From Candidatus Saganbacteria bacterium (GTDB lineage: Bacteria > Margulisbacteria > WOR-1 > O2-12-FULL-45-9 > XYB2-FULL-48-7): a stretch of 64,000 bases of DNA. Both the position numbers and the translations under genes were made by a program. Below are positions 1 through 64,000 of this stretch, one piece after another; position 1 is the first letter of the stretch; each line of letters starts with the position of its first letter. The notes below the pieces were generated by a model that saw only the letters and a list, made by a program, of their open reading frames with translations, was not told the origin of the DNA and made no database searches. The DNA is taken from contig JAFGHC010000039.1 in assembly GCA_016939335.1 (NCBI GenBank), positions 2,376-66,375 on the forward strand, in the 5' to 3' direction.

Positions 1-28
1 TTCGCGGCCTGAAAGTTCGGGTTTAGTT

Positions 29-319
29 TTGGTTGCAGCGGGGATATATGATCTGGCGGAAAAACATCCCGAGCTTAAAAAAGTTCCCCGGCGAAAGGCA
101 AAAAGGCAGTCAAACGTGTTTAATATTGTTTACGCTATACTTAGAGACGCTGGGCAAAAACTGACAGCGAGCGAGATACATAATAGAATATTAAAGAACT
201 ATGCCGGCTGTTCCTGGTCACGGCCAGCAGTCGATCTTGTTTTGACGTCAGCAGAACTTCACCAGGGCAACTTTACGGGAAAAGACGGCCGCTTTTGGTT
301 GTCCGGTAAAAAACGATAG
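29..319 (+). CDS. hypothetical protein with HARE-HTH-like winged-helix segment, possibly 5'-partial
   Basis: ORF starts with TTG at 29; the reading frame is open back to base 2, so the gene may begin upstream of the window. The segment IVYAILRDAGQKLTASEIHNRI resembles a HARE-HTH/winged-helix motif. Confidence 0.35.
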   Translation: MVAAGIYDLAEKHPELKKVPRRKAKRQSNVFNIVYAILRDAGQKLTASEIHNRILKNYAGCSWSRPAVDLVLTSAELHQGNFTGKDGRFWLSGKKR

Positions 320-418
320 TATTTTGGCCTCAAATTTTTTCTTACCGTTCACAATCTGCGCTTCTTCATGCGGATGATGGCGAAGGTCAGGCAGGAGATC
401 GCGGCGGGGGAGTTTTAA

Positions 419-491
419 TGGGCCCTATAGGACTCGAACCTATAACCAATCGGTTATGAGCCGATTGCTCTAACCATTGAGCTAAGGGCCC
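419..491 (-). tRNA. tRNA-Met (anticodon CAT); elongator or tRNA-Ile2-type
   Basis: Reverse complement folds as a cloverleaf: GGGCCCT acceptor stem, TAGCTCAATGGTTAGAGC D-arm, anticodon loop CT-CAT-AA, GGTTCGAGTCC T-arm, discriminator A. G1-C72 is paired so it is not the initiator. CCA is not encoded. Confidence 0.85.
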
Positions 492-542
492 TTTTAACTA
501 AAAACAGATAACTTATAACTGATAACCAAATCTTATCACGCC

Positions 543-571
543 TTGACTGACCAGAGCAAGATAAGTAAGAT
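543..571 (+). promoter_or_regulatory. putative sigma70 promoter for the tRNA-Val pair
   Basis: TTGACT (543-548), 17-nt spacer, TAAGAT (566-571), about 40 nt upstream of the tRNA 5' end. Flanked by imperfect inverted repeats ATAACTTATAACTGATAACC / GGTATAAGTTATCGGTTATAAGTT. Confidence 0.3.
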
Positions 572-611
572 AGTATGGTATAAGTTATCGGTTATAAGTT
601 ATAAGTTAAAA

Positions 612-683
612 GGGCGCGTAGTTTAGTGGTAGAACGCTTCCTTCACACGGAAGAGGTCAGAGGTTCAATCCCTCTCGCGCCCA
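612..683 (+). tRNA. tRNA-Val (anticodon CAC)
   Basis: GGGCGCG acceptor stem pairing with CGCGCCC; anticodon arm CTTCC-TTCACAC-GGAAG; T-arm GGTTCAATCC; discriminator A; no CCA. Confidence 0.85.
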
Positions 684-689
684 GTTTAC

Positions 690-761
690 GGGCACCTAGT
701 TCAGTGGTAGAATGCCTCGCTTACACCGAGGAGGTCGTTGGTTCGATCCCAACGGTGCCCA
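690..761 (+). tRNA. tRNA-Val (anticodon TAC)
   Basis: GGGCACC acceptor stem pairing with GGTGCCC; anticodon arm CCTCG-CTTACAC-CGAGG; T-arm GGTTCGATCC; discriminator A; 6 nt after the previous tRNA. Confidence 0.85.
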
Positions 762-781
762 GTTAAAAGGAGGGAGCGCAA

Positions 782-946
782 ATGGCGGAACAGAAAGCGA
801 AGAACCTCGACGAGCTGATGAAGCAGATCGAGGATTTTGAAAAGACGATCCAGGGTCTCGGCCAGAACGTCGCCGATCTCAAAAAGAAATTGCTCGAGAA
901 TCGCGACAAGTACGGGGCCGATATGACGAAGTGGCCGAAAGAATAA
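782..946 (+). CDS. small hypothetical protein (54 aa, predicted helical)
   Basis: ATG at 782 preceded by the strong SD AAAGGAGGGAG 8 nt upstream. GC-rich third codon positions. Sequence MAEQKAKNLDELMKQIEDFEKTIQGLGQNVADLKKKLLENRDKYGADMTKWPKE; stop TAA at 944-946. Absent from the supplied ORF track because it is under 60 aa. Confidence 0.5.
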   Translation: MAEQKAKNLDELMKQIEDFEKTIQGLGQNVADLKKKLLENRDKYGADMTKWPKE

Positions 947-978
947 AATTCGAATTTCGAAATTCGAATTTCGAAATT

Positions 979-985
<7 letters not shown>
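945..985. repeat. family-1 palindromic repeat (TTCGAA / TTTCGAAA units); probable bidirectional terminator
   Basis: AAAATTCGAATTTCGAAATTCGAATTTCGAAATTTT is a nested palindrome followed by TTTATTT. It sits between the small ORF and the convergent rpoD 3' end. Confidence 0.5.
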
Positions 986-2034
<1,049 letters not shown>

Positions 2035-2067
2035 GCGATCCCTCCCAAGTAGTTATCGGGCCGTTAG

Positions 2068-3813
2068 TCAGTAAATTTCATTTTTCAGGGCCGCGATCAA
2101 TTCCCGGATCTTCGGCCCGTCCCGGCGCTGTTCGGCTTCTTTCAGCTCCTGCTTGAGCGCCTCGATCCGGCGGCGGGCGCCGTCGTTCTTGATCACGGCG
2201 ATGCAGTCGCGCAACAGCTCGGCCGGGTTGCCCAGCTGCTCGCCCAAAAGCGCGCCGGTCAGATAACGCTGGTCGGCCTCGTCGGTCAGCCTGGCCAGGA
2301 CCTGATGCGAGAGCTCGGCCGATTCGTCCAGCGCCCCGTTGAACAGGACCGCGGCGATCCGGCCCGCCTCCGGGCCGGTAAAGTCCTGGACGGTCAGCTC
2401 CCGCTTCAGTTCCGTCGCTATCCCCGGGACGGCGGCCGCCAGCGCCAGCAGCTGCTTCTCGGCCGCCGCGCGCCGCGAACCGGGCTTCTCCGTGACGCGG
2501 CGCAGGTCCTTTTCGTTGCCGCGGTCGTAATAGCTTTGCCGCTTGACTTCGGTCAGGACGGTTTCCGGCTCGACCTTAAGCCGGGCGGCGACGCTGCGGG
2601 CGTACTCCTGCCGGGCGAAATCGTCCGGCTCCCCGCCCAGCACCCGGGCGGTCTCGCGCAACGCCTGCGAGCGGCCCTCGATCTCGTCGAGCCGGAAGCG
2701 CGCCAGCACACGGCGCAGCTTGAATTCCAGATAGGGCAGGGCCTGTGCGACCGCCTGGTCGAACGCGCCGGCCCCCTGTTTTTTGATCAGTTCATCGGGG
2801 TCCTTGGCGCCGGTCCAGACGGCGATCCTGGCTTTCAAGCCCTGGCTGCGGATGATCTCGGCGGAGCGCTCGGCGGCGGCTTCCCCGGCGGCATCGGCAT
2901 CAAAGGCCAACACCAGTGTATCGGCGAAACGGCCGAGCAACTTGCACTGGGCGGCCGTCAGCGCCGTGCCGAGCGGCGCGGTGACGTTCAGTCTGCCGCC
3001 CTGATGGACCGAGACCGTATCGAGATTCCCTTCGACCAGCACGGCGGTCTTTTCTTTTTTGACCGCCTCCCTGGCCAGGTTCAGCCCGAAGAGGGTTTCG
3101 CCTTTCTGGTAGACCGGCGTTTCGGGCGAGTTCAAGTATTTCGGCTCGCTGTCGTCGAGCGCGCGGCCGCTGAAGGCGATCACCCGGCCGCGCAGGTCGC
3201 AGACCGGGAAGATCAGCCGGTGGCGGAAACGGTCATAATAGCCGTCCTGGTTTTCCCGCGCCAGGACCAGCCCGGCGCGTTCGATCACCGCCGGGGCGAC
3301 CCCGCGGCCGATCAAATGCTTGAAAAGGCTGTCCCAGGAGTGCGGCGCGTAACCGAGGCCGAAAGTTTTGGCCGCCGCTTCATTGACCCCGCGGCCGGCC
3401 AGATAGTCGCGGGCGGGCCGGCCCGCTTCGGCCTCAAAGGCCGCCCGGAAGAACCTGGCCGCCAGCAGCATTGTCGAATAAAGCCTTTCTTTTTCCGACG
3501 TGGAAACGCCGGAGGAAGCAAGGGGCTGGCTGACCTTGACGCCGAGCTTCTCGCCCAGCTCGGCCGCCGCCTCGGCGAAACTGATCCCCTCGATCTTCAT
3601 CAGGAAGGAGAAGACGTTCCCCCCCTCGCCGCAGCCGAAACAATGGAAAAGCTGTTTCTCCTGGGAGACCGTGAACGAAGCGGTCTTCTCCGAATGGAAC
3701 GGGCAGAGGCCGAGGTAGCTCCTACCGCGCTTCTTGAGCGGGACGTATTCGGAAATTACCTGGACGATGTCCGATCTATTTCTAATATCTTCTATTAATT
3801 CTCGAGGTATCAT
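2068..3813 (-). CDS. dnaG: DNA primase
   Basis: Zinc-ribbon motif CPFHSEKTASF and a TOPRIM region; classic dnaG-rpoD arrangement. The track ORF runs to 3927 (TTG/CTG-type start), but the first 38 codons are a translation of the family-1 repeat. ATG at 3813 (MIPRELIEDIRNRSDIVQVISEYV) matches primase N-termini. Confidence 0.85.
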   Translation of the reverse strand: MIPRELIEDIRNRSDIVQVISEYVPLKKRGRSYLGLCPFHSEKTASFTVSQEKQLFHCFGCGEGGNVFSFLMKIEGISFAEAAAELGEKLGVKVSQPLASSGVSTSEKERLYSTMLLAARFFRAAFEAEAGRPARDYLAGRGVNEAAAKTFGLGYAPHSWDSLFKHLIGRGVAPAVIERAGLVLARENQDGYYDRFRHRLIFPVCDLRGRVIAFSGRALDDSEPKYLNSPETPVYQKGETLFGLNLAREAVKKEKTAVLVEGNLDTVSVHQGGRLNVTAPLGTALTAAQCKLLGRFADTLVLAFDADAAGEAAAERSAEIIRSQGLKARIAVWTGAKDPDELIKKQGAGAFDQAVAQALPYLEFKLRRVLARFRLDEIEGRSQALRETARVLGGEPDDFARQEYARSVAARLKVEPETVLTEVKRQSYYDRGNEKDLRRVTEKPGSRRAAAEKQLLALAAAVPGIATELKRELTVQDFTGPEAGRIAAVLFNGALDESAELSHQVLARLTDEADQRYLTGALLGEQLGNPAELLRDCIAVIKNDGARRRIEALKQELKEAEQRRDGPKIRELIAALKNEIY

Positions 3814-3820
3814 CTTTATT

Positions 3821-3910
3821 AAATCCGAATATCGAATTTCGAAATCCGAAACAAGTTCGAAATTCGAATTTATAATTTCCTTCGAATTTCGTGTTTCGGA
3901 TTTCGAATTT
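3821..3910. repeat. family-1 palindromic repeat (AATCCGAATATCGAATTTCGAAATCCGAAA ... TTCGAATTTCGTGTTTCGGATTTCGAATTT)
   Basis: Left arm AATCCGAAATCGAA, core TTCGAAATTCGAATTT..CCTTCGAATTTCG and right arm TTTCGGATTT are shared with copies at 33522, 34561 and 36153; the arms are reverse complements. Confidence 0.7.
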
Positions 3911-4903
3911 ACCCGGCCTGCCTCCACTCGTTAGGCACAAAAAGCTCCTGGAATTTCATGATGGCGTAGCGGTCGGTCATGCCGGCGATGAAATCAACCG
4001 TGTGCTGGAGCTGGTCATCCTGTTTGATGCCGTTCTGGAACGATTCGTCATAGTGATAGTGGCGGAAGAGCTGGGTGAGCAGTTCGGGGACCTTGGCCTC
4101 TTCGCTTTTGGCCGCCGGATTGGTGTAGACTTTCTCGTACATAAAGTCATAGAGCCCGTCCATGGCCGTCCGCGCCCGCTTGTCCATTTTGATCTCCGCC
4201 TGGTCCAGGCTGCTGTTGATGATGCTGGAGACCAGGACGTCGAGAATGTTGTGCCCGAGCGCCTTCATGTATTTGCCCGGTAGCTGCTTTTCCGTCAGCA
4301 CGCCGGCCCGGACCGCGTCCTCGATGTCGTGGCGCAGGTAAGCCAGCCGGTCGGCCAGCCGGACGATCTGGCCCTCGAGCGTCGCCGGCTGGGGATCGTC
4401 GGGCGTATGGTTGCGGACGCCGTCGATCACCTCGGCGCAGAGATTGAGCCCCTGGCCGTCGCGTTCGATCACTTCGACCACGCGCACGCTCTGCTCGTTA
4501 TGGAAAAAACGCCGGCCGTAGTTGGTCTTTAAAATATCGTCAAGGACGAACTCGCCGGCGTGGCCGAACGGCGTGTGGCCGAGGTCGTGCCCCAGGGCGA
4601 TCGCTTCGGTCAGGTCCTCATTGAGCCGCAGCGCGCGCGCGATGGTGCGGGCGATCTGGGAGACCTCGAGCGTGTGGGTCAGCCGCGTGCGGAAATGGTC
4701 CTTCACCGGCGAGATGAAAACCTGCGTCTTGTGCTTCAGGCGCCGGAAAGCCTTGCAATGGATGATCTTGTCGCGGTCGCGCTGGAAAGCGGTGCGGAAC
4801 TCGTCTTCCCGCTCCGGCCGCCGGCGGCCGCGGCTGTTCGCCGCCAGGGCCGCGTGGGGCGACAAAAATCGGGCTTCACGCTCTTCTATTTCCCGCCGAA
4901 TGA

Positions 4904-4907
<4 letters not shown>
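3909..4907 (-). CDS. dGTPase-like HD-domain phosphohydrolase
   Basis: HD motif HTLEVSQIARTIARAL...GHDLGHTPFGHAGE. Start overlaps the ppdK stop in an ATGA-type junction. Confidence 0.75.
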
Positions 4908-7648
<2,741 letters not shown>

Positions 7649-7755
7649 TGCCTTTTTCCTCCCTTTCCTTCTTTGTCGCGAGTCAGCGAGCCGCGGGTCG
7701 CGAGTCTTTTCGACCCGTGACTCGTAGACCCGCGACCCGTTGACTTGTAAAAAAA

Positions 7756-7828
7756 TGGAGCTGATGGGAGTTGAACCCACGACCTCTTGACTGCCAGTCA
7801 AGCGCTCTCCCAACTGAGCTACAGCCCC
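7756..7828 (-). tRNA. tRNA-Ala (anticodon GGC)
   Basis: Reverse complement GGGGCTGTAGCTCAGTTGGGAGAGCGCTTGACTGGCAGTCAAGAGGTCGTGGGTTCAACTCCCATCAGCTCCA; G3:U70 alanine identity pair; anticodon loop CT-GGC-AG. Confidence 0.85.
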
Positions 7829-7922
7829 ACACCCGCCTGCGGCGGTAAATTCAAAGTTCAAATTTCAGGGCCCCAAACAAATCAAAGATCACAGGCACAA
7901 ACATAACATTATAACACTTCTG

Positions 7923-8306
7923 TCAGTAATGATAGACGACCGCTTCTTTGCCCCAGAGCTCCTCCAGCTTGTAATATGCGCGTTCCTCTTCTTTTAAGAG
8001 ATGAACGACGATCGAACCAAGGTCAAGGATCAGCCAGCCAGAACCGGGCAGCCCCTCCCAGCGAAAATCCTTGAACCCATTCGCCCGCAGCCGCGCCTCG
8101 ATCTCTTTGGCGATCGCCCGCAGCTGCGGCTGCGAATCGGCGCCGCAGATCACCAGATAGTCGAGCAGCGCTGAACTTTGCCTGACGTCCAGGATCTTCA
8201 GGTCGAGCGCCTTTTTGCTCTCGGCCGCCCGGACGATCAGCTCCAGCGCAGCGGGCGCTTTTTTCCCGCCGGAGGCGGACCCGTCTTTGGCGGACTTCCT
8301 GGCCAC
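7923..8306 (-). CDS. rsfS: ribosomal silencing factor RsfS (Iojap family)
   Basis: 127 aa; segment LDYLVICGADSQPQLRAIAKEI...WLILDLGSIVVHLL is typical of RsfS. Confidence 0.8.
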   Translation of the reverse strand: MARKSAKDGSASGGKKAPAALELIVRAAESKKALDLKILDVRQSSALLDYLVICGADSQPQLRAIAKEIEARLRANGFKDFRWEGLPGSGWLILDLGSIVVHLLKEEERAYYKLEELWGKEAVVYHY

Positions 8307-8309
8307 TGA

Positions 8310-9194
8310 TCAGTTGGACGCCGCCAGCGTCCGGCTGGTCAGGTACAGGTCGGTGATACGCGCGATGTCCGCTTCGTTCGGTTTGTAATAATAGATCCCG
8401 TCGACCATCAGGTCGCTGCCGGGGAGCGTCGTCATGCTGATCTGGCCGAGCTCGCTGGCCGAACGCAGGGCCAGCGCCAGGCCGAGGATCTCCCGGGAAT
8501 TCAGGTTGGTGTTGATGCAGCTGACCATCGAAAGGAAGAGGGAAGGGGACTTGATCAGGTTCTCGCGCTTGATCATCTCGGCGGCCAGGTCGCGCAGGAA
8601 GTTTTGCTGCCGGCCGATCCGGGCGAAATCGTTGTCGGTGTGGCGGAAACGCAGGTAGCCCAAGGCCTGGCGGCCGTTGAGCTTTTGCAGGCCCGGCTGC
8701 AGGTCGATGTCGAGCCCGCCGGCGTAGTCGACGTAATACATCCTTTTTTCCACGTTGACCGTGATGCCGCCGAGCTTGTCGACGATCTTTTCGACCTCCG
8801 AGAGGTCGACGGTGATGTCATAGGGGATGGCGACGTGCAGCAGCTCTTCGGCGGTGCGGCGGGCGAGCTCACTGCCGCCGAAGGCGTAAGCGGCGTTGAT
8901 CTTATTAAGGCCGCGGTCCGGGATGATGACGACCGTGTCGCGCGGGATCGAAACGACCGCGGCCGATTTCTTGTCGGGATTGACGTGCAGGACCATGATC
9001 GTGTCCGACAGGCGGCCGCCGGTGTTATCGACGCCCAGGACGAGGAGGTTGGTCTCGCCGATGATCGGCAGCGACGGCGTCAGGCTCAGGAAGACGTCGA
9101 AAAGCGCCAGCCGGGCCGCCAGGCTGACGGTAAAGCCGACGAACGCCGCCAGGCAGATGAGGAACACCATGGTAACGATCAAAAACTTTTTCAT
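8310..9194 (-). CDS. LytR/CpsA/Psr (LCP) family cell-envelope phosphotransferase
   Basis: N-terminal TM segment, then VLGVDNTGGRLSDTIMVLHVNPDKKSAAVVSIPRDTVV, the LCP signature. Confidence 0.75.
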   Translation of the reverse strand: MKKFLIVTMVFLICLAAFVGFTVSLAARLALFDVFLSLTPSLPIIGETNLLVLGVDNTGGRLSDTIMVLHVNPDKKSAAVVSIPRDTVVIIPDRGLNKINAAYAFGGSELARRTAEELLHVAIPYDITVDLSEVEKIVDKLGGITVNVEKRMYYVDYAGGLDIDLQPGLQKLNGRQALGYLRFRHTDNDFARIGRQQNFLRDLAAEMIKRENLIKSPSLFLSMVSCINTNLNSREILGLALALRSASELGQISMTTLPGSDLMVDGIYYYKPNEADIARITDLYLTSRTLAASN

Positions 9195-9778
9195 AGTTTT
9201 GCCGAACCCCGCCTGCCGGCAGGCAGGTAATAGTTGCGCGTGACGACCGTCGGCGGATAGATCGGCCGCCCCTGTTTGACCAGGAACCGGATCATGGCCG
9301 AGGCCGATTCATAAATTGCCCTGTCGAGGTCGCGGAACGCCAGCCGCCGCAGTTTGTCTACCCCCGTAAAAGCCCGCCCTTCCTCGATGTGGTCGGCCAG
9401 GTAGATGATCTTGTCGAGCTTGGTCATCCCCGGCGCCCCCGTCGTGTGGCGGCGGATCGCGTTCAGGACGCCGGCCGACCTGACGCCGAACTCGCGCCGC
9501 GCCAGCCAGGCGCCGATCTCGCCGTGAAAGAGCTTGGGTTCGAATTTCCTGATGGGATCGATCAGCAGGCCGAGCCGCCGGGCCTTTTGCAAAAGCTCTT
9601 TCCGGTCATAGCGCCGCGCGCAGTCATGAAGCAGGGCCGCCAGCGACGCTTTTTTCTGGCCGACCCCGAACTTTTTTGCCAGGGCCAGGGCGATCTTTTC
9701 CGCTCTCAGACTGTGTGTGAACCGCTCGCGACCGAGTTCGGCCTCAAGTTTTTCGACGATCTCTTTTCGTTCCAGCAT
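9191..9778 (-). CDS. yqeK: HD-domain bis(5'-nucleosyl)-tetraphosphatase YqeK
   Basis: HSLRAEKIALALAKKFGV...LLHDCARRY HD motif; about 195 aa. Confidence 0.75.
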   Translation of the reverse strand: MLERKEIVEKLEAELGRERFTHSLRAEKIALALAKKFGVGQKKASLAALLHDCARRYDRKELLQKARRLGLLIDPIRKFEPKLFHGEIGAWLARREFGVRSAGVLNAIRRHTTGAPGMTKLDKIIYLADHIEEGRAFTGVDKLRRLAFRDLDRAIYESASAMIRFLVKQGRPIYPPTVVTRNYYLPAGRRGSAKL

Positions 9779-9800
9779 TAAGTTTTAGAGCGCTTTCAGG

Positions 9801-9847
9801 CCAAAAAAATACCAAGGCGGCAAAGACGGCCCGGCCTTGGTTTTTCG
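9801..9847 (-). terminator. rho-independent terminator (also reads as a hairpin plus T-run on the + strand)
   Basis: Stem CCAAGGC...GCCTTGG (9813-9840). On the minus strand it is followed by TATTTTTTTGG (complement of 9801-9810); on the plus strand it is followed by TTTTTCG. It lies downstream of the minus-strand oxidoreductase/radical-SAM operon. Confidence 0.6.
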
Positions 9848-9888
9848 CGAAAGGGTTTACAAAAAGCGCGTCCTCATCGAATGATTGA

Positions 9889-10752
9889 TTATAACTTTGA
9901 CGGCCGGAGTTTGTCAAGAGCGAAAGCAACTTCGAGCGCGCAGTCAACATTGGACGGGCCGCCTTGGGCGATCATTTGATAAAAAGCTTCGGCGGCCTGA
10001 GCAAGGTTGTCCTGTTCGCCGGGAGCGGAAAACATGTCGTATCCGGCGGCCCCCCGGCTGCCGTAAATTTCTATTTTTCTGGTTTTGTCCGGGCTGTGCA
10101 AGTTTAGGATCATCAGGCCGTTAAATGGCAGGGAATTATGCGTGAAGAAGATCAGTCCGCTTTCGGCGACGCCTTTTTGGGTTGAGGTGTCACTGCTGCT
10201 GAAGGAAAATTCATGGAGCGGGGCAAGCATGTTCAGTATGCTCAACATATGGCTGCCCAGGGTCAAATACACTCCTTCGGGTTTGAGCCGCCCGGGCTGG
10301 CCCATCTCAAAAGAGGCCGAAACCAGGCTGCCGATCTGTCCCGACCGGGCGGCCGCTACCATGTTCCTGACGCCCCGGGAAAAGGTAAAAGTAAAATCGA
10401 CCATGATCTTGAGCCCTTGCGAATCAGCTAAGACTTTCAGGCGCTCGGCTTCGGCGGCAGTTTCGGTGAAAGTTTTCTCGCAGAAAAGATGCTTGCCCGC
10501 GGCCAGAACTTTGCCGGCCAGCTCAAAGTGTGTCGCGACGGGGGTTGCGACGATGACGGCCTGAATATTCCTGTCTGTCAGGACATCTTCGGCCGTGGTC
10601 AGCCTGATCGCTGCTTTGCCCCGCTCTTTGGCCGCGTCCCGGACCGCGACCTTGGTCAGCTCAAAGCCGGGATGGGAGGTAAAATAGCGGTGGAGCTTTT
10701 GCCCCCAGTAACCGTAGCCGATCTGGCCGAGCCTGATCCGTTCGCCGGTCAT
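9889..10752 (-). CDS. Gfo/Idh/MocA family NAD(P)-dependent oxidoreductase
   Basis: N-terminal Rossmann signature MTGERIRLGQIGYGYWG. ATG at 10752 overlaps the stop of the upstream radical-SAM gene. The track extension to 10848 is an overlap artefact. Confidence 0.75.
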   Translation of the reverse strand: MTGERIRLGQIGYGYWGQKLHRYFTSHPGFELTKVAVRDAAKERGKAAIRLTTAEDVLTDRNIQAVIVATPVATHFELAGKVLAAGKHLFCEKTFTETAAEAERLKVLADSQGLKIMVDFTFTFSRGVRNMVAAARSGQIGSLVSASFEMGQPGRLKPEGVYLTLGSHMLSILNMLAPLHEFSFSSSDTSTQKGVAESGLIFFTHNSLPFNGLMILNLHSPDKTRKIEIYGSRGAAGYDMFSAPGEQDNLAQAAEAFYQMIAQGGPSNVDCALEVAFALDKLRPSKL

Positions 10753-11909
10753 GGTTTCACTTCCCCGGCCGGATAAAAACGCCGGTCGAATTCCCGGTTG
10801 ATCTCGATCGAGGCCCGGTTGCATCTGGCCCCGAGAGGCAGACAGCATTTTTGAGGATCAAAGCCCTCCTGCTGGTTTTTGCGGATCAAGGCGTAGAACT
10901 CATCAAGGTTGTCGGTGACCGGGCCGAGCTGGTGCCCCCGGAAGCCGGGATGGGCGACCGCGGAGCAGCGGTAAAAAAAGCCGTCGGCCCCGAGATTGAT
11001 CATATAATACCCGTAAAAACAGTGACGGAAATCGATGCTGGCCACGTCCTGCTTTTCGGGCGGCATGATGAAAACGCGGGTCCCGGTTTCATCGTCTTTG
11101 GTCAGGAACGGCGAGACGACCGGCCAGTATTTTTCATAGAAGGGCGCCTCGACCTGCTTTTTGTGCTCCAGGCACGCGTCAAGCGACGAGCCGTAAGGAG
11201 CGTAGGGAGCCGCGAACCTGACCGAGTCGACCTCGACCGATCTCATCAGCGCGACGAATTTCTCCAGTTCCGAAGGGTCGCTGTTAAAATCGTTAAGGAG
11301 ATAAGTTATCCTGACGGACAGGGCCGGCTTGGGCGCTTGCTGTCTGACTTGCTGCAGTATTTTTAACCCGGCGATGACCGCGTCATAATAGCCGGGCGGC
11401 GCTCTTTTGACCCGGGCGAATGATTCCGGACTGCAGGCGTCGATCGCCACGGTCACATAATCTTCTGGCGAAGAGGCGGCTGCGTGCAGCCTGGTCAGGA
11501 AGCCGTTCTTTTTTTCCAGCGCGCCGAGCAGCGTCCCGTTCGTATGCAGGCCGAAGCTAGCGCCCGAAGATTTGACGAGCTCAACCAGGTCGATCAGCTT
11601 GTGGTTCAAGGTCGGTTCCGTATAGGCTCCCGAGAGAACGAAGAGCGGGATCGCTCCCTTTAATTTAGCGATCAAAGAAGAGATCTTGTCGTAGAAAGGC
11701 ACGACCTCCTGCACGAGGTTCTGGCCCTGGCAGTGAACGCAATTAACGTTGCAGCGCTTGCCCTGGTCGTTGGAAAGATGTATCTCCAATTGCCGGGGGA
11801 GCGTCATTGCCCCGTCAAACGGCCGGAAGGCCGCGCCGCGCTGTCGCGCCAGATGCCTGGTCAATAATTGGGAGTATTTGTTGGCTTCAGGTATCAGGTT
11901 TGATCTCAT
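10749..11909 (-). CDS. radical SAM enzyme (sugar-modifying type context)
   Basis: CNVNCVHCQGQ is a CX3CX2C motif; 386 aa; embedded between the oxidoreductase and nucleotidyltransferase genes. Confidence 0.7.
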   Translation of the reverse strand: MRSNLIPEANKYSQLLTRHLARQRGAAFRPFDGAMTLPRQLEIHLSNDQGKRCNVNCVHCQGQNLVQEVVPFYDKISSLIAKLKGAIPLFVLSGAYTEPTLNHKLIDLVELVKSSGASFGLHTNGTLLGALEKKNGFLTRLHAAASSPEDYVTVAIDACSPESFARVKRAPPGYYDAVIAGLKILQQVRQQAPKPALSVRITYLLNDFNSDPSELEKFVALMRSVEVDSVRFAAPYAPYGSSLDACLEHKKQVEAPFYEKYWPVVSPFLTKDDETGTRVFIMPPEKQDVASIDFRHCFYGYYMINLGADGFFYRCSAVAHPGFRGHQLGPVTDNLDEFYALIRKNQQEGFDPQKCCLPLGARCNRASIEINREFDRRFYPAGEVKP

Positions 11910-13066
11910 AAAATATTTCTGCGGATCGTTGCGCTGCCGTTGTGCACTATGATCTGGTCAGCCGCGTCCTGTTCCAGCCGGCCGCTGCCGGCGGCGCAAT
12001 TGGTGACCGAGACCCCCGCCCCGACGCTGAAATATTCCGGATGGGAAAGCAGCCCTGCGTCCGCCGGCCAGAGTACCGAACGGGTGATCCGTGAATTGGC
12101 TCCCACCGTCCAGCCCGAACCGATCACCGCATACGGGCCCAAGAGACTGCCCGCTCCGATGTCGCAATTGTTGCCAATAACGCTCGGGCCGGCGATCCGG
12201 TGGTTGCCGATCCGGTAAGTCCGGCCGGCTGGATAAAAATCGCCAAGGCAGGGGAAGGCCAGCCTTTTCTCCAGCGCCAGCCGCTGGGCGTTCAAATAAT
12301 AGTCCGGCTCGCCGATGTCCGACCAAAGATCGTCAGTGGCGTAGCCCATGAATTTGGCGGCCCGGCTGCCGGCCAGCCAGGGGAAAATGTCCGCGCTAAG
12401 GTCGAGCGGTCGTTCGCCGAACTTATCCCTGACCAGATCGAAAAAATCGGTCTCGAAAAAATAAACTGAAGAGTTCCTGTGCGAACTCAAGGCCAGGGCC
12501 TCCGCCTGCGCCAGCTTGTGGCGGTAATCAATAACACGCCCGCTCTTTTGTCCCGGATTTTCCAGGGCGATTGGCGAACAGCTTCTGATGTCATCGGTGA
12601 TGGGGGTGGAGGCAATGGTAGCCGTTGCGTTTTCCCCCTGGTGATACTCCAGGATGGGGCGGGGATCGATATTGGAAACGATGTCCCCGCTCAAGACCAC
12701 GACGCTCCCCCTGAATCCTTTTGCCATCTCTTCCTCGGCCATTCTCTTTATGTCCCAAAAAGGGTTGGACCTTATGTCCCGGCGGATGACAACTTCCGCC
12801 GGCCCGGCGCTGGGCAGGTGCCGCGCGAACGCGTCGTGCCATTTCCCCGCGATGATGAATATTTTGTCGACCCCCAGGGAGTTCATCATCTTGAGCGACG
12901 AAGAGATCATCGGGCAATTCGTGACCGGAGCGAGGGGTTTTGGCCGGGCATTGATATTGAAATGGTCCGGGGGCAGTTTCTTTTCCAGGCTTACACTGTT
13001 GGGCTTGTCCAACGTTAAAGGATAAAGCCTCGACCCGTGGCCCGCGGCAAGGATAAAACCTATCAT
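11906..13066 (-). CDS. sugar-phosphate nucleotidyltransferase fused to a left-handed beta-helix (LbH) acyltransferase-like domain
   Basis: N-terminus MIGFILAAGHGSRLYPLT matches the RmlA/GlmU-type nucleotidyltransferase G-loop. The C-terminus carries hexapeptide repeats (VIGNNCDIGAGSLLGPYAVIGSGWTVGANSRI). Confidence 0.7.
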   Translation of the reverse strand: MIGFILAAGHGSRLYPLTLDKPNSVSLEKKLPPDHFNINARPKPLAPVTNCPMISSSLKMMNSLGVDKIFIIAGKWHDAFARHLPSAGPAEVVIRRDIRSNPFWDIKRMAEEEMAKGFRGSVVVLSGDIVSNIDPRPILEYHQGENATATIASTPITDDIRSCSPIALENPGQKSGRVIDYRHKLAQAEALALSSHRNSSVYFFETDFFDLVRDKFGERPLDLSADIFPWLAGSRAAKFMGYATDDLWSDIGEPDYYLNAQRLALEKRLAFPCLGDFYPAGRTYRIGNHRIAGPSVIGNNCDIGAGSLLGPYAVIGSGWTVGANSRITRSVLWPADAGLLSHPEYFSVGAGVSVTNCAAGSGRLEQDAADQIIVHNGSATIRRNIL

Positions 13067-13153
13067 GACTTGATTTCCGCCGATATTAAGGAAAATTTCA
13101 TTGAAAATCGCTATACGCTCACCGCTTTGATTTTTTTGTGATAAAATAACTTT

Positions 13154-13891
13154 ATGAACGATTTGGCCGCGATAATTTTAGCCGCCGGCAAAGGGACGCG
13201 GATGAAGTCAGACCTGCCCAAAGTTTTCCACGAGATCCTGGGGGAGCCGATGTTGAGCTATGTCCTGAAGACGGTGGCGAAGCTCGGGCCGGCGAAGACC
13301 ATCGTGGTGGTCGGCCACCGGCGGCGCCTGATCATGGACTATTACAAGGACTGGCCGGTCGAGTTCGCCGTCCAGTCGCCCCAGCTGGGGACCGGGCACG
13401 CCGTCATGCAGGCCGAACCGAAACTGCGGGAGTTTTCCGGGCAGGTGCTGGTCCTGGCCGGCGATGTGCCGCTCATTTCCGAACAGACGATGCGCCAGCT
13501 GGTCGATTTCAATGCCAAAAACAAAGCTGCCGCCACTGATCTGACGGCGGTTTTGCCTGACGCGGGCAATTACGGGAGAATAATCAGAGGTTCAGGAGAT
13601 CAGATCATCAGAATAGTCGAGAAAAAGGACGCTTCGCCGGAAGAGCTGAAGATCAAAGAGATCAACACCGGCACTTTCTGTTTTGAAAAATCCGCTTTAT
13701 TTTCCGCGCTCAAGGAAGTCAAGGCCGAGAACGCCCAGAAAGAGTATTACCTGACCGACACGATCCACATTTTGAGAAAGATGGGCCGGCCGGTCTTTGC
13801 CTTCCCCGCCGCCAACCCCGCCGAGACGCTCGGGATCAACACCAAAGAAGAGCTGGTTGAGATCGAGAAGGCCCTCTTGTCAGCCAAATAG
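13154..13891 (+). CDS. GlmU N-terminal-like nucleotidyltransferase (uridylyltransferase domain only)
   Basis: MNDLAAIILAAGKGTRMKSDLPKVFHEILGEPML matches the GlmU pyrophosphorylase domain; 245 aa with no LbH domain. Confidence 0.7.
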   Translation: MNDLAAIILAAGKGTRMKSDLPKVFHEILGEPMLSYVLKTVAKLGPAKTIVVVGHRRRLIMDYYKDWPVEFAVQSPQLGTGHAVMQAEPKLREFSGQVLVLAGDVPLISEQTMRQLVDFNAKNKAAATDLTAVLPDAGNYGRIIRGSGDQIIRIVEKKDASPEELKIKEINTGTFCFEKSALFSALKEVKAENAQKEYYLTDTIHILRKMGRPVFAFPAANPAETLGINTKEELVEIEKALLSAK

Positions 13892-13894
13892 GGT

Positions 13895-14584
13895 TTAATC
13901 GTTGGTCATGTAGAGATAATTGGCATAGCCGCGCAAATTACTTCCCAGGTCTCTCATTCCCGAGACAGCATCTATCACGGCTTTGTCCGGATCAGATAAG
14001 TTAAGTAGAATAGAATATTGAGCGCCGGTCGTGCCTATTACTCCGTATTCGCTGCAGGCGCAAAAATGGGCCCAAAAAGCATAAGTATTTCCTAATTCCC
14101 TGGCGATCTCTTGCTTCTTCGGCTCGAGCAGGGGGAACAACTCGCCAATTATGTCAGAGTCGGGCCTTCTATCTTCTTTTTTAGCGGTTCGGTGATTAAG
14201 GATCCCTTCCCAGACGTTCTTAGCCACCCAATATTTTGGGGCGCGAGGATCATCGGCCGGTTTCGACTCGGCAGCGTCAACAATCATCTGTTGCACAGTG
14301 GTTAAACGTTCTTCGGCATATTCCGCGATCAGGGCAGCCTTTCCCTCGATAGGTAAACTGCCAAAGGTACGCGATACCCGAAGGAACTCCGCTCGCATCT
14401 CTGGGTCACGCTCTGCAATATCGCAGCCAGCCTTGCTTGCAGTGGTAAAGGCCGCCTTTATTTCTTGTAGTGTGAGTTTAGGCGCAACCGCGGCCCCTCC
14501 GCCGGAAGCTTCCGAAGCTGCAAAACACATGGATCTGTAACTAGGCCTGTAGAAACCCGGATGCCATATCGTTTTCATTCCCAT
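13895..14584 (-). CDS. hypothetical protein in a low-GC segment
   Basis: 229-aa ORF in a segment of roughly 48-50% GC against about 63% for the neighbouring genes. No recognisable motifs. Confidence 0.5.
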   Translation of the reverse strand: MGMKTIWHPGFYRPSYRSMCFAASEASGGGAAVAPKLTLQEIKAAFTTASKAGCDIAERDPEMRAEFLRVSRTFGSLPIEGKAALIAEYAEERLTTVQQMIVDAAESKPADDPRAPKYWVAKNVWEGILNHRTAKKEDRRPDSDIIGELFPLLEPKKQEIARELGNTYAFWAHFCACSEYGVIGTTGAQYSILLNLSDPDKAVIDAVSGMRDLGSNLRGYANYLYMTND

Positions 14585-14794
14585 TTTATTCCTCCGTGCG
14601 GGTAGGGGGAGCCTTGAATTGTGCCCGCAGAAGAATATCAGAAACTTTGCTCAGGGATTTCACGCTTTTTTTGTGCCCTCAGTGTCCACGGTTAGCGATA
14701 GGTCTTCGTGCCTTGATGGTTAAATTACCCTTTCTGATTTTACCGCCAAGACGCAAAGGCACTAAGGGCACGAATAAGATGGTATAATTCTGTC

Positions 14795-16570
14795 ATGAAA
14801 CACCGCTTTATGAGCGTCGGCTTTCTCTTTCAGCGCGGCGCCGCCTACGCCGTTGCCACGATCATAATCATCCTGATCTTCAGCCTGGCCGCTATTTTTT
14901 CCGAAATGGTCCTGCAGCCGCTGATCGGTTACTGGTACATAATGGTCACGGCGCTGGTCGCTCTGGCACTCGCCATCCTCTACGCGCCGCTGGTCCGCGG
15001 CTTCGAGAGAGTGACCGACCGCCTCTTTTTCCGCGGCCGCTACGACTATCAGAAGATCCTGCGCAAGATCAGCCATGAGATCGCTTCGGTCATCAAGCTG
15101 GAACAACTGGCCAGGCTGGTCGCCGTCTCCTGCCTCGAAACGATGAAGCTCTCGGAGGTCTCCTTTCTCCTGCCGGACAAGGAAGGGGGGCGCTTCCGCT
15201 CCATCCCGCTCTCGGTCCAGCGCTACAAGAAGCTCGAGCTCGATCTTGACAATCCGATCGTCGCCTGGCTGAACAACGCCCGGGACATCCTGGCCCGTGA
15301 CGAGGTCCGGGTGGCCGAGGTCGCCGCCGCGCTCGACCGGCTCGGCATCCCGGTCTGGGTACCGATCATCGGCAAGAACCGGATGATCGGCATCATCGCC
15401 CTGGGCGGCAAGCTCTCCGGCGACGCTTTCACGCCGGAAGACCTCGGCCTGCTGACCACGCTGGCCAACCAGACCGCCGTCGCCCTCGACAACGCGCGCC
15501 TCTATGACGAGGTCGTGACGATGAAGAATTACAGCGAAGAGATCCTCCAGAGCATGACCAACGGCGTGCTGACGACCGACGCGAAAGGGAGGATCGTGAC
15601 CTACAACAGCATGGCCGAGCGGATCACCGGCCGCAAGCTCGGCGAAGTGATCGGCAAAACTAGCGAGGAGCTCTGGGGCAAGCGCGGCACGATCACCCAG
15701 GCGGTCGAGCAGACGTTCAAAGAGCGCAGTTATCTCAATTACGAGACCGGCATCTCCTCGCCGGAGCGGGGGCTGGTGCCGGTGGCGATCTCGACCACGC
15801 TGCTGCGGGACAGCCAGGGGAAGAAGACCGGCGCGCTGCTCTCGATCCATGACCGGTCTGAGCTCAAGGAACTCGAAGATAAGATTCGGCGGGCCGACAA
15901 GCTGACCGCGCTGGCGACCATGGCGGCCGGCATGGCCCATGAGATCAAGAACCCGCTCTCTTCCATGAAAGTTTTTGCCCAGCTGCTGCCGCTCAAGATC
16001 GACGATCCGGAGTACCGTAAGAAGCTCGAAGAGGTCCTGCCGCGCGAGATCGACCGGATCGACCGGATCGTCGAAAGCCTGCTCGGCTTCGCGCGCGGGG
16101 CGGCGCCGGCCTTTGCGGCGGCCAAGCTCGAGAGCATCCTTGACGAGACCCTGAAATATTTTGCCGACCAGGCGGCCGCGGCCGGCGTCCGCTTTAAAAC
16201 TAATTACGCGCCGCTGCCGGAGATCGAGGTCGACCGCGAGCAGATCGCCCGGGTCTTTTCCAACTTGCTGCTGAACGCGCTCCAGGCGCTGCCCGAGGGC
16301 GGCGAGATCACGGTCACCACCGCGCCCGGCAAAAAAGTCGAGGAACTGCTCCAGACGGTCAAGATCAAGGTCGCTGACACCGGCCACGGCATGCCGGCGG
16401 AGATGCTCAAGAAGCTGTTCGATCCTTTCTTCACGACCAAGTACGGCGGCACGGGGCTCGGCCTGACGATCGCGCACAGCGTTGTCGACGGCCATAAAGG
16501 TTTCATCGATGTCGAGAGCAAAGTCGGCAAAGGGACGACTTTTACCGTCACTTTACCCACTCACCAATGA
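14795..16570 (+). CDS. sensor histidine kinase (2 TM, GAF, PAS, HisKA, HATPase)
   Basis: Two N-terminal hydrophobic helices; GAF-like region (PIIGKNRMIGIIALGG...LANQTAVALDNARLY); PAS region (ILQSMTNGVLTTDAKGRIVTYNSMAERITG); H-box HEIKNPLSS; G-boxes DTGHGM and GGTGLGL. Confidence 0.85.
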   Translation: MKHRFMSVGFLFQRGAAYAVATIIIILIFSLAAIFSEMVLQPLIGYWYIMVTALVALALAILYAPLVRGFERVTDRLFFRGRYDYQKILRKISHEIASVIKLEQLARLVAVSCLETMKLSEVSFLLPDKEGGRFRSIPLSVQRYKKLELDLDNPIVAWLNNARDILARDEVRVAEVAAALDRLGIPVWVPIIGKNRMIGIIALGGKLSGDAFTPEDLGLLTTLANQTAVALDNARLYDEVVTMKNYSEEILQSMTNGVLTTDAKGRIVTYNSMAERITGRKLGEVIGKTSEELWGKRGTITQAVEQTFKERSYLNYETGISSPERGLVPVAISTTLLRDSQGKKTGALLSIHDRSELKELEDKIRRADKLTALATMAAGMAHEIKNPLSSMKVFAQLLPLKIDDPEYRKKLEEVLPREIDRIDRIVESLLGFARGAAPAFAAAKLESILDETLKYFADQAAAAGVRFKTNYAPLPEIEVDREQIARVFSNLLLNALQALPEGGEITVTTAPGKKVEELLQTVKIKVADTGHGMPAEMLKKLFDPFFTTKYGGTGLGLTIAHSVVDGHKGFIDVESKVGKGTTFTVTLPTHQ

Positions 16571-16646
16571 ATATTGGTGAAGTGGGTTTACCCGTCAGGC
16601 AGGGGCTGGTATAATTGGAAAAGTCAAAAGTTAAAAGTCAAAATTT

Positions 16647-17927
16647 ATGAAGAAAACAATACTTTTAATAACTCATGAGACGCCGGTCGAGCAGGCGGTC
16701 AGAAGTGCGCTGGACGGTTTTAGCATAGAAACAGCCGGCGCCCCCGAAGCCGCCGCTGAAAAGCTGCGCCAGAGCAAGCCCGCCCTCGTCATCCTCGATC
16801 ACGACCTGAAGCAGGACGAGGGCCTCCAGCTCTTCCGCCAGCTCCGGCTGCTGGCGCCCGCCACCGGCTTTATCCTCCTTTCACAGCAGAATGATATCCC
16901 CACCGCGGTGCAGGCGGCCAAGCTCGGCGCGGCCGATTTCCTGCAAAAACCGGCCGGAGCCAAGGCACTGCGGCTCTCCGTCGAGCGGAACCTGGCCGCG
17001 GCCGAAGGATCGGCCCTGGCCGCCGCCGGCCTCCCCTGGCTGCAGGGCGAGAGCCCGGCGCTGAAAAAGATGTTCGAAGCGATCGGCGGCGCGCTGCTGA
17101 CGCGCGCCAGCCTTATTCTGGTGGCGGAGCGGGGGATCGACAAAAGCGATGTGGCCGACTGCATCCACCGGCGCAGTCTCAAGCGCAAAAGCCGCCTGCG
17201 GGTGATCGACCTCGCCTCTTTCCGCCGGGAGGACCTGGAAGGGTCGTTCTGGGCGACGGTGCAGGAGGCGGCGGGGGAGAACCAGGCCGCCGACGAAGAG
17301 GACCGCTGCGGCACGCTTTATCTCGAGAATATCGAAAGTTTGGAAGAGAGCTTCCGCTTGAGCATTTTCGAGTTTTTCAAGGAGAAGAAACCGAAGCTCG
17401 ATCCCGAAGTTCTGATCGTGATCGGCCTCTACGACCCGCATGCTCTGCCGCCCGCGCTGGCCAAACATTACCTGCAGGTGCCGGTCCCGCCGCTCTGCGA
17501 GCGCAGGGGCGACCTGCCGCTTTTGGTCGGCCGCGAGCTGGCGGCGCTCTCGCTCCGGCACGGGAAGAACGTCAACGCTCTCTCCGCCGACCTGCTTTAT
17601 CTTCTCGGTCTTTACGATTTTCCCGGCAATTACCATGAGCTCTCGGCGCTGCTCGAGATCGGCGTGCTGGCGGCCGGCGGCGAGGTGATCGGGCTGGCCG
17701 ACCTGCCGCTCGATTTCCGGACGCTGCTGCAGGCGGCGGTCACCGCGGCGCACGTCAAAGGGGAGTTGAGTTTGGAAGCGGCCCGGCGCTGGCTGGAAAA
17801 GCTGGCTTACAAAACGCTGCTGGCCAAAACGAAGTCCGATCCCGGGGCGGTAGCGCGTTTCCTCGACCTGCCGCGCACGGCGCTGGCCGAGCGGGCGGCC
17901 GAACTAGGCACTGACCTGCTTAATTAA
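16647..17927 (+). CDS. NtrC-family response regulator with a degenerate sigma54-activator ATPase domain and a C-terminal Fis-type HTH
   Basis: REC-like N-terminus (ALVILDHDL). The central domain is AAA+-like, but the Walker A position reads AERGIDKS rather than GESGTGK. C-terminal HTH ARFLDLPRTALAERAAELG. Confidence 0.65.
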   Translation: MKKTILLITHETPVEQAVRSALDGFSIETAGAPEAAAEKLRQSKPALVILDHDLKQDEGLQLFRQLRLLAPATGFILLSQQNDIPTAVQAAKLGAADFLQKPAGAKALRLSVERNLAAAEGSALAAAGLPWLQGESPALKKMFEAIGGALLTRASLILVAERGIDKSDVADCIHRRSLKRKSRLRVIDLASFRREDLEGSFWATVQEAAGENQAADEEDRCGTLYLENIESLEESFRLSIFEFFKEKKPKLDPEVLIVIGLYDPHALPPALAKHYLQVPVPPLCERRGDLPLLVGRELAALSLRHGKNVNALSADLLYLLGLYDFPGNYHELSALLEIGVLAAGGEVIGLADLPLDFRTLLQAAVTAAHVKGELSLEAARRWLEKLAYKTLLAKTKSDPGAVARFLDLPRTALAERAAELGTDLLN

Positions 17928-19235
17928 CTCCTCGGCCCGTTCCTTCGTTTTGGCCTCGGCGATGATCCTGACGATCGGTTCGGTGTTGGACGGGCGGATA
18001 TGGATCCAGCCGTCGGGATAGACCGCTTTCACCCCTTCGGTCAGGACAAGGTTGCCGCCGCTGAACACTGCTTTGCTTTTTTCAAGGAAAGCAGCCGCCT
18101 CCGCCTGGCTCCCGCATTCGACTTTCGTCTTGATCATCTCGTAACGGGGGAGTTCGGCCGCGAGCTGCGAAATTTTTTTGCCGCTGCCCGCGACAAGGGA
18201 GAGAATGAGCGCGGCGCCGGAGAGACTGTCGCGGTTCCAGCCGACTCCCGGCAGGATCACCCCGCCGTTCCCTTCGCCGCCGATCACCCCGCCGAGGCGC
18301 TTGAGCTCTTCCGTCACGTTGACCTCGCCGACCTTGGTCCGGACGAGCGTCGCGCCCGCTTCGCGGCAGACATCGTCCATTACCTGGCTGGTCGAAAGAT
18401 TGACGACGACGGTCGGCTGGCCGCCCGGTTTCGTCCCCAGCAGGTATTTGGCCGCCAGGGCGAGCGTCAATTCTTCGCCGATCGCTTCCCCCGTATCGGA
18501 AACGATCGCCAGCCGGTCGGCGTCGGAATCGACGGCAAAACCGAGGTCGGCCTTTTTCTTCCCGACCAGTTCCATCAATTCCCCGAGATTGGCCGCGACC
18601 GGCTCGGGGTCGTGCGGAAAAGGGAGCGTGATGTCGCAGTTGAGCGGCAGGACGCGGCAGCCGAGTTTTTTGAGCAGTTTGACGAGCGCTTCCGAGCCGG
18701 CGCCGTTGCAGCCGTCGACGGCGACCTTGAGCCGCGCTTGTCTGACCGCGACGGCGTCGATCTGCTGTTCCAGCACTTTCTTGATGTGGCAGTCCGTCCC
18801 TTTGCGATAACCGATAACCTTTCCTCCGGGAGCCCGGCGGAACTTCTTCCCCTCATAGATCTTGAGGAAATCGGCCCCTTCCGCCCCGTTAAGGAAAATG
18901 CCGCTCCCGCGCATGAACTTGAGCCCGTTCCACGGCAGGGGATTGTGCGAAGCGGTGATGACGATCCCGCCGGCGGCCGCCAGCTCGCGCGTCATGATCC
19001 CGACGGTCGGCGTCGGCGCGACGCCGAGGTCGATAACTTTGCAGCCGGCCGAAAGGAGCCCGGCGAACATTATCCCTTTGATCGGTTCCGACGAGCGGCG
19101 CGGGTCGGTCCCGATGACGACCGTCCCCCCTTCAAGATAAGTGCCGAACGCTTTGGCCAGGTCGAGGCAGACGTCGGGGGTGAGCGAATCGGGGACGGTC
19201 CCTCTCACGCCGGAGATCGAGATGATGAGTGTCAT
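17904..19235 (-). CDS. glmM: phosphoglucosamine mutase / phosphohexomutase family (GlmM-like)
   Basis: SGVRGTV N-terminus, active-site TASHNP, four-domain length (443 aa). Confidence 0.75.
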   Translation of the reverse strand: MTLIISISGVRGTVPDSLTPDVCLDLAKAFGTYLEGGTVVIGTDPRRSSEPIKGIMFAGLLSAGCKVIDLGVAPTPTVGIMTRELAAAGGIVITASHNPLPWNGLKFMRGSGIFLNGAEGADFLKIYEGKKFRRAPGGKVIGYRKGTDCHIKKVLEQQIDAVAVRQARLKVAVDGCNGAGSEALVKLLKKLGCRVLPLNCDITLPFPHDPEPVAANLGELMELVGKKKADLGFAVDSDADRLAIVSDTGEAIGEELTLALAAKYLLGTKPGGQPTVVVNLSTSQVMDDVCREAGATLVRTKVGEVNVTEELKRLGGVIGGEGNGGVILPGVGWNRDSLSGAALILSLVAGSGKKISQLAAELPRYEMIKTKVECGSQAEAAAFLEKSKAVFSGGNLVLTEGVKAVYPDGWIHIRPSNTEPIVRIIAEAKTKERAEELIKQVSA

Positions 19236-19276
19236 GAGGTTATTATAACCAGCTGGGCAAGTTTAGGCAAACTTAT

Positions 19277-19314
19277 GAGCGGACAAAGGGCGGGACAAGG
19301 GCAAGGGAAGAAGG
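19277..19314. repeat. family-5 purine-rich G-tract element (GGACAAAGGGCGGGACAAGGGCAAGGGAAGAAGG)
   Basis: Four GGG runs separated by 1-4 nt (GGGcGGGacaaGGGcaaGGG), a canonical G-quadruplex motif. Related copies at 21253-21415 and 26901-27045. Confidence 0.55.
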
Positions 19315-19358
19315 TGCGTAACCGCGCCCCGGCCATTCGGGCATTCGCGGCTTATTCT

Positions 19359-20273
19359 TTATCCTTTACTGCCGGCCCTAGCCGCTTCGATCAGGCGCTG
19401 AAAGATCAGTGCGATATCCTTATTAGGGCTGTAAAGAAAGCTGAATTGCGAGTGGTTTTCACGATATGGCCCGTAGATCGGCACGCCGGCTCTGTCAAAA
19501 CCATAAAAATAGACAGGGTCATACCACTTTTTATCCATGGTCAAGCCATTGGTATCCAGATGCTTAAGCGGAACGTCCGCTTCGACGGTCGCCCACCAGG
19601 CATCAAAGTTGTTCGACAGCCAGAGACGGAAGCCCGGGTTGGCCAATGAGAGGGAGACCACAGGCAAAATGACCGACTTGCTGTTATGCGAACCAACCAC
19701 ATTAAAGATGCTCCCCTTTGGATCGGCTGCCAGCCCGGCTGCTCGCAGATCGTCCAGCATATTGAACTGGGCCCTGGCGTTTGATGCCCAGGCGCTGCGG
19801 TTGCCGTCCGGGGGATTGCGTCTGATCCATTGCCCCAGACTCAAGCAATCTTTAGTTTCGCAGAGCGCCGCCGCGGCGACGAGCCGGCCGAAAACAGTTT
19901 CAAAATTCGCGGCGGTAGCAAAGCTGAACGTCGAGCGATCTTCTTCGTAATTTAGGTAGATCGGGAAATTGCTCCCTTCGTAGCGTCCCTCGGAACTGGC
20001 CGGCCGCATTTCTTTGGTGTCCAGCCTGATCTCCCGGGCGAGGCTGACGGAAACCTGCAGCTTGCCCCCGGGCAGTTCGTGCGCGTGCAGCGTCAGGCCG
20101 AGCTGATCGAGTAAGATGGTGGAAACAGGCGAAGAGAAATCCCCCCGGATGTAAGTTCCTGACTGGCAGGCGAACCCGCTGCCAGTCCTGTCAAGCAGAG
20201 TGACTGCGGCCTGCAGCCTCCTGCTTAGGTTTGATCCGGCCGGTTGTGTTGGAGCGGTCCGTTCCATTCTCAT
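19359..20273 (-). CDS. hypothetical protein, paralog A of a tandem pair
   Basis: 304 aa; starts MRMERTAPTQ and ends AARAGSKG. Shares YGPYRENxxQFS, ADPxS and WLSN motifs with the adjacent gene. Preceded by the RBS AAAACGGAGGAAATTTTATG. Confidence 0.6.
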   Translation of the reverse strand: MRMERTAPTQPAGSNLSRRLQAAVTLLDRTGSGFACQSGTYIRGDFSSPVSTILLDQLGLTLHAHELPGGKLQVSVSLAREIRLDTKEMRPASSEGRYEGSNFPIYLNYEEDRSTFSFATAANFETVFGRLVAAAALCETKDCLSLGQWIRRNPPDGNRSAWASNARAQFNMLDDLRAAGLAADPKGSIFNVVGSHNSKSVILPVVSLSLANPGFRLWLSNNFDAWWATVEADVPLKHLDTNGLTMDKKWYDPVYFYGFDRAGVPIYGPYRENHSQFSFLYSPNKDIALIFQRLIEAARAGSKG

Positions 20274-20289
20274 AAAATTTCCTCCGTTT

Positions 20290-21171
20290 TTATCCTTTAC
20301 TGCCGACCTTGGCCGCGTCGATCACGCGCTGGCAGAGCGGCAGGAAATTGGCGCCGGCATAACGCAGGCTGAACTGTGCCCGGTTTTCCCTGTACGGACC
20401 GTAAACCGGCGCCGCGGCGTCGCGGAACCCTTTGAAAGCCGATGGCCTTGGCCGGTAAGCCCCCGCCCGACCCAGACGGAGAGCGATGGCCCGCGCGTTA
20501 ACCGACAGATGCGAGCGGAAAAGATCATTGGACAGCCAGCAGTCGAGTGCCAGGTTTGGCAGGGAAAAGCGGACCACGGGCAGGCCGAAAAGCTCCCGGC
20601 CGTAAAAGAGATCATGTTCGCCGATCACGCTGAAAACGCTCTCCGGATCGGCAGCAAGACAGGCGGCGCGCAGCCTCTCCAGCCTGGCGAACTGGCTTCC
20701 GGCTTTTGTTCCCGGGAGAACACACATGGTGTTCCGCTCTGACCATTCAGCCAGACTCAAACTGTGTTCGCCCTGGTGCCTCAAGGCCGCCGCCGCTGCC
20801 ATGACCAGCTGGCCGACGACGGTTACGGGGTTCCAATAGGTAGTAAAGCTGAAGCGCGAGTGATTTTGATGATAGTCCTGATAAAGTGGGAAGCTGTGGC
20901 CTTTATCGCCCGAAAGGTCTTGCTTCTCGGCCGGCAGCGTTCCCGTGGTATCGAAACTTATTTCCCTTCGCGTGGCGACCGACATCATCAGCCTTGGCGA
21001 GACGGCCTCTCGTATCGTTACTTGCAGCCCGACGCCCGGCAGCCAGAAGACCGCGTGGTTTCCGTGGATCATTGTTGAGCCGTGGTGGTCGAGGCCCGCG
21101 GCCGCTTGATGCAATCTATCCAGTTTTGCTCTTGATCTTAAAGTTGTTGTGCCGGTCCGTTCTATGTTCAT
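20290..21171 (-). CDS. hypothetical protein, paralog B of a tandem pair
   Basis: 293 aa; starts MNIERTGTT and ends AAKVGSKG. Same motifs and the same upstream leader (AAAACGGAGGGAATTTTATG) as paralog A. Confidence 0.6.
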   Translation of the reverse strand: MNIERTGTTTLRSRAKLDRLHQAAAGLDHHGSTMIHGNHAVFWLPGVGLQVTIREAVSPRLMMSVATRREISFDTTGTLPAEKQDLSGDKGHSFPLYQDYHQNHSRFSFTTYWNPVTVVGQLVMAAAAALRHQGEHSLSLAEWSERNTMCVLPGTKAGSQFARLERLRAACLAADPESVFSVIGEHDLFYGRELFGLPVVRFSLPNLALDCWLSNDLFRSHLSVNARAIALRLGRAGAYRPRPSAFKGFRDAAAPVYGPYRENRAQFSLRYAGANFLPLCQRVIDAAKVGSKG

Positions 21172-21252
21172 AAAATTCCCTCCGTTTTTATCGGGCAGTT
21201 TCCACCTTGAATTTATCTTAACCTTCCGGCGGAAATTTCACTTTTTTCAGAC

Positions 21253-21415
21253 AGGGGGCAAGAGAAAAGGCAAGGGAAGGCAAGGAAGGGCGGGATAAAG
21301 GGCAAGACAAAAGGCGCCTTCTGTTCCGCCTTTTGCCCCGCCTTCTGTCCCGCCCTCACGTGCCTTCATGTGCCGTTTGTCCCGCCTTCTGTCCCGCCCT
21401 CTGTCCCCATTGCAG
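21253..21415. repeat. family-5 purine-rich / pyrimidine-rich palindromic repeat
   Basis: Purine arm GGGGGCAAGAGAAAAGGCAAGGGAAGGCAAGGAAGGGCGGGATAAAGGGCAAGACAAAAGGCG. It is followed by its complement-like pyrimidine arm, with CCGCCTTCTGTCCCGCCCT repeated three times. Located in the divergent promoter region between paralog B and the Memo gene. Confidence 0.6.
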
Positions 21416-21446
21416 TTTTATTTCATTTATATTATATTAATGAGCA

Positions 21447-22229
21447 ATGAGCATCGTTTTCGCCGCGATCATGCCGCATCCGCCGATCCTTGTTCCGCCG
21501 ATCGGCAAAGAGCGCTTAAAGGACGCGGAAAAAAGCAAGCTGGCGCTGGAAGAGATCTCCCGCCGTTTTAAAAATCTTGATTTCGATACTATCGTCGTCA
21601 TCACGCCGCACGGCGACGTCGGCCAGGCCTCGGTCCCCGTCTACACCGGCCACGTTTTCGAGGGGAACTTCGGGGCGTTCGGCCTGCCCAAGCCTTCTTT
21701 CGTCTATAAAGGCGACCCGCAGCTCGGCCTGGCCGTCGTCAAGGATTCGCCGCTTGCCACCGCCTGCCCGGAGACGATCCTCGACCACGGCGTCCTCGTG
21801 CCGCTCTATTATCCGACCGCCGCCGGGATCAGGAAACTCCTCCTGCCGATCGCCGTCGGCTTTCTGCCGCTCTCAAAATTGTTCGAGTTCGGGCGGTCGC
21901 TCGCGCGGACGATCGACCGGCTCGGCCGGAAAGTTCTGCTGATCGCTTCCGCCGACCTGTCGCACCGGCTGACGCACGAGGGGCCGGGCGGCTACTCGCC
22001 GCGCGGCAAGGAATTCGACGACAAGCTGGTCGGGCTGGTCGGCAGTTACGACGTGAACGGGCTCCTGAAATTCGATCCCGACCTGGCGGAAGAGGCCGGG
22101 CAGGACGCCCTCTGGTCGATCGCGATCCTGCTCGGCGCGCTCGACGGTAAAAAGGTCGGGCCCGAGGTCATTTCTTACGAGGGGCCGTTCGGCGTCGGTT
22201 ATCTGGTCGCCGCTTTAGAGGTGAACTGA
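21447..22229 (+). CDS. AmmeMemoRadiSam system protein B (MEMO1 / extradiol-dioxygenase class III-like)
   Basis: N-terminus [20 protein letters not shown] and HGDVG are typical of the Memo/LigB family; 260 aa. Confidence 0.75.
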
Positions 22230-22741
22230 TGGGCGAGCACCCGCTGGTCCAGCTGGCCAGAAGGACGATCGAAAAATATATCCGCGAAGGTTTGGTGCTT
22301 GAAACGCCGGCGGAGCCGACGCCGGAAATGAAGGAGCGGGCGGGCGTTTTCGTTTCGCTCCACCGCCGCGGCGAACTGCGCGGCTGTATCGGCACGTTCC
22401 AGCCGGCGGCGGAGAACGTTGCCAAGGAGATCATTAACAACGCGATCGAGGCGGCGACGCGCGACCCGCGCTTCCCGCCGCTCACGCCGGCCGAGCTGGC
22501 GGACCTGGAAATTTCGGTCGACGTCCTGGGCCGGCCCGAACCGGTCGCTTCGCAAGCCGAGCTTGACCCGAAGCAATACGGCTGTATCGTCCGGGCCGGC
22601 GCCCGCCGCGGGCTGCTCCTCCCCGACCTGCCGGGGGTGGAGACGGCCGGCCAGCAGATCGCCAGCTGCAAGGCGAAGGCCGGCATCCCGGAGCGGGACG
22701 AAGTGGAACTGTACAGGTTCGAAGTTAAGCGCTATCATTGA
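22229..22741 (+). CDS. AmmeMemoRadiSam system protein A (AMMECR1 domain)
   Basis: [19 protein letters not shown] core with a conserved Cys; 170 aa; start overlaps the stop of the Memo gene. Confidence 0.75.
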
Positions 22742-22744
22742 GAC

Positions 22745-22865
22745 AAAGTCAAAATTAAAAAGTCAAAAGTCAAAAGTGCAATTCAAAAGTAAAAAGTTGA
22801 CGAGCGTGGGTAAATTTTGAATTTTTACTTGTAATTTTGAATTTTTACTTTTGACTTTTGAATTA
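22745..22865. repeat. family-3 inverted repeat built from TCAAAAG and CAAAAGTAAAAA units
   Basis: Left arm AAGTCAAAATTAAAAAGTCAAAAGTCAAAAGTGCAATTCAAAAGTAAAAAG. The right arm is its near reverse complement (TAAATTTTGAATTTTTACTTGTAATTTTGAATTTTTACTTTTGACTTTTGAATT). AT-rich island in a GC-rich intergenic region. Confidence 0.7.
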
Positions 22866-22905
22866 GAAGGCCGTATCTTATGTTAAAGGGGAGTCGATGT
22901 AAGCT

Positions 22906-23958
22906 ATGTTGAAAGTTGGTATTATCGGGGCGGGCGGCTACGCCGGGGCGACGCTGATCAATCTTTTGCTGCGCCACCCGGAAGCCGCGATCGTCTGGCT
23001 GATGTCGGAGGACGCGCACCAGGGGAAAAAGATCGCCGATCTCTATCCGCATTTGACGGGGCAACTCAACCTCGCCTGCCAGACGCTGGCCGACCTTGAC
23101 AAGAATTTAAGCTCCATTGATCTCGTTTTCCTGGCCCTGCCGCACGGCATCGCTATTAATTATGTCCCCAGGATCATTGACGCCGGCAAGCGGGTCGTCG
23201 ACCTCGGGGCCGATTACCGCTTCGCCGACAACGCCGTCTTTAAAAAATGGTACGGCCTCGAGCACGCGACGGAAAAATATTTAAAACAGGCGGTCTTCGG
23301 CCTGCCCGAGCTCTACCGCGCCGAGATCAAGAAGACAAAGCTCGTCGGCAACCCCGGCTGTTATCCGACCGCCGCGATCCTCGGCGCGGCGCCGCTCGTG
23401 AAGCACGGCCTGGTCGAGCTCGATTCGCTCATCGTCGACGCCAAATCGGGCGTTTCCGGCGCGGGGCGCGGCGTCTCGCTCAAGGCCCACTTCTGCGAGC
23501 GGAACGAGGGGCTCGAGGCTTACGCCGTCACCACCCACCGCCATATGGGGGAGATAGAATATCAGATCAGCAGAATATCAGGGGGCCAGATAAACGTAAC
23601 GTTCGTCCCCCACCTGACGCCGATGACGCGCGGGATTTTGGCGACGATCTATGCCAAAGTCAAAAGTCAAAAGTCAAAAGTCAAAAATGAGGAATTAACG
23701 CAATTATATAAAGATTTTTATAAGGGCGAGCCGTTTGTCCGGGTCTTTGACGATAAATTGCCTAACACCAAGTTCGTGGCGGGGACCAATTATTGCGACA
23801 TCGGCGTGCAGTACAACGAAGCGACCGGGCAGGTGATCGTCATTTCGGCGATCGATAACCTCGTGAAAGGCGCGGCCGGCCAGGCCGTCCAGAACATGAA
23901 CCTTCTCTGCGGCTTCCCGGAAACGACTGCGCTCCAGCAGCTCGCCGTCTACCCATGA
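22906..23958 (+). CDS. argC: N-acetyl-gamma-glutamyl-phosphate reductase
   Basis: MLKVGIIGAGGYAG Rossmann N-terminus and catalytic GNPGCYPTA motif. An in-frame AAGTCAA x4 tract lies at 23656-23688. Confidence 0.9.
   Translation: MLKVGIIGAGGYAGATLINLLLRHPEAAIVWLMSEDAHQGKKIADLYPHLTGQLNLACQTLADLDKNLSSIDLVFLALPHGIAINYVPRIIDAGKRVVDLGADYRFADNAVFKKWYGLEHATEKYLKQAVFGLPELYRAEIKKTKLVGNPGCYPTAAILGAAPLVKHGLVELDSLIVDAKSGVSGAGRGVSLKAHFCERNEGLEAYAVTTHRHMGEIEYQISRISGGQINVTFVPHLTPMTRGILATIYAKVKSQKSKVKNEELTQLYKDFYKGEPFVRVFDDKLPNTKFVAGTNYCDIGVQYNEATGQVIVISAIDNLVKGAAGQAVQNMNLLCGFPETTALQQLAVYP
23656..23688 (+). repeat. tandem heptanucleotide tract (AAGTCAA x4) inside the argC coding sequence
   Basis: AAAGTCAAAAGTCAAAAGTCAAAAGTCAAAAAT encodes KVKSQKSKVK in frame. 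The same heptamer builds the intergenic family-3 repeats at 16621 and 22745. Confidence 0.75.
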
Positions 23959-25061
23959 GCATCACCGCGCCGGAGGGCTTTACCGCGGCGGCGCTCGCCG
24001 CCGGCATCAAACAGTCGGGCAACCTCGACCTCGCCCTCATTTATTCCGAGGCGCCGGCGGCGGTCGCCGGAGTTTTTACCGGCAATAAATTCAAGGCGGC
24101 GCCCGTTCTTATTTCGCGGAAGCACATCAAGTCCGGTCTCTGCCAGGCGATCATCGCGAACGCCGGCTGCGCCAACTGCGGCACCGGCCGGCAGGGCCTG
24201 GCCGACGCCGAACTGATGGCGGCCGAGGCCGCCCGGGCGCTCGGCCTCAAACCGGAACATGTCCTTGTCACCTCGACCGGCTCGATCGGCAAGTTCCTGC
24301 CGATGAAAAATATCGTGCCGGCCATCCGGCCGCTGGCCGCGAAACTCGCGAAAGCGGGCGGGGCGGACGCCGCGCGGGCGATCATGACGACCGACACGCG
24401 CCCGAAGGAGATCGCCGTCAAAGTTGACGGCTACACCGTCGCCGGGATCGCCAAGGGCTCCGGCATGATCCATCCGGATCTGGCGACGATGCACGCCTTT
24501 ATCACCACCGACGCGGCGGTCCCGCGTGCGCTGCTGCAGAAATTCCTCAAGCAGGCGGTCGCCGTTTCGTTCAACATGACGACGGTCGATCAGTGCCAGT
24601 CGACCAACGACTGCGTCTTCGCGCTGGCGAACGGTCTCTCCGGGTCGCGGGTCACGAGTCACGGGTCGCAGGCGCGGTTTTACAAGGCGCTGGCAGCGGT
24701 CTGCGTTTATCTGGCCAAGGAGATCGCGCGCGACGGGGAGGGGGCGACCCAGCTGATCGAAGTACGGGTCAGCGGCGCGCGCAGCGACAAGGAAGCGCGG
24801 CTGGCCGCGCGCGCCATCGCCGGTTCCGATCTTTTGAAATGCGCCGCCTACGGCAGGGACTATAATCCCGGCCGGGTCCTGGCGGCGGCGGGCGCGACCG
24901 GCGTCCGGCTCGATCAGGACCGGATGACCGCTGACATGAAATTCCTTGATAAAGAAACGATCGTTACCTGTGACCTGGGCGTTGGCAAAGCTTCGGCCGT
25001 CGCCTGGGGCTGTGATCTGACCGAAGGGTACATTAAAATAAACGCGGAGTACCATACGTGA
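23955..25061 (+). CDS. argJ: bifunctional glutamate N-acetyltransferase / amino-acid acetyltransferase
   Basis: Autoprocessing motif GMIHPDLATMHAFITTDA (ATM-T) and DGEGATQLIEVRVSGA. Confidence 0.9.
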   Translation: MSITAPEGFTAAALAAGIKQSGNLDLALIYSEAPAAVAGVFTGNKFKAAPVLISRKHIKSGLCQAIIANAGCANCGTGRQGLADAELMAAEAARALGLKPEHVLVTSTGSIGKFLPMKNIVPAIRPLAAKLAKAGGADAARAIMTTDTRPKEIAVKVDGYTVAGIAKGSGMIHPDLATMHAFITTDAAVPRALLQKFLKQAVAVSFNMTTVDQCQSTNDCVFALANGLSGSRVTSHGSQARFYKALAAVCVYLAKEIARDGEGATQLIEVRVSGARSDKEARLAARAIAGSDLLKCAAYGRDYNPGRVLAAAGATGVRLDQDRMTADMKFLDKETIVTCDLGVGKASAVAWGCDLTEGYIKINAEYHT

Positions 25062-25197
25062 ACAATCAAATAACAAACAACAAATTACAGACAATACCAA
25101 ATTGCCGAAATTCTAATGTTCAAAACGGCGCTGTTTATTCACTTTGATCATTGTGATTTAGAAATTGTTTGTTATTTGATGCTTGTTATTTGTTATT
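25062..25197. repeat. family-2 AT-rich MITE-like element, copy A
   Basis: Terminal inverted repeats CAAATAACAAACAA ... TTGTTTGTTATTTGATGCTTGTTATTTGTTATTT. An internal GTTTGTTATTTGATGCTTGT 20-mer and ATACCAAATT are identical to copy B at 41323-41455. Confidence 0.7.
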
Positions 25198-25217
25198 TAT
25201 GAGGAATGGAGGCATGA

Positions 25218-26084
25218 ATGTTTAAGCATCTGATCAGACGCGCTAACGCGGTCCTGGAAGCTCTGCCGTACCTGACCAAGTTCAACGGCAAGACGATCGT
25301 CGTTAAATACGGCGGCGCGGCGATGCAGAGCGACGAGCTCAAACAGGGAGTGATCCAGGATATCGTCCTGCTCAAGATGTGCGGCATGGAGCCGATTCTT
25401 GTCCACGGCGGCGGCCCCGAGATCAACAAGTACCTGCGCAAGAAGGGGATCGAGCCGAAGTTCGTCGGCGGTTACCGCGTCACCGATAAGGAGACGATGA
25501 AGATCGTCCAGAAAGTGCTCGGCGAAAAGATCAACCAGCAGATCGTTTCGCTGATCAAAAAAGCGGGCGGCAAGGCCAAGGGGTTCTACGGCAAAAAGGG
25601 CCGCGTGATCAAAGCTTTCAAATACTGGAAGAAGGATGCCGAGGGGAACAAGCTCGACCTCGGCTTCACCGGCCAGGTCGGCGGCATCCGCTACCGCTAT
25701 CTCAACAAGTGGATGAAGCTCGGCTACATCCCGGTGCTGACCTCGATCGGGGTGGGGAAGCGCGGCGGCATCTACAATATAAATGCCGACAAGGCGGCGG
25801 CGGCGATCGCCGCCTACCTCAAGGCGGAAAAGCTGATCATGATGACCGACGTGCAAGGGGTCCTGGAGGGCGGCAAGCTGGTCTCCGAGCTGAACACCTA
25901 CCGGGCGGAGAAGATGATCAGGCAGGGCTCGATCTCCGGCGGCATGATCCCCAAGGTCAAGTCGTGCCTCTACGCCCTGCGCAAAGGGGTCAAGACCGCG
26001 CACATCATCGACGGCCGCCTGCCGCACTCGATCCTCCTCGAGCTCTTCACCGACCACGGCATCGGCACGATGGTAAGGAAATAG
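25218..26084 (+). CDS. argB: acetylglutamate kinase
   Basis: KTIVVKYGGAAM N-terminus; 288 aa. The 3' end is duplicated downstream (see the insertion finding). Confidence 0.9.
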   Translation: MFKHLIRRANAVLEALPYLTKFNGKTIVVKYGGAAMQSDELKQGVIQDIVLLKMCGMEPILVHGGGPEINKYLRKKGIEPKFVGGYRVTDKETMKIVQKVLGEKINQQIVSLIKKAGGKAKGFYGKKGRVIKAFKYWKKDAEGNKLDLGFTGQVGGIRYRYLNKWMKLGYIPVLTSIGVGKRGGIYNINADKAAAAIAAYLKAEKLIMMTDVQGVLEGGKLVSELNTYRAEKMIRQGSISGGMIPKVKSCLYALRKGVKTAHIIDGRLPHSILLELFTDHGIGTMVRK

Positions 26085-26092
26085 GGGGCAAG

Positions 26093-26284
26093 ATGACTTG
26101 GCTGTCTAAAATACTTCATCGCAGTGGCCGGCCCCAAATTCCGGTTGGCATTTCCCCGAAGCCGAGTATTGATAGCCCAAATTGTCCGCGCTCATTTCTG
26201 GAGGAACGCTATCTGAGCGATGGACGACATTTTAGTATTGCCCAAAGGATTACGAGTAACCCGACAGTAGTGGCAAATGATTAA
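26093..26284 (+). CDS. small hypothetical protein (63 aa), first gene of the inserted cassette
   Basis: ATG 3 nt after the argB-end direct repeat. Lower GC. Stop overlaps the next ATG (aaATGAttaa). Confidence 0.4.
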   Translation: MTWLSKILHRSGRPQIPVGISPKPSIDSPNCPRSFLEERYLSDGRHFSIAQRITSNPTVVAND

Positions 26285-26870
26285 CAAGGCTTCGATCAGC
26301 CGGGGTCAGGGGGAGTTGGCCGATCTGGCCCGCAGCCCGATCCATGATGTGAAAATACCGGTGGCCAAGAATTCAGCGGCAGGCGGCGATACACTACGAG
26401 AACTGGCGGTTGCGGCTGAGAAAGAGTTGCAGGATGTTAAATTGCCTGACTGGCAGGCCTGGCAGAAAGAGCCCAACAACAACATCTTAGCGGCTTGCGC
26501 CGCCCATCTGAATACCCCGCCGGATATTTTGGGGAGACTGGTAAAGGGCCCGAACTCGGGACGAATAGCCGTGCTTAATCCCCGGACGCCAGCGCAGGCA
26601 GTAGTTGATTATTTGAAGGCAAATGAGGAAAAGATAGCGGAAACAGAGCTTGGCTTGGCAGATCAATATTTTGTCGATCATTATCCGCTAGAAGAGACCC
26701 TGGTCGATCCAGCGGCGGTAAGGGAAATCGAGTTTTTATTGCAACTGGTCGGATCATTAGATAAGCGCTCGGACAGGCAAGACATTGAACAGAAATTGTC
26801 GACTGAAATGAAAGATCAGTTTGCGCAGCTGCGGCGAATTAATCAGCAAATGCTTGGTTCGCGCGCATAG
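26277..26870 (+). CDS. hypothetical protein (196 aa), second gene of the inserted cassette
   Basis: Translationally coupled to the preceding small ORF. No recognisable motifs. Its stop codon is the first triplet of the second copy of the argB-end repeat. Confidence 0.5.
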   Translation: MINKASISRGQGELADLARSPIHDVKIPVAKNSAAGGDTLRELAVAAEKELQDVKLPDWQAWQKEPNNNILAACAAHLNTPPDILGRLVKGPNSGRIAVLNPRTPAQAVVDYLKANEEKIAETELGLADQYFVDHYPLEETLVDPAAVREIEFLLQLVGSLDKRSDRQDIEQKLSTEMKDQFAQLRRINQQMLGSRA

Positions 26871-26900
26871 ACCACGGCATCGGCACGATGGTACGCAAAT

Positions 26901-27045
26901 AGGGGGCGGGACAAAAGGCAAGTAAGGGCAAGTGAGGGCGGAACAAACGGTGGGAAAGAGAAAAAGGGCGCCCTTTGTTCCGCCTTTTGTTTTGCCCTTT
27001 CCCCCTTTCCTTGCCCTCCCTTGCCCTTTGTTCCGCCCTTTCCCT
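26901..27045. repeat. family-5 purine-rich / pyrimidine-rich palindromic repeat
   Basis: GGGGGCGGGACAAAAGGCAAGTAAGGGCAAGTGAGGGCGGAACAAACGG ... GGGCGCC ... CCTTTGTTCCGCCTTTTGTTTTGCCCTTTCCCCCTTTCCTTGCCCTCCCTTGCCCTTTGTTCCGCCCTTTCCC. Central hairpin GGCGGAACAAA / TTTGTTCCGCC. Confidence 0.6.
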
Positions 27046-27089
27046 AATTCCCTGAAATTTCCCGGCCCCCCTGCCGAAGAATAACTGTT

Positions 27090-27608
27090 ATGGCATATAT
27101 GCGAATAGTCAGGGGGGATTCGGGAGACGCGATATTCCAGGCCAGGGCCGAGAGGTATTTCAATAGTTCGCGCTTTCCTCTGAACATGAAACATGAAGTG
27201 CTGGCCCTCTTCATGGGCAGGTGCCTGAATATCTCGAACTCTCCCCGTAGCGCCGTCCATCTGACCGGCGAGACCGTGGAGTCGCTGTCACGCAAATTTC
27301 CCGTAAGCCACCACGCCTTTGCCCAGACGGTACTGCTTGGCCCGGCAGACGGCTTTCTTTTTGAAATAACGCAGGCGGAATGGACCTTGAACCGGCACTG
27401 TTCTCTCTTTTCTTTACGGTTGCAGTATTCAAGCGGCGCCGACCTGGCCAAACCCCGGCAGGCCGCAGAAGTCGATTGGCCGGCGGTAGTAGCGAACCTC
27501 CGCGCTTACGTCATGTCTCGCATTCCGGAGTATTTGCGTTCCCAGACCCAGGCTTACTTCGAGGTTGAAAACAACGCCATCGATGGCCTGCTGATCGTCC
27601 CCCGCTAA
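27090..27608 (+). CDS. hypothetical protein
   Basis: 172-aa ORF with GC-rich codon usage; no recognisable motifs. Confidence 0.45.
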   Translation: MAYMRIVRGDSGDAIFQARAERYFNSSRFPLNMKHEVLALFMGRCLNISNSPRSAVHLTGETVESLSRKFPVSHHAFAQTVLLGPADGFLFEITQAEWTLNRHCSLFSLRLQYSSGADLAKPRQAAEVDWPAVVANLRAYVMSRIPEYLRSQTQAYFEVENNAIDGLLIVPR

Positions 27609-27614
27609 AAACTT

Positions 27615-27790
27615 TCTTCAACCACCCAACCCCTCTCCCCCTGGGAGAGGGCGTAAACGACAAAATATTGTATGACGAGAAATTGGGTGAGGGCTGTTCG
27701 CTTCTCCAGCTTCACCGCCTTTCCCCTCTCCCTCTGGGAGAGGGGGGCCGGTTTGTGTAAGCGGGTGAGGGCTGTCTCAAAGTGCCGCTA
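27615..27790. repeat. tandemly duplicated ~85-bp unit, each copy with a CCCCTCTCCC..GGGAGAGGG hairpin and a GGGTGAGGGCTGT motif
   Basis: Hairpins at 27630-27653 and 27723-27747; GGGTGAGGGCTGT at about 27685 and about 27764. Lies between the convergent 27090 gene and gltX. The hairpins are not followed by T-runs. Confidence 0.5.
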
Positions 27791-29207
27791 TCGCCTTGTC
27801 CAGCCTCGCGCCGACCTTCTCTTTCCCCAGAATGGCGACCACATCGTACATCGGCGGGGTTTCGGCGCGGCCGGAGAGGGCGAGGCGGCACGGGTGGATG
27901 ACGGCGCCGAGTTTCAGCTTCATCTCTTCTGCCAGAGTTTTGAAAACCGGCTCGATCTTCTCTTTGGCGAAAGGCTCAAGCGCGGCCAGGCGGTCCTTCA
28001 AAGTCGTCAGGATAACTTTTGCGTTCGCCGTCTTAAAATGCTTCTCGGCCGCCTTGGGGTCATATTCAAAATCATCTTTAAAGAAATAAGCCGAGAGCCC
28101 GACGATCTCGGGGATGAGGACCAGCCGGTCCTGGAAGACCGCGACGACTTTTTTCATGTACGCCAGGTCGTGCCTGCCGTAAGCGTCGATGAGGAGCGGT
28201 TCGCACAGGTCGAAGAGCCGCTCCGGCAGCAGCTTGCGGATATACTGGCCGTTCAGCCACTTGAGCTTTTCCATGTCGAAGACCGCCGGGTTCTTCGTCA
28301 CCCCGTCGAGCGAAAAGAACTCGATCAGCTCCTGCCGGGAAAAGACCTCCTGGTCGCCGTGCCCCCAGCCGAGCCGGGCGATGTAATTGATCATCGCTTC
28401 GGGCAGATATCCCAGGCCGTTGTACTCGATGACCGAGGTCGCGCCGTGCCGCTTCGACAGCCGCGCTTTGTCCCGGCCGAGGATCATCGGCAGGTGGGCG
28501 AATTTGGGGAGCGCCCAGCCGAACGCCTGGTATAATAAAATTTGGCGCGGCGTGTTGGAAAGATGGTCGTCCCCGCGGATGACGTGCGAGATTTCCATCA
28601 GGTGGTCGTCGACCACGCAGGCGAAATTGTAGGTCGGGAAGCCGTCCGACTTCAAGATGACGAAGTCGTCGAGCACTTCGTTCTGGAAAACGACCCGCCC
28701 GCGGACCAGGTCGTCGACCGCCGTCTCGCCGACCGGCGGCAGCCGGAACCGGATGACGTACGGCGTCCCGGCGGCCAGTTTGGCCTTGAGCTCTTCGGCG
28801 GAGCGTTTGCGGCAGGTGCCGTCGTAGCGCGGCGCCTCTTTTCTGGCTTCGGCTTCTTTCCGGCGCTGCGCTAGCTCTTCCGCCGTGCAGAAACAGTAGT
28901 AGGCTTTGCCTTCGTCGACCAATTGTTGCGCGTATTTCTGGTGGAGCGCCAATCTTTCCGTTTGGTAATAGGGGCCGAATGGGCCGCCGGTGTTGGGACC
29001 TTCGTCCCAGTCGATCCCCAGCCATTCGAGGCCGTGAAAGATCGCTTTGTTGGCCTCAAGCGTCGAGCGCTCCCGGTCGGTGTCCTCGATCCGCAGGATG
29101 AACTTGCCGTTCAGGTGGCGGGCGAAGAGCCAATTGAAGAGCGCGGTCCGCGCGCCGCCGATGTGCAGGGCGCCGGTGGGGCTGGGTGCAAAGCGTACTC
29201 GTACCAT
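27777..29207 (-). CDS. gltX: glutamate--tRNA ligase
   Basis: MVRVRFAPSPTGALHIGGARTALFNWLFARH (HIGH motif) and KLSKRHG (KMSKS). Confidence 0.9.
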   Translation of the reverse strand: MVRVRFAPSPTGALHIGGARTALFNWLFARHLNGKFILRIEDTDRERSTLEANKAIFHGLEWLGIDWDEGPNTGGPFGPYYQTERLALHQKYAQQLVDEGKAYYCFCTAEELAQRRKEAEARKEAPRYDGTCRKRSAEELKAKLAAGTPYVIRFRLPPVGETAVDDLVRGRVVFQNEVLDDFVILKSDGFPTYNFACVVDDHLMEISHVIRGDDHLSNTPRQILLYQAFGWALPKFAHLPMILGRDKARLSKRHGATSVIEYNGLGYLPEAMINYIARLGWGHGDQEVFSRQELIEFFSLDGVTKNPAVFDMEKLKWLNGQYIRKLLPERLFDLCEPLLIDAYGRHDLAYMKKVVAVFQDRLVLIPEIVGLSAYFFKDDFEYDPKAAEKHFKTANAKVILTTLKDRLAALEPFAKEKIEPVFKTLAEEMKLKLGAVIHPCRLALSGRAETPPMYDVVAILGKEKVGARLDKAIAAL

Positions 29208-29222
29208 GTATAATATTCTATC

Positions 29223-31613
29223 ATGTTATTAAGGCAGGCGATCGTTTGTTGCTTGCTGGCGGCGCTTGCTGGCGCGTCTTTCGCCGACGACCTTGGCCAT
29301 CTGCTCTTGAAAGGCGGCGTCAGCACGCGCGCGCTCGGGATGGGCGGGGCGTTCTCCGCCGTGGCGGACGACGCCGGCGCCGTCTTCTGCAATCCGGCCG
29401 GGCTGGCCGAGCCGGGGTTCGGCTACACCACCGGCAGCCTTGATTCGCAGCTGACCAGGAACGAGTTCACTTACAGCGCGCTCAAACTTGGCTACCTCGG
29501 TTACTCCGAAGGGAAAGTGGCCGGCCCCGGCGTCGGTCAGGTCACTTTCTCCGCCTTTGGTTTCGGCAACCGCTACGGCTGGCTCAACTGGGGGACCAAT
29601 TACAAGACGTTTAGCGCGACGATCGGCGGAGCGGCCAGTGAAGGCTGGAGCGGCGATCTCGGCCTGCTGCTGCGCATCACGCCGCAGTTCAAGGTCGGGG
29701 TCGTGGCGCGCGAAGTCCTGACGACGCAGGCGCGGCTGGCGCCGGCTTCCCTGCGGCTCGGCCTCGGCTACAGGCCGTTCAACAATAATCAGCTCGTGCT
29801 GGCGGCCGACGCCGAGCTCTATCGCTCACTCCCTTACGAAGGCCACCTGGGGGTCGAATCGAGCCTGGTCCCGGGGCTGACTTTCCGCGGCGGCCTTGAC
29901 GGCAGCCACCCGACCGCCGGCGCTTCGCTCGACCTCGCCTTTTTCACGCTCGATTACGCGCTCCAGTTCCTCCCGGGCGACCAAAATATCCAGCGCTTCG
30001 AGGCGGGGCTGAAATTCAACCTTGGCCGCGAGCGCCCCTTCTCCTTTATCAAGCCGAAGGAATTCGTCATCATCGACGTCAACGGCTTGCTCAAGGGCGG
30101 GCAGTCGGAGATCAGCCTGCTCGGCGGCTACCGGTCGGGGCTTGATAGCCTGCTCGAGCAGGTCCGCGCCGCCGAAAAGGACGGCTCGATCGACGGGATC
30201 TTCCTCCGCCTGGGCGGCTTTTCCGGCGGGCTGGGGGGCGCGGCAGTCGTCCAAGAACTGCGCGCCGAGCTGCTGCGCGCCAAAAACAAGGGGAAGAAGA
30301 TTATCGCCTATGTCGAGGACTCGGCGCTCGGCGACGAATATTATCTTGCCTCGGTCGCCGACAAGATCGTGGCGGCCCCGGGGGCGGCGATCGGCGGCTT
30401 CGGCCGCAGCCTCGAGATTTACCGCTTCGGCGGCCTGTTCAAGAAATTCGGCGTCGATTACCAGGTGAAGTATAAAGGCAAGTACAAGTCTTCCTTCGAC
30501 TGGCTTGCCGGTTCGCTGAGCGCCGAGCAAAAAGAGATGATGGAAGGGCTCGTTGGCGATATTTACCGGCAGATGCTGACCGATATCGCGGCCAGCCGTA
30601 AGATGAAGATCGAGAAGGTCAAGGAGATCGGCGACGGGATGATCTTCCCGGCCGGCCTGGCGCTCAAGATGGGGCTGATCGACCGGGTCGGTTTCTTCCG
30701 CGACGCCTCGGTCGCCGCCAACGAGCTTTACGGCAACAAGGACGAAGTCAAGATCGTCCAGCCCAACCTGCTTGAGCCCGAAGAGTCGTTCTTCAGCCAG
30801 CTCTTCGGCGTGGCGGTGATCGAGGTTGACGGCGAGATCGTCGAGGGCGACAGCGGCCAGAACCTAGTCTTCGGCGGCAGCTATGTCGGCGCCGACAAGC
30901 TCGCGCGCGACATCCGCGGCGCGGCCGATGATCCGTTCGTCAAGGCGCTGCTCGTGCGCGTCAACAGCCCGGGCGGCTCGGCGGTCGCCGCCGGCGAGAT
31001 CTACCAGGCGCTCCAGTACGCGCGGGAAAAGAAAAAAGTCATTATCGCCTCGCTGGGCGACGTCGCCGCCTCGGGCGGCTATTATGTGGCGGTCGCCGCC
31101 GACAAGATCGTGGCCGATCCTTCCAGCATCACCGGCAGCATCGGCGTGATCGGCGCCTTCCCCGTCTATCACCGGCTGATGGAAAACTGGGACGTGGCCG
31201 CCGACGAGGTCAAGGAGGGGGCGCACGCCGACATGTTCTCCGGCCTCCGCCGCTTCTCGACGATCGAGAGCGAAGCGGTCGACCGGATCTTTGACGAAAC
31301 ATACCGGACGTTCGTCAATGCGGTGGCGGCCGGCCGGAAGCTGGCGACCGCCGAAGTGGAAAAGCTGGCGCAGGGCCGCGTCTATACCGGCAACCAGGCG
31401 CTGGCGGTCAAACTGGTCGACAAGCTTGGCGGCTTCAGCGACGCGGTCGAACTGGCCAAGTCGGAGGGAAAGGTCAAAGGCGAGGTGCGGCTCATCTATT
31501 ACCGGCGGCTCAATCCGCTGCTGCAGTTCGGGCAGGGGGTCAGTTCAGCTCTCGGCTTCCGCCAGCCGTTGCTCGATCTGCCGGCCCTGGGCCGGACGTT
31601 ACAATATAAGTGA
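29223..31613 (+). CDS. sppA: signal peptide peptidase SppA (67K tandem-domain type) fused to an N-terminal PorV/FadL-like outer-membrane beta-barrel domain
   Basis: Residues 1-270: signal peptide, then GGVSTRALGMGGAFSAVADDAGAVFCNPAGLA (FadL/OMPP1/PorV-type N-terminal signature), alternating beta-strand pattern, ending ...EAGLKFNLG. Residues 280-796: two ClpP/crotonase-fold SppA repeats (GGFSGGLGGAAVV...IAYVEDSALGDEYYLASVADKIVAAP and LVRVNSPGGSAVAAGEIYQAL...IASLGDVAASGGYYVAVAADKIV). Confidence 0.75.
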   Translation: MLLRQAIVCCLLAALAGASFADDLGHLLLKGGVSTRALGMGGAFSAVADDAGAVFCNPAGLAEPGFGYTTGSLDSQLTRNEFTYSALKLGYLGYSEGKVAGPGVGQVTFSAFGFGNRYGWLNWGTNYKTFSATIGGAASEGWSGDLGLLLRITPQFKVGVVAREVLTTQARLAPASLRLGLGYRPFNNNQLVLAADAELYRSLPYEGHLGVESSLVPGLTFRGGLDGSHPTAGASLDLAFFTLDYALQFLPGDQNIQRFEAGLKFNLGRERPFSFIKPKEFVIIDVNGLLKGGQSEISLLGGYRSGLDSLLEQVRAAEKDGSIDGIFLRLGGFSGGLGGAAVVQELRAELLRAKNKGKKIIAYVEDSALGDEYYLASVADKIVAAPGAAIGGFGRSLEIYRFGGLFKKFGVDYQVKYKGKYKSSFDWLAGSLSAEQKEMMEGLVGDIYRQMLTDIAASRKMKIEKVKEIGDGMIFPAGLALKMGLIDRVGFFRDASVAANELYGNKDEVKIVQPNLLEPEESFFSQLFGVAVIEVDGEIVEGDSGQNLVFGGSYVGADKLARDIRGAADDPFVKALLVRVNSPGGSAVAAGEIYQALQYAREKKKVIIASLGDVAASGGYYVAVAADKIVADPSSITGSIGVIGAFPVYHRLMENWDVAADEVKEGAHADMFSGLRRFSTIESEAVDRIFDETYRTFVNAVAAGRKLATAEVEKLAQGRVYTGNQALAVKLVDKLGGFSDAVELAKSEGKVKGEVRLIYYRRLNPLLQFGQGVSSALGFRQPLLDLPALGRTLQYK

Positions 31614-31857
31614 TGTCGTCAGGGTAGATCATCCCCAGCTTCGTTTTTGCCGTTTTTTCGATATAAGCGAGGTCCTCTTCCCGGGCCGCCTGGCTTCCCA
31701 GCGTCCGCGCCAGGCTGCTCAATTCCGCCCGCTTGATCTTCAGGTCGGTGATCCGGTAGGTCAGCGCCATGTTCTGCGCGTACATGTATAAATGGGCGGC
31801 GGCCAGGACCAGGAAGAGGATGAGGACCGCGACCGCTTTCCGGAAATTACTGTTCAT
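31540..31857 (-). CDS. ftsL: FtsL-like cell-division protein (single TM)
   Basis: MNSNFRKAVAVLILFLVLAAAHLYMYAQNMALTYRITDLKIKRAELSSLARTL: short cytoplasmic tail, TM helix and coiled coil. Immediately downstream of rsmH with an ATGA overlap. C-terminal part has low-complexity composition and overlaps the sppA 3' end convergently. Confidence 0.5.
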   Translation of the reverse strand: MNSNFRKAVAVLILFLVLAAAHLYMYAQNMALTYRITDLKIKRAELSSLARTLGSQAAREEDLAYIEKTAKTKLGMIYPDDITYIVTSGPGPADRATAGGSRELN

Positions 31858-32723
31858 AGTTTCTCCGCCGCCCGCAGCTTGGCGCTCCGCGCCCGCGGGT
31901 TGCCCGCCAGTTCGGCCACCCCGGCCGTCACCGGCTTTTTGGTCAGCGGCTTCAGTATACCATTTTGGGCGGCTGACCTGAACAGCCGCTTGACGGCCCG
32001 GTCCTCCAGCGAATGGTAAGAAATAACGACGAGCCGCCCCCCCGGTTTGAGGAGCCCCAGCGCCTGGCCAAGCGCCAGTTTCAAGCTGTTCAGCTCGTCG
32101 TTGACGGCGATGCGCAGCGCCTGGAAGACGCGGGTGACCGACTCTCTTTTCTTCCACGTCGGGATCGCCTTTTCCACGATCCCTTTTAACTCAAAGGTGC
32201 TTGTCACGGGCCGCGAGTCGCGGGTCGCGACGATCGCCTTGCTGATCCGGCGGGAGAACTTCTCTTCCCCGCACTCATAAAAGAGCTTCGTCAGCTCTTC
32301 GGCCGGCCAGTTATTGACGATCTCGGCGGCGGTCAGCTTGCCGCGCCGGTCCATCCTCATGTCGAGCGGCCCGTCATGCTGCAGGCTGAAGCCGCGCCCC
32401 CCTTCGTCGAGCTGGTAGGAGGAAACTCCGAGGTCAAAAAGTATCCCGTCGACTTTTTCTTTGACGTGCTCTTTTAGGCGCGCGAAGTTATCGTGGACGT
32501 ATTCGATGTCCGAAAAGCCGGCTAAGTTCTTCCGGGCAGCTGCCAACGCGTCGGCGTCCCGGTCAAAGCCGATAATTTTGATTTTTGATCTTTGATCTTT
32601 GATTTTAGACGCGTGCCCCCCGCCGCCCAGCGTTGCGTCCACAAAAACCTTGCCGTCCGCCGGTTTCAGGAACGCCGCCGCCGCTTCGGCCAGCACGGGC
32701 TCGTGTTGATAGGCAATGGTCAT
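31854..32723 (-). CDS. rsmH: 16S rRNA (cytosine1402-N4)-methyltransferase
   Basis: GGGGHASKI...IGFDRD and DLGVSSYQLD motifs. An in-frame ATCAAAG x4 heptamer tract lies at 32575-32606. Confidence 0.85.
   Translation of the reverse strand: MTIAYQHEPVLAEAAAAFLKPADGKVFVDATLGGGGHASKIKDQRSKIKIIGFDRDADALAAARKNLAGFSDIEYVHDNFARLKEHVKEKVDGILFDLGVSSYQLDEGGRGFSLQHDGPLDMRMDRRGKLTAAEIVNNWPAEELTKLFYECGEEKFSRRISKAIVATRDSRPVTSTFELKGIVEKAIPTWKKRESVTRVFQALRIAVNDELNSLKLALGQALGLLKPGGRLVVISYHSLEDRAVKRLFRSAAQNGILKPLTKKPVTAGVAELAGNPRARSAKLRAAEKL
32575..32606 (-). repeat. tandem heptanucleotide tract (ATCAAAG / ATCAAAA x4 on the coding strand) inside rsmH
   Basis: Plus strand TTTTGATTTTTGATCTTTGATCTTTGATTTTA. It encodes SKIKDQRSKIKI between the GGGH and IDRD motifs. 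Confidence 0.7.
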
Positions 32724-32740
32724 TATGCTAGCATTATAGC

Positions 32741-33520
32741 ATGACCGTTCTCGACGATATTATTGCCGACAAGCGCCGGGAAGTCGCCGCCCTCAAGGCC
32801 CGCGGGGGCCCCGGCAAGCTCGAGACGCTGGTCGGTCAGCTTCCCGCCCCGCGAGATTTCCTGGCCGCGCTGCCGCGCGGCAGGATGTCGCTCATCGCCG
32901 AGATCAAGAAAGCTTCCCCTGCGGCCGGCGTGCTGGCGGAGCGGTTCGAGCCGGCCGCTCTCGCCCGGGCTTATGAGGAGGGCGGGGCGGCGGCGCTCTC
33001 GGTCCTGACCGACGGCAAGTATTTCCAGGGGAAGCTCGCTGACCTCAAGGCCGCCAAGGACCCGACCACCATCCCCGTCCTGCGCAAGGACTTCATCATC
33101 GACGAGGCGCAGCTTTATGAATCGCGTATCAACGGCGCCGACGCCGTCCTGCTGATCGCCGCCGTCCTCGCGCCGGCGCAGCTGAAGAATTATCTTGAGC
33201 TTGCGCACCGGCTGCGAATGCCCTGCCTGGTCGAGATCAGGGACGGGGCGGAGGCCGAGCGGGCCCTGAAGGCCGGCGCGCGGCTTATTGGCATCAATAA
33301 CCGCGACCTTAAGACATTTAAAGTGGATTTCAGGACGACCCTGGACCTGCTGGCAAAATATCCGGAACTGAAAAAAAAGGTCATCGTTTCCGAAAGCGGC
33401 ATCATTGCCGCGGAGCAGGTCGGGGAGTTGCGAGCGGCCGGCGTTTCCGCTGTCCTGGTCGGCACCAGCCTCATGACCAGCCCTGACATTGGGAAGAAGA
33501 TAAGGGAACTGTTGGGATGA
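32741..33520 (+). CDS. trpC: indole-3-glycerol phosphate synthase
   Basis: LIAEIKKASPAAGVL (conserved E-K-S-P), VLTDGKYFQG and IGINNRDL motifs. Confidence 0.85.
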   Translation: MTVLDDIIADKRREVAALKARGGPGKLETLVGQLPAPRDFLAALPRGRMSLIAEIKKASPAAGVLAERFEPAALARAYEEGGAAALSVLTDGKYFQGKLADLKAAKDPTTIPVLRKDFIIDEAQLYESRINGADAVLLIAAVLAPAQLKNYLELAHRLRMPCLVEIRDGAEAERALKAGARLIGINNRDLKTFKVDFRTTLDLLAKYPELKKKVIVSESGIIAAEQVGELRAAGVSAVLVGTSLMTSPDIGKKIRELLG

Positions 33521-34560
33521 AAATCCGAAATCCGAAATCAGAAATACGAAATAATTTCGAAATTCGAAATTCGAATTTCCTTCGAATTTCGTTATTCGTA
33601 TTTCGGATTTGCGCGCTCTCATTAGTGGCGGCATCCGCTTTCGCCCTCGGCGAGGTCCCCGCCACTAGCGAAATAATCAACCCGTCGGTCGCTTACGTCC
33701 GGGAGTTCGGTTCGGGCGGCTCCGGTGAGCGCCAGTTCTACTTTCCGCAGGACGTCAGGTCGGCCCAGCTCGGCGACCTCGAGACGGCGCTCAATAATCT
33801 CTATATCGCCGACACCGGCAACAACCGGGTCCAGCGGCTCGACGAGAACGGCGGTTTCGTCTACCAGTTCGGCGGCTTCGGCCACGAGGACGGCAGGTTC
33901 AACACGCCGGTCGGCATCGCCGTCGACTTCAATTTCCGCCTTTATGTTTCGGAAAAAGACAGCGACCGGATCCAGCAGTTCGACATACGCGGCAACTTCC
34001 TCCGCGAGGTCGGCAGCGGCGAGGTCAACCTGCGCGCCCTCCAGGACCCGGCCGGCCTCGACGTCGACTCGCTCGGTTATCTTTACGTCGCCGATTCGGG
34101 CAACGACCGGGTGCTGAAGTTCGATCCCGCGGGCAATTTCGTCAGCGAAGTCGGCGGCTTCGGCATCGGCCCCGGCTTTCTCAACAAGCCGCTCGATGCG
34201 GCGGCCGACCGCGACCGCAACATTTACGTGGCCGACACCGGCAATAACCGGGTCCAGAAGTTCGATTTTGACGGCCGCCCCGTCTTCTCCTTCGGCCGCT
34301 CCGGCGGCGGGCCGGGCGAGCTGTCGGCCCCTTCGGCGCTCGCGGTCGACGACAAGTTCATTTATGTTTCCGACACCGGCAACGACCGCCTCTGCCTTTT
34401 TTCCCGGCAGGGGAAGTTCCTCCTTGCTTTCGGCCAGAAAGGGGCGGGGCCGGGCGAATTCAACGCGCCGCTCGGGCTCAGCCTCGGCCGGCAGGGGCGC
34501 ATTTACGTTGCCGACAGCGGCAATCACCGGATCGTTGAGCTTAGGGTAAAATGGCGCTAA
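33517..34560 (+). CDS. NHL-repeat six-bladed beta-propeller protein (secreted)
   Basis: Six repeats of the DxxGNIYVADTGNNRVQKFD type. ATG at 33517 overlaps the trpC stop. Codons 2-30 run through a family-1 repeat copy; alternative GTG at about 33622 within the hydrophobic segment. Confidence 0.7.
   Translation: MKIRNPKSEIRNNFEIRNSNFLRISLFVFRICALSLVAASAFALGEVPATSEIINPSVAYVREFGSGGSGERQFYFPQDVRSAQLGDLETALNNLYIADTGNNRVQRLDENGGFVYQFGGFGHEDGRFNTPVGIAVDFNFRLYVSEKDSDRIQQFDIRGNFLREVGSGEVNLRALQDPAGLDVDSLGYLYVADSGNDRVLKFDPAGNFVSEVGGFGIGPGFLNKPLDAAADRDRNIYVADTGNNRVQKFDFDGRPVFSFGRSGGGPGELSAPSALAVDDKFIYVSDTGNDRLCLFSRQGKFLLAFGQKGAGPGEFNAPLGLSLGRQGRIYVADSGNHRIVELRVKWR
33522..33610. repeat. family-1 palindromic repeat
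   Basis: AAATCCGAAATCCGAAATCAGAAATACGAAATAATTTCGAAATTCGAAATTCGAATTTCCTTCGAATTTCGTTATTCGTATTTCGGATTT. Confidence 0.7.
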
Positions 34561-34680
34561 AATCCGAATATCGAAATTCGAAATACGAAACGAATTCGAA
34601 ATCCGAAACAGAGAAAACCGTTTTAGAAATTCGAATTTTCCCCGTTTGTTTCGAGATTCGATATTCGAATTTCGGATTTA
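34561..34680. repeat. family-1 palindromic repeat (long copy)
   Basis: AATCCGAATATCGAAATTCGAAATACGAAACGAATTCGAAATCCGAAACAGAG...TTCGAGATTCGATATTCGAATTTCGGATTT. Confidence 0.7.
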
Positions 34681-34710
34681 AACCGGCAAGCCGGCAAGGG
34701 GGCAGGTTAA

Positions 34711-35049
34711 ATGAATGATTGCCTCTTCTGTAAAATAGCGGCGAAGCAAATACCGAGCAGCGCGGTCTACGAAGACGACAAAGTCTTTGCCTTTAACGAC
34801 ATCGCTCCCCAGGCGCCGACGCACATCCTCGTCATACCGAAAGAGCATGTCGCCACGCTGGCCGACGTCAAGGATTACTCCGTCCTGGCCGACATTTTCC
34901 GCGTCGTCAATAAACTGGCGGCCGAGCGCGGCCTTGACAAGACCGGCTACCGCACGGTGATCAACACCGGCCGCGCCGCCGGCATGGCCGTGCATCATCT
35001 GCATATCCATCTGCTTGGTGGCCGCGACTTCTCCTGGCCGCCGGGCTGA
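34711..35049 (+). CDS. HIT-family (histidine triad) nucleotide hydrolase
   Basis: Histidine triad HHLHIHLLGG at the C-terminus; 112 aa. Confidence 0.85.
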   Translation: MNDCLFCKIAAKQIPSSAVYEDDKVFAFNDIAPQAPTHILVIPKEHVATLADVKDYSVLADIFRVVNKLAAERGLDKTGYRTVINTGRAAGMAVHHLHIHLLGGRDFSWPPG

Positions 35050-35105
35050 CAAAATTCCCCGAAATTTTTTCCGGCTTCCCCCGATAAGCTTATTGAGGTG
35101 AGACC

Positions 35106-36152
35106 ATGGCTGCTTCGGCTTTGTACCTGAAGGGCAACTATTCAAAACGCTTTTACCCGCTGCTGATCGATAAAAGAGTCATCGCGAGCGACCCCCGGCT
35201 GCACGCGACTCCCGGCGTCAGGGCGCAGGTCAGGCGGGCCGGTGATTTTATCATTGATCTGACGACGGAGGGGGTGCAGACAAGGGAACAAGGTATTATG
35301 CCGTTCCCCTCAATTTATATCAGGCTTGCGCACGGCCATGGCAATGAAGGAGTGCGCCAGATATTTTCGACCGAGGAGGAACTTGACCGGCTCGGCGGTC
35401 CGTTCGACCTTGCCGCGCGGGTCGTGTCAGGGGCGTTTTTCGTTTACCGGGGCGGTTTGCGCGGCGCGGAGATCATGGTATCGCCCGCCTGGCATGAATT
35501 GCTGGAACCCGACTGGCGCCAGGCCCAGCATGTCTGGGTGCGCGATCCCGTCGCCAACCCGGAGCCCGATCCACCCGGCTTGCCCTGGCGGACGATCCCT
35601 TATTTTCTGCCGGTCCCGGGGATGGTGCTCAAGGCGAGTTTTATGGAAAACAGCCAAAAGATCGTCCGGGGCGAGTTCTTTTTCCGGACGGTGAACGGCC
35701 AGGCGCGCGGCTTTTTTCGTTATAACGGGACGGCCCGCACTTATTTGATCCGGCCTGACAAGATCACGTATCTCGGCGATGAACAGGCGGGGCGTGCCAG
35801 CTTCGAGCTGGCGAAGTTCAGGACGATGCTGGGCGAGCGCCCTGCGCTAACCGACTACTCATTCTATAAAAAATGCTGGGGCGAACAGATCCAATTTGGC
35901 GATAAACTGCTCATCTTTATCCAGCCGGCCGATTTCCAATTCCTGGACAGGGAAGGGGTCTATTTCTTACGGTTGGTCCGGCACGAGCGCGATCTTTATC
36001 TTTTTTGTCACCGGGACGCTTCCTCCCCGCGTCCGCTCGCCTGGGGCTGCCGGTTCCTGACCGAAGATGGGCAGCTGCCGCTCAGTCCGTTTATGACCGC
36101 CCGCCGCCCTGAGGATAATATGCCGGAGTTTGGTATAATAGCGAACACCTAA
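35106..36152 (+). CDS. hypothetical protein
   Basis: 348-aa ORF with GC-rich codon usage; no recognisable motifs. Bracketed by family-1 repeats at 34561 and 36153. Confidence 0.5.
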   Translation: MAASALYLKGNYSKRFYPLLIDKRVIASDPRLHATPGVRAQVRRAGDFIIDLTTEGVQTREQGIMPFPSIYIRLAHGHGNEGVRQIFSTEEELDRLGGPFDLAARVVSGAFFVYRGGLRGAEIMVSPAWHELLEPDWRQAQHVWVRDPVANPEPDPPGLPWRTIPYFLPVPGMVLKASFMENSQKIVRGEFFFRTVNGQARGFFRYNGTARTYLIRPDKITYLGDEQAGRASFELAKFRTMLGERPALTDYSFYKKCWGEQIQFGDKLLIFIQPADFQFLDREGVYFLRLVRHERDLYLFCHRDASSPRPLAWGCRFLTEDGQLPLSPFMTARRPEDNMPEFGIIANT

Positions 36153-36245
36153 ATCAGAATATTGAATATCGAAACTCGAAATAATTGGGGCAAAATTCGA
36201 ATTTCGAATTCCCTTCGAATTTCGAGATTCGGTTTTCGAATTTAG
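36153..36245. repeat. family-1 palindromic repeat
   Basis: AATCAGAATATTGAATATCGAAACTCGAAATAATTGGGGCAAAATTCGAATTTCGAATTCCCTTCGAATTTCGAGATTCGGTTTTCGAATTT. Confidence 0.65.
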
Positions 36246-36255
36246 AAGGCATGAG

Positions 36256-36543
36256 GTGACTAAAATGAACATGTTCGGCAATTTAGGCAAGATGGGCGAG
36301 ATGATCAAGCAGGCGAGGGCGATGAAGGACGCGATGTCGAAGATCAGGTGCGAAGGCGAGGCGGGCGGCGTCAGAGTTGCCGTGAGCGGCGAGATGAACA
36401 TTCTCGAGGTCAGGATCCCGCCCGACATGAACGGCGCGAAAGCCGAAGGCCTGGTCAAAGAAGCGGCGAACAAGGCTTTACGCTCGGCGCAGATGGAAGC
36501 GGCCAAGCGGATGCAGGGGATGGGCGGGTTTCCGGGGATGTAG
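36256..36543 (+). CDS. ybaB: nucleoid-associated protein YbaB/EbfC
   Basis: NMFGNLGKMGEMIKQARAMKDAMSKI ... VKVAVSGEMNILEVRI pattern; 95 aa. Confidence 0.8.
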   Translation: MTKMNMFGNLGKMGEMIKQARAMKDAMSKIRCEGEAGGVRVAVSGEMNILEVRIPPDMNGAKAEGLVKEAANKALRSAQMEAAKRMQGMGGFPGM

Positions 36544-36548
36544 GCCCC

Positions 36549-36953
36549 CTAGCCCCTAGCCCCTTTGTCAATAAGCTCGGCAAATTTCCAGGCCATCATA
36601 AAGATCTCCCGCAGTTGTCTGGAAGTAGGCCTTTCAATAACGCTAATGCTGTGCCCGCTTTTGCCGGGTCCAAGCGGTTCGATCCAGAGAAAACGCTGGC
36701 GGACTGGCGGCCTGGCCCTGTTCGTCCCTTCGCCTCCCAATATATTTGTCATCAGCGCGTCCACTTCTGAACTGGAAAGGCGGGGAAGTTTTCTCCCCGG
36801 GGCGGCGGCGCCATTTTTTTGCGGCCCAAAATATATTTCAGCCGAGGTGAGAGTGGCGATGCCGCTGGCCGCCAGGCGCGCATTATAAGCCGCTACCCGC
36901 AGTGTTCTTAATGTGATCGGTTTCGGCCTGACCATCAGTTCATTCCCGCTCAT
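36549..36953 (-). CDS. hypothetical protein
   Basis: About 134 aa from ATG at 36953 (MSGNELMVRPKP...). The track ORF extends to 37010. Confidence 0.4.
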   Translation of the reverse strand: MSGNELMVRPKPITLRTLRVAAYNARLAASGIATLTSAEIYFGPQKNGAAAPGRKLPRLSSSEVDALMTNILGGEGTNRARPPVRQRFLWIEPLGPGKSGHSISVIERPTSRQLREIFMMAWKFAELIDKGARG

Positions 36954-37050
36954 AGTAATTTCCTTTCCGCGCTCCTGGTTCCCGGCCGCAGCGTTCGCGC
37001 GTTCGTACATATGTATATCGGGGGATTTCGGGGGGGGATTTCAGGGGAAT

Positions 37051-38856
37051 TTATTTGTTGCGCGCGCGCTCATTCTCCGTCAGCAGCTTCTTCCGCAGGC
37101 GTATGTTATGCGGCGTCACTTCCACCAGCTCGTCGTCGTCGATGAATTCGAGCGCCTGCTCGAGCGTCAGCCTGATCGGCGGCGTCAGCTTGATCGCCTC
37201 GTCGGCGCCGGCCGCGCGGATGTTCGTCTGCTTCTTCTCCTTGGTCGGGTTGACCGTCATGTCGGAACGGCGGGCGTTCTCTCCCACGATCATCCCCTCA
37301 TAAACTTCGACCCCGGGCCCGACGAACAGCCGCGAGCGCTCCTGCAGGTTGTCGAGCGCGTAAGAAGCGGTCTTGCCGAAGTTGCCGGAGACCAGCACCC
37401 CGTTCTGCCGCTTGGCGATCTCCCCCTTCATCCGCTCGTAACGGGCGAAGGCGTGGTGGAGCAGCCCTTCGCCCTTCGTGTCCATGATGAACTGGGCGCG
37501 GAAGCCGAGGAGGCCCCGCGTCGGCACCAGGTAGACCAGCGTCGTCGTCCCGCTGCGCGACGACATCTCCTGCATCTCGCCGCGGCGCTTGCCCAGGCTT
37601 TCGATCACCACGCCGGCGTGCTCGTCGGGGACGCTGATGATCGCCTGTTCGATCGGCTCCATCTGCTCGCCGTGCACCGTCTTGAAGATCACCTGCGGCT
37701 GGGAGACCTGCACCTCGTACCCCTCGCGCCGCATCGTCTCCAGCAGGATCGAGAGATGGAGCTCGCCGCGCCCCGAGACCCTGAAGCCCTCGGCCCCGCC
37801 CAGGTCCTCCACCTTTAGCCCGACGTTCGTCTGCAGCTCGCGCTCCAGCCGCTCCCGCAGGTGGCGGTTGGTCACGTACTTCCCTTCGCGCCCGGCGAAG
37901 GGCGAGTCGTTGACCAGGAAGTCCATGTTCAGCGTCGGCTCGTCGATCTGGAGTAGCGGCATCGGCCGGGGATTGTCGGCCGCGCAGATCGTTTCGCCGA
38001 TCGTGATCCCTTCGATCCCGGCGACCGCGGCGATGTCGCCGCACTCGACAGTTTCGACTTCGACCTGCTTCAGCCCCTCGAAGATGGAGAGCCTGCTGAT
38101 CTTGCCGGGCTGGACCGAGCCATCGCGCTTGCAGACGGCGATGGTCATGTTCTTCTCCAGCCGGCCGCCCGTCACCCGCCCGATCGCGATCCGGCCGACG
38201 TAGTCGTCATAAGCCAGGTTGGTCACCTGCATTTGCAGCAGAGCGGCGCTCCGGTCGGGGTAAGGGGAAACGCGCCCGAAGATCGCGTCGAAGAGCGGCC
38301 CCAGGTCTTTCCGCTCGTCGGTCATCTCCTTCATTGCCACCCCTTCACGCGAAACGCAGTAAACCACCGGAAAATCCAGTTGTTCATCAGTCGCGTCCAG
38401 TTTAACGAAAAGGTCGAAGATCAGGTCGATCACCTTGTGGGCGCGCCGTCCTTCTTTGTCGACCTTGTCGATCTTGTTGATGACAACGATCGGCCGCAGG
38501 CCGAGCTTGAGCGATTTGGCCAGCACGAACTTGGTCTGGGGCATCGGCCCTTCCTTGGCGTCGACCAGGAGGAGGACGCTGTCGACCATCTTCAGCACCC
38601 GCTCGACCTCCGAACCGAAGTCGGCGTGGCCCGGCGTATCGACGATGTTGAGCTTGACCCCCTGATAGCGGATCGAGCAGTTCTTGGAGAGGATCGTGAT
38701 GCCGCGCTCCCGCTCGAGGTCGTTCGAGTCCATCACCAGCTCCGGGACCTCGTCCCGCTCGCCGAAGGCGCCCCCCTGGCGGAGCAGGTGGTCGGTCAGC
38801 GTCGTTTTGCCGTGGTCGACGTGCGCGATGATCGCGAGATTTATTATCTTCGTCAC
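37051..38856 (-). CDS. typA: translational GTPase TypA/BipA
   Basis: GTG start at 38856 gives [20 protein letters not shown] (G1), DTPGHADF (G3) and NKIDK (G4). The track ORF (to 39063) has a spurious 69-codon N-terminal extension. Confidence 0.9.
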
Positions 38857-38890
38857 AAATTCATTATAGCATGGGAAATCACCGCAAATT

Positions 38891-38944
38891 CCACACACTT
38901 TAGTGTGTGGTTTCAATCTTATTCGCTTTGGCCAGATTCTGGGG
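38891..38944. repeat. palindromic hairpin pair CCACACAC-TTTA-GTGTGTGG plus CCAGATTCTGGGG; inverted copy of the element at 62648-62693
   Basis: Perfect 8-bp stem with 4-nt loop. The 26-nt context (AATTCCACACACTTTAGTGTGTGGTTTC) matches the reverse complement of 62644-62670. Lies in the typA/greA divergent region. Confidence 0.6.
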
Positions 38945-39026
38945 GAAACTCCACAGCACTTGACATTTGTAACTGTTAACTTGCCGGCCCGTTCAAATTG
39001 CATCGTGATGAAACGCCCGGGAATGG

Positions 39027-39055
39027 TTAAGCTTCCCCATCTTATTTGATATAAT
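39027..39055 (+). promoter_or_regulatory. putative extended -10 promoter for greA (leaderless or near-leaderless transcript)
   Basis: TTGATATAAT (TGn-TATAAT) at 39046-39055. The greA ATG at 39062 is only 7 nt downstream, and there is no SD. Confidence 0.3.
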
Positions 39056-39061
39056 AACTCC

Positions 39062-39526
39062 ATGGCCGAACGGATGACCCAGGAGAACTACGACAAGATC
39101 GGGCAGAAGCTCGCCGCGCTCAAGAAGCGCCGCGCCGCCATCTCCAAGACGATCGGCGAGGCGCGCGAGCACGGCGACCTGCGCGAGAATTCCGCTTACC
39201 ACACCGCCAAGGACGAGCAGGGGCTCAACGAGATGCGGATCCGCGAGCTGGAGGCCAAGCTGGCCGGCGCCACGATCGTCGACAAGAGCGAACTGGCCGC
39301 CGCCGGCTGCGTCACGCTCGGTTCGACGGTGCGGATCAAGGCGCTCGACACCGGCCAGGAGTTCGAGTACGCCATCGTGGCCGAGGACGAGGCCGACGTC
39401 CTGGAGGACAAGATCTCGACCGCTTCGCCGATCGGCGGCGCGGTCGTCAACGAGCCGGTCGGCGCCGTCGTCGAGGCCGAACTGCCGCGCGGCAAGGTCA
39501 AGTTCAAGGTCCTCGAAATAAAATGA
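39062..39526 (+). CDS. greA: transcription elongation factor GreA
   Basis: MAERMTQENYDKIGQKLAALKKRRAAISKTIGEAREHGDLRENSAYHTAKDEQ: the GreA N-terminal coiled coil with conserved D and E; 154 aa. Confidence 0.85.
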   Translation: MAERMTQENYDKIGQKLAALKKRRAAISKTIGEAREHGDLRENSAYHTAKDEQGLNEMRIRELEAKLAGATIVDKSELAAAGCVTLGSTVRIKALDTGQEFEYAIVAEDEADVLEDKISTASPIGGAVVNEPVGAVVEAELPRGKVKFKVLEIK

Positions 39527-40296
39527 CAATACTTCAGTCGGTCGTGCTCGGTGTCGTCCAGGGGATCGCCGAATTCCTCCCGATCAGCAGTTCCGCCCAC
39601 CTTGTCTTCATCCCCTGGCTTCTTGGCTGGCCGGAACATACGCTCACCTTCGACGTCGCCCTCCATCTGGGGACGCTCGTTTCCCTGCTCGCCTTTTTCT
39701 GGCGTGAGTGGTGGGGGATCATCAGGGGCAAACTTGTCTGGCTGCTTCTCCTCGGCTCCGTCCCCGGCGCGCTCGCGGGGGTGCTGGGCGAGAAATATTT
39801 TGAGGAGACTTTCCGCGGTCCGGTGACGATCGCTGTTTTCCTGATCAGCCTCGGCTTGCTGCTCTGGGCGGCCGAAGTCTTCAGCCGGCGCCGGCGTGAG
39901 TTGGCGTCGGTCGGCTGGCTCGACGCGGGGGCGATCGGCCTGGCGCAGGCGCTGGCGCTGATGCCGGGGGTGTCGCGCGCCGGCATCACCATGACGGCCG
40001 GCCTTTTCCTGGGACTCAAGCGGGAGACGGCCGCCAAATTCTCTTTTCTCCTTTCGGCGCCGATCATTCTCGGGGCCGGACTGTACAAAAGTTACGGCCT
40101 CTTCAAGCACGGCGGCCTGCCGGCCGATGAGCGCATGCCGTTCCTCGCCGGCCTGCTCACCGCCGCGCTGGTCGGCTTCTTTGCCATCAAATATCTTCTC
40201 CGCTATCTGCAGAAGAACACTTTTTATCTCTTCATCTGGTACCGGCTGCTGGTCGGCGCGGGGTTGATTGCGCTGGTTTTGCTTAGGCTCCGTTGA
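39523..40296 (+). CDS. uppP: undecaprenyl-diphosphate phosphatase
   Basis: GVVQGIAEFLPISSSAHL N-terminal signature and ALMPGVSRAGITMTAG motif; polytopic membrane protein. Confidence 0.85.
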   Translation: MTILQSVVLGVVQGIAEFLPISSSAHLVFIPWLLGWPEHTLTFDVALHLGTLVSLLAFFWREWWGIIRGKLVWLLLLGSVPGALAGVLGEKYFEETFRGPVTIAVFLISLGLLLWAAEVFSRRRRELASVGWLDAGAIGLAQALALMPGVSRAGITMTAGLFLGLKRETAAKFSFLLSAPIILGAGLYKSYGLFKHGGLPADERMPFLAGLLTAALVGFFAIKYLLRYLQKNTFYLFIWYRLLVGAGLIALVLLRLR

Positions 40297-41305
40297 TCGC
40301 CCGGATCAGTTCGTTCAGCCGCCCGTAGCTCTCCCGGTCGAAGCGCATGACGAGGCGCGGCAGGTCGGGCAGGTCTTTGTCCTTGAGCTCCTCGGCGGTC
40401 GGCCCGCCCGCTTCGATCTTCCCCCCGGTCAGCAGATCGGCGAACTTCTTGTTCAATTGCTTAAGTTTGGCCGCCGGCAGCGGCTGGTTGAGCCGGAGCA
40501 CGGTCAGCGGCCCGACGTAGCGGAGCGAATTGTAAACGCTGTAAAAATCGAGTATTTCCTTAACTGCCGCTTTGGCCGAGTGGACCAGCGTGAAAAGCTT
40601 GAGGTCATGCTTGGCGATGAAGCCGCGCCGCGCCATCTCGCGCCTGATGAAGTTCAGCCACCCCCGCCAGAAGCCCCAGCGCGGCTCGATCAGGACGATG
40701 GGGCGGGGGACGCTCTTGCCGGTCTGGTAAAGCGTCAGCATCTCAAACGCCTCGTCGCAGGTGCCGAAGCCGCCGGGGAAAAGGACGGTGGCGTTCGATT
40801 CCTTGACGAAGATCAGCTTCCGGTCGAAGAAGTATTTGAACGAGATCAGTTTTTCGCACCGCGCCACGTAAGGGTTCGGCTTTTGCTCGTGCGGCAGACT
40901 GATGTTGACGGCAAAGCTCCGGCCGCCGGCGCCGCAGTTGCCCGCCGCCATTGCCCCGCCGCCCCCGCCGGTGATCACCAGGTAGCCGGCCCGCGTGATC
41001 AGCCGCGAGAACTCGGCCGCCATCCGGTACTCGGCCGAGGCCGGCTTGATCCGGGCCGAACCCCAGACGGCGACCTTGGGGACGCCGCGGTACTGGCGGA
41101 AAACGCGGAAAGCGTGGCGCAGCTCCTTGAGCGAAGTGTTGAGGAGGCGCAACTCGTAACTGTCGGCCCCGTCGAGGTGGAGCTTGACGACCGAAGTGAA
41201 CATTTGCCGGATCAACTCGGCCGTCGCCGGCGCGCTGTATTTTTCCGCCAGCGCCCCGATCTCCCGGTCGATCTCCGCTTGCCCGGTCGCGTATTTGCCG
41301 CGCAT
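40283..41305 (-). CDS. LOG-family (TIGR00730 / PpnN-like) nucleotide 5'-monophosphate nucleosidase
   Basis: AVWGSARI...VITGGGGGAMAAGN...PGGFGTCDEAFE motifs; 340 aa. Confidence 0.7.
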   Translation of the reverse strand: MRGKYATGQAEIDREIGALAEKYSAPATAELIRQMFTSVVKLHLDGADSYELRLLNTSLKELRHAFRVFRQYRGVPKVAVWGSARIKPASAEYRMAAEFSRLITRAGYLVITGGGGGAMAAGNCGAGGRSFAVNISLPHEQKPNPYVARCEKLISFKYFFDRKLIFVKESNATVLFPGGFGTCDEAFEMLTLYQTGKSVPRPIVLIEPRWGFWRGWLNFIRREMARRGFIAKHDLKLFTLVHSAKAAVKEILDFYSVYNSLRYVGPLTVLRLNQPLPAAKLKQLNKKFADLLTGGKIEAGGPTAEELKDKDLPDLPRLVMRFDRESYGRLNELIRAINGA

Positions 41306-41322
41306 TACTATAGTATATAATA

Positions 41323-41455
41323 ATCAAATCACAAATAACAAACAATACCAAATTACCGGAATTCGAATGACTAAAACAGGCAACGTTTATTTCATTGGGT
41401 AATTGTGGTTTGGGATTTGTTTGTTATTTGATGCTTGTGATTTGTTATTTTGTTA
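41323..41455. repeat. family-2 AT-rich MITE-like element, copy B
   Basis: CACAAATAACAAACAATACCAAATTACCGGAATTCGAATG...GTTTGTTATTTGATGCTTGTGATTTGTTATTT; aligns with copy A at 25062-25197. Confidence 0.7.
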
Positions 41456-41465
41456 TACTGGCCCC

Positions 41466-42779
41466 ATGGTTGGCATGGATAAACAGGCCGCTCTTGACGC
41501 TTGCCTGACTCGCCTCGGGATCAAACTTTCCGATGTGGTGGAGAAGTTTATCCATTCGGGCGGCCCCGGCGGCCAGAACGTCAATAAGGTCGCCAGCGGC
41601 GTCTATCTCAAGCATCTGCCGACCGGCCTCGAGGTCAAGATGAGCCGCGCCCGCTCGCAGGCGCTCAACCGCTTCCTCGCCTGGCGGCTGCTGGCCGACA
41701 AGCTCGCGGCCCGGCTCCTCGGCAAGAAGAGCGCCGAACGGGCGAAGGCCGAAAAACTCCGCCGCCAGAAGCGCCGCCGCTCCCGCCGCGCCAAAGAAAA
41801 AGTTTTGCGGGAGAAAAAGCTGACCGCCGAAAAGAAACGCCTCCGCCGGCGGCCGCTCTTCTTGCTCTGTCTGGCCGTCCTGCTGACCGCGGCTGCCGCC
41901 TGGGCGGCCGTCCCGTCACTGGCCGGCCTGATGCAGCGCGATTATCACGGACGCGATCTGCAGCTGAAAAAAGTCCTGGCCGAGAACAACGTTTACACCC
42001 GCTATCTCATCACTTACAAAAGCGATGACCTGACGATCTCCGGCATCATGAATTTGCCGAAGGGGAAGGGGCCGTTCCCCGTCCTGATACTTAACCACGG
42101 CTTCATCGATCCGAAAATCTATACGAACGGCCGCGGCTTGAAGCGCGAACAGGATTATCTGGCGCGCCGTGGTTATATAGTGATTCATCCCGATTACCGC
42201 AATCACGCGTTTTCCGATCAGGACCCGGACGACCTGGCCGGCTTCCGGCTCGGCTACGTCATCGACGCGATCAACTGCGTCATGGCGGTCAAGGGGAGCG
42301 ACAAGCCGTATTTCAATAAGGAGAAGATCGGGCTGCTGGGCCATTCGATGGGGGGCGGGGTCGTCCTGAACTTTCTGGCCGTGAAACCCGGGCTGGCCAA
42401 AGCGGCGGTCCTTTTGGCGCCGGTCAGCGCCGATTACCGCGACAATTTCACCCGCTGGCTCTGGCGGCGCAAGCGCCATCCGGAAGTGGCTGAAAGAATC
42501 ATCGCCGAATACGGCTCGCCCGAATCAAACCCCGCCTTCTGGGCCGGCCTCTCGGCCGTCAGTTACTTAAATAATGTTAAGGCGCCGGTCATGCTCAACC
42601 ACGGCACCGCCGACGAGTCCGTCCCCTTTGACTGGTCGGTCCGGCTGGAAAAAGAGCTGAAGGCCCGCGGCAAAAGCGTCGTCTTCTACCGGTATCCCGG
42701 CGAGCGCCACGAGTTCGGCCCGCAGTGGCCGCTCATGATGGCGCGGATCGTCAAGTTCTTTGACGGATATTTAAAATGA
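41466..42779 (+). CDS. in-frame fusion: ArfB-like GGQ-domain peptidyl-tRNA hydrolase, basic tail, TM helix, alpha/beta-hydrolase (S9/dienelactone-hydrolase-like)
   Basis: N-terminus SGGPGGQNVNKVASGVYLKH (class-I release-factor GGQ domain), then the basic tail KKSAERAKAEKLRRQKRRRSRRAKEKVLREKKLTAEKKRLRRR. Then hydrophobic PLFLLCLAVLLTAAAAWAAV, then a hydrolase with nucleophile elbow GHSMGG and a C-terminal HGTADESVP ... ERHEF triad region. No stop codon between the parts. Confidence 0.55.
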   Translation: MVGMDKQAALDACLTRLGIKLSDVVEKFIHSGGPGGQNVNKVASGVYLKHLPTGLEVKMSRARSQALNRFLAWRLLADKLAARLLGKKSAERAKAEKLRRQKRRRSRRAKEKVLREKKLTAEKKRLRRRPLFLLCLAVLLTAAAAWAAVPSLAGLMQRDYHGRDLQLKKVLAENNVYTRYLITYKSDDLTISGIMNLPKGKGPFPVLILNHGFIDPKIYTNGRGLKREQDYLARRGYIVIHPDYRNHAFSDQDPDDLAGFRLGYVIDAINCVMAVKGSDKPYFNKEKIGLLGHSMGGGVVLNFLAVKPGLAKAAVLLAPVSADYRDNFTRWLWRRKRHPEVAERIIAEYGSPESNPAFWAGLSAVSYLNNVKAPVMLNHGTADESVPFDWSVRLEKELKARGKSVVFYRYPGERHEFGPQWPLMMARIVKFFDGYLK

Positions 42780-42991
42780 TGATCAGCGTCCGCGTCGTCC
42801 CCCGCGCCAGGCAGAATAAAGTTGTTGAAGAAGCGGACCGCTTGAAAGTTTATTTGACCGCTCCGCCGGTCGAAGGGAAGGCGAACGAAGCTTTAATTGA
42901 GGTTCTAGCCAAGCACTTCGGCGTCAAGAAAAGGCGGCTGCGCCTCCTCCGCGGCGAGAAGGGCCGGGACAAGGTCGTCGAGCTTCAGTAG
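42776..42991 (+). CDS. DUF167 (YggU-like) protein
   Basis: 71 aa; VRVVPRARQNKVVEEADRLKVYLTAPPVEGKANEALIEVLAKHFGV matches the YggU pattern. Confidence 0.65.
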   Translation: MMISVRVVPRARQNKVVEEADRLKVYLTAPPVEGKANEALIEVLAKHFGVKKRRLRLLRGEKGRDKVVELQ

Positions 42992-43509
42992 TAGAACGTC
43001 AGCCCGCCGATCTCGCAGCCGATGTAAAAATGTTTGACTTCATACGGCATCCCCGGCACGTGGCTCAACGCGTCATAATACTCTTCGATCATCATCACGG
43101 CCCCCGACGGCAGTTCCCAGCGCTGCCGGCCGGAGAAACAGAAATTGTATCCCTCCTGGAGCAGAAATGATTTGATCGGGGCGGCGTTCTTCTCCGGCTT
43201 TTGCTCTTGCCAGAGGGTGTGCACCTGCGCCACGGTCGCTGCCGGTTGTTTGGCCAGCAGTTTGAAGAAGTCCGGCAGGGCAATGGCCGGCGGCTGCCGG
43301 CCGAAAAGCGGCTGGTTCGCATTATGGACGGAGCAGAAGAAATCCATTTGTTTTATTGCCGCTCTTTTTTCCGCCGGGCTCTGCTCCCCCGTTAATATCT
43401 TGAGCGCCAGCCGGGGCTGGCCCTGGACGCGGGCGGGCGGCGGCACTCTGCCGGGCCGGGCCTCCCGCGCCGGCAAAAACAATCTCCCGATCCCTGCCAG
43501 TAAATTCAT
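42985..43509 (-). CDS. hypothetical protein
   Basis: 174-aa ORF (possibly starting at the internal M of MDFFCSVHN). No confident family assignment. Confidence 0.4.
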   Translation of the reverse strand: MNLLAGIGRLFLPAREARPGRVPPPARVQGQPRLALKILTGEQSPAEKRAAIKQMDFFCSVHNANQPLFGRQPPAIALPDFFKLLAKQPAATVAQVHTLWQEQKPEKNAAPIKSFLLQEGYNFCFSGRQRWELPSGAVMMIEEYYDALSHVPGMPYEVKHFYIGCEIGGLTFYY

Positions 43510-43599
43510 TCTGTGTTTTCTTCGTCCGTTCCCGCCGATAATTTCAGCCGTAATATTCGGGAAGTAATTCGTGCATTCGGGTCGTAAGGCGGTAATTCA

Positions 43600-44313
43600 G
43601 TGAAATTTTCCGGCCGGGGCGCCGAAAGAAAGAAGATGGCAACAACACAAACGGCAAGGATCAGGGAGCATGTTCCGGGGATCAGCCCCCGCACCCGTAA
43701 TGGCAAGGGCGCAGCTGCCAGGTTGGCGCGCTGGGAACCGCTGGAAACTTTCCATATCTCGAGTCTTGATCTTCGCCTCAAAGCCGAACGCTTGTATCTT
43801 CTGGCTAGGACAACGGGAGAGGGCGCCGACCGGAGATTTAAGGAAGCGATCGAACTCCAGGTCGGGACCCTCGGTTTTGGCTTGGCGGATATAAATATCT
43901 GGGGCCGTCTCCTGCAGTGCTTCGCCGGGAAAAATAATCCTCAAGCCAGCGCCCGGCTGTTGACCTCGCTCGGCTCTCTTTTGTGCGCCAGCCCGCAAAT
44001 GGGCGTAAATCCCGACCAGAGACGGGCGGAAACCGTCCGGTTTCTCGGCGACCTCCTTTTCGCTTATGATGCGAGCATTATTAATGATCTCCTTAGCCGT
44101 CAGGCCGATCCGCTCATGGTGAGCGTGGTCGAGGCGCGCGCCGGGATCAATTTGAGACAGGTTGTGGCGCTGTTAAGGGCGGAGAACGTTGATCCGGGGT
44201 TCGCCCGCGCCCTGCTGGCCCGGCTCCGGGGGAGCCAAACTTACGATGCTTTGGCTGCCAAACTGCCGCCCGAGGTACTGGCAAGGATAGCGCCTCCGGC
44301 GACGGCTCCGTGA
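43600..44313 (+). CDS. hypothetical protein
   Basis: 237-aa ORF; start may be the internal ATG (MATTQTARI...). No recognisable motifs. Confidence 0.45.
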   Translation: MKFSGRGAERKKMATTQTARIREHVPGISPRTRNGKGAAARLARWEPLETFHISSLDLRLKAERLYLLARTTGEGADRRFKEAIELQVGTLGFGLADINIWGRLLQCFAGKNNPQASARLLTSLGSLLCASPQMGVNPDQRRAETVRFLGDLLFAYDASIINDLLSRQADPLMVSVVEARAGINLRQVVALLRAENVDPGFARALLARLRGSQTYDALAAKLPPEVLARIAPPATAP

Positions 44314-44325
44314 ACCGGTTTTTGC

Positions 44326-44355
44326 TTGACAAAAAGGGGGTTTAGGTAGTAATAT
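44326..44355 (+). promoter_or_regulatory. putative sigma70 promoter of the collagen-like protein gene
   Basis: TTGACA (44326-44331), 18-nt spacer, TAATAT (44350-44355). The gene has a strong SD GAGGAGGAG 6 nt before the ATG at 44454. Confidence 0.4.
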
Positions 44356-44453
44356 TATTAATGTACAAAGGGAAAGAATCGCACTGGTTAAAACCTCGCA
44401 ATTCTCTTCACTTCGGACGATTAATAATTTCCAAATTAATGAGGAGGAGTCAA

Positions 44454-45824
44454 ATGAAAAAGGTATTTCTGTTCTTATTTTTGGTGATCATGGTCGGGGC
44501 GGCTTTTGGCATTGCCGTGCCCAAACTGTCGGCGGTCCCGGAGAAATTATCTTATGAAGGGAGACTGCTCGACTCCGCCGGCAATCCGGTGATTGCCGCC
44601 AAGACCTTTGACGTCAGGATCTACGATGCCCCGACCGGCGGCAACGCCGTCTGGGGGCCCGAGAGCCAGACGGTCACGCCGAACGAACAGGGGGTTTTCA
44701 GCCTGATCTTGGGTGATAGCGTGCCGGTCACCGCCGCGGTCTTCAGCGGAACACCCCGATACGTCGAAGTCACCGTTGCCGGTGAAACGATCTCCCCCCG
44801 CACCCAGCTTGTCTCCGTCGGCACCGCTTTAAAAGCGGCGGTCGCGGAGAGCGTGGATAATGGTTCGATAACGAATAACAGTCTTGCCAACGCCACGATC
44901 CAGAACACTAAAGTTGCCCCCGGCCAATTTGTCAAACAGATCGTGGCCGGCGCCGGCATCGGCGTTTCCGATGATGAAGGCGGCGGCACCGGGATTGTGA
45001 CCCTGACGGCGACCGGCACCAGCGGCGGCACCGTCACGCGGGTCAATGCCGGGACCGGTTTGCTTGGCGGGCCGATCACGTCAAGCGGCACGATTTCGGT
45101 GGATGTCGGCACCGGCGCCCGCAAGATCGTTCAGCTTGACAATTTTGGAAGATTACCGGCGGTCAATGGTTCAAATTTAACGGCGCTGGATGCCGACAAC
45201 ATTTCCAGCGGCACGCTCGACGAAAGACGGGGCGGGACCGATCAATCAAGTTTTGCTCGCGGCGACATTCTTTACGCTTCAGGAACGAATAGATTGTCGA
45301 GATTGTCAATTGGCTCGAGCGGGCAAGTCCTGAAGGTCAGTGGCGGAGTACCCACCTGGAGTACTGGAGCAGCTGGCCCTGCCGGACCGCAAGGGCCGAC
45401 CGGCGAGGCCGGACCGAAGGGTGACAAAGGTGAGAAAGGTGATCCTGGGCCAGCCGGAGCCGATGGTGTTGCCGGACCAGCCGGGCCGATGGGGCCGACC
45501 GGCGAGGCCGGACCTGCGGGGACGGGGGGGAATGCTGACACAGTTGGTGGCAAATATTTCCTGGCCAAAACCGCCACTTGGATGTCAACGGCCTCGAGTA
45601 CTAAAACAATTACTGATTCCGATGTCACAACCGGGAGTATTATTATTGTTAATCTGGTCGATCAACCAGCCCCAGCATGGGGTTCTTCTTATAAATATAT
45701 TAGCAAAGTTGTTCCGGGCGACCAAGCTTTTACCTTAACTTTTGATGGAAATTTAAGGAACAATCAATCGCACACCGTAAATTATATTGTTATTAATAGT
45801 AGCGCGGCTCCTATACCGCAATAA
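44454..45824 (+). CDS. secreted collagen-like triple-helix repeat protein with a tail-fibre/BclA-like N-terminal region
   Basis: Signal peptide [19 protein letters not shown]. Uninterrupted G-X-Y run [50 protein letters not shown]-terminal globular domain about 110 aa. The track ORF starts 31 codons earlier at 44361. Confidence 0.75.
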
Positions 45825-45859
45825 ATTAAATAAACTAAGCGAAGGTTAAAAAGGTTAAA

Positions 45860-46693
45860 ATGGGCCGAAATTTGGTTTTACTGTTACTGCTCGCTCTGCT
45901 GATCGGCAGTCCGGCCGCCGCATACCAGATCACCGGCGGCGCGGCCAACAGCGGCTCGCTTGCGGGCGGTTCGGCCGGCTACAACATCCAGGGCGCCGGC
46001 TACGGCTCGGCCGGCACGTTCGGCACCAGCAGCGGCTATTCGCTCTTTTCCGGCTCGGCTAACTGGCTGCTCTTGTTCACCACCGCCGCCAGCGCCACGT
46101 TCGATACGCCGGCGATCCTCTCCATCACTCCCGACGCCGGCCCGCCCGGCGCCAAGTTCACCGTCATCGGCAGCAAGTTCGGCGCCGCCCAGGGGGGCAG
46201 TTCACTCGTTTTTGAAAATGATCTCACCCACATCACTTACACGGCTGCCATCCTCTCCTGGAGCGACACGCTGATCGAGGCGATCAGGCCGAACCTGGCG
46301 ACGTCCGGCAGCTACACCGTCAAAGTCATCAGGAGCACGTTCTTGAGCGGCGCCACCTACTTTGTTGATTCAAATGCCGTCGCCCAGCGGATCAACGCCG
46401 CCGCGGCGGGAGAGGCGACCGTCTATCCCAATCCGTTCAACCCGCTGGCGGCGCCGATTAATCTGCTGATCGCCAATACCAGCGGGGCGACTAACGTCGG
46501 CTTTTACATATATGATATGACCGCGGAACTGGTCAGCCGGCAGATCGTCAGCGCCGCCCCTTATTCGGTCACCTGGGACGGCAAGGACCGGTCCGGCGCC
46601 CAGCTGGCCGACGGCGTCTACCTGCTGCGGGTCGTCAACGAAGATACCCATGCCCTGATCGCCAAAGGGAAGATCTTGCTGGTGAAGAAGTAA
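45860..46693 (+). CDS. secreted Gly/Ser-rich protein with an IPT/TIG-like domain and a T9SS-type (Por_Secre_tail-like) C-terminal sorting domain
   Basis: Signal peptide. SITPDAGPPGAKFTVIGSKFG (IPT-like). C-terminal about 85 aa ATVYPNPFNP...VGFYIYDMTAELVSRQIV...VTWDGKDRSGAQLADGVYLLRVVNEDTHALIAKGKILLVKK fits the VYPNP...YD..G......WDG.D..G..L..GVY..R..LL(K) CTD pattern. Confidence 0.65.
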   Translation: MGRNLVLLLLLALLIGSPAAAYQITGGAANSGSLAGGSAGYNIQGAGYGSAGTFGTSSGYSLFSGSANWLLLFTTAASATFDTPAILSITPDAGPPGAKFTVIGSKFGAAQGGSSLVFENDLTHITYTAAILSWSDTLIEAIRPNLATSGSYTVKVIRSTFLSGATYFVDSNAVAQRINAAAAGEATVYPNPFNPLAAPINLLIANTSGATNVGFYIYDMTAELVSRQIVSAAPYSVTWDGKDRSGAQLADGVYLLRVVNEDTHALIAKGKILLVKK

Positions 46694-46694
46694 A

Positions 46695-48515
46695 ATGAAA
46701 CAATTCATGATTTTAGCTTTGTGCCTCTGCCTGGCCTCCGCCGCCGGGGCGGTGGGCAGCCTTAGCGATCCGCTGGCGATCGGCGTCGGCGCGCGCGCCC
46801 TCGGCATGGGGAAAGCTTACGTCGGCCTGGCGGAGAACAGCGACGCCCTCTTCATGAACCCGGCCGGGTTGGCCCGGATCAACGGCCTGCAGTTCTCCAG
46901 CATGTCCGGCTCGCTGCTCGGCGAGGTCAATTACCAGCTCGGCGGCGTGGTCTATCCGCTCGGCGGCCTTGGCACGGTCGGCTTCGGCTACGTCGGCACT
47001 TCGGTCGGCGGCATCCAGTTCACCGACGCGACCGCCGCGCCGACGGGGACCGGCGACTGGGGCAATAGCGTCATGTTCCTCTCCTACGGTTCACAGTTGC
47101 TCAATACGCCGCTCCTCTTCGGCGGCAGCCTCAAGTACTTTAAGGTCGGGGGGAGCGGCACGGCCGACGCGGTCTCCGCCGCCGGCTCCGGCTACGACCT
47201 CGACCTCGGCCTGCTTTATCCGGTGAACGGCTTCACTACGCTCGGCGCCAACTGGCAGGACTGCCTCCCCGCTTCGCTCGGCGGCAAGATCAGCAAGACG
47301 GCGGGCGACGAAAATATCCCCGCCACGTTGAAGCTGGGCGGCAAGATGACCTTGCTCGGCCGGGAAGGAGAGGCGCTGCTGGCCAGCAATTCGCGCCGCC
47401 TCTACGGCTGTCTGGATTACGATCTCTGTCAGAATTCCGGTAAGACCGGCGCGCTCCACGCCGGGCTCGAATTCTGGCCGAGCCGCAATTTCGCGTTGCG
47501 GGCCGGCAGCGACAGGAGCGACCTGACCGCCGGGGTCGGCCTCCGCTTCTCCGGCTTTGAGTTCGATTACGCCTACCATCTCTACGGCGAGATCAGCGAG
47601 AACGCCACCCATTACTTCTCGCTCGCTTACCTCGGGGAGGGGCCGACCGAGCTCAACGTGAAACTGAATACGCCGCGCGACCATATGGTGGTTTACGACG
47701 ACCATGTTTCGCTCTCGGGCCAGGTCAAGGCGCTGACCGATGACGGCTGGGAAAAAGACGGGCCGTTCAAGGTCAAGGTCAACGGCCAGCCGCTCCAGCT
47801 CCTTCCCGGCAACAGTTTTGAGAGCGAAGTGCCGGTCGAGAGTTACGGCAAGAAGAAGCTGGTTGTCGAGGTCGTCGACGACGGCGGCAACCGCCGCGTG
47901 GCCGAGCTCGAGATCGTCCGGCTGACCGCCTTCGCCGACGTGCCCGACGGCTACTGGGCGAAACAGTCGATCGAACGGAACGGCACGCTCGGGCTGGTCC
48001 CCGGCTACGCCGACGGCACGTTCAAGCCGGAAAACCCGCTGACCCGGGCCGACATGGTCGCGCTCCTCCTGCGCGCCAAAGGTTTGACCCCGCCGGCCGA
48101 AGGGACCGCCAAGGCCGTGTTCAAAGATGTTAAGCCCGATTTCTGGGCGGCCAAATACCTTGAGCTGGCCTGGAAAGAAGGGCTGGTCAGGGGCTATCCC
48201 GACGGCACTTTCCGGCCGAACAATCACACTTCGCGGGTCGAGAGCGTCGTGCTGATGACCCGGTTTGACGGGGTCCGGCCGGTCGCGATGGTCGAGGGAA
48301 GACCGTACAATGATGTTGCGGCCGACCACTGGGCGGCCGGCTCCGTTGCCGCCGCGCGCGACGCGGGGATGATCGGCTTCACTTCAGCCAACCGCTTGGA
48401 ACCGCAGGCCGCGGTCACCCGCTCGCAGCTCGCCGACATGTTCTCCCGCACGGCGGTGGCGGGCGGCCGGATCAAAGACCTCCTGACCTGGGAAAAAGGC
48501 CGGACCGGCTACTAA
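46695..48515 (+). CDS. outer-membrane PorV/FadL-like beta-barrel fused to three C-terminal SLH domains
   Basis: Signal peptide. GVGARALGMGKAYVGLAENSDALFMNPAGLA (same signature as the sppA N-domain). Barrel about 300 aa ending ...HYFSLAYL. Ig-like linker, then three SLH repeats (FADVPDGYWAKQSIER..., FKDVKPDFWAAKYLELAWKEGLVRGYPDGTFRPN..., YNDVAADHWAAGSVAAARDAGMI...). Confidence 0.7.
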   Translation: MKQFMILALCLCLASAAGAVGSLSDPLAIGVGARALGMGKAYVGLAENSDALFMNPAGLARINGLQFSSMSGSLLGEVNYQLGGVVYPLGGLGTVGFGYVGTSVGGIQFTDATAAPTGTGDWGNSVMFLSYGSQLLNTPLLFGGSLKYFKVGGSGTADAVSAAGSGYDLDLGLLYPVNGFTTLGANWQDCLPASLGGKISKTAGDENIPATLKLGGKMTLLGREGEALLASNSRRLYGCLDYDLCQNSGKTGALHAGLEFWPSRNFALRAGSDRSDLTAGVGLRFSGFEFDYAYHLYGEISENATHYFSLAYLGEGPTELNVKLNTPRDHMVVYDDHVSLSGQVKALTDDGWEKDGPFKVKVNGQPLQLLPGNSFESEVPVESYGKKKLVVEVVDDGGNRRVAELEIVRLTAFADVPDGYWAKQSIERNGTLGLVPGYADGTFKPENPLTRADMVALLLRAKGLTPPAEGTAKAVFKDVKPDFWAAKYLELAWKEGLVRGYPDGTFRPNNHTSRVESVVLMTRFDGVRPVAMVEGRPYNDVAADHWAAGSVAAARDAGMIGFTSANRLEPQAAVTRSQLADMFSRTAVAGGRIKDLLTWEKGRTGY

Positions 48516-48604
48516 GCCCGGCCTCGCCGCCCCCCGCTCCGCATCGAATCCTTGGCACTAAATTCTCCGCGCTGTGCTATAATCCCGGCCAGAGGTGAGC
48601 TTAA

Positions 48605-49636
48605 ATGAAAAAGAAAGCCCTGGTCTCCGCCGTCTTTGGCCCGGTAATGATCGTTGCCTGCGTTCTGCTCGTCGTTCACGGTTGCGGCCAGACGGGAGGG
48701 GGCGGCAGTGCCGGCATCCAGTCGATCAGTTTTTACAGCGTGGGGGCCAGCACCACCCCCGTTTTTGATCCGCTCGCTTCGGCCTCTGCTGCCATCTCCG
48801 GCGGCTGGGGTTCGGGCAATACCATGTATGCGCTTTATTACACGCTCCGGGAATATGTCAACAGCCGCGACGGCGGCACGATCGACCGGGCGAACCTTTA
48901 CCGTCTGCTCTACGACGTTGAAACGCTTTTCAGCGCCATGACCCACCAGGTCGTTGCCTTGCCGTCGGCGGAGGTGATCGCGCCGCCGTTCGATTTCGGC
49001 AATAATCTTGCCTATTCGGCCGCGCTCAATAACGAGACCGAAAAAATGGCCGCCGCCATGACCCAGGAAGGGAACGTTACTAAAGGGATCGTTTCCTGGA
49101 TCTGGACCGAAAGCTCCGACGGCCACAAAGAGTACGGCGTCCTCGAGGCGGTGATGGACCAGAGCACCAAGGATATCACCGTCGATTTCGTCTTCAGCGT
49201 CGATTACACACCGGGCGACACGACTTGCGATTACAACAACCGGACCCATATTTCCGGCAACTCCGATACGCACGCTTTCCAGTTCGTCCAGACGCTCGGC
49301 AACACCGGCGAGGCCGTCACCCAGCTGGTCGGCAAGGGCGTTTCCCGGGGGGCGGGGAACTATTTCCTCTTCAAGGTGCAGAGCAGCAACGGCGACGGCT
49401 TCGGTTCGCCGCTCTACGTGGTGCTGAGCGCCGAAGCGGACGAGGCGACGCTCAAGAACTTCGACGTTTCCGCCGAAGCGTATAGCAGCGCGGCCAGCCT
49501 GCCGGCCAGCGTGGCGTCTTATGTGAATTATGTCGAGAACACGCCGTTCTTCGCCTGGTCGGACCTTTTGGTCGATCTCAACGACCTTAATCGCGGCATC
49601 ACCGGCAAACAGGGCACGATCTATCTTAATTACTGA
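48605..49636 (+). CDS. hypothetical lipoprotein/secreted protein
   Basis: Signal peptide with lipobox-like LVVHGCG, then a Gly-rich linker GQTGGGGSAG; 343 aa; no known domain. Confidence 0.5.
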   Translation: MKKKALVSAVFGPVMIVACVLLVVHGCGQTGGGGSAGIQSISFYSVGASTTPVFDPLASASAAISGGWGSGNTMYALYYTLREYVNSRDGGTIDRANLYRLLYDVETLFSAMTHQVVALPSAEVIAPPFDFGNNLAYSAALNNETEKMAAAMTQEGNVTKGIVSWIWTESSDGHKEYGVLEAVMDQSTKDITVDFVFSVDYTPGDTTCDYNNRTHISGNSDTHAFQFVQTLGNTGEAVTQLVGKGVSRGAGNYFLFKVQSSNGDGFGSPLYVVLSAEADEATLKNFDVSAEAYSSAASLPASVASYVNYVENTPFFAWSDLLVDLNDLNRGITGKQGTIYLNY

Positions 49637-49637
49637 C

Positions 49638-50351
49638 CTGAGGCTTAAATTCACTGCCGGCATTTTGCTCCTGATGCTGGCCGCGCCCGCGCCGGCGGAA
49701 ACGGTCATCGACCGCAAGCTCTCCCTCGGCGGCAAGCTGGCCGCCGGCAACACCGACCTCCAGTCGGTCAGCTTCGTCTTCCGGCTCAACCGGAACCGGC
49801 GGCTGACCGACGAGACGACGCTCAAGGGGCGGTTCGACCGCGAGTACGCCGACGGGCTGGAAACGGCTTACAAGCTTTACGGCTCCGGCCGCTACGCCCG
49901 CTCCTGGAACGAGCGGCTGTACAATTATTATAAGCTGGAAGCGGAGCACGACCGGTTCCAGGACATCGCCCTCCGGCTGATCCCAACGGTCGGCCTCGGC
50001 TACTGGTTCGCGACCGGCGCGGAGGAGAGCGCCATGATCGAGGCGGCGGCCGGCTACCAGTGGGAAAGCCTGATCAGCCGTGAGGAGCGGGACGTTCTCC
50101 TCCTGACCGTCAGCGCCGATTACGGCCGCGGGCCGTTCTCCAACGACTTCGACCTCTACCTGGCGGCCGGCGACCTTGCCAATTACCGTTTCACCAACCT
50201 GGCCGGGCTGGCCGCCAGGCTGAACGGCCGCTTCGCCCTCAAGCTGACGCTCAAGGAAGAGTACAACAACCGGCCCGCCGCCGGCGTCGAACGCAACGAC
50301 CTGGTCCTGACCGTGGCGCTGGAGTATTCGTCCAGGGGCCAAGAAGAGTGA
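49638..50351 (+). CDS. DUF481 (YdiY-like) outer-membrane beta-barrel protein; start uncertain
   Basis: Signal-like LKFTAGILLLMLAAPAPAETV, then DUF481-type repeats, C-terminal aromatic-rich strand LTVALEYSS. The track ORF begins at 49530 inside the previous gene; the true start is probably a non-ATG codon near 49638-49665. Confidence 0.5.
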   Translation: MRLKFTAGILLLMLAAPAPAETVIDRKLSLGGKLAAGNTDLQSVSFVFRLNRNRRLTDETTLKGRFDREYADGLETAYKLYGSGRYARSWNERLYNYYKLEAEHDRFQDIALRLIPTVGLGYWFATGAEESAMIEAAAGYQWESLISREERDVLLLTVSADYGRGPFSNDFDLYLAAGDLANYRFTNLAGLAARLNGRFALKLTLKEEYNNRPAAGVERNDLVLTVALEYSSRGQEE

Positions 50352-50422
50352 GCCGGGGAACATTGTCACCGCAGCGGGCCGCTGTTCATTATGAGTTTTA
50401 GTTGTGCTAAAATAGCGGTAAG

Positions 50423-51217
50423 ATGCTGATCTGGATAATCGCCAGCACGGTCGTTATCAGTCTTTTCTCCCTCGCCGGGGTGGCCGCCCTCGGCCTGAAG
50501 GAAAAGACGTTAAAAGAGCTGCTGCTCCTCCTGGTCGGTTTTTCCGCCGGCGCGCTGGCGGGGGGCGCTTTCCTTCATTTGCTGCCGGAGGCGCTTGAAG
50601 AGCTGCCGGCGGGACGGGCGTTCGTTTACGCCCTGCTCGGTTTCTCGCTTTTCTTCCTGATGGAGCGGCTCTTCTACTGGCGCCACTGCCACAAAGGGAA
50701 GTGCGACGTCCACGCCTTCACCTATCTCAACCTCTTCGGCGACGGCCTGCACAACTTTATCGACGGCCTGGTCATCGCCGCCAGCTTCCTCGGCGGCCTC
50801 CCGCTCGGGATCGCGACCAGCGTCGCGGTCGCCTCGCACGAGATCCCGCAGGAGCTGGGCGACTTCGGGGTCCTCGTCTACGGAGGTTTTCCCGTCGGCC
50901 GGGCGCTGTTTTTTAACCTGCTTTCGGCCCTGACGGCGGTCGCGGGCGGGGTCGCTGGCTTTTATCTCTCGTCGGCCGTGGCCGGCCTGGCCGTGGCGCT
51001 GCTGCCGTTCACCGCCGGCGGCTTTATCTACATCGCGGCTTCCGACCTGATCCCGGAGCTCCACAAGGAAAAGGACAACCGCAAGGCCAACCTGGCGTTC
51101 GTCCTTTTTCTCCTCGGGTTGCTTTTTATGTGGGGGATGACGTTTTTGGCCGGCCATGACCATGCCGGCGGTCACGCGGAAAATCATCCCGCTCTTAGCC
51201 GGCAGCACGCCCGGTAA
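50423..51217 (+). CDS. zupT: ZIP-family metal transporter
   Basis: HEIPQELGDFGVL signature and His-rich HCHKGKCDVH loop; eight predicted TM segments. Confidence 0.8.
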   Translation: MLIWIIASTVVISLFSLAGVAALGLKEKTLKELLLLLVGFSAGALAGGAFLHLLPEALEELPAGRAFVYALLGFSLFFLMERLFYWRHCHKGKCDVHAFTYLNLFGDGLHNFIDGLVIAASFLGGLPLGIATSVAVASHEIPQELGDFGVLVYGGFPVGRALFFNLLSALTAVAGGVAGFYLSSAVAGLAVALLPFTAGGFIYIAASDLIPELHKEKDNRKANLAFVLFLLGLLFMWGMTFLAGHDHAGGHAENHPALSRQHAR

Positions 51218-51223
51218 ATCCTC

Positions 51224-51252
51224 TTGACAAGGCGCGCGGCGGCTTTTATACT
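51224..51252 (+). promoter_or_regulatory. putative sigma70 promoter of feoAB
   Basis: TTGACA (51224-51229), 17-nt spacer, TATACT (51247-51252). Confidence 0.45.
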
Positions 51253-51257
51253 AAAAG

Positions 51258-51271
51258 TTAGGCATACCTAA
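51258..51271 (+). promoter_or_regulatory. putative DtxR/IdeR-type metalloregulator operator (TTAGGCATACCTAA)
   Basis: Perfect inverted repeat TTAGG-CATA-CCTAA directly downstream of the -10. Half-sites match the TTAGG...CCTAA iron-box half-sites. The DtxR-like regulator gene is 2 kb downstream. Confidence 0.4.
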
Positions 51272-51294
51272 TAAATGGAAAGAAGTAACGGGCA

Positions 51295-51540
51295 ATGGCT
51301 AAAAAAATGATCGTTTCGCTGGCGGAGATGAGGGTGGGGGAGGGCGGCCTGGTGGCCGGGTTCGCCGCCGGCCGCGGGGCGGCCCATCGTTTCGTGGCGC
51401 TGGGGATCAGGGTGGGGCGGCCGATCACCAAAAAAAGCCGGGGGCTCTTCGGGGGGCCGGTGATCGTCCAGGCCGGCGGCACGCAGATCGGCCTGGGGCG
51501 CGGCATGGCCCGCAAGGTGATGGTCGAGGTGGAACGGTGA
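51295..51540 (+). CDS. feoA: ferrous iron transport protein A
   Basis: 81 aa; SLAEMRVGEGGLVAGF...GIRVGRPITK SH3-like FeoA pattern. Confidence 0.8.
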   Translation: MAKKMIVSLAEMRVGEGGLVAGFAAGRGAAHRFVALGIRVGRPITKKSRGLFGGPVIVQAGGTQIGLGRGMARKVMVEVER

Positions 51541-53270
51541 AAAAGATACTGCTGATGGGGAATCCCAACGTCGGCAAGAGCGCCTTCTTCTCCCGCCTGA
51601 CCGGCGTCGAGGTCATCACCTCCAATTACCCCGGCACGACCGTCGAGTACACCCGGGGCTACGCGCTGATCGCCGGCGAAAAATACGAGGTCCTTGATGT
51701 GCCGGGCACCTACACGCTGGAGCCGACCTGCAAGGCGGAAGAGATCGCCCGCGAGATGCTCAAGGAGGCCGTCAGCCGGATGGTCGGCGAAGCTGATATC
51801 GTCATCAATATCGTGGACGCCACCAATCTGGAGCGGAACCTTTACCTGACGCTGGAATTGCTGGAGCGGCCGCTGCCGGTGATCGTTGCCCTGAACCTGT
51901 GGGACGAAGCCAGGCACCACGGCATCGAGATCGACGTCGAAAAATTAAAGGAATGGCTGCGCGTCCCGGTGGTGCCGACCGTGGCGGTGACCGGCGAGGG
52001 TTTTATCGGCCTGAACACCGAGATCTACAAGGCTTACGCCCCCCGGGTGCGCCCCCATTCCGCCGAAGAGCGGTTGCTCGATGTCGGCAAATTGGTCAAG
52101 GACGTCCAAACGATCCATTACCGGCGCCACACGCTCCGGGACCGGCTGGAGGAGCTGACGGTCCACCAGCTGACCGGTCTGCCGATCGCGCTGCTGGTCA
52201 TGGTCGCCGCCTTTTTCGTCATCCGGCAGATCGGCGAGGGTTTGATCGGTTATCTGCTGGACCCCGCTTTCGAGAATTTTTACACGCCGCTGCTGATGAA
52301 ATTGAGCGGCTGGCTGGGCGGGGCCGGTTTTTGGCATGACTTGCTGGTGGGCCATCTAATCGCCAGTAAAGTTGATTACCTGCAATCGTTCGGGCTGTTA
52401 AGCACCGCCATCTACATCGAGATCGGGGCGGTACTGCCTTACATTATTGCCTTTTACCTTGTCCTGGGGATACTGGAAGATTCCGGTTATTTGCCCCGCC
52501 TGGCGGTGCTGATGGACAATCTCCTTCACCGGATCGGCCTGCACGGCTTTGCCATCGTGCCGACCCTCTTGGCTTTCGGCTGCAACGTGCCGGGGATCAT
52601 GGCGACCAGGATACTGGAGAGCCGGCGGGAGCGCTTTATCGCTGCCACGCTGATCTCGATCGGCGTTCCCTGCGCGGCGCTCCAGGCGATGATCATCGGC
52701 GTGCTGGGCAAGCATGGCGGCGGGCCGATCGCTATCGTTTACGCAGCGCTCTTCGGCTCCTGGTTCATTCTGGGATTTATCCTGAACCGGCTGCTTCCCG
52801 GTTTCAGCCCGGAGCTTTTGCTCGAGATCCCCCCTTATCGTCTGCCGCCGCTGCGGCTGCTGTTTAAAAAGCTTTGGTGGCGGGTCAAGGCCTTCCTCAA
52901 GGAGGCGCTGCCGATTGTGATGCTTGGCGTCCTGGCCGTGGACCTGCTGTATTTAGCCGGCGTCTTTAATTTACTGATAGGCTTGTTCGCTCCGGTGATG
53001 CGCGGCCTTTTAGGCTTGCCGAAAGAGGCGGTGACGGCGATCATTATCGGTTTCTTGAGAAAAGACGTGGCGGTCGGCCTGCTGCTGCCGCTCGGCCTGT
53101 CGGTCAAACAGCTGATCGTCGGCTGCGTGGTGCTCTCGATGTTCTTCCCCTGCGTGGCGACGTTCGTCGTCCTCTGCCGGGAGCTGGGCTGGCGCGACAT
53201 GCTCAAGTCGACGGCGATCATGATCGCGGCGGCGCTGGCGGCCGGCGGGCTCCTTAATCTGGTCCTCTAA
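51537..53270 (+). CDS. feoB: ferrous iron transport protein B
   Basis: G-domain MGNPNVGKSAFFSRLTG followed by a polytopic membrane domain; 577 aa; start overlaps the feoA stop. Confidence 0.9.
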   Translation: MKKILLMGNPNVGKSAFFSRLTGVEVITSNYPGTTVEYTRGYALIAGEKYEVLDVPGTYTLEPTCKAEEIAREMLKEAVSRMVGEADIVINIVDATNLERNLYLTLELLERPLPVIVALNLWDEARHHGIEIDVEKLKEWLRVPVVPTVAVTGEGFIGLNTEIYKAYAPRVRPHSAEERLLDVGKLVKDVQTIHYRRHTLRDRLEELTVHQLTGLPIALLVMVAAFFVIRQIGEGLIGYLLDPAFENFYTPLLMKLSGWLGGAGFWHDLLVGHLIASKVDYLQSFGLLSTAIYIEIGAVLPYIIAFYLVLGILEDSGYLPRLAVLMDNLLHRIGLHGFAIVPTLLAFGCNVPGIMATRILESRRERFIAATLISIGVPCAALQAMIIGVLGKHGGGPIAIVYAALFGSWFILGFILNRLLPGFSPELLLEIPPYRLPPLRLLFKKLWWRVKAFLKEALPIVMLGVLAVDLLYLAGVFNLLIGLFAPVMRGLLGLPKEAVTAIIIGFLRKDVAVGLLLPLGLSVKQLIVGCVVLSMFFPCVATFVVLCRELGWRDMLKSTAIMIAAALAAGGLLNLVL

Positions 53271-53274
53271 TCCG

Positions 53275-53679
53275 ATGAAGAAACACAGGCTGACGCCGAA
53301 CATGGAGAATTACCTGGAGACGGTGCTCGTCCTGGAGCGGGAGCATGGCCACGCCCACGTCAAGGATATCGCCCAAACGCTCGGGATCAAGATGCCGAGC
53401 GTGACCCAGGCGCTGGGCAAGCTGAAGAAAGCGAGCTTGGTCAACTACGGCCGCTACGGCGCCGTTACTTTAACCGCCCGGGGGAGGGCGATCGGCCGGC
53501 GGTTCATGAAAGACCATCGCGTCCTGGCCCGTTTTTTCCGCGGGGTCCTGGGGGTTGACCCGGCCGTGGCTGAAGAGGACGCCTGCCGGATCGAGCACGT
53601 GATCAGCCGCCGGACGCTGGACAAGCTGGAGAAGTTGAGCCGGCGGCTGGCCGGCGCTAAGCGGCGGAGTAAACGGTGA
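53275..53679 (+). CDS. DtxR/MntR-family metal-dependent transcriptional repressor
   Basis: MENYLETVLVLEREHGHAHVKDIAQTLGIKMPSVTQALGKLKKASLV HTH plus a metal-binding/dimerisation domain; 134 aa. Confidence 0.8.
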   Translation: MKKHRLTPNMENYLETVLVLEREHGHAHVKDIAQTLGIKMPSVTQALGKLKKASLVNYGRYGAVTLTARGRAIGRRFMKDHRVLARFFRGVLGVDPAVAEEDACRIEHVISRRTLDKLEKLSRRLAGAKRRSKR

Positions 53680-54217
53680 ACGACTGCTCCGGGAGGAACG
53701 AATATTCCGCGGTCTTTTTATAGCCGGCCCGCTCCGCTTCGCTGACGATCTTTTCCTGCGGCACATTATGCCCGAAGAACCGCCGGAAGTGGAAAAGACT
53801 GCCGCCCGGTTTATATTCGACGATAGCCAGCCGGCCGTTCGTTTTTAGCTTGGTTTTCAGGCCCGCCAGCAGCGCGACGCGGTCCGTCAAGTGGTGATAG
53901 ACGTTGCGCATGAAGATCAGGTCGAAATGGCTGCCGGGCAAAGTTGAGGCGGCCCCGGCCGGCGCGGTCTTAACGTTATTCAGTCCCCTGGCCTGGCCGA
54001 GCCGCTCGATCAGCCGGAGATGCTCGCGGTCCTTGTCGAGGGCGACGACCTCGCCGGCCGGCCCGACCAGTTCGGCGAAGCGGAGCGCGAAGTAGCCGCC
54101 GCCGGCGCCGTAGTCAAGGGCGTTCTGCCCCGGCCTTAGGCCCAGCGCCCCGATGATCTCGTCCGGCCGGCTTTTCGCGGTGGCGGCTTTCTTGTTGAAC
54201 ATTTCGGCGCGGCACAT
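53657..54217 (-). CDS. class I SAM-dependent methyltransferase
   Basis: ALDYGAGGGYFALRFA motif I and VVALDKD motif II; 186 aa. Confidence 0.75.
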   Translation of the reverse strand: MCRAEMFNKKAATAKSRPDEIIGALGLRPGQNALDYGAGGGYFALRFAELVGPAGEVVALDKDREHLRLIERLGQARGLNNVKTAPAGAASTLPGSHFDLIFMRNVYHHLTDRVALLAGLKTKLKTNGRLAIVEYKPGGSLFHFRRFFGHNVPQEKIVSEAERAGYKKTAEYSFLPEQSFTVYSAA

Positions 54218-54340
54218 GGGAGTATTTTATCATGAGCATAAGCGCTTGACAAACGGAGCGGCCAGGCTGTATAATGTGCGTATGCACGTAACGGATCATC
54301 AGATTATCAGAGTATCAGAATATCAGGGGGAGGGGAGAAC

Positions 54341-54679
54341 ATGACGCCGCGGCAAAGGAAATGGCGTGTTTGCCAGCCGTTCGGCGGGGATGCGTTTTAC
54401 AAGCCGCGCGCCGTCCCTTTGTCCGCTCTGGAGATAATAAAGCTCGGCCATGACGAGGTCGAAGCGATGCGCCTGTGCGATTATGAAGAGCTGGAACAGG
54501 AAGCGGCGGCCCAAAAAATGAATATTTCCCGGGGGACGGTGCAGCGGCTGCTTTATTCCGGCAGGAAAAAGGTCGTCGAGGCGATCACGCGGGCCAGGGC
54601 CTTGCAGATCGAAGGCGGGGAGCACATTGTGCCGCCGGGTTTTGGCGGCCGGGGACGCGGTTGGTGTGGAAGGAGGTGA
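54341..54679 (+). CDS. DUF134 / UPF0251 family predicted DNA-binding protein
   Basis: LSALEIIKLGHDEVEAMRLCDYEELEQEAAAQKMNISRGTVQRLLYSGRKKV: a sigma-70 region-4-like HTH typical of DUF134. Confidence 0.65.
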   Translation: MTPRQRKWRVCQPFGGDAFYKPRAVPLSALEIIKLGHDEVEAMRLCDYEELEQEAAAQKMNISRGTVQRLLYSGRKKVVEAITRARALQIEGGEHIVPPGFGGRGRGWCGRR

Positions 54680-54940
54680 ATGATCATGCCGGGAGGAGAT
54701 GGAACAGGACCGTGGGGCCAGGGGCCGGGGACCGGTTGGGGCCGGGGCGGCTGCGTGCCCTGGGGCCGCGGCGCCCGCGTTGGCCGGGGTCGCGGCGGTT
54801 GGTGGGGCAGGGCGTTCGGAGCGTTTAGGGATGTTTTTGCCCCGTACAATCCCGCTGACGAAGAGGCGGAACTCAAAGCGGAGCGCGACGCGGTCAACGC
54901 GCGGTTAGCGGAGATCGAAAAGGGGAAAAAAGTAAAATGA
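54680..54940 (+). CDS. DUF5320-type glycine-rich small protein
   Basis: MPGGDGTGPWGQGPGTGWGRGGC...GRGRGGWWG followed by a short helical tail EEAELKAERDAVNARLAEIEK. Immediately follows DUF134. Confidence 0.6.
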   Translation: MIMPGGDGTGPWGQGPGTGWGRGGCVPWGRGARVGRGRGGWWGRAFGAFRDVFAPYNPADEEAELKAERDAVNARLAEIEKGKKVK

Positions 54941-55332
54941 AAATAGCCATATCTACCGACAACGGGCAGGTATCGGCGCATTTTGGGCGGTGCCCCGAGT
55001 TCACGGTCGTCACGATCGAGAACGGCACGGTCGTCGATCAGGAGACCGTGCCCAATCCGGGGCACCAGCCCGGGTTCCTGCCGAAGTTCCTGCGCCAGCG
55101 AGGAGTGCAAATGATCGTGGCGGGGGGGATGGGGGCGCGCGCCCAAATGCTCTTTGCCGAAGAGCAGATCGAGACCGTGGTCGGCGTTACCGGCAGTGTC
55201 ATGGAAGCGGTCAAAGGGCTGCAGGCCGGAACTTTGCGGAGCGGAACATCGCTCTGCAGTCCGGGAGCCGGGCGAGGCTACGGTTTAAATAAAACGGAGT
55301 GCGATCATCCGCACCATGAGGAGGAAAAATGA
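54937..55332 (+). CDS. NifX/NifB-type dinitrogenase FeMo-cofactor-binding domain protein
   Basis: MKIAISTDNGQVSAHFGRCPEFTVVTIENGTV ... MIVAGGMGARAQ: the Nitro_FeMo-Co (PF02579) pattern. Confidence 0.7.
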   Translation: MKIAISTDNGQVSAHFGRCPEFTVVTIENGTVVDQETVPNPGHQPGFLPKFLRQRGVQMIVAGGMGARAQMLFAEEQIETVVGVTGSVMEAVKGLQAGTLRSGTSLCSPGAGRGYGLNKTECDHPHHEEEK

Positions 55333-55703
55333 AGATCTGTGTGACCGCCGCGGCCGGCTCACTTGACGCGGCTATCGACCCGCGCTTCGGACGCTGCGCT
55401 TTTTTTATCATCATCGACCCGGCCACGCTCGAATTTAAGGCGTTGCCCAATCCTAATCTGGAATCTTCCGGAGGGGCCGGGATCCAGTCGGCCCAGCTGG
55501 TGGCTAACGAAGGGGTTGAGGCGGTGGTCACGGGGAATGTCGGGCCGAACGCCCATCAGACCTTATCCGCCCTGGGGATCAAGGTCCTGATCGGAGCGTC
55601 GGGGACCGTCAGCCAGGCGGTCGCCGACTACCGGGCCGGCAGACTTCAGGAAGCGGCCGGTCCGTCGGTTAGCGGCCACTTTGGACAGGGAGGGGGGAAA
55701 TGA
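55329..55703 (+). CDS. second NifX/NifB-type FeMo-cofactor-binding domain protein
   Basis: MKICVTAAAGSLDAAIDPRFGRCAFFIIIDPATLEF ... AVVTGNVGPNAHQTLSALGIKV. Confidence 0.7.
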   Translation: MKICVTAAAGSLDAAIDPRFGRCAFFIIIDPATLEFKALPNPNLESSGGAGIQSAQLVANEGVEAVVTGNVGPNAHQTLSALGIKVLIGASGTVSQAVADYRAGRLQEAAGPSVSGHFGQGGGK

Positions 55704-56035
55704 GCGATTTACCGTCGGTCACAGGAGAGAATTTCCAGTCAGAAGTATTGCAAGGCCAGAAACCGGTCCTGGTCGATTTCTGGGCGCCCTGGTGCGTTCC
55801 CTGCAAGATGATCGGCCCGGTGCTGGAAAAGGCCGCCGCCAAGCTCGGCGACCGGCTCAGGGTGGTCAAACTGAACGTGGAAGAGGAGAAGGCGACGGCC
55901 GACAGCCACGGGGTGATGAGCATCCCTTCGCTGGTCATGTTTGCCGGGGGAAAGGAGGTCGGCCGGATCGCCGGGTTCATGGACGAGGCGCGCTTGAGCG
56001 CCGAGATCGCCGACCTCTTGGAAATGGCGGGATGA
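55700..56035 (+). CDS. thioredoxin (WCVPC variant)
   Basis: PVLVDFWAPWCVPCKMIGP active site; 111 aa. Confidence 0.8.
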   Translation: MSDLPSVTGENFQSEVLQGQKPVLVDFWAPWCVPCKMIGPVLEKAAAKLGDRLRVVKLNVEEEKATADSHGVMSIPSLVMFAGGKEVGRIAGFMDEARLSAEIADLLEMAG

Positions 56036-56355
56036 CGGCCCCGTCCTTTGCCGAGGTCGACCAGGCCCGCAAGGTTCTGGGCCTGGGAGATAAAGCGGAC
56101 CTGGCAGAAGTCAAGCGGGCGCAGCGGCGGCTGGTAAAGGAGTGGCACCCCGACAAACGCCGTAAGGCTGAGCAGGCGGAATGCCATGAAAAGATGAAAG
56201 AGATCAACCGGGCCTATAAGATCATTATGAAGTACATTGAGAACTACCGTTATGACTTCGTCGAAAGTAAAGTGAGCGAGGACGATCCCATCGCCCGCTG
56301 GAAAGCGCAATTCGGCGACGACCCGACCTGGGGAACGGGCAAAGGGTGGTCTTAG
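56031..56355 (+). CDS. J-domain (DnaJ-like) protein
   Basis: ATG overlapping the thioredoxin stop; LGLGDKADLAEVKRAQRRLVKEWHPDK carries the HPD motif. The track lists only a longer out-of-context ORF (55681-56355). Confidence 0.6.
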
Positions 56356-56356
56356 G

Positions 56357-57043
56357 ATGGCGCTGGAGTTCCGGGGAGCGATCGCCGGCGGTTATGAAGC
56401 CTGGTTCTCGACAGTAAGAGGTCGGTACGCCGACCGGCTGGAGAAAAAGGTCATTTCTGGTCTGGTCAAAATAAGGCCGGGCGAAAAGATTTTAGATGTC
56501 GGTTGCGGCACCGGCCATTTTTCCGCTTTTTTCCGGAAGATGGGCGGTCAAGTCACCGGGCTTGAGCCGTCGCCGGAGATGCTGGCCGAAGCAAGGCGTC
56601 TGTACGGTGAAAGAGGGATAAATTTCATTGCGGGGAACGCCGAACGGTTGCCCTTTGCCGACCGCTCTTTTGACCTGGTCACGCTGATCACGGTCCTGGA
56701 ACTGCTCGACGATCCAGGTCAAGCCTTAGCGGAGGCTTTTCGGGTCGGCAAGGGGAAGGTCTTTCTCGGTATTCTGAACCGGGACAGCATTATTAACCGG
56801 CAGAGGGCAAAAACGGGTAAAGGGATCTGGCGGCAGGTCCATTTTTATACTTTACGGGAGATCAGGGCACTGCTGGGGAAGGGGGCCAAGGTCGTCTGGC
56901 GCGGGGCCCTTCATTTGCCGCTGCCGGCGTCGGAGCGAAGCGCCGTCTGGCGCTATCCGCTCGAAAGCTTATTGTCGAACCTGAAAATGCTCGGCGGCGC
57001 TTTTATTGGGATGATGGCGGAAAGAAAAGATGGGAGGGAATGA
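56357..57043 (+). CDS. class I SAM-dependent methyltransferase (Methyltransf_11 type)
   Basis: ILDVGCGTGHFS motif I; 228 aa. Confidence 0.75.
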   Translation: MALEFRGAIAGGYEAWFSTVRGRYADRLEKKVISGLVKIRPGEKILDVGCGTGHFSAFFRKMGGQVTGLEPSPEMLAEARRLYGERGINFIAGNAERLPFADRSFDLVTLITVLELLDDPGQALAEAFRVGKGKVFLGILNRDSIINRQRAKTGKGIWRQVHFYTLREIRALLGKGAKVVWRGALHLPLPASERSAVWRYPLESLLSNLKMLGGAFIGMMAERKDGRE

Positions 57044-57044
57044 A

Positions 57045-57218
57045 ATGGCTTATATTATTGATCAGGAAAAGTGTATCGGTTGCGGGGCCTGCGCTCCTCA
57101 ATGCGCGGCGGAGGCGATCGCCCCGGATGAGGATAAATACAGGATAGACAGGGAAAAATGCACGGAATGCGGCGCCTGCGTCGATTCCTGCCCGGTCGGA
57201 GCGATCAGCAAGCCATGA
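57045..57218 (+). CDS. 2x[4Fe-4S] ferredoxin
   Basis: CIGCGACAPQC and CTECGACVDSC motifs. ATG at 57045 preceded by GGGAGGGAA. Confidence 0.8.
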   Translation: MAYIIDQEKCIGCGACAPQCAAEAIAPDEDKYRIDREKCTECGACVDSCPVGAISKP

Positions 57219-57556
57219 ACGCCAAGCGCAAGATCGGGATCATCAGGTGTCAGCAAACTGAGGATATGTGCCCGGGGAATACCGGTTTGAAAGCGGCGGC
57301 CGAGGGCAAACTGGCTTTTGCCGAAATTGGCCCGTGCGAGATCGTCGGTTTTGTTACCTGCGGCGGCTGCCCGGGCAAAAGGGCGGTTACCAGGGCGAAA
57401 ATGCTGGTCGAGCGGGGAACGGACACGATCGTCATCGCGTCGTGCATCAGCAAGGGGCATCCGGTCGGAGTTCCCTGCCCGCATTTTGCGCAAATGAAGG
57501 AAAGTATTGCCAAAAAAGTCGGTCCGGAGATAAAAATAATCGATTGGACGCATTGA
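57215..57556 (+). CDS. CGGC-domain protein
   Basis: MNAKRKIGIIRCQQTEDMCPG ... VGFVTCGGCPGKR ... IASCISKG conserved-cysteine pattern of PF08821. ATGA overlap with the ferredoxin stop. Confidence 0.65.
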   Translation: MNAKRKIGIIRCQQTEDMCPGNTGLKAAAEGKLAFAEIGPCEIVGFVTCGGCPGKRAVTRAKMLVERGTDTIVIASCISKGHPVGVPCPHFAQMKESIAKKVGPEIKIIDWTH

Positions 57557-57996
57557 AATTGATAATTAAGTCAAGGCCGATAGGCATAATTCATTCCCCT
57601 TTCAAGACCAAGGAAGAAGCGCCGATCCAGCCGTTCAAGTCGGACGCTGAAGGGCGGGTGGAAGTCTATGAAAAATATGCCGCGGGGCTGGAAGGGATCG
57701 AGCAGTTCTCCCACGTGATCCTGGCCTATTATTTCCACCAGATCAAGGACGAACGGCTCAAGGTAAAACCGTATCTTGACGACAACGAATACGGGGTGTA
57801 TGCCACGCGGCATCCCCACCGGCCGAACCACATCGGTATTTCAACGGTCAGGCTGCTCGGGAGGAAAGGGAAGATCCTGCGGGTCAAGAATATTGACATT
57901 GTTGACGGCAGTCCGTTGCTGGATATCAAGCCGTACGTTTCGGCCTTTGACCGCCGGGATAACGTCAAAGACGGCTGGCTGGAGGGGAAGATATGA
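57556..57996 (+). CDS. tsaA: tRNA (adenine37-N6)-methyltransferase TsaA/TrmO (YaeB family)
   Basis: TTG start; PIGIIHSPFKTKEEAPIQP ... HPHRPNHIGISTVRLL ... LDIKPY. Confidence 0.7.
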   Translation, partial: KLIIKSRPIGIIHSPFKTKEEAPIQPFKSDAEGRVEVYEKYAAGLEGIEQFSHVILAYYFHQIKDERLKVKPYLDDNEYGVYATRHPHRPNHIGISTVRLLGRKGKILRVKNIDIVDGSPLLDIKPYVSAFDRRDNVKDGWLEGKI

Positions 57997-58718
57997 ACAA
58001 AGGCCCGGGGGGGCTGGAGATCAAAGGTTTTATCGAAACCTCTTTCCTCGATTGGGACGGAAAGATCGTTTCGACTTTATACGTGGCCGGGTGTAATTTC
58101 CGCTGTCCCTTTTGTCATAACGCCGGACTCATTGAGAGGCCGCACGAGTATGAAACGATCCCTCTGGAGCGCATAGAGAATTACCTGCTGGCCCATAAGG
58201 ATTTTATAGACGGGATCTGCCTGACCGGCGGCGAACCCTGTTTGCATAAGGGCCGGGGGCTTTTTGAGTTCATGAAGCGGGTTAAGGACAAGGGGTTTGA
58301 AATAAAATTAGACAGCAATGGGACGGACCCGGAATGCTTGAAGACGGCGCTCGACCAAAAACTGGCCGATTATTTCGCCATGGATATCAAGGGGCCGCTG
58401 GACGAAAGGTACGACGGCCTTTCCGGGGTAAAGACGGACCTGGCCGGGATCAAAGAGAGCGTTAAAACCATCAGAGAAAGCGGCGTCCCACATGAGTTCC
58501 GCACGACGGTGCTGCCGACCCTGCTGGGAGAGGAAGAGATCGCGGCGATCGCCGGTTACCTGGCCGGCGCGGAGAAGTTCGTGCTTCAGCAGTTCGCGCC
58601 GGACCATGCCTGGGACGAGAAGCTGCGTTCGGTCAAGCCGTATGAAAAGCCGGAGCTTGAGCGTCTGGCCCGGGTTGCCAGAACGCACGTGCCCAATGTC
58701 CTGATCCGGGGGGTATGA
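57993..58718 (+). CDS. NrdG-like radical SAM activating enzyme
   Basis: SFLDWDGKIVSTLYVAGCNFRCPFCHN matches the NrdG/PFL-AE N-terminal cluster motif; 241 aa. No glycyl-radical enzyme gene is present in the window. Confidence 0.65.
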   Translation: MNKGPGGLEIKGFIETSFLDWDGKIVSTLYVAGCNFRCPFCHNAGLIERPHEYETIPLERIENYLLAHKDFIDGICLTGGEPCLHKGRGLFEFMKRVKDKGFEIKLDSNGTDPECLKTALDQKLADYFAMDIKGPLDERYDGLSGVKTDLAGIKESVKTIRESGVPHEFRTTVLPTLLGEEEIAAIAGYLAGAEKFVLQQFAPDHAWDEKLRSVKPYEKPELERLARVARTHVPNVLIRGV

Positions 58719-58753
58719 TGACGGCAGCCAATTAAAGCAAGGGAGGAAAAAGG

Positions 58754-60103
58754 ATGAAAGAGAAAGAAGCCGATGTCATTGTTGTCGGGGGCGGCCCGGC
58801 GGGGGTGATCAGCGCGGTGACGGCGCGCCGGTATTATCCCGACAAGAAAATATTGGTCATTAAGAGCGTCGGCCGGGGCGTGATCCCCTGCGGCATACCT
58901 TACATGTTCGCCACCCTGGAAAAACCCGAGGACAACGCCATGAGCGATCTTCCCCTGGAAAAGAGCAATGTGGAGTTGCTGGTGGACGAGGTGACCGCGG
59001 TCAACAGGCAAGGGAAGACCGTCAGCACCAAAAGCGGCAGGGAGCTGGCCTACGACAAGCTGGTCCTGGCCCACGGCTCCGAACCGGTCGTCCCGCCGGT
59101 CAAAGGGATAGAGAAGAAAGGCGTTTATCCGATTTACAAAGACCTGGATTATCTGAAGGCGATGAAGGAGGAGATAAGGAAAGCCAAAAGCGTCCTGATC
59201 ATCGGCGGCGGCTTTATCGGCGTCGAATTTGCGGATGAATTGGCCGGCCTTAAGGGGCTAAAGGTTTACCTGGTCGAGCTTTTGCCGGGCCTTCTGGCGA
59301 ACTCGTTTGACGCGGAATTCGGGCAAATGGCGCTGGCCAAGCTTAAGGCCAAAGGGGTGGAGGTCATCTGCGGGGAAAAAGTGGAGGAGCTTACCGGGGG
59401 GGATCAAGTGACCGGCGTCCTCTTGTCCGACGGGACCAGGCGGCCGGTGGAGGCCGTGGTCCTGGGTATCGGCGCGCGGCCGAACGTGAAACTCGCCGAA
59501 GCGGCCGGTATCGATCTGGGCCGTGGTCAGGGCATTTGGACGGACGAGTATATGCGCACTTCGGACCCGGATATTTTCGCCGTCGGCGACTGCGCGGGGA
59601 AAAGGGATTTCTTTACCCGCAAAAGTTTGCCGGTCATGCTGGCGTCCACCGCCACGGCGGAAGCCAGGATCGCCGGGGCCAACCTGTTCCAGCTGAAAGT
59701 GGTGCGTGAGAACAAAGGGACGATAGCGATCTATTCGACTTATGTGAACGGGCTGGTGCTCGGTTCGGCCGGATTAAATGAGGCGACCGCGGGGAAAGAG
59801 GGCTTTGATTACATAGCAGGCGAGGCGGAGGCGCCGGACAAACATCCGGGCGGGATCCCGGGGATGGTCAAGATGAGGGTTAAACTCGTTTTTTCCAGGC
59901 AATCGGAGATACTTTTGGGCGGCCAGGTGTCCGGCGGGATGTCGGCCGGTGAAGTTATAAATATAATCGGGATGGCGCTGCAAAAGCGGGTATCCGCCAC
60001 GGAACTCGAGACCCTGCAGATAGCGACCCATCCCTGTTTGACCGCCGCGCCGACGATGTACCCGCTGGTCCTGGCGGCGCAGGACGCGGCGGGCAAGATC
60101 TGA
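58754..60103 (+). CDS. FAD-dependent pyridine nucleotide-disulfide oxidoreductase (NADH oxidase / CoA-disulfide reductase-like)
   Basis: VIVVGGGPAGV FAD motif, single redox Cys in VIPCGIPY, second Rossmann LIIGGGFIGVE; 449 aa. Confidence 0.75.
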   Translation: MKEKEADVIVVGGGPAGVISAVTARRYYPDKKILVIKSVGRGVIPCGIPYMFATLEKPEDNAMSDLPLEKSNVELLVDEVTAVNRQGKTVSTKSGRELAYDKLVLAHGSEPVVPPVKGIEKKGVYPIYKDLDYLKAMKEEIRKAKSVLIIGGGFIGVEFADELAGLKGLKVYLVELLPGLLANSFDAEFGQMALAKLKAKGVEVICGEKVEELTGGDQVTGVLLSDGTRRPVEAVVLGIGARPNVKLAEAAGIDLGRGQGIWTDEYMRTSDPDIFAVGDCAGKRDFFTRKSLPVMLASTATAEARIAGANLFQLKVVRENKGTIAIYSTYVNGLVLGSAGLNEATAGKEGFDYIAGEAEAPDKHPGGIPGMVKMRVKLVFSRQSEILLGGQVSGGMSAGEVINIIGMALQKRVSATELETLQIATHPCLTAAPTMYPLVLAAQDAAGKI

Positions 60104-60870
60104 TGAAATATATTTACGGCCCGGTGCCGTCGTGGCGTCTGGGGCGGTCGCTGGGGGTCGACCTGGTTTCCGGGGATAAAACCTGCTCTTTCGATTGCGT
60201 CTATTGCCAGCTGGGCAAAACGGTCAGGCACTATATCAAGCGCCAGCTTTTTGTCCCGATCGCGGAGATTGTTGAAGAGCTGGAAAGCGTCCCCCGTTTG
60301 AACATCGATTACATCACTTTATCAGGGACCGGAGAGCCGACGCTGGCGCTGAACCTGGGTGACGCCATTGAGAAGATCAAGGGGCATTTCACCAAGCCGG
60401 TGGCGGTTCTGACCAATTCTTCGCTGTTGCACGATTCGCAGGTGAGAAAGGAACTGGGGGCCGCAGACCTGGTCGTAGCCAAGCTGGACGCGCCAAACGA
60501 AGAAATTTTTCATCGTGTCAGCCGGCCATCCGGGGGGATAACCTTTCACATGATCGTGGATGGGATCAAGCGCTTCAATCAGGAATATCCCGGCAAGCTC
60601 GCTTTGCAGATGATGTTCGTGCCGCAAAACAAGGAACACGCGGCGGCCATGGCCCGGCTGGCCAAGGAGATCGGTCCGGTTGAGGTCCAGCTCAATACCC
60701 CCCTGCGGCCCAGCCCGGTCAAACCGCTGACGGTTGAAGAGCTGGCCGAAGTCAAAAAAATATTCCTGGCCGCCGGGCTGGAAAGAGTCTATTCCGTTTA
60801 CGATGTCGAGCGCCCGGAAACGCGGCCGCTCGACGAGAGCGAAACGAGGCGCCGGAGGCCGGAAGCTTGA
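60103..60870 (+). CDS. radical SAM protein (COG0731-like)
   Basis: YGPVPSWRLGRSLGVDLVSGDKTCSFDCVYCQLG: CX3CX2C 30 residues from the N-terminus; 255 aa. Confidence 0.65.
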   Translation: MKYIYGPVPSWRLGRSLGVDLVSGDKTCSFDCVYCQLGKTVRHYIKRQLFVPIAEIVEELESVPRLNIDYITLSGTGEPTLALNLGDAIEKIKGHFTKPVAVLTNSSLLHDSQVRKELGAADLVVAKLDAPNEEIFHRVSRPSGGITFHMIVDGIKRFNQEYPGKLALQMMFVPQNKEHAAAMARLAKEIGPVEVQLNTPLRPSPVKPLTVEELAEVKKIFLAAGLERVYSVYDVERPETRPLDESETRRRRPEA

Positions 60871-62249
60871 TCATCAATGATAAACAAATCGAGTCCTTAT
60901 TGGCCGGAGCAGCCAAATCCGGTCCATCATTAGTCGCTGATATCTTAGCCAAGGCCCGGGAGACTAAAGGGCTGACTCCGGCCGAAACCGCGGTTCTTTT
61001 GCAGTGCGAAGATAAAGGCTTGATCCAGCAGATACTCCAGGCCGCTAAGCATGTGAAAGAAGAAATATATGGCAAGCGGCTGGTCCTTTTTGCCCCGCTT
61101 TACGTGACGAACGAGTGTATTAACAATTGCCTTTATTGCGGTTTTCGCAAGGACAATACCAGTTTAACAAGGAAAACCCTCTCGCTGGACGAACTGGCGG
61201 AAGAAGTTACTATCCTTGAAGATATGGGGCACAAAAGAATCCTGATGGTTTTTGGGGAGCATCCCCGGCATTCGAACATCGATTTCATTGAAAAATCAAT
61301 TGCAAGGGCCTATGCCACCAAGTCAAAAAAGGGAGAAATGCGGCGGATAAATGTGAACCTGGCTCCGCTTTCCCTGGAAGATTTTAAGCGGCTGAAAGCG
61401 GCCAAGATCGGTACCTATCAGGCTTTTCAGGAGACCTACCACCGGGAAACTTATAAATACCTTCATCCTTCAGGCAAAAAAGCCGATTACGACTGGCGGG
61501 TGACCGCTTTTGACCGGGCCCAGCAGGCCGGGATCGATGATATCGGCGCCGGAGTTTTATTTGGCCTGTACGATTATAAATTCGAGGTCCTGGCCCTGCA
61601 GTACCATTCTATGCATCTCGAAAAGGAATATGGGTCCGGCCCGCACACCATTTCCGTCCCACGCCTCGAGCCGGCCTTAAACGCCCCGGCGGCGAATTGC
61701 CCGCCCCATCCCGTTTCTGACGAGGAGTTTAAAAAACTGGTGGCGATCATCCGCCTGGCCGTTCCTTACACCGGCATGATCCTTTCCACCAGGGAAGCGC
61801 CCGCCTTAAGGGATGAGCTGGTCGGCCTGGGCATTTCCCAGCTCTCCGCCGGCTCGCGAACCTATCCCGGCGGGTACAAGGACCAGCTGGCCCATGTCGA
61901 AGTCGAAGAGCAGTTCCAGATCGAAGATACACGGCCGCTCGATCAGGTTATTTATGACCTGTGCAAGATCGGCTATATTCCCAGCTTTTGCACGGCTTGT
62001 TACCGGTTGGGCCGGACCGGGGAAAATTTCATGGGGTTTGCCAAAACCGGCTTTATTCGCAACTTTTGCACCCCCAACGCTTTGCTGACATTTAAAGAAT
62101 ACTTGCTCGACTACGCTTTGCCGGCGACCCGGGAGCTGGGAGAGCGGGTCTTTAAAGAGCACCTGGACAAGTTGCCTGAAAATATCCGCGAAAAAACCTT
62201 GGCCAAGTGCCGGGAACTGGAGGCGGGAGAAAGGGACAGGTATTTCTAG
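60867..62249 (+). CDS. hydG: HydG-like radical SAM enzyme ([FeFe]-hydrogenase H-cluster maturase family; ThiH-related)
   Basis: N-terminal CINNCLYC radical-SAM cluster. C-terminal CTAC-(22 aa)-C (CX2CX22C), which distinguishes HydG from ThiH. 460 aa. Confidence 0.6.
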   Translation: MIINDKQIESLLAGAAKSGPSLVADILAKARETKGLTPAETAVLLQCEDKGLIQQILQAAKHVKEEIYGKRLVLFAPLYVTNECINNCLYCGFRKDNTSLTRKTLSLDELAEEVTILEDMGHKRILMVFGEHPRHSNIDFIEKSIARAYATKSKKGEMRRINVNLAPLSLEDFKRLKAAKIGTYQAFQETYHRETYKYLHPSGKKADYDWRVTAFDRAQQAGIDDIGAGVLFGLYDYKFEVLALQYHSMHLEKEYGSGPHTISVPRLEPALNAPAANCPPHPVSDEEFKKLVAIIRLAVPYTGMILSTREAPALRDELVGLGISQLSAGSRTYPGGYKDQLAHVEVEEQFQIEDTRPLDQVIYDLCKIGYIPSFCTACYRLGRTGENFMGFAKTGFIRNFCTPNALLTFKEYLLDYALPATRELGERVFKEHLDKLPENIREKTLAKCRELEAGERDRYF

Positions 62250-62250
62250 T

Positions 62251-62568
62251 ATGGATAAGATCAAACATAAAATAATGGTCATGAGCAATAAAGGGGGCGT
62301 CGGTAAAAGCACCGTGTCCGTCAACCTGGCCTTTGGCTTGAGCGAGCAGGGCAAAAAAGTCGGGCTCCTCGACGCCGATCTGCACGGGCCGAGCCTGGCG
62401 AAAATGAGCGGCTCACAGGGCAATCTGCTCTCCGCCCGGGAGGGGAGGATCGCGCCCTTGGAAATGGGCGGGAACATGAAAATTGTCAGTTTAGCTTTAT
62501 TGTTCGGCCGGCAAGACGAGCCCATTATCTGGCGCGGCCCGCTAAAAATGAAAGCGATCAAACAATGA
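62251..62568 (+). pseudogene. Mrp/ApbC/NBP35-family ATPase, truncated after 105 codons
   Basis: MVMSNKGGVGKSTVSVNLAFGL P-loop and IIWRGPLKMKAIKQ match the Mrp family. Reading frame terminates at TGA 62566. The following about 190 bp is a hairpin-rich element, not coding. Confidence 0.55.
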
Positions 62569-62570
62569 AA

Positions 62571-62760
62571 AGATATCCCCGCCGCTTGCGGCGCGGGTAC
62601 CTTATGGTGGCCGAAGGGGTAAGGGGCAATAAAGAAAGGGTTTGGAACCACACACTAAAGTGTGTGGAATATTCCCCAGACTTTAGTCTGGGGTTACAGC
62701 CAAAAAACAGGAGAAGAAACGTGAAAGCTAAAGATACCCCACCGCTTGCGGTGGGGAGTT
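62571..62760. repeat. hairpin-rich element with two terminal CCCC(A/G)CCGCTTGCGG(T/C)GGGG hairpins flanking two internal palindromes (H2, H3)
   Basis: H1 62577-62597 imperfect. H2 CCACACAC-TAAA-GTGTGTGG 62648-62667. H3 CCCCAGAC-TTTA-GTCTGGGG 62674-62693. H4 CCCCACCGC-TTGC-GGTGGGG 62737-62756. H2 plus flank is an inverted copy of 38891-38910. Confidence 0.6.
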
Positions 62761-63081
62761 AGGTCATTTAGCAAGGGGCAGGGGAATTTCGAGGCCTTAT
62801 CGGATGAGGAGCGGCCGATCTTTTTTATGTTCAAGGTCAAATGCCCGGTCATCGGCAAAGATGTCAAAGGGGAAATGGGCGAAGCGGTCCTAAAAGCCCA
62901 TGCTTACCGTGACTAAGGCGGGGAGCGCGGTCCCGCTGGCGAAGAATGCGGCCAAAGCGCCGACGGCCGAGCTGCCGTACCCGGGCAAAATCTTCGGCCC
63001 GGTCGTTTCGGTCAACGCTTGCCGTCGCTTCGAGCGGGCCGAAGGCCGTTGCCGGGCGGTTCATAAAACGGAGGGAAAAAG

Positions 63082-63936
63082 ATGATCATCGCGGTCGCTT
63101 CGGGGAAAGGCGGGACCGGCAAGACGCTGGTCGCGACCTCGCTGGCCCTGTCCCTCGGCCAGAACGTCCAGCTGCTCGATTGCGACGTGGAGGAGCCGAA
63201 CGCAGCCATTTTTATCAAACCAAAGATCGAACAGAGTATGACGGCTTCCGTTCCGGTCCCGACGGTCGATGAAAGCAAGTGCGACTATTGCGGTAAATGC
63301 GCCGAAGTTTGTGAATACCACGCCATCGTGGTCGCGAAGAATAAAGTCTTGATCTTTCCCGAGCTTTGCCATAGTTGCGGCGCGTGCACGCTGCTTTGTC
63401 CGCGGCAGGCGATAACCGAGCGGGAACGGGTTATCGGCCGGATCGACATTGGTCATAAAGAGGGGCTCAGGTTCGTCCAGGGGTGCCTTAATGTCGGCGA
63501 AGCGATATCGCCGCCGCTGATCAGGCGGGTTAAAGAGTTGATCGATCCCGGGCGTACGGTGATCATCGATTCGCCGCCGGGAACATCATGTCCGGTCATT
63601 GCCGCGGTTAAAGGATGCGATTTTTGCCTGTTAGTGACCGAGCCGACCCCATTCGGCTTGAATGACCTGGTTTTGGCGGTGGAGACGGTCCGCAAGCTTG
63701 GGATCCCGTTCGGCGTGATCATTAACCGCGCCGACCTGGGAGATAATAAGACGGAAGAGTACTGCGCGGCGGAAAATATCCCGGTGCTGTTAAGGATCCC
63801 GTTCAAAAAAGAGATCGCGGAGGCGTATGCAAAAGGGACCGCGGCCGTTGAGATAATGCCGGAATGCGGGCCAAAGTTCAGGGGAGCGTTCGAGGCGGCC
63901 GGCAGGATCGTTGAGCGGCGAGGCGGGAAAACGTGA
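63082..63936 (+). CDS. MinD/ParA-superfamily P-loop ATPase with an inserted 2x[4Fe-4S] ferredoxin domain (CooC-like)
   Basis: MIIAVASGKGGTGKT P-loop, two CxxCxxCxxxC ferredoxin motifs (CDYCGKCAEVCE, CHSCGACTLLCP), then DSPPGTSCPVIAAV. RBS AACGGAGGGAAAAAG. Confidence 0.7.
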   Translation: MIIAVASGKGGTGKTLVATSLALSLGQNVQLLDCDVEEPNAAIFIKPKIEQSMTASVPVPTVDESKCDYCGKCAEVCEYHAIVVAKNKVLIFPELCHSCGACTLLCPRQAITERERVIGRIDIGHKEGLRFVQGCLNVGEAISPPLIRRVKELIDPGRTVIIDSPPGTSCPVIAAVKGCDFCLLVTEPTPFGLNDLVLAVETVRKLGIPFGVIINRADLGDNKTEEYCAAENIPVLLRIPFKKEIAEAYAKGTAAVEIMPECGPKFRGAFEAAGRIVERRGGKT

Positions 63937-64000
63937 AAGCTAAAAGAGCGGTCGAACATTTTATCGGGAGAGGGGGGCGGGGGCGGCTTAATTGCGCGCA

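Follow-up and report, generated by a model that had tools for sequence, protein, structure and literature searches.

Heptamer repeats, which are normally intergenic, form translated parts of the core enzymes ArgC, RsmH and ArgJ in a Candidatus Saganbacteria MAG. The stretch of 64,000 nucleotides analysed here is referred to as the window. We lean towards the explanation that these tracts are STRR-like heptanucleotide arrays which are translated, held at a fixed length by the reading frame, and homogenised by concerted evolution.

Period-7 arrays in the window

The window contains abundant period-7 arrays of several unit families. A two-unit heptamer probe with up to 2 mismatches gave 15 matches compared to 0.18 expected, a number reached by none of 100 shuffled sequences. 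Membership of the tracts in a dispersed heptamer family, as originally predicted, is supported, and the four loci of that prediction were all found at the positions it had given. Besides AAAGTCA, the families AAATTCG/AAATCCG, AACAAAT and TAACTTA are present. TAACTGA-like units occur at 495-526. TRF gave a period-7 array density of 40.6 per 100 kb for the window and of 5.6 for argC loci from other phyla (1.3 Mb). Exact tandem repeats of at least 3 copies were restricted to this period: 8 with period 7 were found in 208 kb of Saganbacteria/Margulisbacteria sequence versus 2 in 1295 kb of control sequence, and none with periods 5, 6 or 8-12. When the window's period-7 arrays are ranked by perfection, the top two are both coding. 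Arrays of the AAAGTCA family occur in three contexts: as a putative leader without Shine-Dalgarno motif, as paired inverted intergenic arrays, and as translated cassettes in argC and rsmH. A search of Rfam matched no family. The features are as follows.

16587-16615, + strand: sigma-70-like promoter match (TTTACC, 17-nt spacer, TATAAT, with TG), by consensus only
16619-16643, + strand: putative heptamer leader, direct array AAAAGTC x3.6, 88% matches, filling the histidine-kinase/response-regulator spacer
22745-22797, + strand: left A-rich arm of the intergenic inverted repeat, AAAGTCA family x7.7
22813-22864, + strand: right T-rich arm, AATTTTG x7.6 (units TTTTGAA/TTTTTAC/TTTTGAC)
22851-22879, + strand: promoter-like match (TTGACT, 17-nt spacer, TATCTT), 9/12 matches, by consensus only
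22906-23958, + strand: argC, N-acetyl-gamma-glutamyl-phosphate reductase, 350 aa, 100% identical to ArgC of an NCBI Candidatus Saganbacteria MAG
23656-23686, + strand: perfect in-frame (AAAGTCA)x4.4 in argC, codon-aligned, encoding KVKSQKSKVK
23955-25061, + strand: argJ, 368 aa, assigned by synteny and Pfam ArgJ in relatives
24641-24677, + strand: in-frame GC-rich period-7 array in argJ (CGGGTCG, CGGGTCA, CGAGTCA, CGGGTCG and further units), encoding SRVTSHGSQ
31854-32723, - strand: rsmH, 16S rRNA m4C1402 methyltransferase, 289 aa
32576-32606, - strand: in-frame array in rsmH (sense units AAAATCA, AAGATCA, AAGATCA, AAAATCA, AAAT)

The ATG at 16647 begins 3 nt past the end of the leader array and is preceded by no Shine-Dalgarno motif. 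Judged by its position, the array probably constitutes the whole 5' leader. Its upstream side adjoins a promoter-like match of 10/12 positions plus the extended -10 TG, and its positional counterpart in the relative L081 is an AAAAGTA-unit array at 3623-3654. The predicted 120-bp intergenic inverted repeat was recovered at 22745-22864 with complementary arms (43-44 nt, 77-81% complementary, separated by 26 nt) and is hairpin-capable as RNA (-29.1 kcal/mol, z = -2.7). Since AMMECR1 and argC abut in relatives, without this spacer, the repeat between them is an insertion. The -35-like TTGACT of the second promoter-like match comes from a TTTTGAC unit of the right arm, and the argC ATG lies 27 nt downstream of the match. 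Agreement with the consensus makes both matches candidate promoters.

The general idea of repeat DNA embedded in genes was right. Both predicted tracts lie in frame within conserved enzymes, the one in RsmH encoding KIKDQRSKIKI immediately past the GGGGH SAM-binding motif, and each replaces a native segment of similar size. Compared with the 34-residue ancestral segment found in other phyla and in relatives that have no tract, ArgC is 3 residues longer; the gain in RsmH is about 2. The two tracts had been described as the same heptamer and as surface loops. They do share a family, but the rsmH unit (TTTTGAT x4.4 on the + strand, 91% matches) departs from the argC unit by 1-2 nt. A loop is modelled in ArgC (residues 253-260, between strand 244-252 and helix 261-271; pLDDT ~75), but the RsmH tract also comprises a helix (36-44) and, after a short loop, the start of a Rossmann-fold strand (49-53) in a high-confidence, native-like AlphaFold2 model. 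The argJ array is a third in-frame array, which had been overlooked.

Conserved coding sites with changing units

In about 60% of the ArgC and RsmH orthologues of Saganbacteria/Margulisbacteria, a peptide encoded by heptamers of differing units lies at exactly the sites of the window. The heptamer-periodic peptide was matched at 7 or more of 10 positions by 72 of 118 ArgC and 70 of 117 RsmH orthologues, compared to 2 and 1, respectively, in shuffled controls. Many other orthologues are tract-less. On the DNA level, arrays of AAAGTCA, AAAATTA, GAATTAC/GAATGCC, GAAATNC and AAGATCA units lie at the same codon. Distant orthologues have either repetitive DNA or a native non-repeat loop at these sites, rather than the same loop encoded by non-repetitive DNA. 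Dozens of orthologues whose units are quite unlike one another share one tract length (13-residue class), and register and 3' boundary (…N-E-L-T) are common across units and clades. Sister genes of 92-94% identity differ in unit spelling at the same length. Between the L204 and L205 genes (88% DNA identity) the units of a 33-nt block are respelled one by one with no gap, and RsmH of the window and of L226 differ by in-register respelling of the same kind. Such same-length, in-register changes between close relatives are what concerted evolution would produce.

At the ArgJ site, AAGTAAA arrays are found in L081 and L226, and a native segment shorter by 5 residues in L082 and L083. The units at this site form a series of increasing GC content, from AAGTAAA (0.17-0.19) through GGTCAAG (0.61) and CAGGGGC (0.76) to CGGGTCG (0.78), with a GTCA-like core throughout. 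This grading points to gradual change in place, and the argJ cassette of the window may be a GC-rich derivative of the AAAGTCA family. Stop codons are avoided in the coding arrays. In the L081 argJ array the unit that would yield TAA is replaced, an AATGACA array of L226 has the opposite, stop-free orientation, and AAATGAC-type tracts read KMTNDKLQMTN with the TGA broken.

In L082 the ArgC array is split by a 21-nt insert with the palindrome CCTGCCGGCAGG, the sole instance viewed at the DNA level. Its peptide signature (VPAGRQ, LPAGR) also splits arrays in further ArgC and RsmH orthologues.

A metagenome scan for (AAAGTCA)n yielded more than 120 contigs, with exact arrays at GC contents of 0.29-0.66. 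Housekeeping enzymes contained 36 of 129 arrays, among them AlaRS, LeuRS, PheT, CysRS, LigA, RecG, PriA, TopA, UvrB/C, MurB/D, Tgt, QueA, LepA and others. The frame was kept in 31 of 32 in-gene arrays, defined by at least 80 stop-free codons on each side; the exception lies at a gene end and is followed by a hairpin. One locus that was checked belongs to Patescibacteria, and 16 viral contigs also carry the repeat. On HIP1-rich contigs of cyanobacterial type, exact arrays are nearly always outside genes. A small set of units (AAAGTCA, AATTACG, AAATCCG, AAAATCC, AAAACTC) recurs in ArgC, RsmH and LeuRS of Patescibacteria. The array site of the latter also holds hairpin-repeat peptides.

Origin and maintenance of the coding arrays

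According to the explanation that we favour, coding cassettes sit at fixed, structurally tolerant positions and are inherited at orthologous sites throughout the phylum. Successive copies of a 7-nt unit fall into each of the three reading frames in turn, and because of this only stop-free units in stop-free orientation survive. For the AAAGTCA family, the A-rich strand is the stop-free sense strand, its complement containing TGA. Gain or loss of one unit is a frameshift and would be purged, so that array length is frozen in genes. As each unit position serves as codon position 1, 2 and 3, even "synonymous" drift is coupled to amino acid change. Within an array, the units are presumably kept alike by templated misalignment or gene conversion, and exchange with other arrays of the genome is a probable additional source of homogeneity. 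The near-complete codon identity of the L225 and L224 ArgC tracts with that of the window, and a tract GC3 far below that of its gene, speak for maintenance at the DNA level. The coding tracts appear to be tolerated passengers rather than selected elements. Insertion and tolerance alone do not explain the origin of the arrays, since 31-37 nt replace native sequence with a gain of only 1 to 5 residues. In the ArgC tree, tract-bearing and native alleles are interleaved, even between sisters of 92% identity, which calls for recurrent gain or recombinational allele exchange besides evolution in place. Drift and homogenisation alone would also give arbitrary units. The limited shared set may be due to a hydrophilic, stop-free filter, or could stem from recognition by a conserved factor or from a mobile source.

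Selection on the nucleotide sequence itself, with the arrays acting as cis-elements, is possible but unlikely. They could be bound by a conserved protein, for instance one of S1/Csp type if the target is A-rich RNA, or a nucleoid or sigma factor if it is DNA containing TTGAC. Alternatively, A-rich mRNA arrays (argC, response-regulator leader) could pair like "velcro" with the transcribed T-rich arm of the inverted repeat. In favour of such a function, the argC tracts of L225 and L224 share 10/10 and 9/10 codons with that of the window at 69% and 71% amino acid identity, compared to a codon identity of just 50-65% for identical residues outside the tract; however, three-frame reading and homogenisation can account for this. 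The restricted unit repertoire common to genes and phyla, the widely differing GC content of contigs with exact arrays, the perfection of the coding arrays and the -35-like element upstream of argC point in the same direction. Several arrays stop exactly at start codons (16619-16643 in the window, 7158-7194 and 8058-8090 in L205, 8258-8282 in L224), like TAACTGA repeats, which are proposed translational regulator sites (PMC4679880). Against this, units are freely respelled at one site in close relatives, so that a sequence-specific partner would have to co-vary. The argC tract is also present in relatives without the upstream inverted repeat, many orthologues dispense with it, and Rfam offered no match.

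We regard it as rather improbable that a tiny mobile or templated element inserted repeatedly at targeted sites. The arrays would then be recent and independent in each lineage, drawn from the genomic heptamer pool. Hot spots would arise if particular sequences were targeted or overwritten, whether by copy-choice, retro-conversion or reiterative copying during break repair. The interleaving at every depth of the ArgC tree extends to unit families and fits this proposal, as do near-perfect arrays with a codon usage far from that of the host genes (GC3 ~0.3 in the tract versus 0.77 in its gene), replacement instead of simple insertion, and the occurrence in viral contigs. Several loci within a genome use one unit spelling (AAAGTCA in both the window and L224, AAAGTAA in L081), and the same sites gather other small elements, such as the 21-nt insert and the LeuRS hairpin-repeat peptides of Patescibacteria. 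The constant length, register and 3' boundary nevertheless fit one origin better than many, the graded ArgJ series favours change in place, and target-site duplications, terminal repeats or an associated enzyme were not seen.

The original prediction considered the argC and rsmH tracts potential hypermutable sites. Four to five perfect 7-nt copies are in principle a substrate for slippage, which would toggle both genes off and on, and an orthologous intergenic array does differ in copy number (11.6 versus 4.7), showing that length varies where no reading frame constrains it. Contingency loci of Haemophilus, Neisseria and others likewise consist of short coding tandem repeats with a unit that is not a multiple of three. 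In contrast, the in-gene arrays described here keep their frame and show no length polymorphism in orthologues and sisters, identical tract-bearing proteins were found on 2-6 independent contigs, and the targets are dozens of core enzymes instead of surface or restriction-modification genes. Phase variation by a slipped-strand switch is therefore unsupported and very unlikely.

Also very unlikely, by a slightly wider margin, is selection for a lysine-rich flexible segment (for solubility, RNA contact or similar) with the DNA period being incidental. Read on the sense strand, almost every coding unit is A-rich and yields a K/S/Q/N/E/I peptide, and the RsmH tract is confidently modelled as regular secondary structure. 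Selection on the peptide would however neither make nor keep a 7-nt period, identical codons, and AGT and TCA serine codons in register, and the peptides range from KVKSQKSKVK to KLRITNAELRI, KFRIPNSEFRI and the GC-rich SRVTSHGSQ. As a sole explanation it is contradicted by the DNA periodicity. Short repeats can be mis-assembled, but an assembly artefact is scarcely conceivable for 31-nt arrays that are shorter than one sequencing read, lie in frame and recur at orthologous sites in independent JGI, ENA, NCBI and Logan assemblies.

Relation to known repeat systems

Heptanucleotide SSRs and cyanobacterial STRR (Mazel et al. 1990; Mrazek et al. 2007; as cited in PMC4692102 and PMC4679880) include the GGGAATC and GGGGAYT repeats of Xanthomonas and Nostoc (PMC4692102). 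The families described there are reported to be intergenic and under-represented in coding regions, and 7-11% of the Xanthomonas repeats at least partly overlap an ORF (PMC4692102). The arrays of our study resemble them in having tandem 7-nt units, several families per genome, many dispersed loci and period 7 alone, in lying often between co-directional genes, and in forming some inverted hairpin-capable pairs. The host phylum is moreover the sister group of Cyanobacteria. Unlike them, the Saganbacteria arrays lie in frame in core enzymes, are orthologous phylum-wide, and are locked in length with changing units. STRR1-3 have the units CCCCAGT, TTGGTCA and CAACAGT. The units of the window differ from these, yet the GC-rich xxGGTCA units of argJ resemble STRR2. 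In Nostoc, small dispersed repeats are reportedly nested in tandem heptamer arrays. The small palindromic insert of the L082 ArgC array is similar, except that Saganbacteria inserts lie inside coding arrays.

TAACTGA direct repeats of Beggiatoaceae, Cyanobacteria and Bacteroidetes (MacGregor 2015, PMC4679880) comprise 2-6 copies, end a few nt ahead of a start codon that often lacks a ribosome-binding site, and differ between strains mostly by 7-nt indels. Few lie within ORFs, and none in conserved enzymes or at orthologous sites (PMC4679880). The leader array at 16619-16643 and the spacer-filling arrays before argB in relatives are alike in arrangement, although the unit differs from the AAAGTCA family. 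Rickettsia palindromic elements (Ogata et al.) are ~150-bp palindromes that add a conserved module of ~50 residues. They too form a dispersed family that is translated in frame in unrelated housekeeping genes and is compatible with the fold. In contrast, the heptamer elements are direct arrays of 24-40 nt, built from a 7-nt unit, which take the place of a native segment at hardly any net gain in length and are respelled between relatives.

The presence of differently spelled repeats of the same length at these sites in relatives across the phylum indicates that the arrays are long-lived, length-locked cassettes and not on/off switches.

Heptamer arrays of the window

Tandem heptamers are located inside as well as between genes of the window. 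All arrays of the original prediction, i.e. those in argC and rsmH, a leader array and an inverted repeat, were found in the sequence, and a third in-frame array, missing from that prediction, was detected in argJ.

Period-7 arrays in three coding regions and two non-coding regions
23656-23686, + strand: argC tract, (AAAGTCA)x4.4, 100% matches by TRF, codon-aligned, encoding KVKSQKSKVK
24641-24677, + strand: argJ tract, GC-rich units CGGGTCG CGGGTCA CGAGTCA CGGGTCG, in frame, encoding SRVTSHGSQ
32576-32606, - strand: rsmH tract, TTTTGAT x4.4 on the + strand, 91% matches (TRF)
16619-16643: leader array, AAAAGTC x3.6 (TRF)
22745-22864: inverted repeat of the facing arrays 22745-22797 (x7.7, TRF) and 22813-22864

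The sense strand of the rsmH tract reads AAAATCA AAGATCA AAGATCA AAAATCA and encodes KIKDQRSKIK. The units of argC and rsmH are 1-2 bases apart and hence relatives, not the single heptamer of the original prediction. When two units were used as a probe and 2 mismatches allowed, 15 matches were obtained in the window vs. 0.18 expected. The window has a G+C content of 59.6%, and its AT-rich period-7 arrays, most of them intergenic, belong to several unit families (AAAGTCA, AAATTCG/AAATCCG, AACAAAT, and TAACTTA). ArgC and RsmH of the window are 100% identical to proteins of a Candidatus Saganbacteria MAG. The Saganbacteria belong to the Margulisbacteria/WOR-1 group, a sister lineage of the Cyanobacteria. 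An Rfam search of the window matched four tRNAs only and no RNA family at any array. The identity of (TTTTGAT)n on the + strand of rsmH with the heptad of the Vibrio cholerae ctxAB promoter is probably a coincidence.

Periodicity of 7 distinguished this DNA from that of other phyla. TRF reported 40.6 period-7 arrays per 100 kb in the window vs. 5.6 in 1.3 Mb of control DNA, consisting of 78 argC loci of other phyla from a genome-collection scan for ArgC, which also gave two Margulisbacteria loci. Exact tandem repeats with at least 3 copies had a period of 7 only, with 8 in 208 kb of Saganbacteria/Margulisbacteria DNA vs. 2 in 1295 kb of control DNA, and none with periods of 5, 6, or 8-12 was found. 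About half of the arrays with a TRF score of at least 38 in the 208 kb were located inside stop-free spans or genes.

Only 3 nt separate the array 16619-16643 from the ATG (16647) of a response-regulator gene, and the array probably represents the whole leader of this gene. No Shine-Dalgarno motif (GGAGG) was found before this ATG, and a promoter-like TTTACC-17-TATAAT with TG (16587-16615, a consensus match only) lies upstream of the array. In the related locus L081 the counterpart of this spacer contains an array of AAAAGTA units, and in other relatives the spacers before argB and further genes are filled by arrays up to the start codon.

The arms of the inverted repeat 22745-22864 are 43-44 nt long, 77-81% complementary and 26 nt apart, and the predicted RNA hairpin has -29.1 kcal/mol (z = -2.7). 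Because AMMECR1 and argC abut in relatives, sequence comparison indicates that the repeat is an insertion. Its T-rich arm provides TTGACT 17 nt before TATCTT upstream of argC, again a consensus match only. When checked as a MITE, the element had inverted arms and was missing at the orthologous site in relatives; neither a second copy within the window nor a target-site duplication was found.

Further repeats were observed in the window. A palindromic element of roughly 150 bp, with AACAAAT/ATTTGTT heptamer-like arrays at its ends, is present twice (25060-25205 and 41315-41460, 83% identity). Both copies fill intergenic spacers and end just before start codons (argB at 25218; an ORF at 41403); this element looks MITE-like. 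The second and larger family AAATTCG/AAATCCG is partly self-complementary, and five or more intergenic spacers contain palindromic arrays of it (946-978, 3826-3910, 33521-33610, 34560-34680, and 36150-36247). In other lineages its AAATCCG-type unit is translated as KIRNPKSEIRI within ArgC, and an exact (AAATCCG)x4 is present in the Planctomycetia control locus L048 (4743-4770). Three tRNA genes are encoded between 419 and 761 (419-491, - strand; 612-683 and 690-761, + strand), with inverted arrays of TAACTGA/TATAAGT-type units at 495-530 and 579-612 in the interval 491-612. The only notable AT-rich tandem array with another period is GATTATCA x4.1 (period 8, 88% matches, 54294-54326) between two convergently oriented ORFs. 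The long mechanical ORF 4904-7861 (- strand) contains a further tRNA gene (7756-7828, - strand) in its upstream part; therefore, the true start of the ORF's gene must be further downstream.

The tract sites in relatives

The best 120 homologues each of ArgC and RsmH, all from Saganbacteria, Margulisbacteria or WOR-1, were aligned. At the ArgC site, following GILATIYAK, about 60% of these homologues carry a peptide readable as translated heptamers of one of many units; the rest have a non-repeat loop of the KLKQKTDSKQ type. The RsmH site directly after GGGGH shows the same pattern, including KVKSQKSKVK in the homologue P0137. Peptides were compared with all 11,260 stop-free heptamers, a match requiring at least 7 out of 10 positions. 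By this decoding 72 of 118 ArgC and 70 of 117 RsmH homologues matched, vs. 2 and 1 of the shuffled controls, respectively.

Peptides at the ArgC site with the decoded unit, and units at the argC tract in DNA of relatives
KVKSQKSKVK: AAAGTCA
KIKDQKSKIK: AAGATCA
KLKIKNSKLK: AAATTAA
KLRITNYELRI: AATTACG
KIRNPKSEIRI: AAATCCG
KIQNPKSKIQ: AAAATCC
KFRIPNSEFRI: AATTCCG
KMTNDKLQMTN: AAATGAC with TGA broken
DNA of L081: (AAAATTA)x5
DNA of L082 and L205: GAATTAC/GAATGCC units
DNA of L083: GAAATNC
DNA of L206: AAGATCA
DNA of L204, L224, and L225: AAAGTCA
DNA of L001 and L207: no array at this position

The ArgC segment from RGI to PFV most often comprises 34 residues in other phyla (21 out of 31 sequences) and likewise 34 in tract-less Saganbacteria, vs. 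37 in tract-bearing forms. Thus, the 31-nt array stands in place of about 22 nt of native sequence, and the ArgC tract appears to have originated by replacement of native sequence, not by simple insertion. The net gain is about 2 residues in RsmH, 5 in ArgJ, and about 1 in LeuRS of Patescibacteria. At the ArgJ site, units form a graded series of similar length at one position with a common GTCA-like core, i.e. AAGTAAA in L081 and L226, GGTCAAG in L224, CAGGGGC in L225, and CGGGTCA/CGAGTCA in the window (24641-24677), and other relatives have a shorter native segment.

The original prediction that the tracts replace similarly sized surface loops was borne out in part. Replacement is supported, and the tract of ArgC, with a net gain of 3 residues, was modelled as a loop (residues 253-260) between strand 244-252 and helix 261-271; mean pLDDT of this AlphaFold2 model was 88 and locally lower, about 75, in the tract. 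In the RsmH model (mean pLDDT 93, above 90 in the tract) the tract does not form a loop only but helix 36-44, followed by a short loop and the beginning of strand 49-53. Tract-less relatives build the corresponding elements from AERLL-RAGA-KVIAFD, and for this reason the rsmH array is predicted to encode part of the Rossmann fold and not a decoration.

In a neighbor-joining tree of ArgC, a simple distance tree for which the tract was masked, native forms are interspersed with tract-bearing ones at all depths, as are the different unit families with each other, and tracts differ even in sister pairs of 92-94% identity. The loci L204 (AAAGTCA) and L205 (AATTACG/AATGCC) are 88% identical overall with nearly identical flanks, and a 33-nt block is respelled unit by unit without a gap. 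L206 (tract) and L207 (native) differ in a replaced block and in 9 further nt; the surrounding sequence, over about 150 nt, is more divergent than the rest, suggesting allele exchange by recombination. Furthermore, the rsmH array of the window is in register with the AAAGTCA array in rsmH of L226 and equal to it in length. In spite of overall ArgC identities of 69% and 71%, respectively, 10 of 10 (L225) and 9 of 10 (L224) tract codons are identical to those of the window, whereas only 50-65% of the identical residues outside the tract share the same codon. A simple calculation puts the chance of such codon identity at about 0.01 in the case of L225 and about 0.002 in that of L224. The same few units turn up in different genes and phyla.

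Additional inserts were observed at these sites. In L082 the coding heptamer array is interrupted by a 21-nt insert (10770-10790, GCCGTGCCTGCCGGCAGGCAG) with the palindrome CCTGCCGGCAGG, by which the protein gains AVPAGRQ; a search for CYGCCGGCRG in AT-rich context across the loci analysed returned this instance only. Similar peptides (LPAGR, PAGG) split arrays in four ArgC (P0015, P0016, P0062, P0071) and three RsmH homologues (P0129, P0173, P0230). In-frame inserts of greater length, in which certain peptides recur (…SPQAPRNDS…, …AKQSRNN…, SPLERGEGRV, PSPFSMERG, SPSPxGRGG), were found at the RsmH hot spot (P0134, P0184, P0197, P0199, P0239) and before TTRPDT in LeuRS of Patescibacteria (P0243-P0266, P0352); these look like translated hairpin-type dispersed repeats. 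An AATGACA-type in-frame array lengthens the N-terminus of AMMECR1 in L205 (4462-4494, MTNDQYQMTN), and in L226 (1637-1669) this family occurs in the opposite, stop-free orientation within a radical-SAM gene, encoding the hydrophobic SFDICHLSFVI.

Arrays in other genomes and known repeat classes

Metagenome contigs were scanned for exact matches to (AAAGTCA)3+AAA; this search, which is biased toward perfect arrays, identified at least 120 contigs with a G+C content of 0.29-0.66. Among the matches listed, 36 out of 129 arrays were located inside a long ORF (at least 60 residues on both sides), 15 near the 5'-end of a long ORF or just upstream, 10 near a 3'-end, and 68 were non-coding or in a short ORF. 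Genes hosting arrays in these matches encode, according to Pfam, AlaRS, LeuRS (two loci), CysRS, GltX, PheT, GatB, LigA (two), RecG (two), PriA, TopA, UvrB, UvrC, PolX, a 5'-3' exonuclease, MurB, MurD, DapF, ThyA, AhcY, Tgt, QueA, MiaA, PrmC, LepA, and a cysteine desulfurase. The sense strand of the in-gene (AAAGTCA)n was always the A-rich strand among the matches listed; the complement of AAAGTCA contains TGA, and three units expose TGA in every frame. On HIP1-octamer-rich contigs of cyanobacterial type, 1 of 23 (AAAGTCA)n arrays among the matches listed was internal to a gene. Other arrays on (AAAGTCA)n contigs were within one mismatch of this unit in 16% vs. 8% in the control, a weak enrichment indicating that the genomes hold several heptamer families. 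The exact motif was also seen in 16 IMG/VR contigs (L208-L223), two of them labelled giant-virus MAGs.

One low-GC metagenome locus with a LeuRS gene, L147, was assigned to the Patescibacteria. In its LeuRS orthologues the hairpin before TTRPDT contains KVKSQKSKV, KVKSEKLKV, RIKNYESRI, SITNYELRI, KIKNSKLKI, and others; 35 of 104 orthologues matched the heptamer decoding at 7 or more out of 10 positions vs. 2 shuffled sequences. Nested hairpin-repeat peptides are present in these orthologues as well.

Knowledge of heptanucleotide repeats in cyanobacteria dates back to 1990. The tracts share with STRR-type arrays head-to-tail units of 7 nt in at least 3 copies, and like these the arrays of the window occupy many dispersed loci and are over-represented relative to other periods and other bacteria. 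In contrast to the mostly intergenic STRR arrays, the tracts are coding. STRR1-3 are hosted by heterocystous cyanobacteria and not by Candidatus Saganbacteria, and their unit sequences presumably differ from AAAGTCA and the other units of the window. Elhai et al. in 2008 reportedly described that heptamer arrays of Nostoc harbor nested small dispersed repeats, which the insert within the coding array of L082 resembles.

Among long SSRs, those with heptamer units show the strongest over-representation in many bacteria. Detailed work is lacking according to PMC4692102. Heptamer SSRs are described as intergenic, often between co-directional genes, sometimes inverted, and under-represented in coding regions (PMC4692102; PMC4679880). 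TAACTGA repeats of Beggiatoaceae and Cyanobacteria are arranged like leader arrays before start codons (PMC4679880). In the window only 16619-16643 resembles these, with forward repeats 3 nt before the ATG and no GGAGG, although its unit is AAAAGTC and TAACTGA-like units occur only at 495-526. A known case of selfish repeats inserted in frame into housekeeping genes is that of the Rickettsia palindromic elements, which are about 150 bp long and add a module (PMC10969869). Like these, the tracts are dispersed repeats translated in frame in unrelated housekeeping genes at sites that the AlphaFold2 models indicate to be compatible with the fold; in contrast, they are direct arrays of 31-37 nt whose net contribution is 1 to 5 residues. 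The literature searched, mostly non-subscription, contained no description of such arrays at orthologous core-enzyme sites and nothing on repeats in Saganbacteria/Margulisbacteria.

Origin and significance of the tracts

Diversity-generating retroelement targets, programmed frameshift sites, iterons or DnaA-type repeats, and Rho or Hfq sites were considered and found no support in the sequence. The original prediction regarded the tracts as slipped-strand, potentially hypermutable sites. An on/off switch appears very unlikely in view of the frame test on arrays with at least 80 stop-free codons on both sides, in which 31 of 32 among the matches listed stayed in one frame, and of a tract length constant across orthologues, in sisters as well as in distant ones. 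In the apparent out-of-frame case, L117 on a HIP1-containing contig, the gene ends and an inverted partner array follows. Identical tract-bearing proteins were encoded by 2-6 independent contigs. The targets (ArgC, RsmH, ArgJ, aminoacyl-tRNA synthetases, repair and replication enzymes) are likewise not the surface, restriction-modification or virulence genes of phase-variable contingency loci. Outside genes, copy number varies freely: the orthologous intergenic ACTCCGA/ACTCCCA array upstream of a LigB-family gene has 11.6 copies in L204 (879-959) and 4.7 in L205 (3612-3644). Thus, the arrays are slippage-prone, but off-frame products inside genes are not seen. In L117 the (AAAGTCA)n at the gene 3'-end pairs with the following T-rich array (1400-1480) in a terminator-hairpin-like manner, and the next ORF (1594-2439) contains heptamer-type peptides (IQNSEFKIQNEQISIQNLKSKIQNP).

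On balance we favor the interpretation that the tracts are translated STRR-like heptanucleotide arrays whose length is locked by the frame and which are homogenized by concerted evolution. Because 7 and 3 have no common factor, an array is read in all three frames, which limits units and orientation to stop-free ones and freezes array length. Each unit position is first, second and third codon position at once, so that under homogenization synonymous drift is coupled to amino acid change. Concerted evolution may act by templated misalignment or conversion within arrays, possibly also between arrays of one genome; AAAGTCA is favored at several loci in the window and in L224, and AAAGTAA in L081. 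Together, three-frame reading and concerted evolution would account for the perfect periodicity, atypical codon usage, long-distance codon identity, in-register respelling, and the graded GC series. The first overwriting at near-constant length, the interleaving of alleles, and the common repertoire fall outside this explanation and keep two others alive, namely a nucleotide-level function of the arrays, which we consider unlikely, and an active, site-preferring mechanism making them, for which we see an even smaller chance. It is likewise rather improbable, albeit conceivable, that the arrays are no passive microsatellites but constitute an actively written or recognized sequence class common to Cyanobacteria-related phyla and Patescibacteria, in which a conserved factor or templated mechanism overwrites segments of essential genes and spacers with units of a small repertoire (AAAGTCA, AATTACG, AAATCCG and others) and homogenizes them, possibly as an RNA or DNA regulatory code.

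As orthologous arrays at locked length, the coding tracts provide a natural experiment in which unit turnover, homogenization and sequence constraint can be measured cleanly against host-gene divergence. This bears on whether heptamer repeats are junk, regulators or products of an undescribed mechanism. It also concerns annotation and alignment of candidate-phyla proteins, structure prediction, and phylogenomics, because tract segments lack residue-by-residue homology. In Saganbacteria/Margulisbacteria and Patescibacteria, fixed sites of core enzymes tolerate segments whose DNA evolves under repeat rather than codon dynamics.

Follow-up and report, generated by a model that had tools for sequence, protein, structure and literature searches.

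Three intergenic gaps in a 64 kb stretch (the window) of the MAG of an uncultured Candidatus Saganbacteria bacterium, to which WOR-1 is the nearest reference genome, carry purine-rich and pyrimidine-rich repeat arms, and the question they raise is whether these arms are G-quadruplex (G4) or i-motif regulators or structural DNA of another kind. The preliminary description had located them in promoter or terminator gaps beside unknown paralogs and the argB insertion. Both the words with their arms and this placement were confirmed, as all three loci are intergenic and neighbour either the unknown paralogs or the argB-proximal insertion (Table 1).

Architecture of the family-5 elements

The three loci, which we call family 5, comprise two long imperfect palindromes of ~150 nt, A (21250–21408) and B (26899–27046), and one orphan arm, C. 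The arms consist of arrayed GGCRRG hexamers 10–12 nt apart, the unit being GGCRRG followed by a 4–6 nt A-rich spacer. In A and in B two such tandem arrays converge on a loop-less GGCGCC centre, with the unit on one arm and its reverse complement on the other. The arms had been described as mirror-arranged; they are instead inverted repeats, 73–80% complementary, and A's right arm is 80% complementary to B's left arm. The palindrome reported for 19277–19314 turned out to be a solo arm. A and B are 70–80% identical copies (68% mean column identity when aligned) that have their termini (YAGGGGGC...) and centre in common, and with 2.5 copies at this level of likeness the term 'family' has a thin basis. 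An exact 19-nt word, CCGCCTTCTGTCCCGCCCT, occurs twice in A's 3' arm, 44 nt apart (21338 and 21382), and in that arm only. By its letters, ATAGGGGGCAAGAT beside the argB stop codon resembles a shortened left end of a further family-5 arm.

Table 1. Coordinates of the family-5 elements and adjoining features in the window.
Feature	Position	Strand	Remarks
Predicted sigma-70-type promoter, phosphoglucosamine/phosphomannomutase-like gene	19242..19270	-	TTGCCT-17-TATAAT, 10/12 matches
Arm C, solo, purine-rich, family-5 (GAGCGGACAAAGGGCGGGACAAGGGCAAGGGAAGAAGG)	19277..19314	+	Sole strict G4 motif 19288-19307; without hairpin (fold z +0.5)
Element A 5' arm, purine-rich	21250..21315	.	Five GGCRRG hexamers (GGCAAG/GGCGGG), 4-6 nt A-rich spacers, period 10-12
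Element A dyad centre, perfect, loop-less, AAGGC/GCCTT	21311..21320	.	Direct sequence reading
Element A 3' arm, pyrimidine-rich	21316..21408	.	~8 copies of CGCCTTCTGTCC (period 12); longer than 5' arm
Promoter-like block TTGCAG-17-TATATT	21410..21438	+	Directly upstream of LigB/Memo-like gene (start 21447)
ATAGGGGGCAAGAT, directly 3' of argB stop codon	26081..26094	+	Compare CAGGGGGCAAGAG at 21252
argB 3' end, second 38-nt copy	26870..26907	+	First copy 26052-26089; 95% identical
Element B 5' arm, purine-rich	26899..26969	.	Outermost bases include TAG stop of duplicated argB 3' end
Element B dyad centre, perfect, loop-less, AAAGGGC/GCCCTTT	26963..26976	.	Direct sequence reading
Element B 3' arm, pyrimidine-rich	26970..27046	.	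Complement: G4Hunter >=1.5 at 26992-27027; relaxed G4 motif 27014-27038

Predicted −35 boxes lie right beside two of the three loci. Arm C begins 6 nt upstream of that of the mutase-like gene, a region (GTTTAGGCAAACTTAT on the + strand) that is kept in the relative L111. Element A sits in the gap of a divergent gene pair; its end is 1 nt short of the promoter-like block of the LigB/Memo-like gene, whose TTGCAGTT...TATATTAT core is kept in the six genomes aligned; a consensus promoter scan did not flag this block, and its promoter role is therefore proposed from conservation. Element B lies between co-directional ORFs, starting at a relic argB stop codon 26 nt past the stop of orf197. This relic belongs to the second of two argB 3'-end copies whose starts are 818 nt apart and which bracket 780 bp with orf197, and the two copies differ by two bases (AGG to CGC), synonymous in the argB frame.

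Non-randomness and folding

The repeats had been judged structure-forming rather than random low complexity, and this judgement is upheld. Phased GGCRRG-N4–7-GGCRRG-N4–7-GGCRRG triples occur four times against 0.01 expected, all within family-5 loci, and phased pairs 15 times against 2.8 expected, ten of them within these loci. Tandem Repeats Finder returns periods of 10–12 for the arrays. Windows of 36 nt in which purines or pyrimidines make up 86% or more are mainly family-5 arms, the exceptions being a single skewed stretch of coding DNA and some other short spots. Confinement of the words to the loci holds for the long word TGTCCCGCC/GGCGGGACA (five of five window occurrences), but GGAAGG and GGCAAG are common throughout the window's coding DNA.

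The folds of A and B are far more stable than those of shuffled sequences, at −86.2 and −80.7 kcal/mol as RNA (z −6.1 and −5.8) and −43 and −40 kcal/mol as DNA (z −5.3 and −4.2), with a stem of ~50–55 pairs from arms of 65–75 nt. Fold strength is about equal for both strands, and neither of G-U and A-C consistently prevails over the other; this indicates a palindrome at the DNA level. The structure first proposed was G4/i-motif; the dominant structural potential of A and B is, by prediction, a hairpin or cruciform instead. This long hairpin would be favoured as a cruciform in supercoiled duplex and as a long stem-loop if transcribed.

A wider class of palindromes and its probable turnover

Family 5 has company. 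About ten further palindromes in the window show its architecture with A/T-rich heptamer units, and a period of 7 or 14 is the modal class of tandem repeats (23 of 63 arrays). At least four other unit families of this kind, mostly with a 7-nt period, occupy the same 64 kb. In all 18 palindromes examined the 5' arm is A-rich and the 3' arm T-rich, while the G/C orientation varies. Other class members start 0–5 nt past stop codons inside operons, and palindromes also occur in core operons without cargo, between AMMECR1 and argC and between argJ and argB. Those of the AAATCCG family flank an NHL-repeat gene and follow orf348, two genes missing from the compact IGPS-HIT-YbaB arrangement of L118; AAATCCG and AAAGTCA members are found on other Saganbacteria contigs as well (L113, L115). 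TAACTGA-like heptamers are present at 495–526.

We compared the window with eight syntenic loci from seven related genomes. Orthologous intergenic sites are empty, or hold a solo array or a palindrome of a different unit. At the positions of window palindromes, genes abut or overlap in L002, L113, L114, L116, L117 and L118. In L111 the sites of both C and A carry palindromes, the promoter-side flank being kept at each and the units unrelated, and the palindromes of sister genomes at family-5 sites are A/T-rich and incapable of forming G4. Solo C-rich heptamer arrays occupy the site of A's right arm in L113, L114 and L115, that of L114 being of true GGGGACT type. In five of the six genomes whose upstream sequence was read, an array of some kind immediately precedes the conserved LigB promoter block. 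An Rfam search returned tRNAs only, plasmid and phage collections held no match, and all 28 matches of a metagenome pattern search were chance hits in coding DNA; these results speak against any known RNA or mobile element.

A regulatory or recombinogenic role had been suggested, with association with rearrangement points between strains as a check. A coincidence with strain-variable junctions is indeed seen: every family-5 copy in the window lies at the border of, or inside, one of two gene islets that vary among the nine genomes compared. The role itself does not follow from this coincidence, which could equally mean that these junctions are merely the only places with free spacer DNA.

We favour, at a probability of roughly 0.55, the reading that a wider, fast-changing class of dispersed, non-coding, hairpin-forming palindromic repeats, present in some Saganbacteria and absent from others, fills intergenic gaps and turns over rapidly, with family 5 as its G/C-rich family. 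The anatomy of family 5, its non-randomness, family relationship, position relative to genes and absence or replacement at orthologous sites are direct observations. Mobility, slippage-driven turnover and lack of a specific function we infer, mobility because neither a transposase nor a target-site duplication or excision polymorphism turned up. The common termini, common centre and 70–80% identity of A and B indicate that copies may have spread to new intergenic sites by some copy mechanism. They would then change fast through slippage or duplication within arms, with unequal arms, orphan arms and full unit replacement at sister-genome sites as likely outcomes. The elements would fill the available spacer from a stop codon or promoter to the next promoter, preferring junctions between core genes and accessory islets.

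Alternative explanations

Could the arms nevertheless act as G4 and i-motif regulators, G-rich arms forming the one and C-rich arms the other, in UTRs or upstream of promoters, to modulate transcription or translation? Several canonical G4 stretches had been claimed. Only 19288–19307 satisfies the strict rule (G3N1–7...) among the family-5 loci, and four further stretches, in four of the five arms, need one loop of 9–11 nt. Relaxed motifs (loops of up to 12 nt) are concentrated here, with five of the window's 16 falling in 0.6% of its sequence, and when stretches with G4Hunter ≥1.2 are ordered by length, family-5 arms take first and joint fourth place. However, G4Hunter scores of 1.5 or more occur at ~50 places of this 60% GC window; most are in coding DNA, and a single one is a family-5 arm. 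The adjacent complementary arm moreover offers each G-rich arm a strong hairpin (−40 to −43 kcal/mol as DNA, −81 to −86 as RNA), and G4-incapable palindromes take the same sites in sister genomes. Because A-rich to T-rich polarity is conserved in the wider class and G versus C orientation is not, G4 capacity is not its defining property. We consider this explanation unlikely; single arms, the orphan arm (19288–19307) especially, may adopt G4 or i-motif folds as a secondary property, not the conserved one.

About equally improbable is that the hairpins work in transcripts, as bidirectional terminators or attenuators, 3'-end stabilisers or RNase III sites at gene borders. Bidirectional intrinsic terminators are expected to have an A-rich 5' arm and a U-rich 3' arm, and the invariant polarity, the siting of B and the class members just past stop codons all agree with such a role. 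Yet A, between divergent genes, and C both lie upstream of −35-like or predicted −35 boxes and so are probably not transcribed as hairpins; the centres of A and B have no loop, G-U pairing shows no strand preference, and a terminator scan flags none of the family-5 loci. Still less likely are operator- or centromere-like arrays, in which a protein would bind cooperatively, upstream of promoters, to convergent sets of GGCRRG boxes phased at about one helical turn. The highly non-random 10–12 nt spacing and the two loci abutting −35 boxes suit this proposal, but the several unit families of like architecture would require one protein each, sister genomes carry unrelated units at the same promoters, and no regulator candidate lies alongside: for the paralogs next to the loci, neither a DNA-binding family nor a fold match was detectable. 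We hold a comparably low opinion of attC-like, structure-specific recombination sites for accessory gene insertion. Their appeal lies in the restriction of family 5 to variable islets, in the AAATCCG palindromes adjoining the two genes absent from L118, and in orthologous palindromes that keep architecture but not sequence. Against this, the element ends read without R''/R' core sites (RYYYAAC/GTTRRRY), the part of the window's genes examined showed neither an integrase nor another recombinase, cargo-free core operons carry palindromes too, and genes do not keep one orientation with respect to the hairpins.

In our judgement the elements of this dispersed repeat class are for the most part selfish or neutral structural DNA. 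They may at most act generically as boundaries, for instance by insulating transcription units or taking up supercoils, and we do not regard them as sequence-specific regulators. Counterpoints exist. The recurrent array upstream of LigB and the 18 of 18 polarity together suggest selection rather than neutrality, and GGCRRG boxes phased at 10–12 nt would be compatible with a DNA-binding protein as well.

Comparison with known systems

Near-palindromic MITEs (e.g. Correia/NEMIS, ERIC, RUP) are small, dispersed, non-coding elements of intergenic DNA whose termini are conserved and which often lie by promoters or terminators, and family 5 matches them in each of these respects. It differs in having no target-site duplication or parent transposon, in copies only 70–80% alike and in an interior of tandem units. 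REPINs, or REP doublets (Bertels & Rainey 2011, PMC3116915), and BIMEs are likewise extragenic inverted doublets of ~100–150 nt that form hairpins, with several families per genome, non-autonomous elements and singlets read as decayed copies. A REP is itself a short imperfect palindrome, whereas family-5 arms, being nearly all-purine or all-pyrimidine, cannot be self-complementary; REPINs are tied to a RAYT transposase gene, and no RAYT was seen.

The STRR and heptamer direct repeats of cyanobacteria, Beggiatoaceae and Bacteroidetes (e.g. TAACTGA; MacGregor 2015, PMC4679880) resemble the class in their short intergenic tandem units near gene starts, their patchy phylogeny and the TAACTGA-like heptamers of the window; Saganbacteria, according to bioRxiv 10.1101/328856, are a sibling lineage of Cyanobacteria. 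MacGregor's sets are mostly direct arrays, with one inverted case among 170, whereas here the inverted pair is the rule, and the family-5 period is 10–12 nt rather than 7.

The closest known system is that of the convergent G-rich repeat pairs of Xanthomonas. In Rehm et al. 2015 (PMC4692102), heptamers of Xanthomonas (GGGAATC, also given as GGGNATC) and Nostoc (GGGGA(C/T)T, or GGGGAYT) often form convergent pairs and G4-based regulation is proposed; convergent arrays on opposite strands can form stem-loops or cruciforms competing with G4. The family-5 unit is instead 10–12 nt long and degenerate (GGCRRG plus spacer), with a single strict G4 motif and a perfect loop-less centre, in a Saganbacteria host whose window holds the G-rich family as a minority among A/T-rich families of like architecture. 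Common to that system and family 5 are intergenic arrays of short G-tract units, convergent pairing, variable unit number and an orientation rule, the G-rich strand being antisense upstream of ORFs and sense past stop codons. The family-5 arms follow this rule, which counts for the G4 explanation and against the favoured reading, and the GGGGACT-type heptamers of L114, at the site orthologous to A's right arm, likewise favour G4 and extend the likeness to a relative.

Architecture of the family-5 elements

The arms of elements A and B are reverse complements (complementarity 73% across 67 nt for A and 80% across 40 nt for B) and meet at perfect, loop-less centres, AAGGC/GCCTT in A and AAAGGGC/GCCCTTT in B. 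They are thus inverted repeats, and not the mirror-arranged arms of a preliminary description. Folding is strong both as RNA (-86.2 and -80.7 kcal/mol for A and B; z -6.1 and -5.8) and as DNA (-43 and -40 kcal/mol; z -5.3 and -4.2); arm C folds no better than its shuffles (z +0.5). Because the two strands of A and B fold about equally well, without consistent G-U bias when G-U and A-C pairs are compared between strands, we regard both elements as DNA-level palindromes; the lack of strand preference means that selection at the RNA level is not indicated.

Each arm is a degenerate tandem array with TRF periods of 10-12 (in A, 5.2 copies for the left arm and 8.1 for the right), built from a GGCRRG hexamer (GGCAAG, GGCGGG or GGCGGA) and a 4-6 nt A-rich spacer. 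By composition the arms are 83-86% purine or 80-87% pyrimidine, with a C interrupting every purine-arm unit. A and B, which have their termini and centre in common, are 68-80% alike; the terminal sequences are inverted (YAGGGGGC... and ...GCCC-CT-R). What looks like a truncated family-5 start lies at 26081-26094. The right arm of A holds two copies of an exact 19-nt word at a distance of 44 nt, and the left arm lacks any counterpart; from its sequence, this doublet looks like a recent internal duplication.

The words listed in the preliminary description were confirmed at all three loci, and its view that this DNA is not random was borne out by phased GGCRRG triples: four occur in the window, all within the three loci, where a first-order Markov model predicts 0.01. 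Of phased pairs there are 15 (expectation 2.8), and 10 lie within the loci. Long words such as TGTCCCGCC are restricted within the window to the three loci; GGAAGG and GGCAAG are common in coding DNA.

Coordinates of the repeat elements and neighbouring genes in the window
Feature	Positions	Strand	Remarks
Element A, 5' arm	21250-21315		purine-rich
Element A, 3' arm	21316-21408		pyrimidine-rich, directly after 5' arm
Element B	26899-27046		layout as in element A
Arm C	19277-19314		purine arm, partnerless
AAAGTCA family	22745-22864		palindrome
CAAATAAC family	25061-25198, 41319-41456		palindromes
AAATCCG family	3820-3911, 33521-33610, 34560-34679, 36170-36250		palindromes
TAACTGA-like	492-612		palindrome between two divergent tRNA genes
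Response regulator	16647-17927
PGM	17904-19235	minus	phosphoglucosamine/phosphomannomutase-like
par1	19359-20273	minus	unknown paralog
par2	20290-21171	minus	unknown paralog
LigB	21447-22229		LigB/Memo-like
AMMECR1	22229-22741
argC	22906-23958
argJ	23955-25061
argB	25218-26084
orf197	26277-26870
orf172	27090-27608
gltX	27777-29207	minus

Genes and promoters around the loci

Arm C lies 6 nt upstream of the -35 box of the predicted PGM promoter (TTGCCT-17-TATAAT). Element A occupies the gap between the divergent par2 and LigB genes, and 1 nt past its end stands a TTGCAG-17-TATATT block, the core of which is conserved in 6 aligned genomes. Since the predicted -10 boxes of PGM and LigB end 6-8 nt before the start codons (stretches 19233-19247 and 21433-21449, respectively), both mRNAs may be leaderless.

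Element B begins, 26 nt past the orf197 stop, at a relic stop codon of argB. The 3' end of argB recurs as a 38-nt direct repeat (26052-26089 and 26870-26907; copy starts 818 nt apart), and the two copies enclose 780 bp with orf197. They differ at two bases, an AGG-to-CGC change that keeps Arg, so that the second copy still encodes ...DHGIGTMVRK and a stop; this suggests that the insertion arose when a second argB allele recombined here.

The tandem paralogs par1 and par2 are ~300 aa each, with two domains of ~150 aa apiece, and match no Pfam family. The par1 product has an identical counterpart in an NCBI MAG that bears the name Candidatus Saganbacteria. Remote homologs of par1 (109) are mostly single-domain proteins of ~160 aa; its AlphaFold model is confident (pLDDT 91.7, pTM 0.87) and has no fold match in the PDB (best E 0.02, TM at most 0.2). 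A par homolog adjoins LigB in two other genomes (three contigs). The palindromes flanking the one in L111, a related contig, belong to families other than family 5; it is therefore the host genome, and not its cargo, that the repeat family tracks, and we rejected a tie between family 5 and the par paralogs.

Comparison with related genomes

For comparison there were eight loci in synteny with the window, recovered from seven related Saganbacteria genomes, L111 and L112 being strains of one; the nearest reference genome is from candidate division WOR-1 (ArgC identity 79%). Several of these loci are compact. PGM and LigB are 25-40 nt apart in L116 and L118, argB and gltX overlap in L002 and L118, and from LigB to argB each gene touches or overlaps the next, without palindromes, in L002, L113, L114, L117 and L118; L116 has a REP-like element in the argJ-argB gap. 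The PGM-LigB and argB-gltX gaps carry different cargo among the genomes that have any, and all family-5 copies, together with the truncated start, lie at or inside these two variable islets.

In L111 (81% ArgC identity), which has a par homolog, long palindromes stand exactly at the sites of C and A, with the promoter-side flank conserved at each. Their units, of AGTATCAG type (z -5.0) and AACTAAC/ACTACG type (z -5.4), are unrelated to family 5. Where the right arm of A stands, L113, L114 and L115 have solo C-rich heptamer arrays; the complement of the L114 array is of GGGGACT type, the Nostoc G-quadruplex (G4) repeat (PMC4692102). Some array lies upstream of the LigB promoter block in five of the six genomes whose upstream sequence was read.

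There are also cases of conservation. The argJ-argB palindrome is 92% identical to the L111 element at the same site (922-1077), with ArgJ identity at ~82%, and along ~60 nt, comprising the 3' arm and the ribosome-binding site, the window and L111 are 100% identical. A second copy in the window (41319-41456), judged by eye to be ~75% alike, stands ahead of an unrelated gene with RF-1 and hydrolase domains, and on that ground an arginine-specific leader was rejected. At the AMMECR1-argC site L115 has an AAAGTCA palindrome, as does the window. L111 and L112 differ at 23 positions, all at one contig end, with the hairpins unchanged. Exact-protein look-ups for other strains returned a single sample, SRR13394437, the contig of which (L001) is 100% identical to the window.

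A wider class of palindromes

About ten further long palindromes in the window have the family-5 architecture with other units, mostly A/T-rich heptamers, and the modal class of tandem repeats has a period of 7 or 14 (23 of 63 arrays). Across the window, L111, L113, L114 and L115, 18/18 palindromes combine an A-rich 5' arm with a T-rich 3' arm; G/C polarity varies. As an A-to-T polarity reads alike on either strand, it is a genuine feature of the class. The palindrome at 492-612 abuts the mature 5' ends of both divergent tRNA genes; its arms would fall in different transcripts, so it cannot be an RNA hairpin.

Palindromes of the AAATCCG family bracket a gene for an NHL-repeat protein and follow orf348; both genes are missing from the compact IGPS-HIT-YbaB arrangement of L118. 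The longest ORF of the NHL-repeat protein, starting at 33517, runs through the palindrome at 33521-33610, translated as KIRNPKSEIRNNFEIRNSNF (33517-33640). The true start is probably downstream, and such repeats can therefore inflate gene calls.

Several arrays were noted besides. AAAGTCA is found in 4.4 perfect copies inside the argC coding sequence (23656-23686, encoding KVKSQKSKVK), as the unit of the 22745-22864 palindrome and as a solo array in the response-regulator leader (16619-16647). An unknown 153-aa ORF on the minus strand (36549-37010), missing from L118, is overlapped at its 3' end by a CCCCTAG x2.7 array (36546-36564) and bordered by a GGGGGATTTC x2.8 array (37020-37052) with a strict G4 motif at 37020-37047; both arrays are of the Nostoc/Xanthomonas G-tract type. 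A separate REP-like family of short GC-rich hairpins, CCCCTCTCCC-N-TGGGAGAGGG, occurs at 27630-27651 and 27723-27746, with related forms in L002 (20272-20352) and L116 (13487-13582).

G-quadruplex potential

The preliminary description had reported several canonical G4 stretches. The strict rule asks for four G-tracts, each of 3 or more bases, with 1-7 nt in every loop; one of the five arms satisfies it, at 19288-19307, and the window has 7 such motifs in all. The arms at 21274, 21381 (minus) and 27014 (minus) reach a motif with one loop of 9-11 nt, a further relaxed motif at 27042-27071 (minus) is mostly flank of element B, and the left arm of B has none even with loops of up to 12 nt. With loops up to 12 nt, five of the 16 motifs in the window fall within the three loci, which span ~0.6% of it. 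By stretch length at a G4Hunter score of at least 1.2, family-5 arms rank first and joint fourth; a threshold of 1.5 gives ~50 sites in the window, mostly coding, with one family-5 arm among them.

The predicted G4 potential of family 5 is thus real but modest, and in the full palindromes a quadruplex must compete with a hairpin of very high predicted stability. The earlier observation is real and partly mis-described: its reading as structure-forming DNA stands (A and B fold with z -4.2 to -6.1), and its emphasis on G4 does not.

Identities considered and rejected

A metagenome scan with GGGCGGGAYAAARGGCAAG gave 28 matches, all by chance inside coding DNA such as ClpP, and no family-5 element; BLAST of element A against plasmids and phages gave no match, and Rfam 15 at the gathering score found four tRNAs and nothing else in the window. 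Intrinsic (Rho-independent) terminators were rejected because a consensus scan flagged no site at the three loci and the centres are loop-less. The mostly purine or pyrimidine arms, which at 83-86% purine or 80-87% pyrimidine cannot be self-complementary, are unlike the short imperfect palindrome of a REP, two of which stand inverted in a REPIN, and REP/REPIN was set aside. A REPIN would also go with a cognate RAYT (HUH/Y1) gene flanked by its repeats; no transposase was found among those window genes that were scanned against Pfam. A MITE was rejected for the lack of a direct repeat (target-site duplication) flanking A or B and for a count of only 2.5 copies, 68-80% alike. The integron attC site was dismissed, as the element ends have neither R'' (RYYYAAC) nor R' (GTTRRRY) cores and no integrase was noticed among the genes examined. 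Reverse-complement arms, and a C in every purine-arm unit, likewise exclude an H-DNA or triplex-forming mirror repeat.

Interpretation

On sequence evidence, family 5 points to a dispersed repeat family with fast turnover. A and B share their ends and centre, compact relatives do without the elements, other units occupy the same sites, arm lengths are unequal and one arm is an orphan. We infer that a copy mechanism would spread the elements and that slippage or duplication within arms would then alter the copies; physically, the elements probably form hairpins or cruciforms.

Two findings speak against a purely neutral role, namely the persistence of an array upstream of LigB and the invariant A-to-T polarity, and we therefore keep four other explanations beside this reading. 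The elements may have a generic boundary or terminator-like role: an A-rich 5' arm with a T-rich 3' arm is the polarity expected of bidirectional terminators, and the consensus scan for terminators was negative at the three loci. They may act in G4 regulation, for which arm C offers the strict motif, set against the hairpin competitor in A and B. They may bind protein; the 10-12 nt phasing of GGCRRG would suit this, and the units at such sites differ between genomes. Finally, they may take part in recombination; family-5 copies lie at or inside the variable islets, and the ends of A and B show no attC core.

A much bolder scheme, to which we give very little credence, would make these inverted tandem-array palindromes, in some Saganbacteria, structure-specific boundary or recombination modules, attC-like without a known integrase, at which accessory genes are inserted and bracketed by hairpins. 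The A-to-T polarity would render each junction a bidirectional transcriptional insulator, and family 5 would be a G/C-rich version capable of switching between cruciform and G4/i-motif upstream of promoters.

If the fast-turnover reading is right, the loci do not point to G4 regulation. They would be one visible tip of a repeat landscape not described before, in an uncultured lineage that is sibling to the Cyanobacteria, in which dozens to hundreds of long palindromes with short units punctuate an otherwise compact genome, and palindrome sequence is fully replaced between genus-level relatives as position and polarity persist. In practice, such palindromes can break short-read assemblies and be mis-called as coding, as in the ORF at 33517; in evolutionary terms they would mark junctions of core and accessory genes; mechanistically, the invariant arm polarity needs explaining.

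Relation to known repeat systems

A limited literature search found nothing on such repeats in Saganbacteria. The heptamer direct repeats of cyanobacteria and Beggiatoaceae (PMC4679880) resemble other families in the window. For family 5, the closest described case (PMC4692102) is the convergent pairs of G-rich heptamers in Xanthomonas, likewise intergenic, inverted and subject to competition between hairpin and G4. Family 5 also follows the Xanthomonas/Nostoc rule given there, by which the G-rich strand is the antisense one ahead of ORFs and the sense one past stop codons. However, the Rehm-type unit is a head-to-tail heptamer, GGGNATC or GGGGAYT, whereas that of family 5 is degenerate and 10-12 nt long; family 5 further differs from the Xanthomonas pairs in its weak G4 content, its loop-less centre and its host. 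Family 5 is a variant of an already described kind of intergenic repeat, for which the emphasis on G4 falls and the structure-forming reading stands.

Follow-up and report, generated by a model that had tools for sequence, protein, structure and literature searches.

A repeat-flanked, single-gene cassette at the 3′ end of argB in Candidatus Saganbacteria

The argB locus and its direct repeat

The window – the whole stretch of DNA analysed here, 64 kb of a Candidatus Saganbacteria contig – carries an argC–argJ–argB operon, and at the 3′ end of its argB gene the following features were found:

25218–26084, + strand: target gene argB, encoding an acetylglutamate kinase of 288 aa (Pfam AA_kinase, E 1.5e-45)
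26052–26089, + strand: repeat copy 1 (attL-like) of the 38-nt repeat, the in-service argB C-terminus, …DHGIGTMV-AGG-AAA-TAG + GGGGC
26090–26869, + strand: cassette proper, 780 bp of foreign composition, consisting of 3 nt and one interrupted gene
26093–26284, + strand: ORF1, 63 aa, N-terminal fragment of the cassette gene (aligns to residues 1–64 of the homologue P0002, ~50% identity)
26276, + strand: frameshift site, one extra A (GCA-A-ATG), splitting the gene (from the P0002 alignment)
26277–26870, + strand: ORF2, 197 aa, C-terminal three-quarters of the cassette gene (48–49% identity to P0002 residues 66–256)
26870–26907, + strand: repeat copy 2 (attR-like) of the 38-nt repeat, the displaced, out-of-service argB tail, …DHGIGTMV-CGC-AAA-TAG-GGGGC
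26900–27047, + strand: long native hairpin (MFE -83 kcal/mol, z = -5.3; equally stable shuffles 0/200)

The two repeat copies, which the original prediction had placed at these positions with two mismatches, are indeed identical at 36 of 38 nucleotides. None of 100 dinucleotide shuffles gave any repeat match, so that the chance similarity which the prediction had named as its possible undoing was not borne out, and the search for further copies that it had proposed, carried out within the 64-kb window, returned these two and no third. The final 11 codons of argB, stop included, fall inside copy 1. Because both mismatches are silent and lie in the same Arg codon – AGG in copy 1, CGC in copy 2 – each copy specifies the peptide DHGIGTMVRK* together with GGGGC, in keeping with the claim that the repeats regenerate the argB C-terminus; random double substitutions keep this peptide in 9.5% of cases and are both silent and confined to one codon in 0.05%.

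The arrangement is not an assembly artefact, since an independent Logan assembly (L082, from run SRR13394437) is 100% identical to the window across 25171–27752 and the longest exact block within the repeat, 24 nt, is shorter than the assembler’s k; an analogous, diverged structure moreover occurs in another sample, described below. Gene-tail duplications were otherwise absent from the window and from about 90 fetched loci, tandem paralogs excepted.

Copy 2 is contiguous with native DNA downstream, and no ORF of at least 40 aa reads through it. Its CGC codon is also that of L087, one of the closest relatives of the window, whereas the AGG of copy 1 stands against CGC, CGA or CGG in L087, L088 and L001. 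The native hairpin has the TAG-GGGGC of copy 2 at its base and belongs to a genome-specific repeat family: another copy, at 21246–21413, likewise starts with GGGGGCAAGAG, and the family motif GGCGGRACARARGG is found 12 times where 0.29 would be expected. The hairpin at 26900–27047 is probably the original argB terminator, now serving the cassette. The duplicated segment takes in 5 nt of a genome-native hairpin family, which points to a closely related donor. An Rfam search of the window returned four tRNAs and nothing else.

One broken gene rather than two

The DNA between the repeats is lower in GC, as predicted: 0.513 for 26090–26869, compared with 0.592 in argB and 0.596 across the window. 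The difference is larger at third codon positions (GC3 0.42 in ORF1 and 0.56 in ORF2, against 0.76–0.88 in the flanking genes), a GC3-based gene call skipped the cassette, and in all three genomes with a member of the family the cargo gene – as we call the gene that the cassette carries – has a GC3 below that of its host. The cassette is devoid of non-coding DNA and has no promoter or terminator site of its own at its ends. ORF1 starts 8 nt past the argB stop, just after a Shine–Dalgarno-like GGGGG.

The original prediction spoke of a 780-bp cassette of two genes; its size and its position at the argB 3′ end stand, while the two genes are the N- and C-terminal parts of a single gene of ~258 aa that a 1-nt insertion has cut in two. 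Once the extra A at 26276 is removed, a continuous 258-aa ORF matches P0002 end to end, with 120/256 identical residues and an ungapped junction, and ORF1 shares with P0002 the motifs M-x-W-x-S-x-I and PRSFLEERY. The extra A is also present in the second assembly, L082, and the cargo gene of the window is already inactivated by the frameshift. Several details need correction: ORF1 does have the predicted 63 aa, ORF2 has 197 rather than 196; the supposed ATGA overlap is in fact one of 8 nt (ATGATTAA, 26277–26284); and the repeat, said to supply the stop codon of ORF2, contributes just the last base of its TAG (26870), the other two lying outside.

A rare repeat protein as cargo

The prediction had also held that neither ORF has recognisable homology. 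This remains true of Pfam matches above cut-off, but both ORFs align to P0002, and ORF2 has a weak match to the Pfam LRV family (PF01816; E 7e-4, 20.3 bits, cut-off 21.6). P0002 itself scores 20.1 bits against the same cut-off, and a distant homologue, P0017, passes it with 23.4 bits. The remote-homology and structure predictions that had been recommended gave the following: ORF2 holds LRV-type helical repeats, with cargo motifs such as …NTPxDILxxL… and …NPRTP…, and the predicted structure of the cargo (pLDDT 81.5) is an all-alpha solenoid. A fold search with this model matched designed armadillo repeats alone, at E 6.5e-3 or weaker, and a profile of the cargo family matched hundreds of LRV-repeat proteins, solely in the central repeat region.

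The family proper is very small. Both a word-indexed search and an exhaustive HMMER search of 1.84 billion representatives returned P0001 and P0002 as the only close full-length members; the latter added, besides generic LRV proteins, the full-length P0017, which is 27% identical to P0002 (E 6e-13), is not adjacent to argB and lacks a flanking repeat. The conserved N-terminus (MxWxSxI, PRSFLEERY) and C-terminus (DHYPLEET, LDKRS-DR) occur in three proteins only among the 1.84 billion representatives. The sole match of a metagenome scan, L083, proved to be an unrelated LRV protein; the contexts of P0006 and P0067 were ordinary chromosomal or too short, and P0254, an ArgB match of partial coverage, is just a frameshifted ArgB. 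Viral contigs, plasmids and phages yielded neither relatives of the cargo nor an attP resembling the argB tail.

The cargo matched no toxin, antitoxin or defence family in PADLOC, PHROGs, Pfam or NCBIfam, and no LAGLIDADG, GIY-YIG, HNH, PD-(D/E)XK or other enzymatic entry when compared with Pfam, NCBIfam, PHROGs and PDB sequences, and the fold search gave no endonuclease either; nor did it show a nuclease or recombinase signature. Its predicted fold is that of a rare all-alpha LRV/armadillo-like repeat protein, a generic alpha-solenoid. It is most likely a passenger, serving for binding or as a scaffold.

A second, diverged locus

P0002 is a protein of 256 aa, encoded by an intact gene in another Saganbacteria genome (L081; source run SRR22216448), where it starts 10 nt past argB; the window cargo is 47–49% identical to it. 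Behind the gene lies another argB tail, now decayed (…LEYFAEHSIGTMVKK*), so that here too a direct repeat flanks the cassette, with 53 nt, 72% identity and a spacing of 834. Among 93 inspected sequences, a second tail core occurs in the window (with its duplicate assembly L082) and in L081 only; with two cassette loci plus that one duplicate, the statistics are necessarily thin.

L081 has close relatives that lack the cassette. In L089–L092, ArgB is 95% identical to that of L081, the synteny is the same, the argB stop lies 3 nt from the stop of a biotin-lipoyl gene, and the single tail – which in L089 encodes a perfect LELFTDHGIGTMVRK – aligns with both L081 copies. Upstream of the tail, the third-position identity between the argB genes of L081 and L089 is 0.715. 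Measured against this background, the displaced tail of L081 matches L089 at 9 of 14 silent sites, the attached tail at 5 of 14 (binomial P = 0.0057), and the mismatch density doubles where the repeat begins; a scan-wide breakpoint test gave p = 0.085. With the displaced copy at the background rate and the attached copy below it, this silent-site comparison shows the tail attached to argB to be foreign and the displaced tail to be native, suggesting that this replacement tail came in as part of the cassette. The identical runs shared by the foreign and native tails are of 8 nt or fewer.

In the window argB, no imported 3′ segment was detectable (p = 0.22). Since the attached copy of L081 is the foreign one at synonymous sites, we infer by analogy that copy 1 of the window, or at least the part beginning with the Arg codon, came in with the cassette. 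The two loci share the core ATCGGnACGATGGT, in which a dyad symmetry is not obvious by eye, and in both the repeat ends 5 nt beyond the stop codon. Repeat lengths and left boundaries differ, with 38 nt in the window and 48 nt or more in L081; neither an extension of the window repeat into the ‘LELFT’ codons nor a homology of the cassette ends with L081 was significant (p = 0.1–0.9).

Empty sites and distribution

At least 168 ArgB clusters represent Saganbacteria/Margulisiibacteriota, and the ArgB of the window is 75–94% identical to those of metagenome-assembled genomes from these groups. The comparison with related genomes proposed by the original prediction revealed clean empty argB 3′ sites in close relatives of both the window and L081. 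The cassette is absent from L001–L015, L087 and L088: in L003 and L004 argB abuts gltX, in L001 a 199-bp gap 3′ of argB holds a different small ORF, and in L087 and L088 – with 94% ArgB identity to the window – the tail is not duplicated. At the strain level, the same contig was the only one for the species of the window in the collection searched.

The two carriers are not sisters, as a tree of ArgJ and ArgB places the window with L001 (94% bootstrap) and L081 elsewhere. Third positions of the window are just 60–70% identical to those of its nearest relatives, whereas its repeat copies differ at 2 of 38 positions; the repeat is far younger than the split from these relatives.

How the cassette may have arrived

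We think it probable that the cassette is a horizontally acquired, non-autonomous and promoterless single-gene unit that recombined into the conserved tail of argB. The mobile unit would comprise a replacement argB tail, a Shine–Dalgarno sequence and one ORF, entering within the conserved last 10–16 codons of argB. The cassette-borne tail would become the working ArgB C-terminus, leaving the essential gene intact, and the cargo would be translated from the arg operon transcript, starting 8–13 nt past the argB stop; the native tail, displaced to the far side, would be kept as a direct repeat and decay there, and recombination between the two tails could delete the cassette precisely and restore the empty site. 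The values that fall short of significance in both loci (p = 0.085 scan-wide in L081, p = 0.22 for a mosaic in the window argB) weigh against this account, and so do the near-identical window tails, GGGGC included, which would fit a duplicated target as well as an imported tail. Neither a circular form nor an excision junction, a donor or a recombinase was seen, which counts against it too.

As predicted, no integrase is present: the 780-bp element holds a single, non-recombinase ORF and lacks integrase, excisionase and transfer genes, and no recombinase, transposase, integrase or Cas1-like gene was found among the 20 neighbouring genes scanned (~18 kb; the 64-kb window has ~60 genes). Terminal inverted repeats are likewise missing from the cassette. 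The original prediction had seen here the footprint of site-specific integration. Insertion by recombination into the argB 3′ end, with regeneration of that end and empty sites in relatives, agrees with what we find, but a fixed-site integrase appears less likely from the sequences compared, because the boundaries differ between the loci, the core has no obvious dyad and the hairpin nucleotides imply a close donor.

In an enzyme-free route, DNA taken up from a cassette-bearing donor would undergo homologous, or homology-facilitated illegitimate, recombination, for which the highly conserved argB body would provide a long homology arm on the left and the displaced tail a short arm, or a microhomology, on the right; alternatively, a circle of tail and gene, once excised, might integrate through a Campbell-type crossover. 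The identical runs of at most 8 nt in L081 are too short for ordinary RecA recombination, and would instead fit joining by microhomology or a site-specific recombinase that needs little overlap. A site-specific recombinase acting in trans would make the cassette a module resembling the cis-mobilizable elements (CIMEs) discussed below; between the two engines we lean, by a narrow margin, to the enzyme-free one. Of the prediction’s own two options – a decayed element, or a cargo-only module mobilised in trans – the second is thus kept as an alternative, in its CIME-like form, and decay seems less likely than a minimal cargo-plus-tail unit, because two independent decays to an identical one-gene remnant, with cargoes 47–49% identical, would be improbable.

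Other histories would account for part of these observations. The cassette could go back to a single insertion, in an ancestor that the lineages of the window and L081 share, followed by repeated, precise losses, with the window repeats homogenised by gene conversion: DNA between direct repeats is easily deleted precisely and the empty site that results is perfect, a cargo identity of just 47–49% is compatible with long residence, and an L089 lineage that lost the cassette but kept the sequence of copy 2 would make that copy look ‘native’. Such a vertical history is nonetheless unlikely, as it requires at least 4–5 independent losses on the ArgJ and ArgB tree, leaves the GC3 un-ameliorated in every host, sets 2 differences in 38 between the window tails against 30–40% of third positions in the nearest relatives, and calls for gene conversion across 38 nt, which is inefficient; a long-displaced copy 2 would, moreover, have decayed before L089 inherited it, yet the L089 tail is perfect. 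It is very unlikely that both copies derive from the recipient, as a target site duplicated by an integrase or transposase making staggered cuts 38–53 nt apart. The 36/38 identity of the window copies, both with the GGGGC that starts the genome-native hairpin family, and the shared repeat end 5 nt past the stop would suit such a duplication, but at silent sites the attached L081 copy has diverged significantly further than the remainder of argB (P = 0.0057), and is for that reason not a copy of the native tail; besides, the lengths differ between the loci, inverted repeats and a nearby transposase or Cas1-like gene are wanting, and the window’s two differences are silent and within one codon.

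The cargo might also direct a break in cassette-free argB tails, repaired from a cassette copy with a tail that synonymous changes protect from cleavage. A resistance change of this kind would agree with the silent difference between AGG and CGC, and the architecture is that of the mobile ORFs (mORFs) of fungal mitochondria, with tail lengths that vary by event (PMC3630166). Self-homing of this kind is highly improbable all the same, given a cargo with no endonuclease or other enzymatic match, a confident all-alpha solenoid model matched by armadillo designs only, and a window copy that is frameshifted. As for the toxin–antitoxin or abortive-infection module that the original prediction had proposed because a small ORF overlaps a larger one, its probability is negligible: both ORFs belong, by their alignment to P0002, to one gene, intact in L081, and the absence of PADLOC, PHROGs, Pfam and NCBIfam matches, together with a predicted repeat-scaffold fold, rules such a two-gene module out.

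Comparison with known systems

[quoted passage not shown] Unlike the elements moved by tyrosine recombinases, the cassette has no integrase gene beside an att site. CIMEs are decayed ICEs or IMEs, usually of several kb, that rely on the integrase of a related element. The cassette resembles them in its flanking direct repeats covering the target-gene 3′ end (38 nt in the window, 53 nt in L081), in lacking integrase, excisionase and transfer genes and in leaving its target intact. CIMEs have been described as having no integration or transfer genes and leaving the target gene intact (PMC5704250), and for elements targeting tRNA genes the flanking att motifs represent a host copy and an element copy (bioRxiv 10.1101/2020.12.28.424599). 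The cassette differs, however, in being a mere 780 bp with one ORF and zero non-coding DNA, in the absence of a cognate integrase or parent ICE/IME from the 20 neighbouring genes and from viral contigs, plasmids and phages, and in repeat boundaries that are unlike between its two loci; it also behaves like a unit that persists and not like a remnant, because the same minimal unit recurs in two genomes with cargoes 47–49% identical.

With integron cassettes it shares a promoterless single ORF, near-zero non-coding DNA, a host promoter upstream, a recombination handle at the 3′ end and a recombinase – if there is any – located elsewhere. In contrast to them, it has no attC-type imperfect palindrome or inverted repeat at its 3′ end, no attI/intI platform among the 20 neighbouring genes and no array, and its handle is a copy of the coding end of a host gene. 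The cargo, for its part, resembles LRV (PF01816) and HEAT/armadillo proteins in its LRV-type motifs and predicted alpha-solenoid fold, and differs from them in Pfam scores of 20.1–20.3 bits, just under the gathering threshold of 21.6, and in terminal conserved regions limited to the three proteins described above.

Identical in architecture are the mORFs of fungal mitochondria, first seen in Allomyces atp6, which provide a foreign C-terminus to atp6, atp9, cox2 or nad3; most differences between their inserted and native tails are silent, and how much of the tail is replaced depends on the case (PMC3630166). In both systems a foreign C-terminal segment is followed by a mobile ORF and then by the displaced native C*-terminus, with the origin of the tails tested here in L081. 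The ORFs of mORFs are LAGLIDADG or GIY-YIG endonucleases that drive mobility, whereas the cargo is a predicted alpha-solenoid with no nuclease signature; and mORFs reside in organelle genomes, the cassette on a bacterial chromosome, where it is not fused in frame to argB. Rather unlikely is the possibility that the window and L081 are the first two members of a bacterial class of minimal ‘tail-swapping’ cassettes, each a single promoterless gene. They would spread between species either without enzymes of their own, their sole mobility determinant being a portable replacement 3′ end of an essential, conserved host gene, or with the LRV-repeat cargo as a new kind of homing factor; in either variant, such a class would be a bacterial counterpart of mitochondrial mobile ORFs. 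Two divergent genomes of the uncultivated phylum Saganbacteria/WOR-1 carry the same minimal unit in the same place, and two SRA runs, with junctions and empty sites defined, make this a testable case. If this unit truly propagates, a short conserved coding stretch would suffice as a portable landing pad, a very cheap way to move single genes across species that current genome annotation overlooks.

The argB repeat and the DNA it encloses

25218-26084 (+): argB
26052-26089: repeat copy 1 (attached argB tail)
26090-26869: cassette, 780 bp
26093-26284 (+): ORF1, 63 aa
26277-26870 (+): ORF2
26870-26907: repeat copy 2 (displaced argB tail)
26900-27047: hairpin

The 38-mer GACCACGGCATCGGCACGATGGTAAGGAAATAGGGGGC at the 3′ end of argB (26052-26089) is repeated, but for two mismatches, at 26870-26907, as the original prediction described, and each copy encodes DHGIGTMVRK* and then continues with GGGGC. 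The mismatches are confined to a single Arg codon (AGG vs CGC); of all possible double substitutions, 9.5% do not alter the peptide, and 0.05% are both silent and within the same codon. A search for other att-like copies, as had been suggested, found none within the 64-kb window, and none of 100 shuffled versions of it gave a match either. An assembly artefact was ruled out, because the longest exact repeat block is only 24 nt and a second assembly of the window (L082; Logan, SRR13394437) is 100% identical to it across 25171-27752.

The enclosed 780 bp is indeed lower in GC (0.513), with a GC3 of 0.42-0.56 against 0.76-0.88 in the genes alongside, and was passed over by a GC3-based gene call. 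ORF2 proved to be 197 rather than 196 aa long, and its overlap with ORF1 to be the 8-nt ATGATTAA rather than ATGA; its stop codon, thought to be supplied by the repeat, draws only its final G from there, the remaining bases lying outside. The cassette is devoid of non-coding DNA (3-5 nt ahead of the ATG, 0-5 nt past the stop); a promoter and a terminator of its own are lacking, as are terminal inverted repeats. Its expression is therefore ascribed to the arg operon, and its termination to the native hairpin at 26900-27047 (−83 kcal/mol, z = −5.3), a member of a repeat family of this genome.

That family, G/C-strand-asymmetric and intergenic, also occurs at 21246-21413, 784-797 and 62222-62235, in units of ~12 nt (GGCGGRACARARGG; 12 matches vs 0.29 expected); its hairpins lie where neighbouring genes converge or diverge, and are probable terminators.

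A single cargo gene

The cassette had been read as a gene pair. Among 5.8 billion clusters, the only relatives of ORF2 were itself (P0001) and P0002, a 256-aa protein with 48% identity. ORF1 matches P0002 residues 1-64 and ORF2 residues 66-256, while removal of the single A at 26276 (GCA-A-ATG) yields an uninterrupted 258-aa ORF that aligns with P0002 end-to-end, without a gap at the junction (120/256 identical). The window thus carries one gene in a frameshifted, already broken copy. The suggested likeness to toxin-antitoxin or abortive-infection cassettes fares no better: neither ORF has a toxin, antitoxin or defence match in PADLOC, PHROGs, Pfam or NCBIfam, and a toxin-antitoxin pair now has next to no credibility.

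When 1.84 billion representatives were searched exhaustively with a profile, only P0001 and P0002 scored E < 1e-30. There was one distant full-length homologue, P0017 (E 6e-13, 27% identity to P0002), whose low-GC3 gene lies downstream of an OMP gene without a flanking repeat; the other matches were hundreds of LRV-repeat proteins, confined to the cargo's central repeats. AlphaFold models the cargo confidently as an all-alpha solenoid (pLDDT 81.5, pTM 0.74); a fold search of the PDB returned designed armadillo repeats only, at E 6.5e-3 or weaker, and a sequence search of the PDB no match. The most plausible role for the cargo is in binding or scaffolding, with the cassette carrying it as a passenger.

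On its contig (L084), the P0017 gene (8001-8750) has a GC3 of 0.46 against 0.76-0.79 in adjoining genes. The 64-nt spacer before it (7937-8000) has coding-like GC3, reads VKILGFDTLRLIIFGTGGG… and may be what is left of a gene into which the P0017 gene was inserted; the contig stops 293 nt past the gene.

A second carrier and the empty sites

The P0002 gene lies on a 19-kb contig (L081, three samples), directly 3′ of argJ-argB. Its ATG, preceded by the Shine-Dalgarno sequence GGAGGT, is 10 nt past the argB stop, and six nt past its own stop begins a second, degenerate argB tail (…LEYFAEHSIGTMVKK*), forming a 53-nt direct repeat, 72% identical, at a spacing of 834. The downstream genes are a biotin-lipoyl protein and efp in L081 and gltX in the window; the core ATCGGnACGATGGT is common to all four tails, and at both loci the repeat ends 5 nt beyond the stop codon. 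Among 93 sequences inspected, a second argB tail occurs only in the window/L082 and L081.

Empty argB sites, which the original prediction proposed to look for, exist for both loci. In relatives of the window organism, a Saganbacteria/Margulisiibacteriota (WOR-1) MAG, neither the cassette nor a tail duplication was found at argB (L001-L004, L011, L012, L087, L088): convergent gltX abuts argB in L003 and L004, a gap of 199 bp in L001 holds a different small ORF, and unrelated small genes occupy the position in the others. The cassette-free relatives of L081 (L089-L092; ArgB 95% identical in amino acids and 88% in nucleotides, synteny identical) have the argB stop just 3 nt from that of the biotin-lipoyl gene, and their single tail aligns to each of the two L081 copies – a cleaner match than for the window. 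An ArgJ+ArgB tree makes the window sister to L001 (94% bootstrap) and places L081 elsewhere; cassette-free genomes therefore separate the two carriers from each other, and an ancient insertion followed by repeated loss is an unlikely account of their distribution.

The argB-gltX interval (26085-27776 in the window) varies between genomes: L003/L004 have 0 bp, L001 has a 51-aa ORF, L002 a 295-aa protein, L011 two small minus-strand ORFs, L012 a short ORF and L088 Ppnp, and in L087 it spans about 3.3 kb that include TauE and a nitroreductase. The window's own ORF3 (27090-27608; 172 aa, GC3 0.68) has no match in Pfam, NCBIfam, PHROGs or PADLOC and no homologue at the relatives' loci.

Which tail is native

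Upstream of the tail, argB of L081 and L089 share 71.5% of third codon positions. The displaced copy 2 of L081 fits this background (9/14 alike), whereas the attached copy 1 has 5/14 (binomial P = 0.0057), its differences all silent; at the repeat start (nt 2278) mismatch density doubles from 11.5% to 23.8% (scan-wide permutation p = 0.085). Amino-acid replacements have accumulated in copy 2 (L to Y, T to A, D to E, G to S, R to K), which is what a relic would show. This silent-site contrast indicates that the cassette came with an argB tail of its own, now the ArgB C-terminus, and displaced the native one; beside that reading, a true target-site duplication seems very unlikely.

In the window, the displaced copy has CGC at the one differing codon, where relatives have CGC (L087), CGA (L088) and CGG (L001), and continues straight into the native hairpin; the attached copy has AGG at that codon. 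Third positions are just 60-70% identical between the window and its nearest relatives, against 2/38 differences in the repeat, which is thus much younger than their split. It follows that the window and L081 acquired their cassettes separately, unless gene conversion has homogenised the window copies.

Route of integration

All the data, drawn from only two loci and statistically modest, fit recombination inside the argB tail by an element that provides the replacement tail itself; the predicted footprint of integration at a gene 3′ end is thereby borne out by the tail duplication and the empty sites. The noted absence of an integrase holds for the cassette and for 20 neighbouring genes within about 18 kb, all housekeeping, which include no transposase either; no argB-tail-like attP or cargo relative turned up in the viral contigs, plasmids and phages searched.

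A classical fixed-site integrase is a less likely driver: the cassette is without arm-type DNA, the shared core has by inspection no obvious dyad symmetry, the two loci have different left boundaries (38 nt vs 48 nt or more), and the window's duplicated segment extends 5 nt into the genome-specific hairpin, implying a closely related donor. The L081 tails, foreign and native, share identical runs of ≤8 nt only, which accords better with an enzyme of short overlap or with joining by microhomology. That the cargo homes itself is a shade less probable even than target-site duplication, and no nuclease, recombinase or toxin signature was found in it. We slightly favour an enzyme-free route over the other candidate, a recombinase supplied in trans. 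In that route, the conserved body of argB would give carrier DNA a long arm for recombination on the left, and the displaced tail a short arm, or microhomology, on the right; or else a circle of tail plus gene would enter through a Campbell-type crossover. Homology-facilitated illegitimate recombination occurs in transformable bacteria.

Other repeats and oddities in the window

An AT-rich element of ~130 nt fills the argJ-argB spacer (25065-25198). Its internal inverted repeats are long (arms 25067-25095 / 25164-25192), and it has no Rfam match. Since argJ and argB abut in L001, L003, L004 and L087, it has the look of a further small insertion, MITE- or REP-like, particular to this lineage. 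Its other copy (41325-41450, about 80% identity) lies upstream of, and overlaps the 5′ end of, a single 458-aa ORF (41403-42779) with an RF-1 (peptidyl-tRNA hydrolase/ArfB-like) domain at residues 39-133 and a prolyl-oligopeptidase/alpha-beta-hydrolase domain at residues 218-457 – either an unusual fusion or two genes joined by a wrong start call.

A third intergenic family, of low-GC AAATTCGAAAT-type units, has 8 copies in the window, with sites at:

928-978
3828-3910
33528-33610
34574-34679
36193-36243

CAAAAGT heptamer arrays lie upstream of argC (22744-22798), at 16612-16646 and within the argC coding sequence (23641-23703, encoding …KVKSQKSKVKN…), the last suggesting a small repeat insertion tolerated by a housekeeping gene. 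Two tandem minus-strand paralogues (19359-20273 and 20290-21171; 304 and 293 aa, GC3 0.66-0.68) belong to no Pfam family, and the GC3-based gene call also omits 13892-14794 and 48516-49529, a 229-aa ORF at 13895-14584 having no Pfam match; these paralogues and omitted stretches may be other recently acquired DNA.

Comparison with known systems

The window element works in the manner of a CIME, which is flanked by att sites and lacks an integrase (PMC5704250); no parent ICE/IME or cognate integrase was found for it, however, among the 20 neighbouring genes or in the viral contigs, plasmids and phages searched. It resembles an integron cassette in its single, promoterless ORF, but has neither an attC site nor an intI gene. 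In architecture it is identical to the mobile ORFs of fungal mitochondria, which bring a foreign atp6, atp9, cox2 or nad3 C-terminus and displace the native one (PMC3630166), although its ORF is without their endonuclease domain. We file the argB cassette with the known integrative elements that regenerate the 3′ end of their target gene, as a variant.
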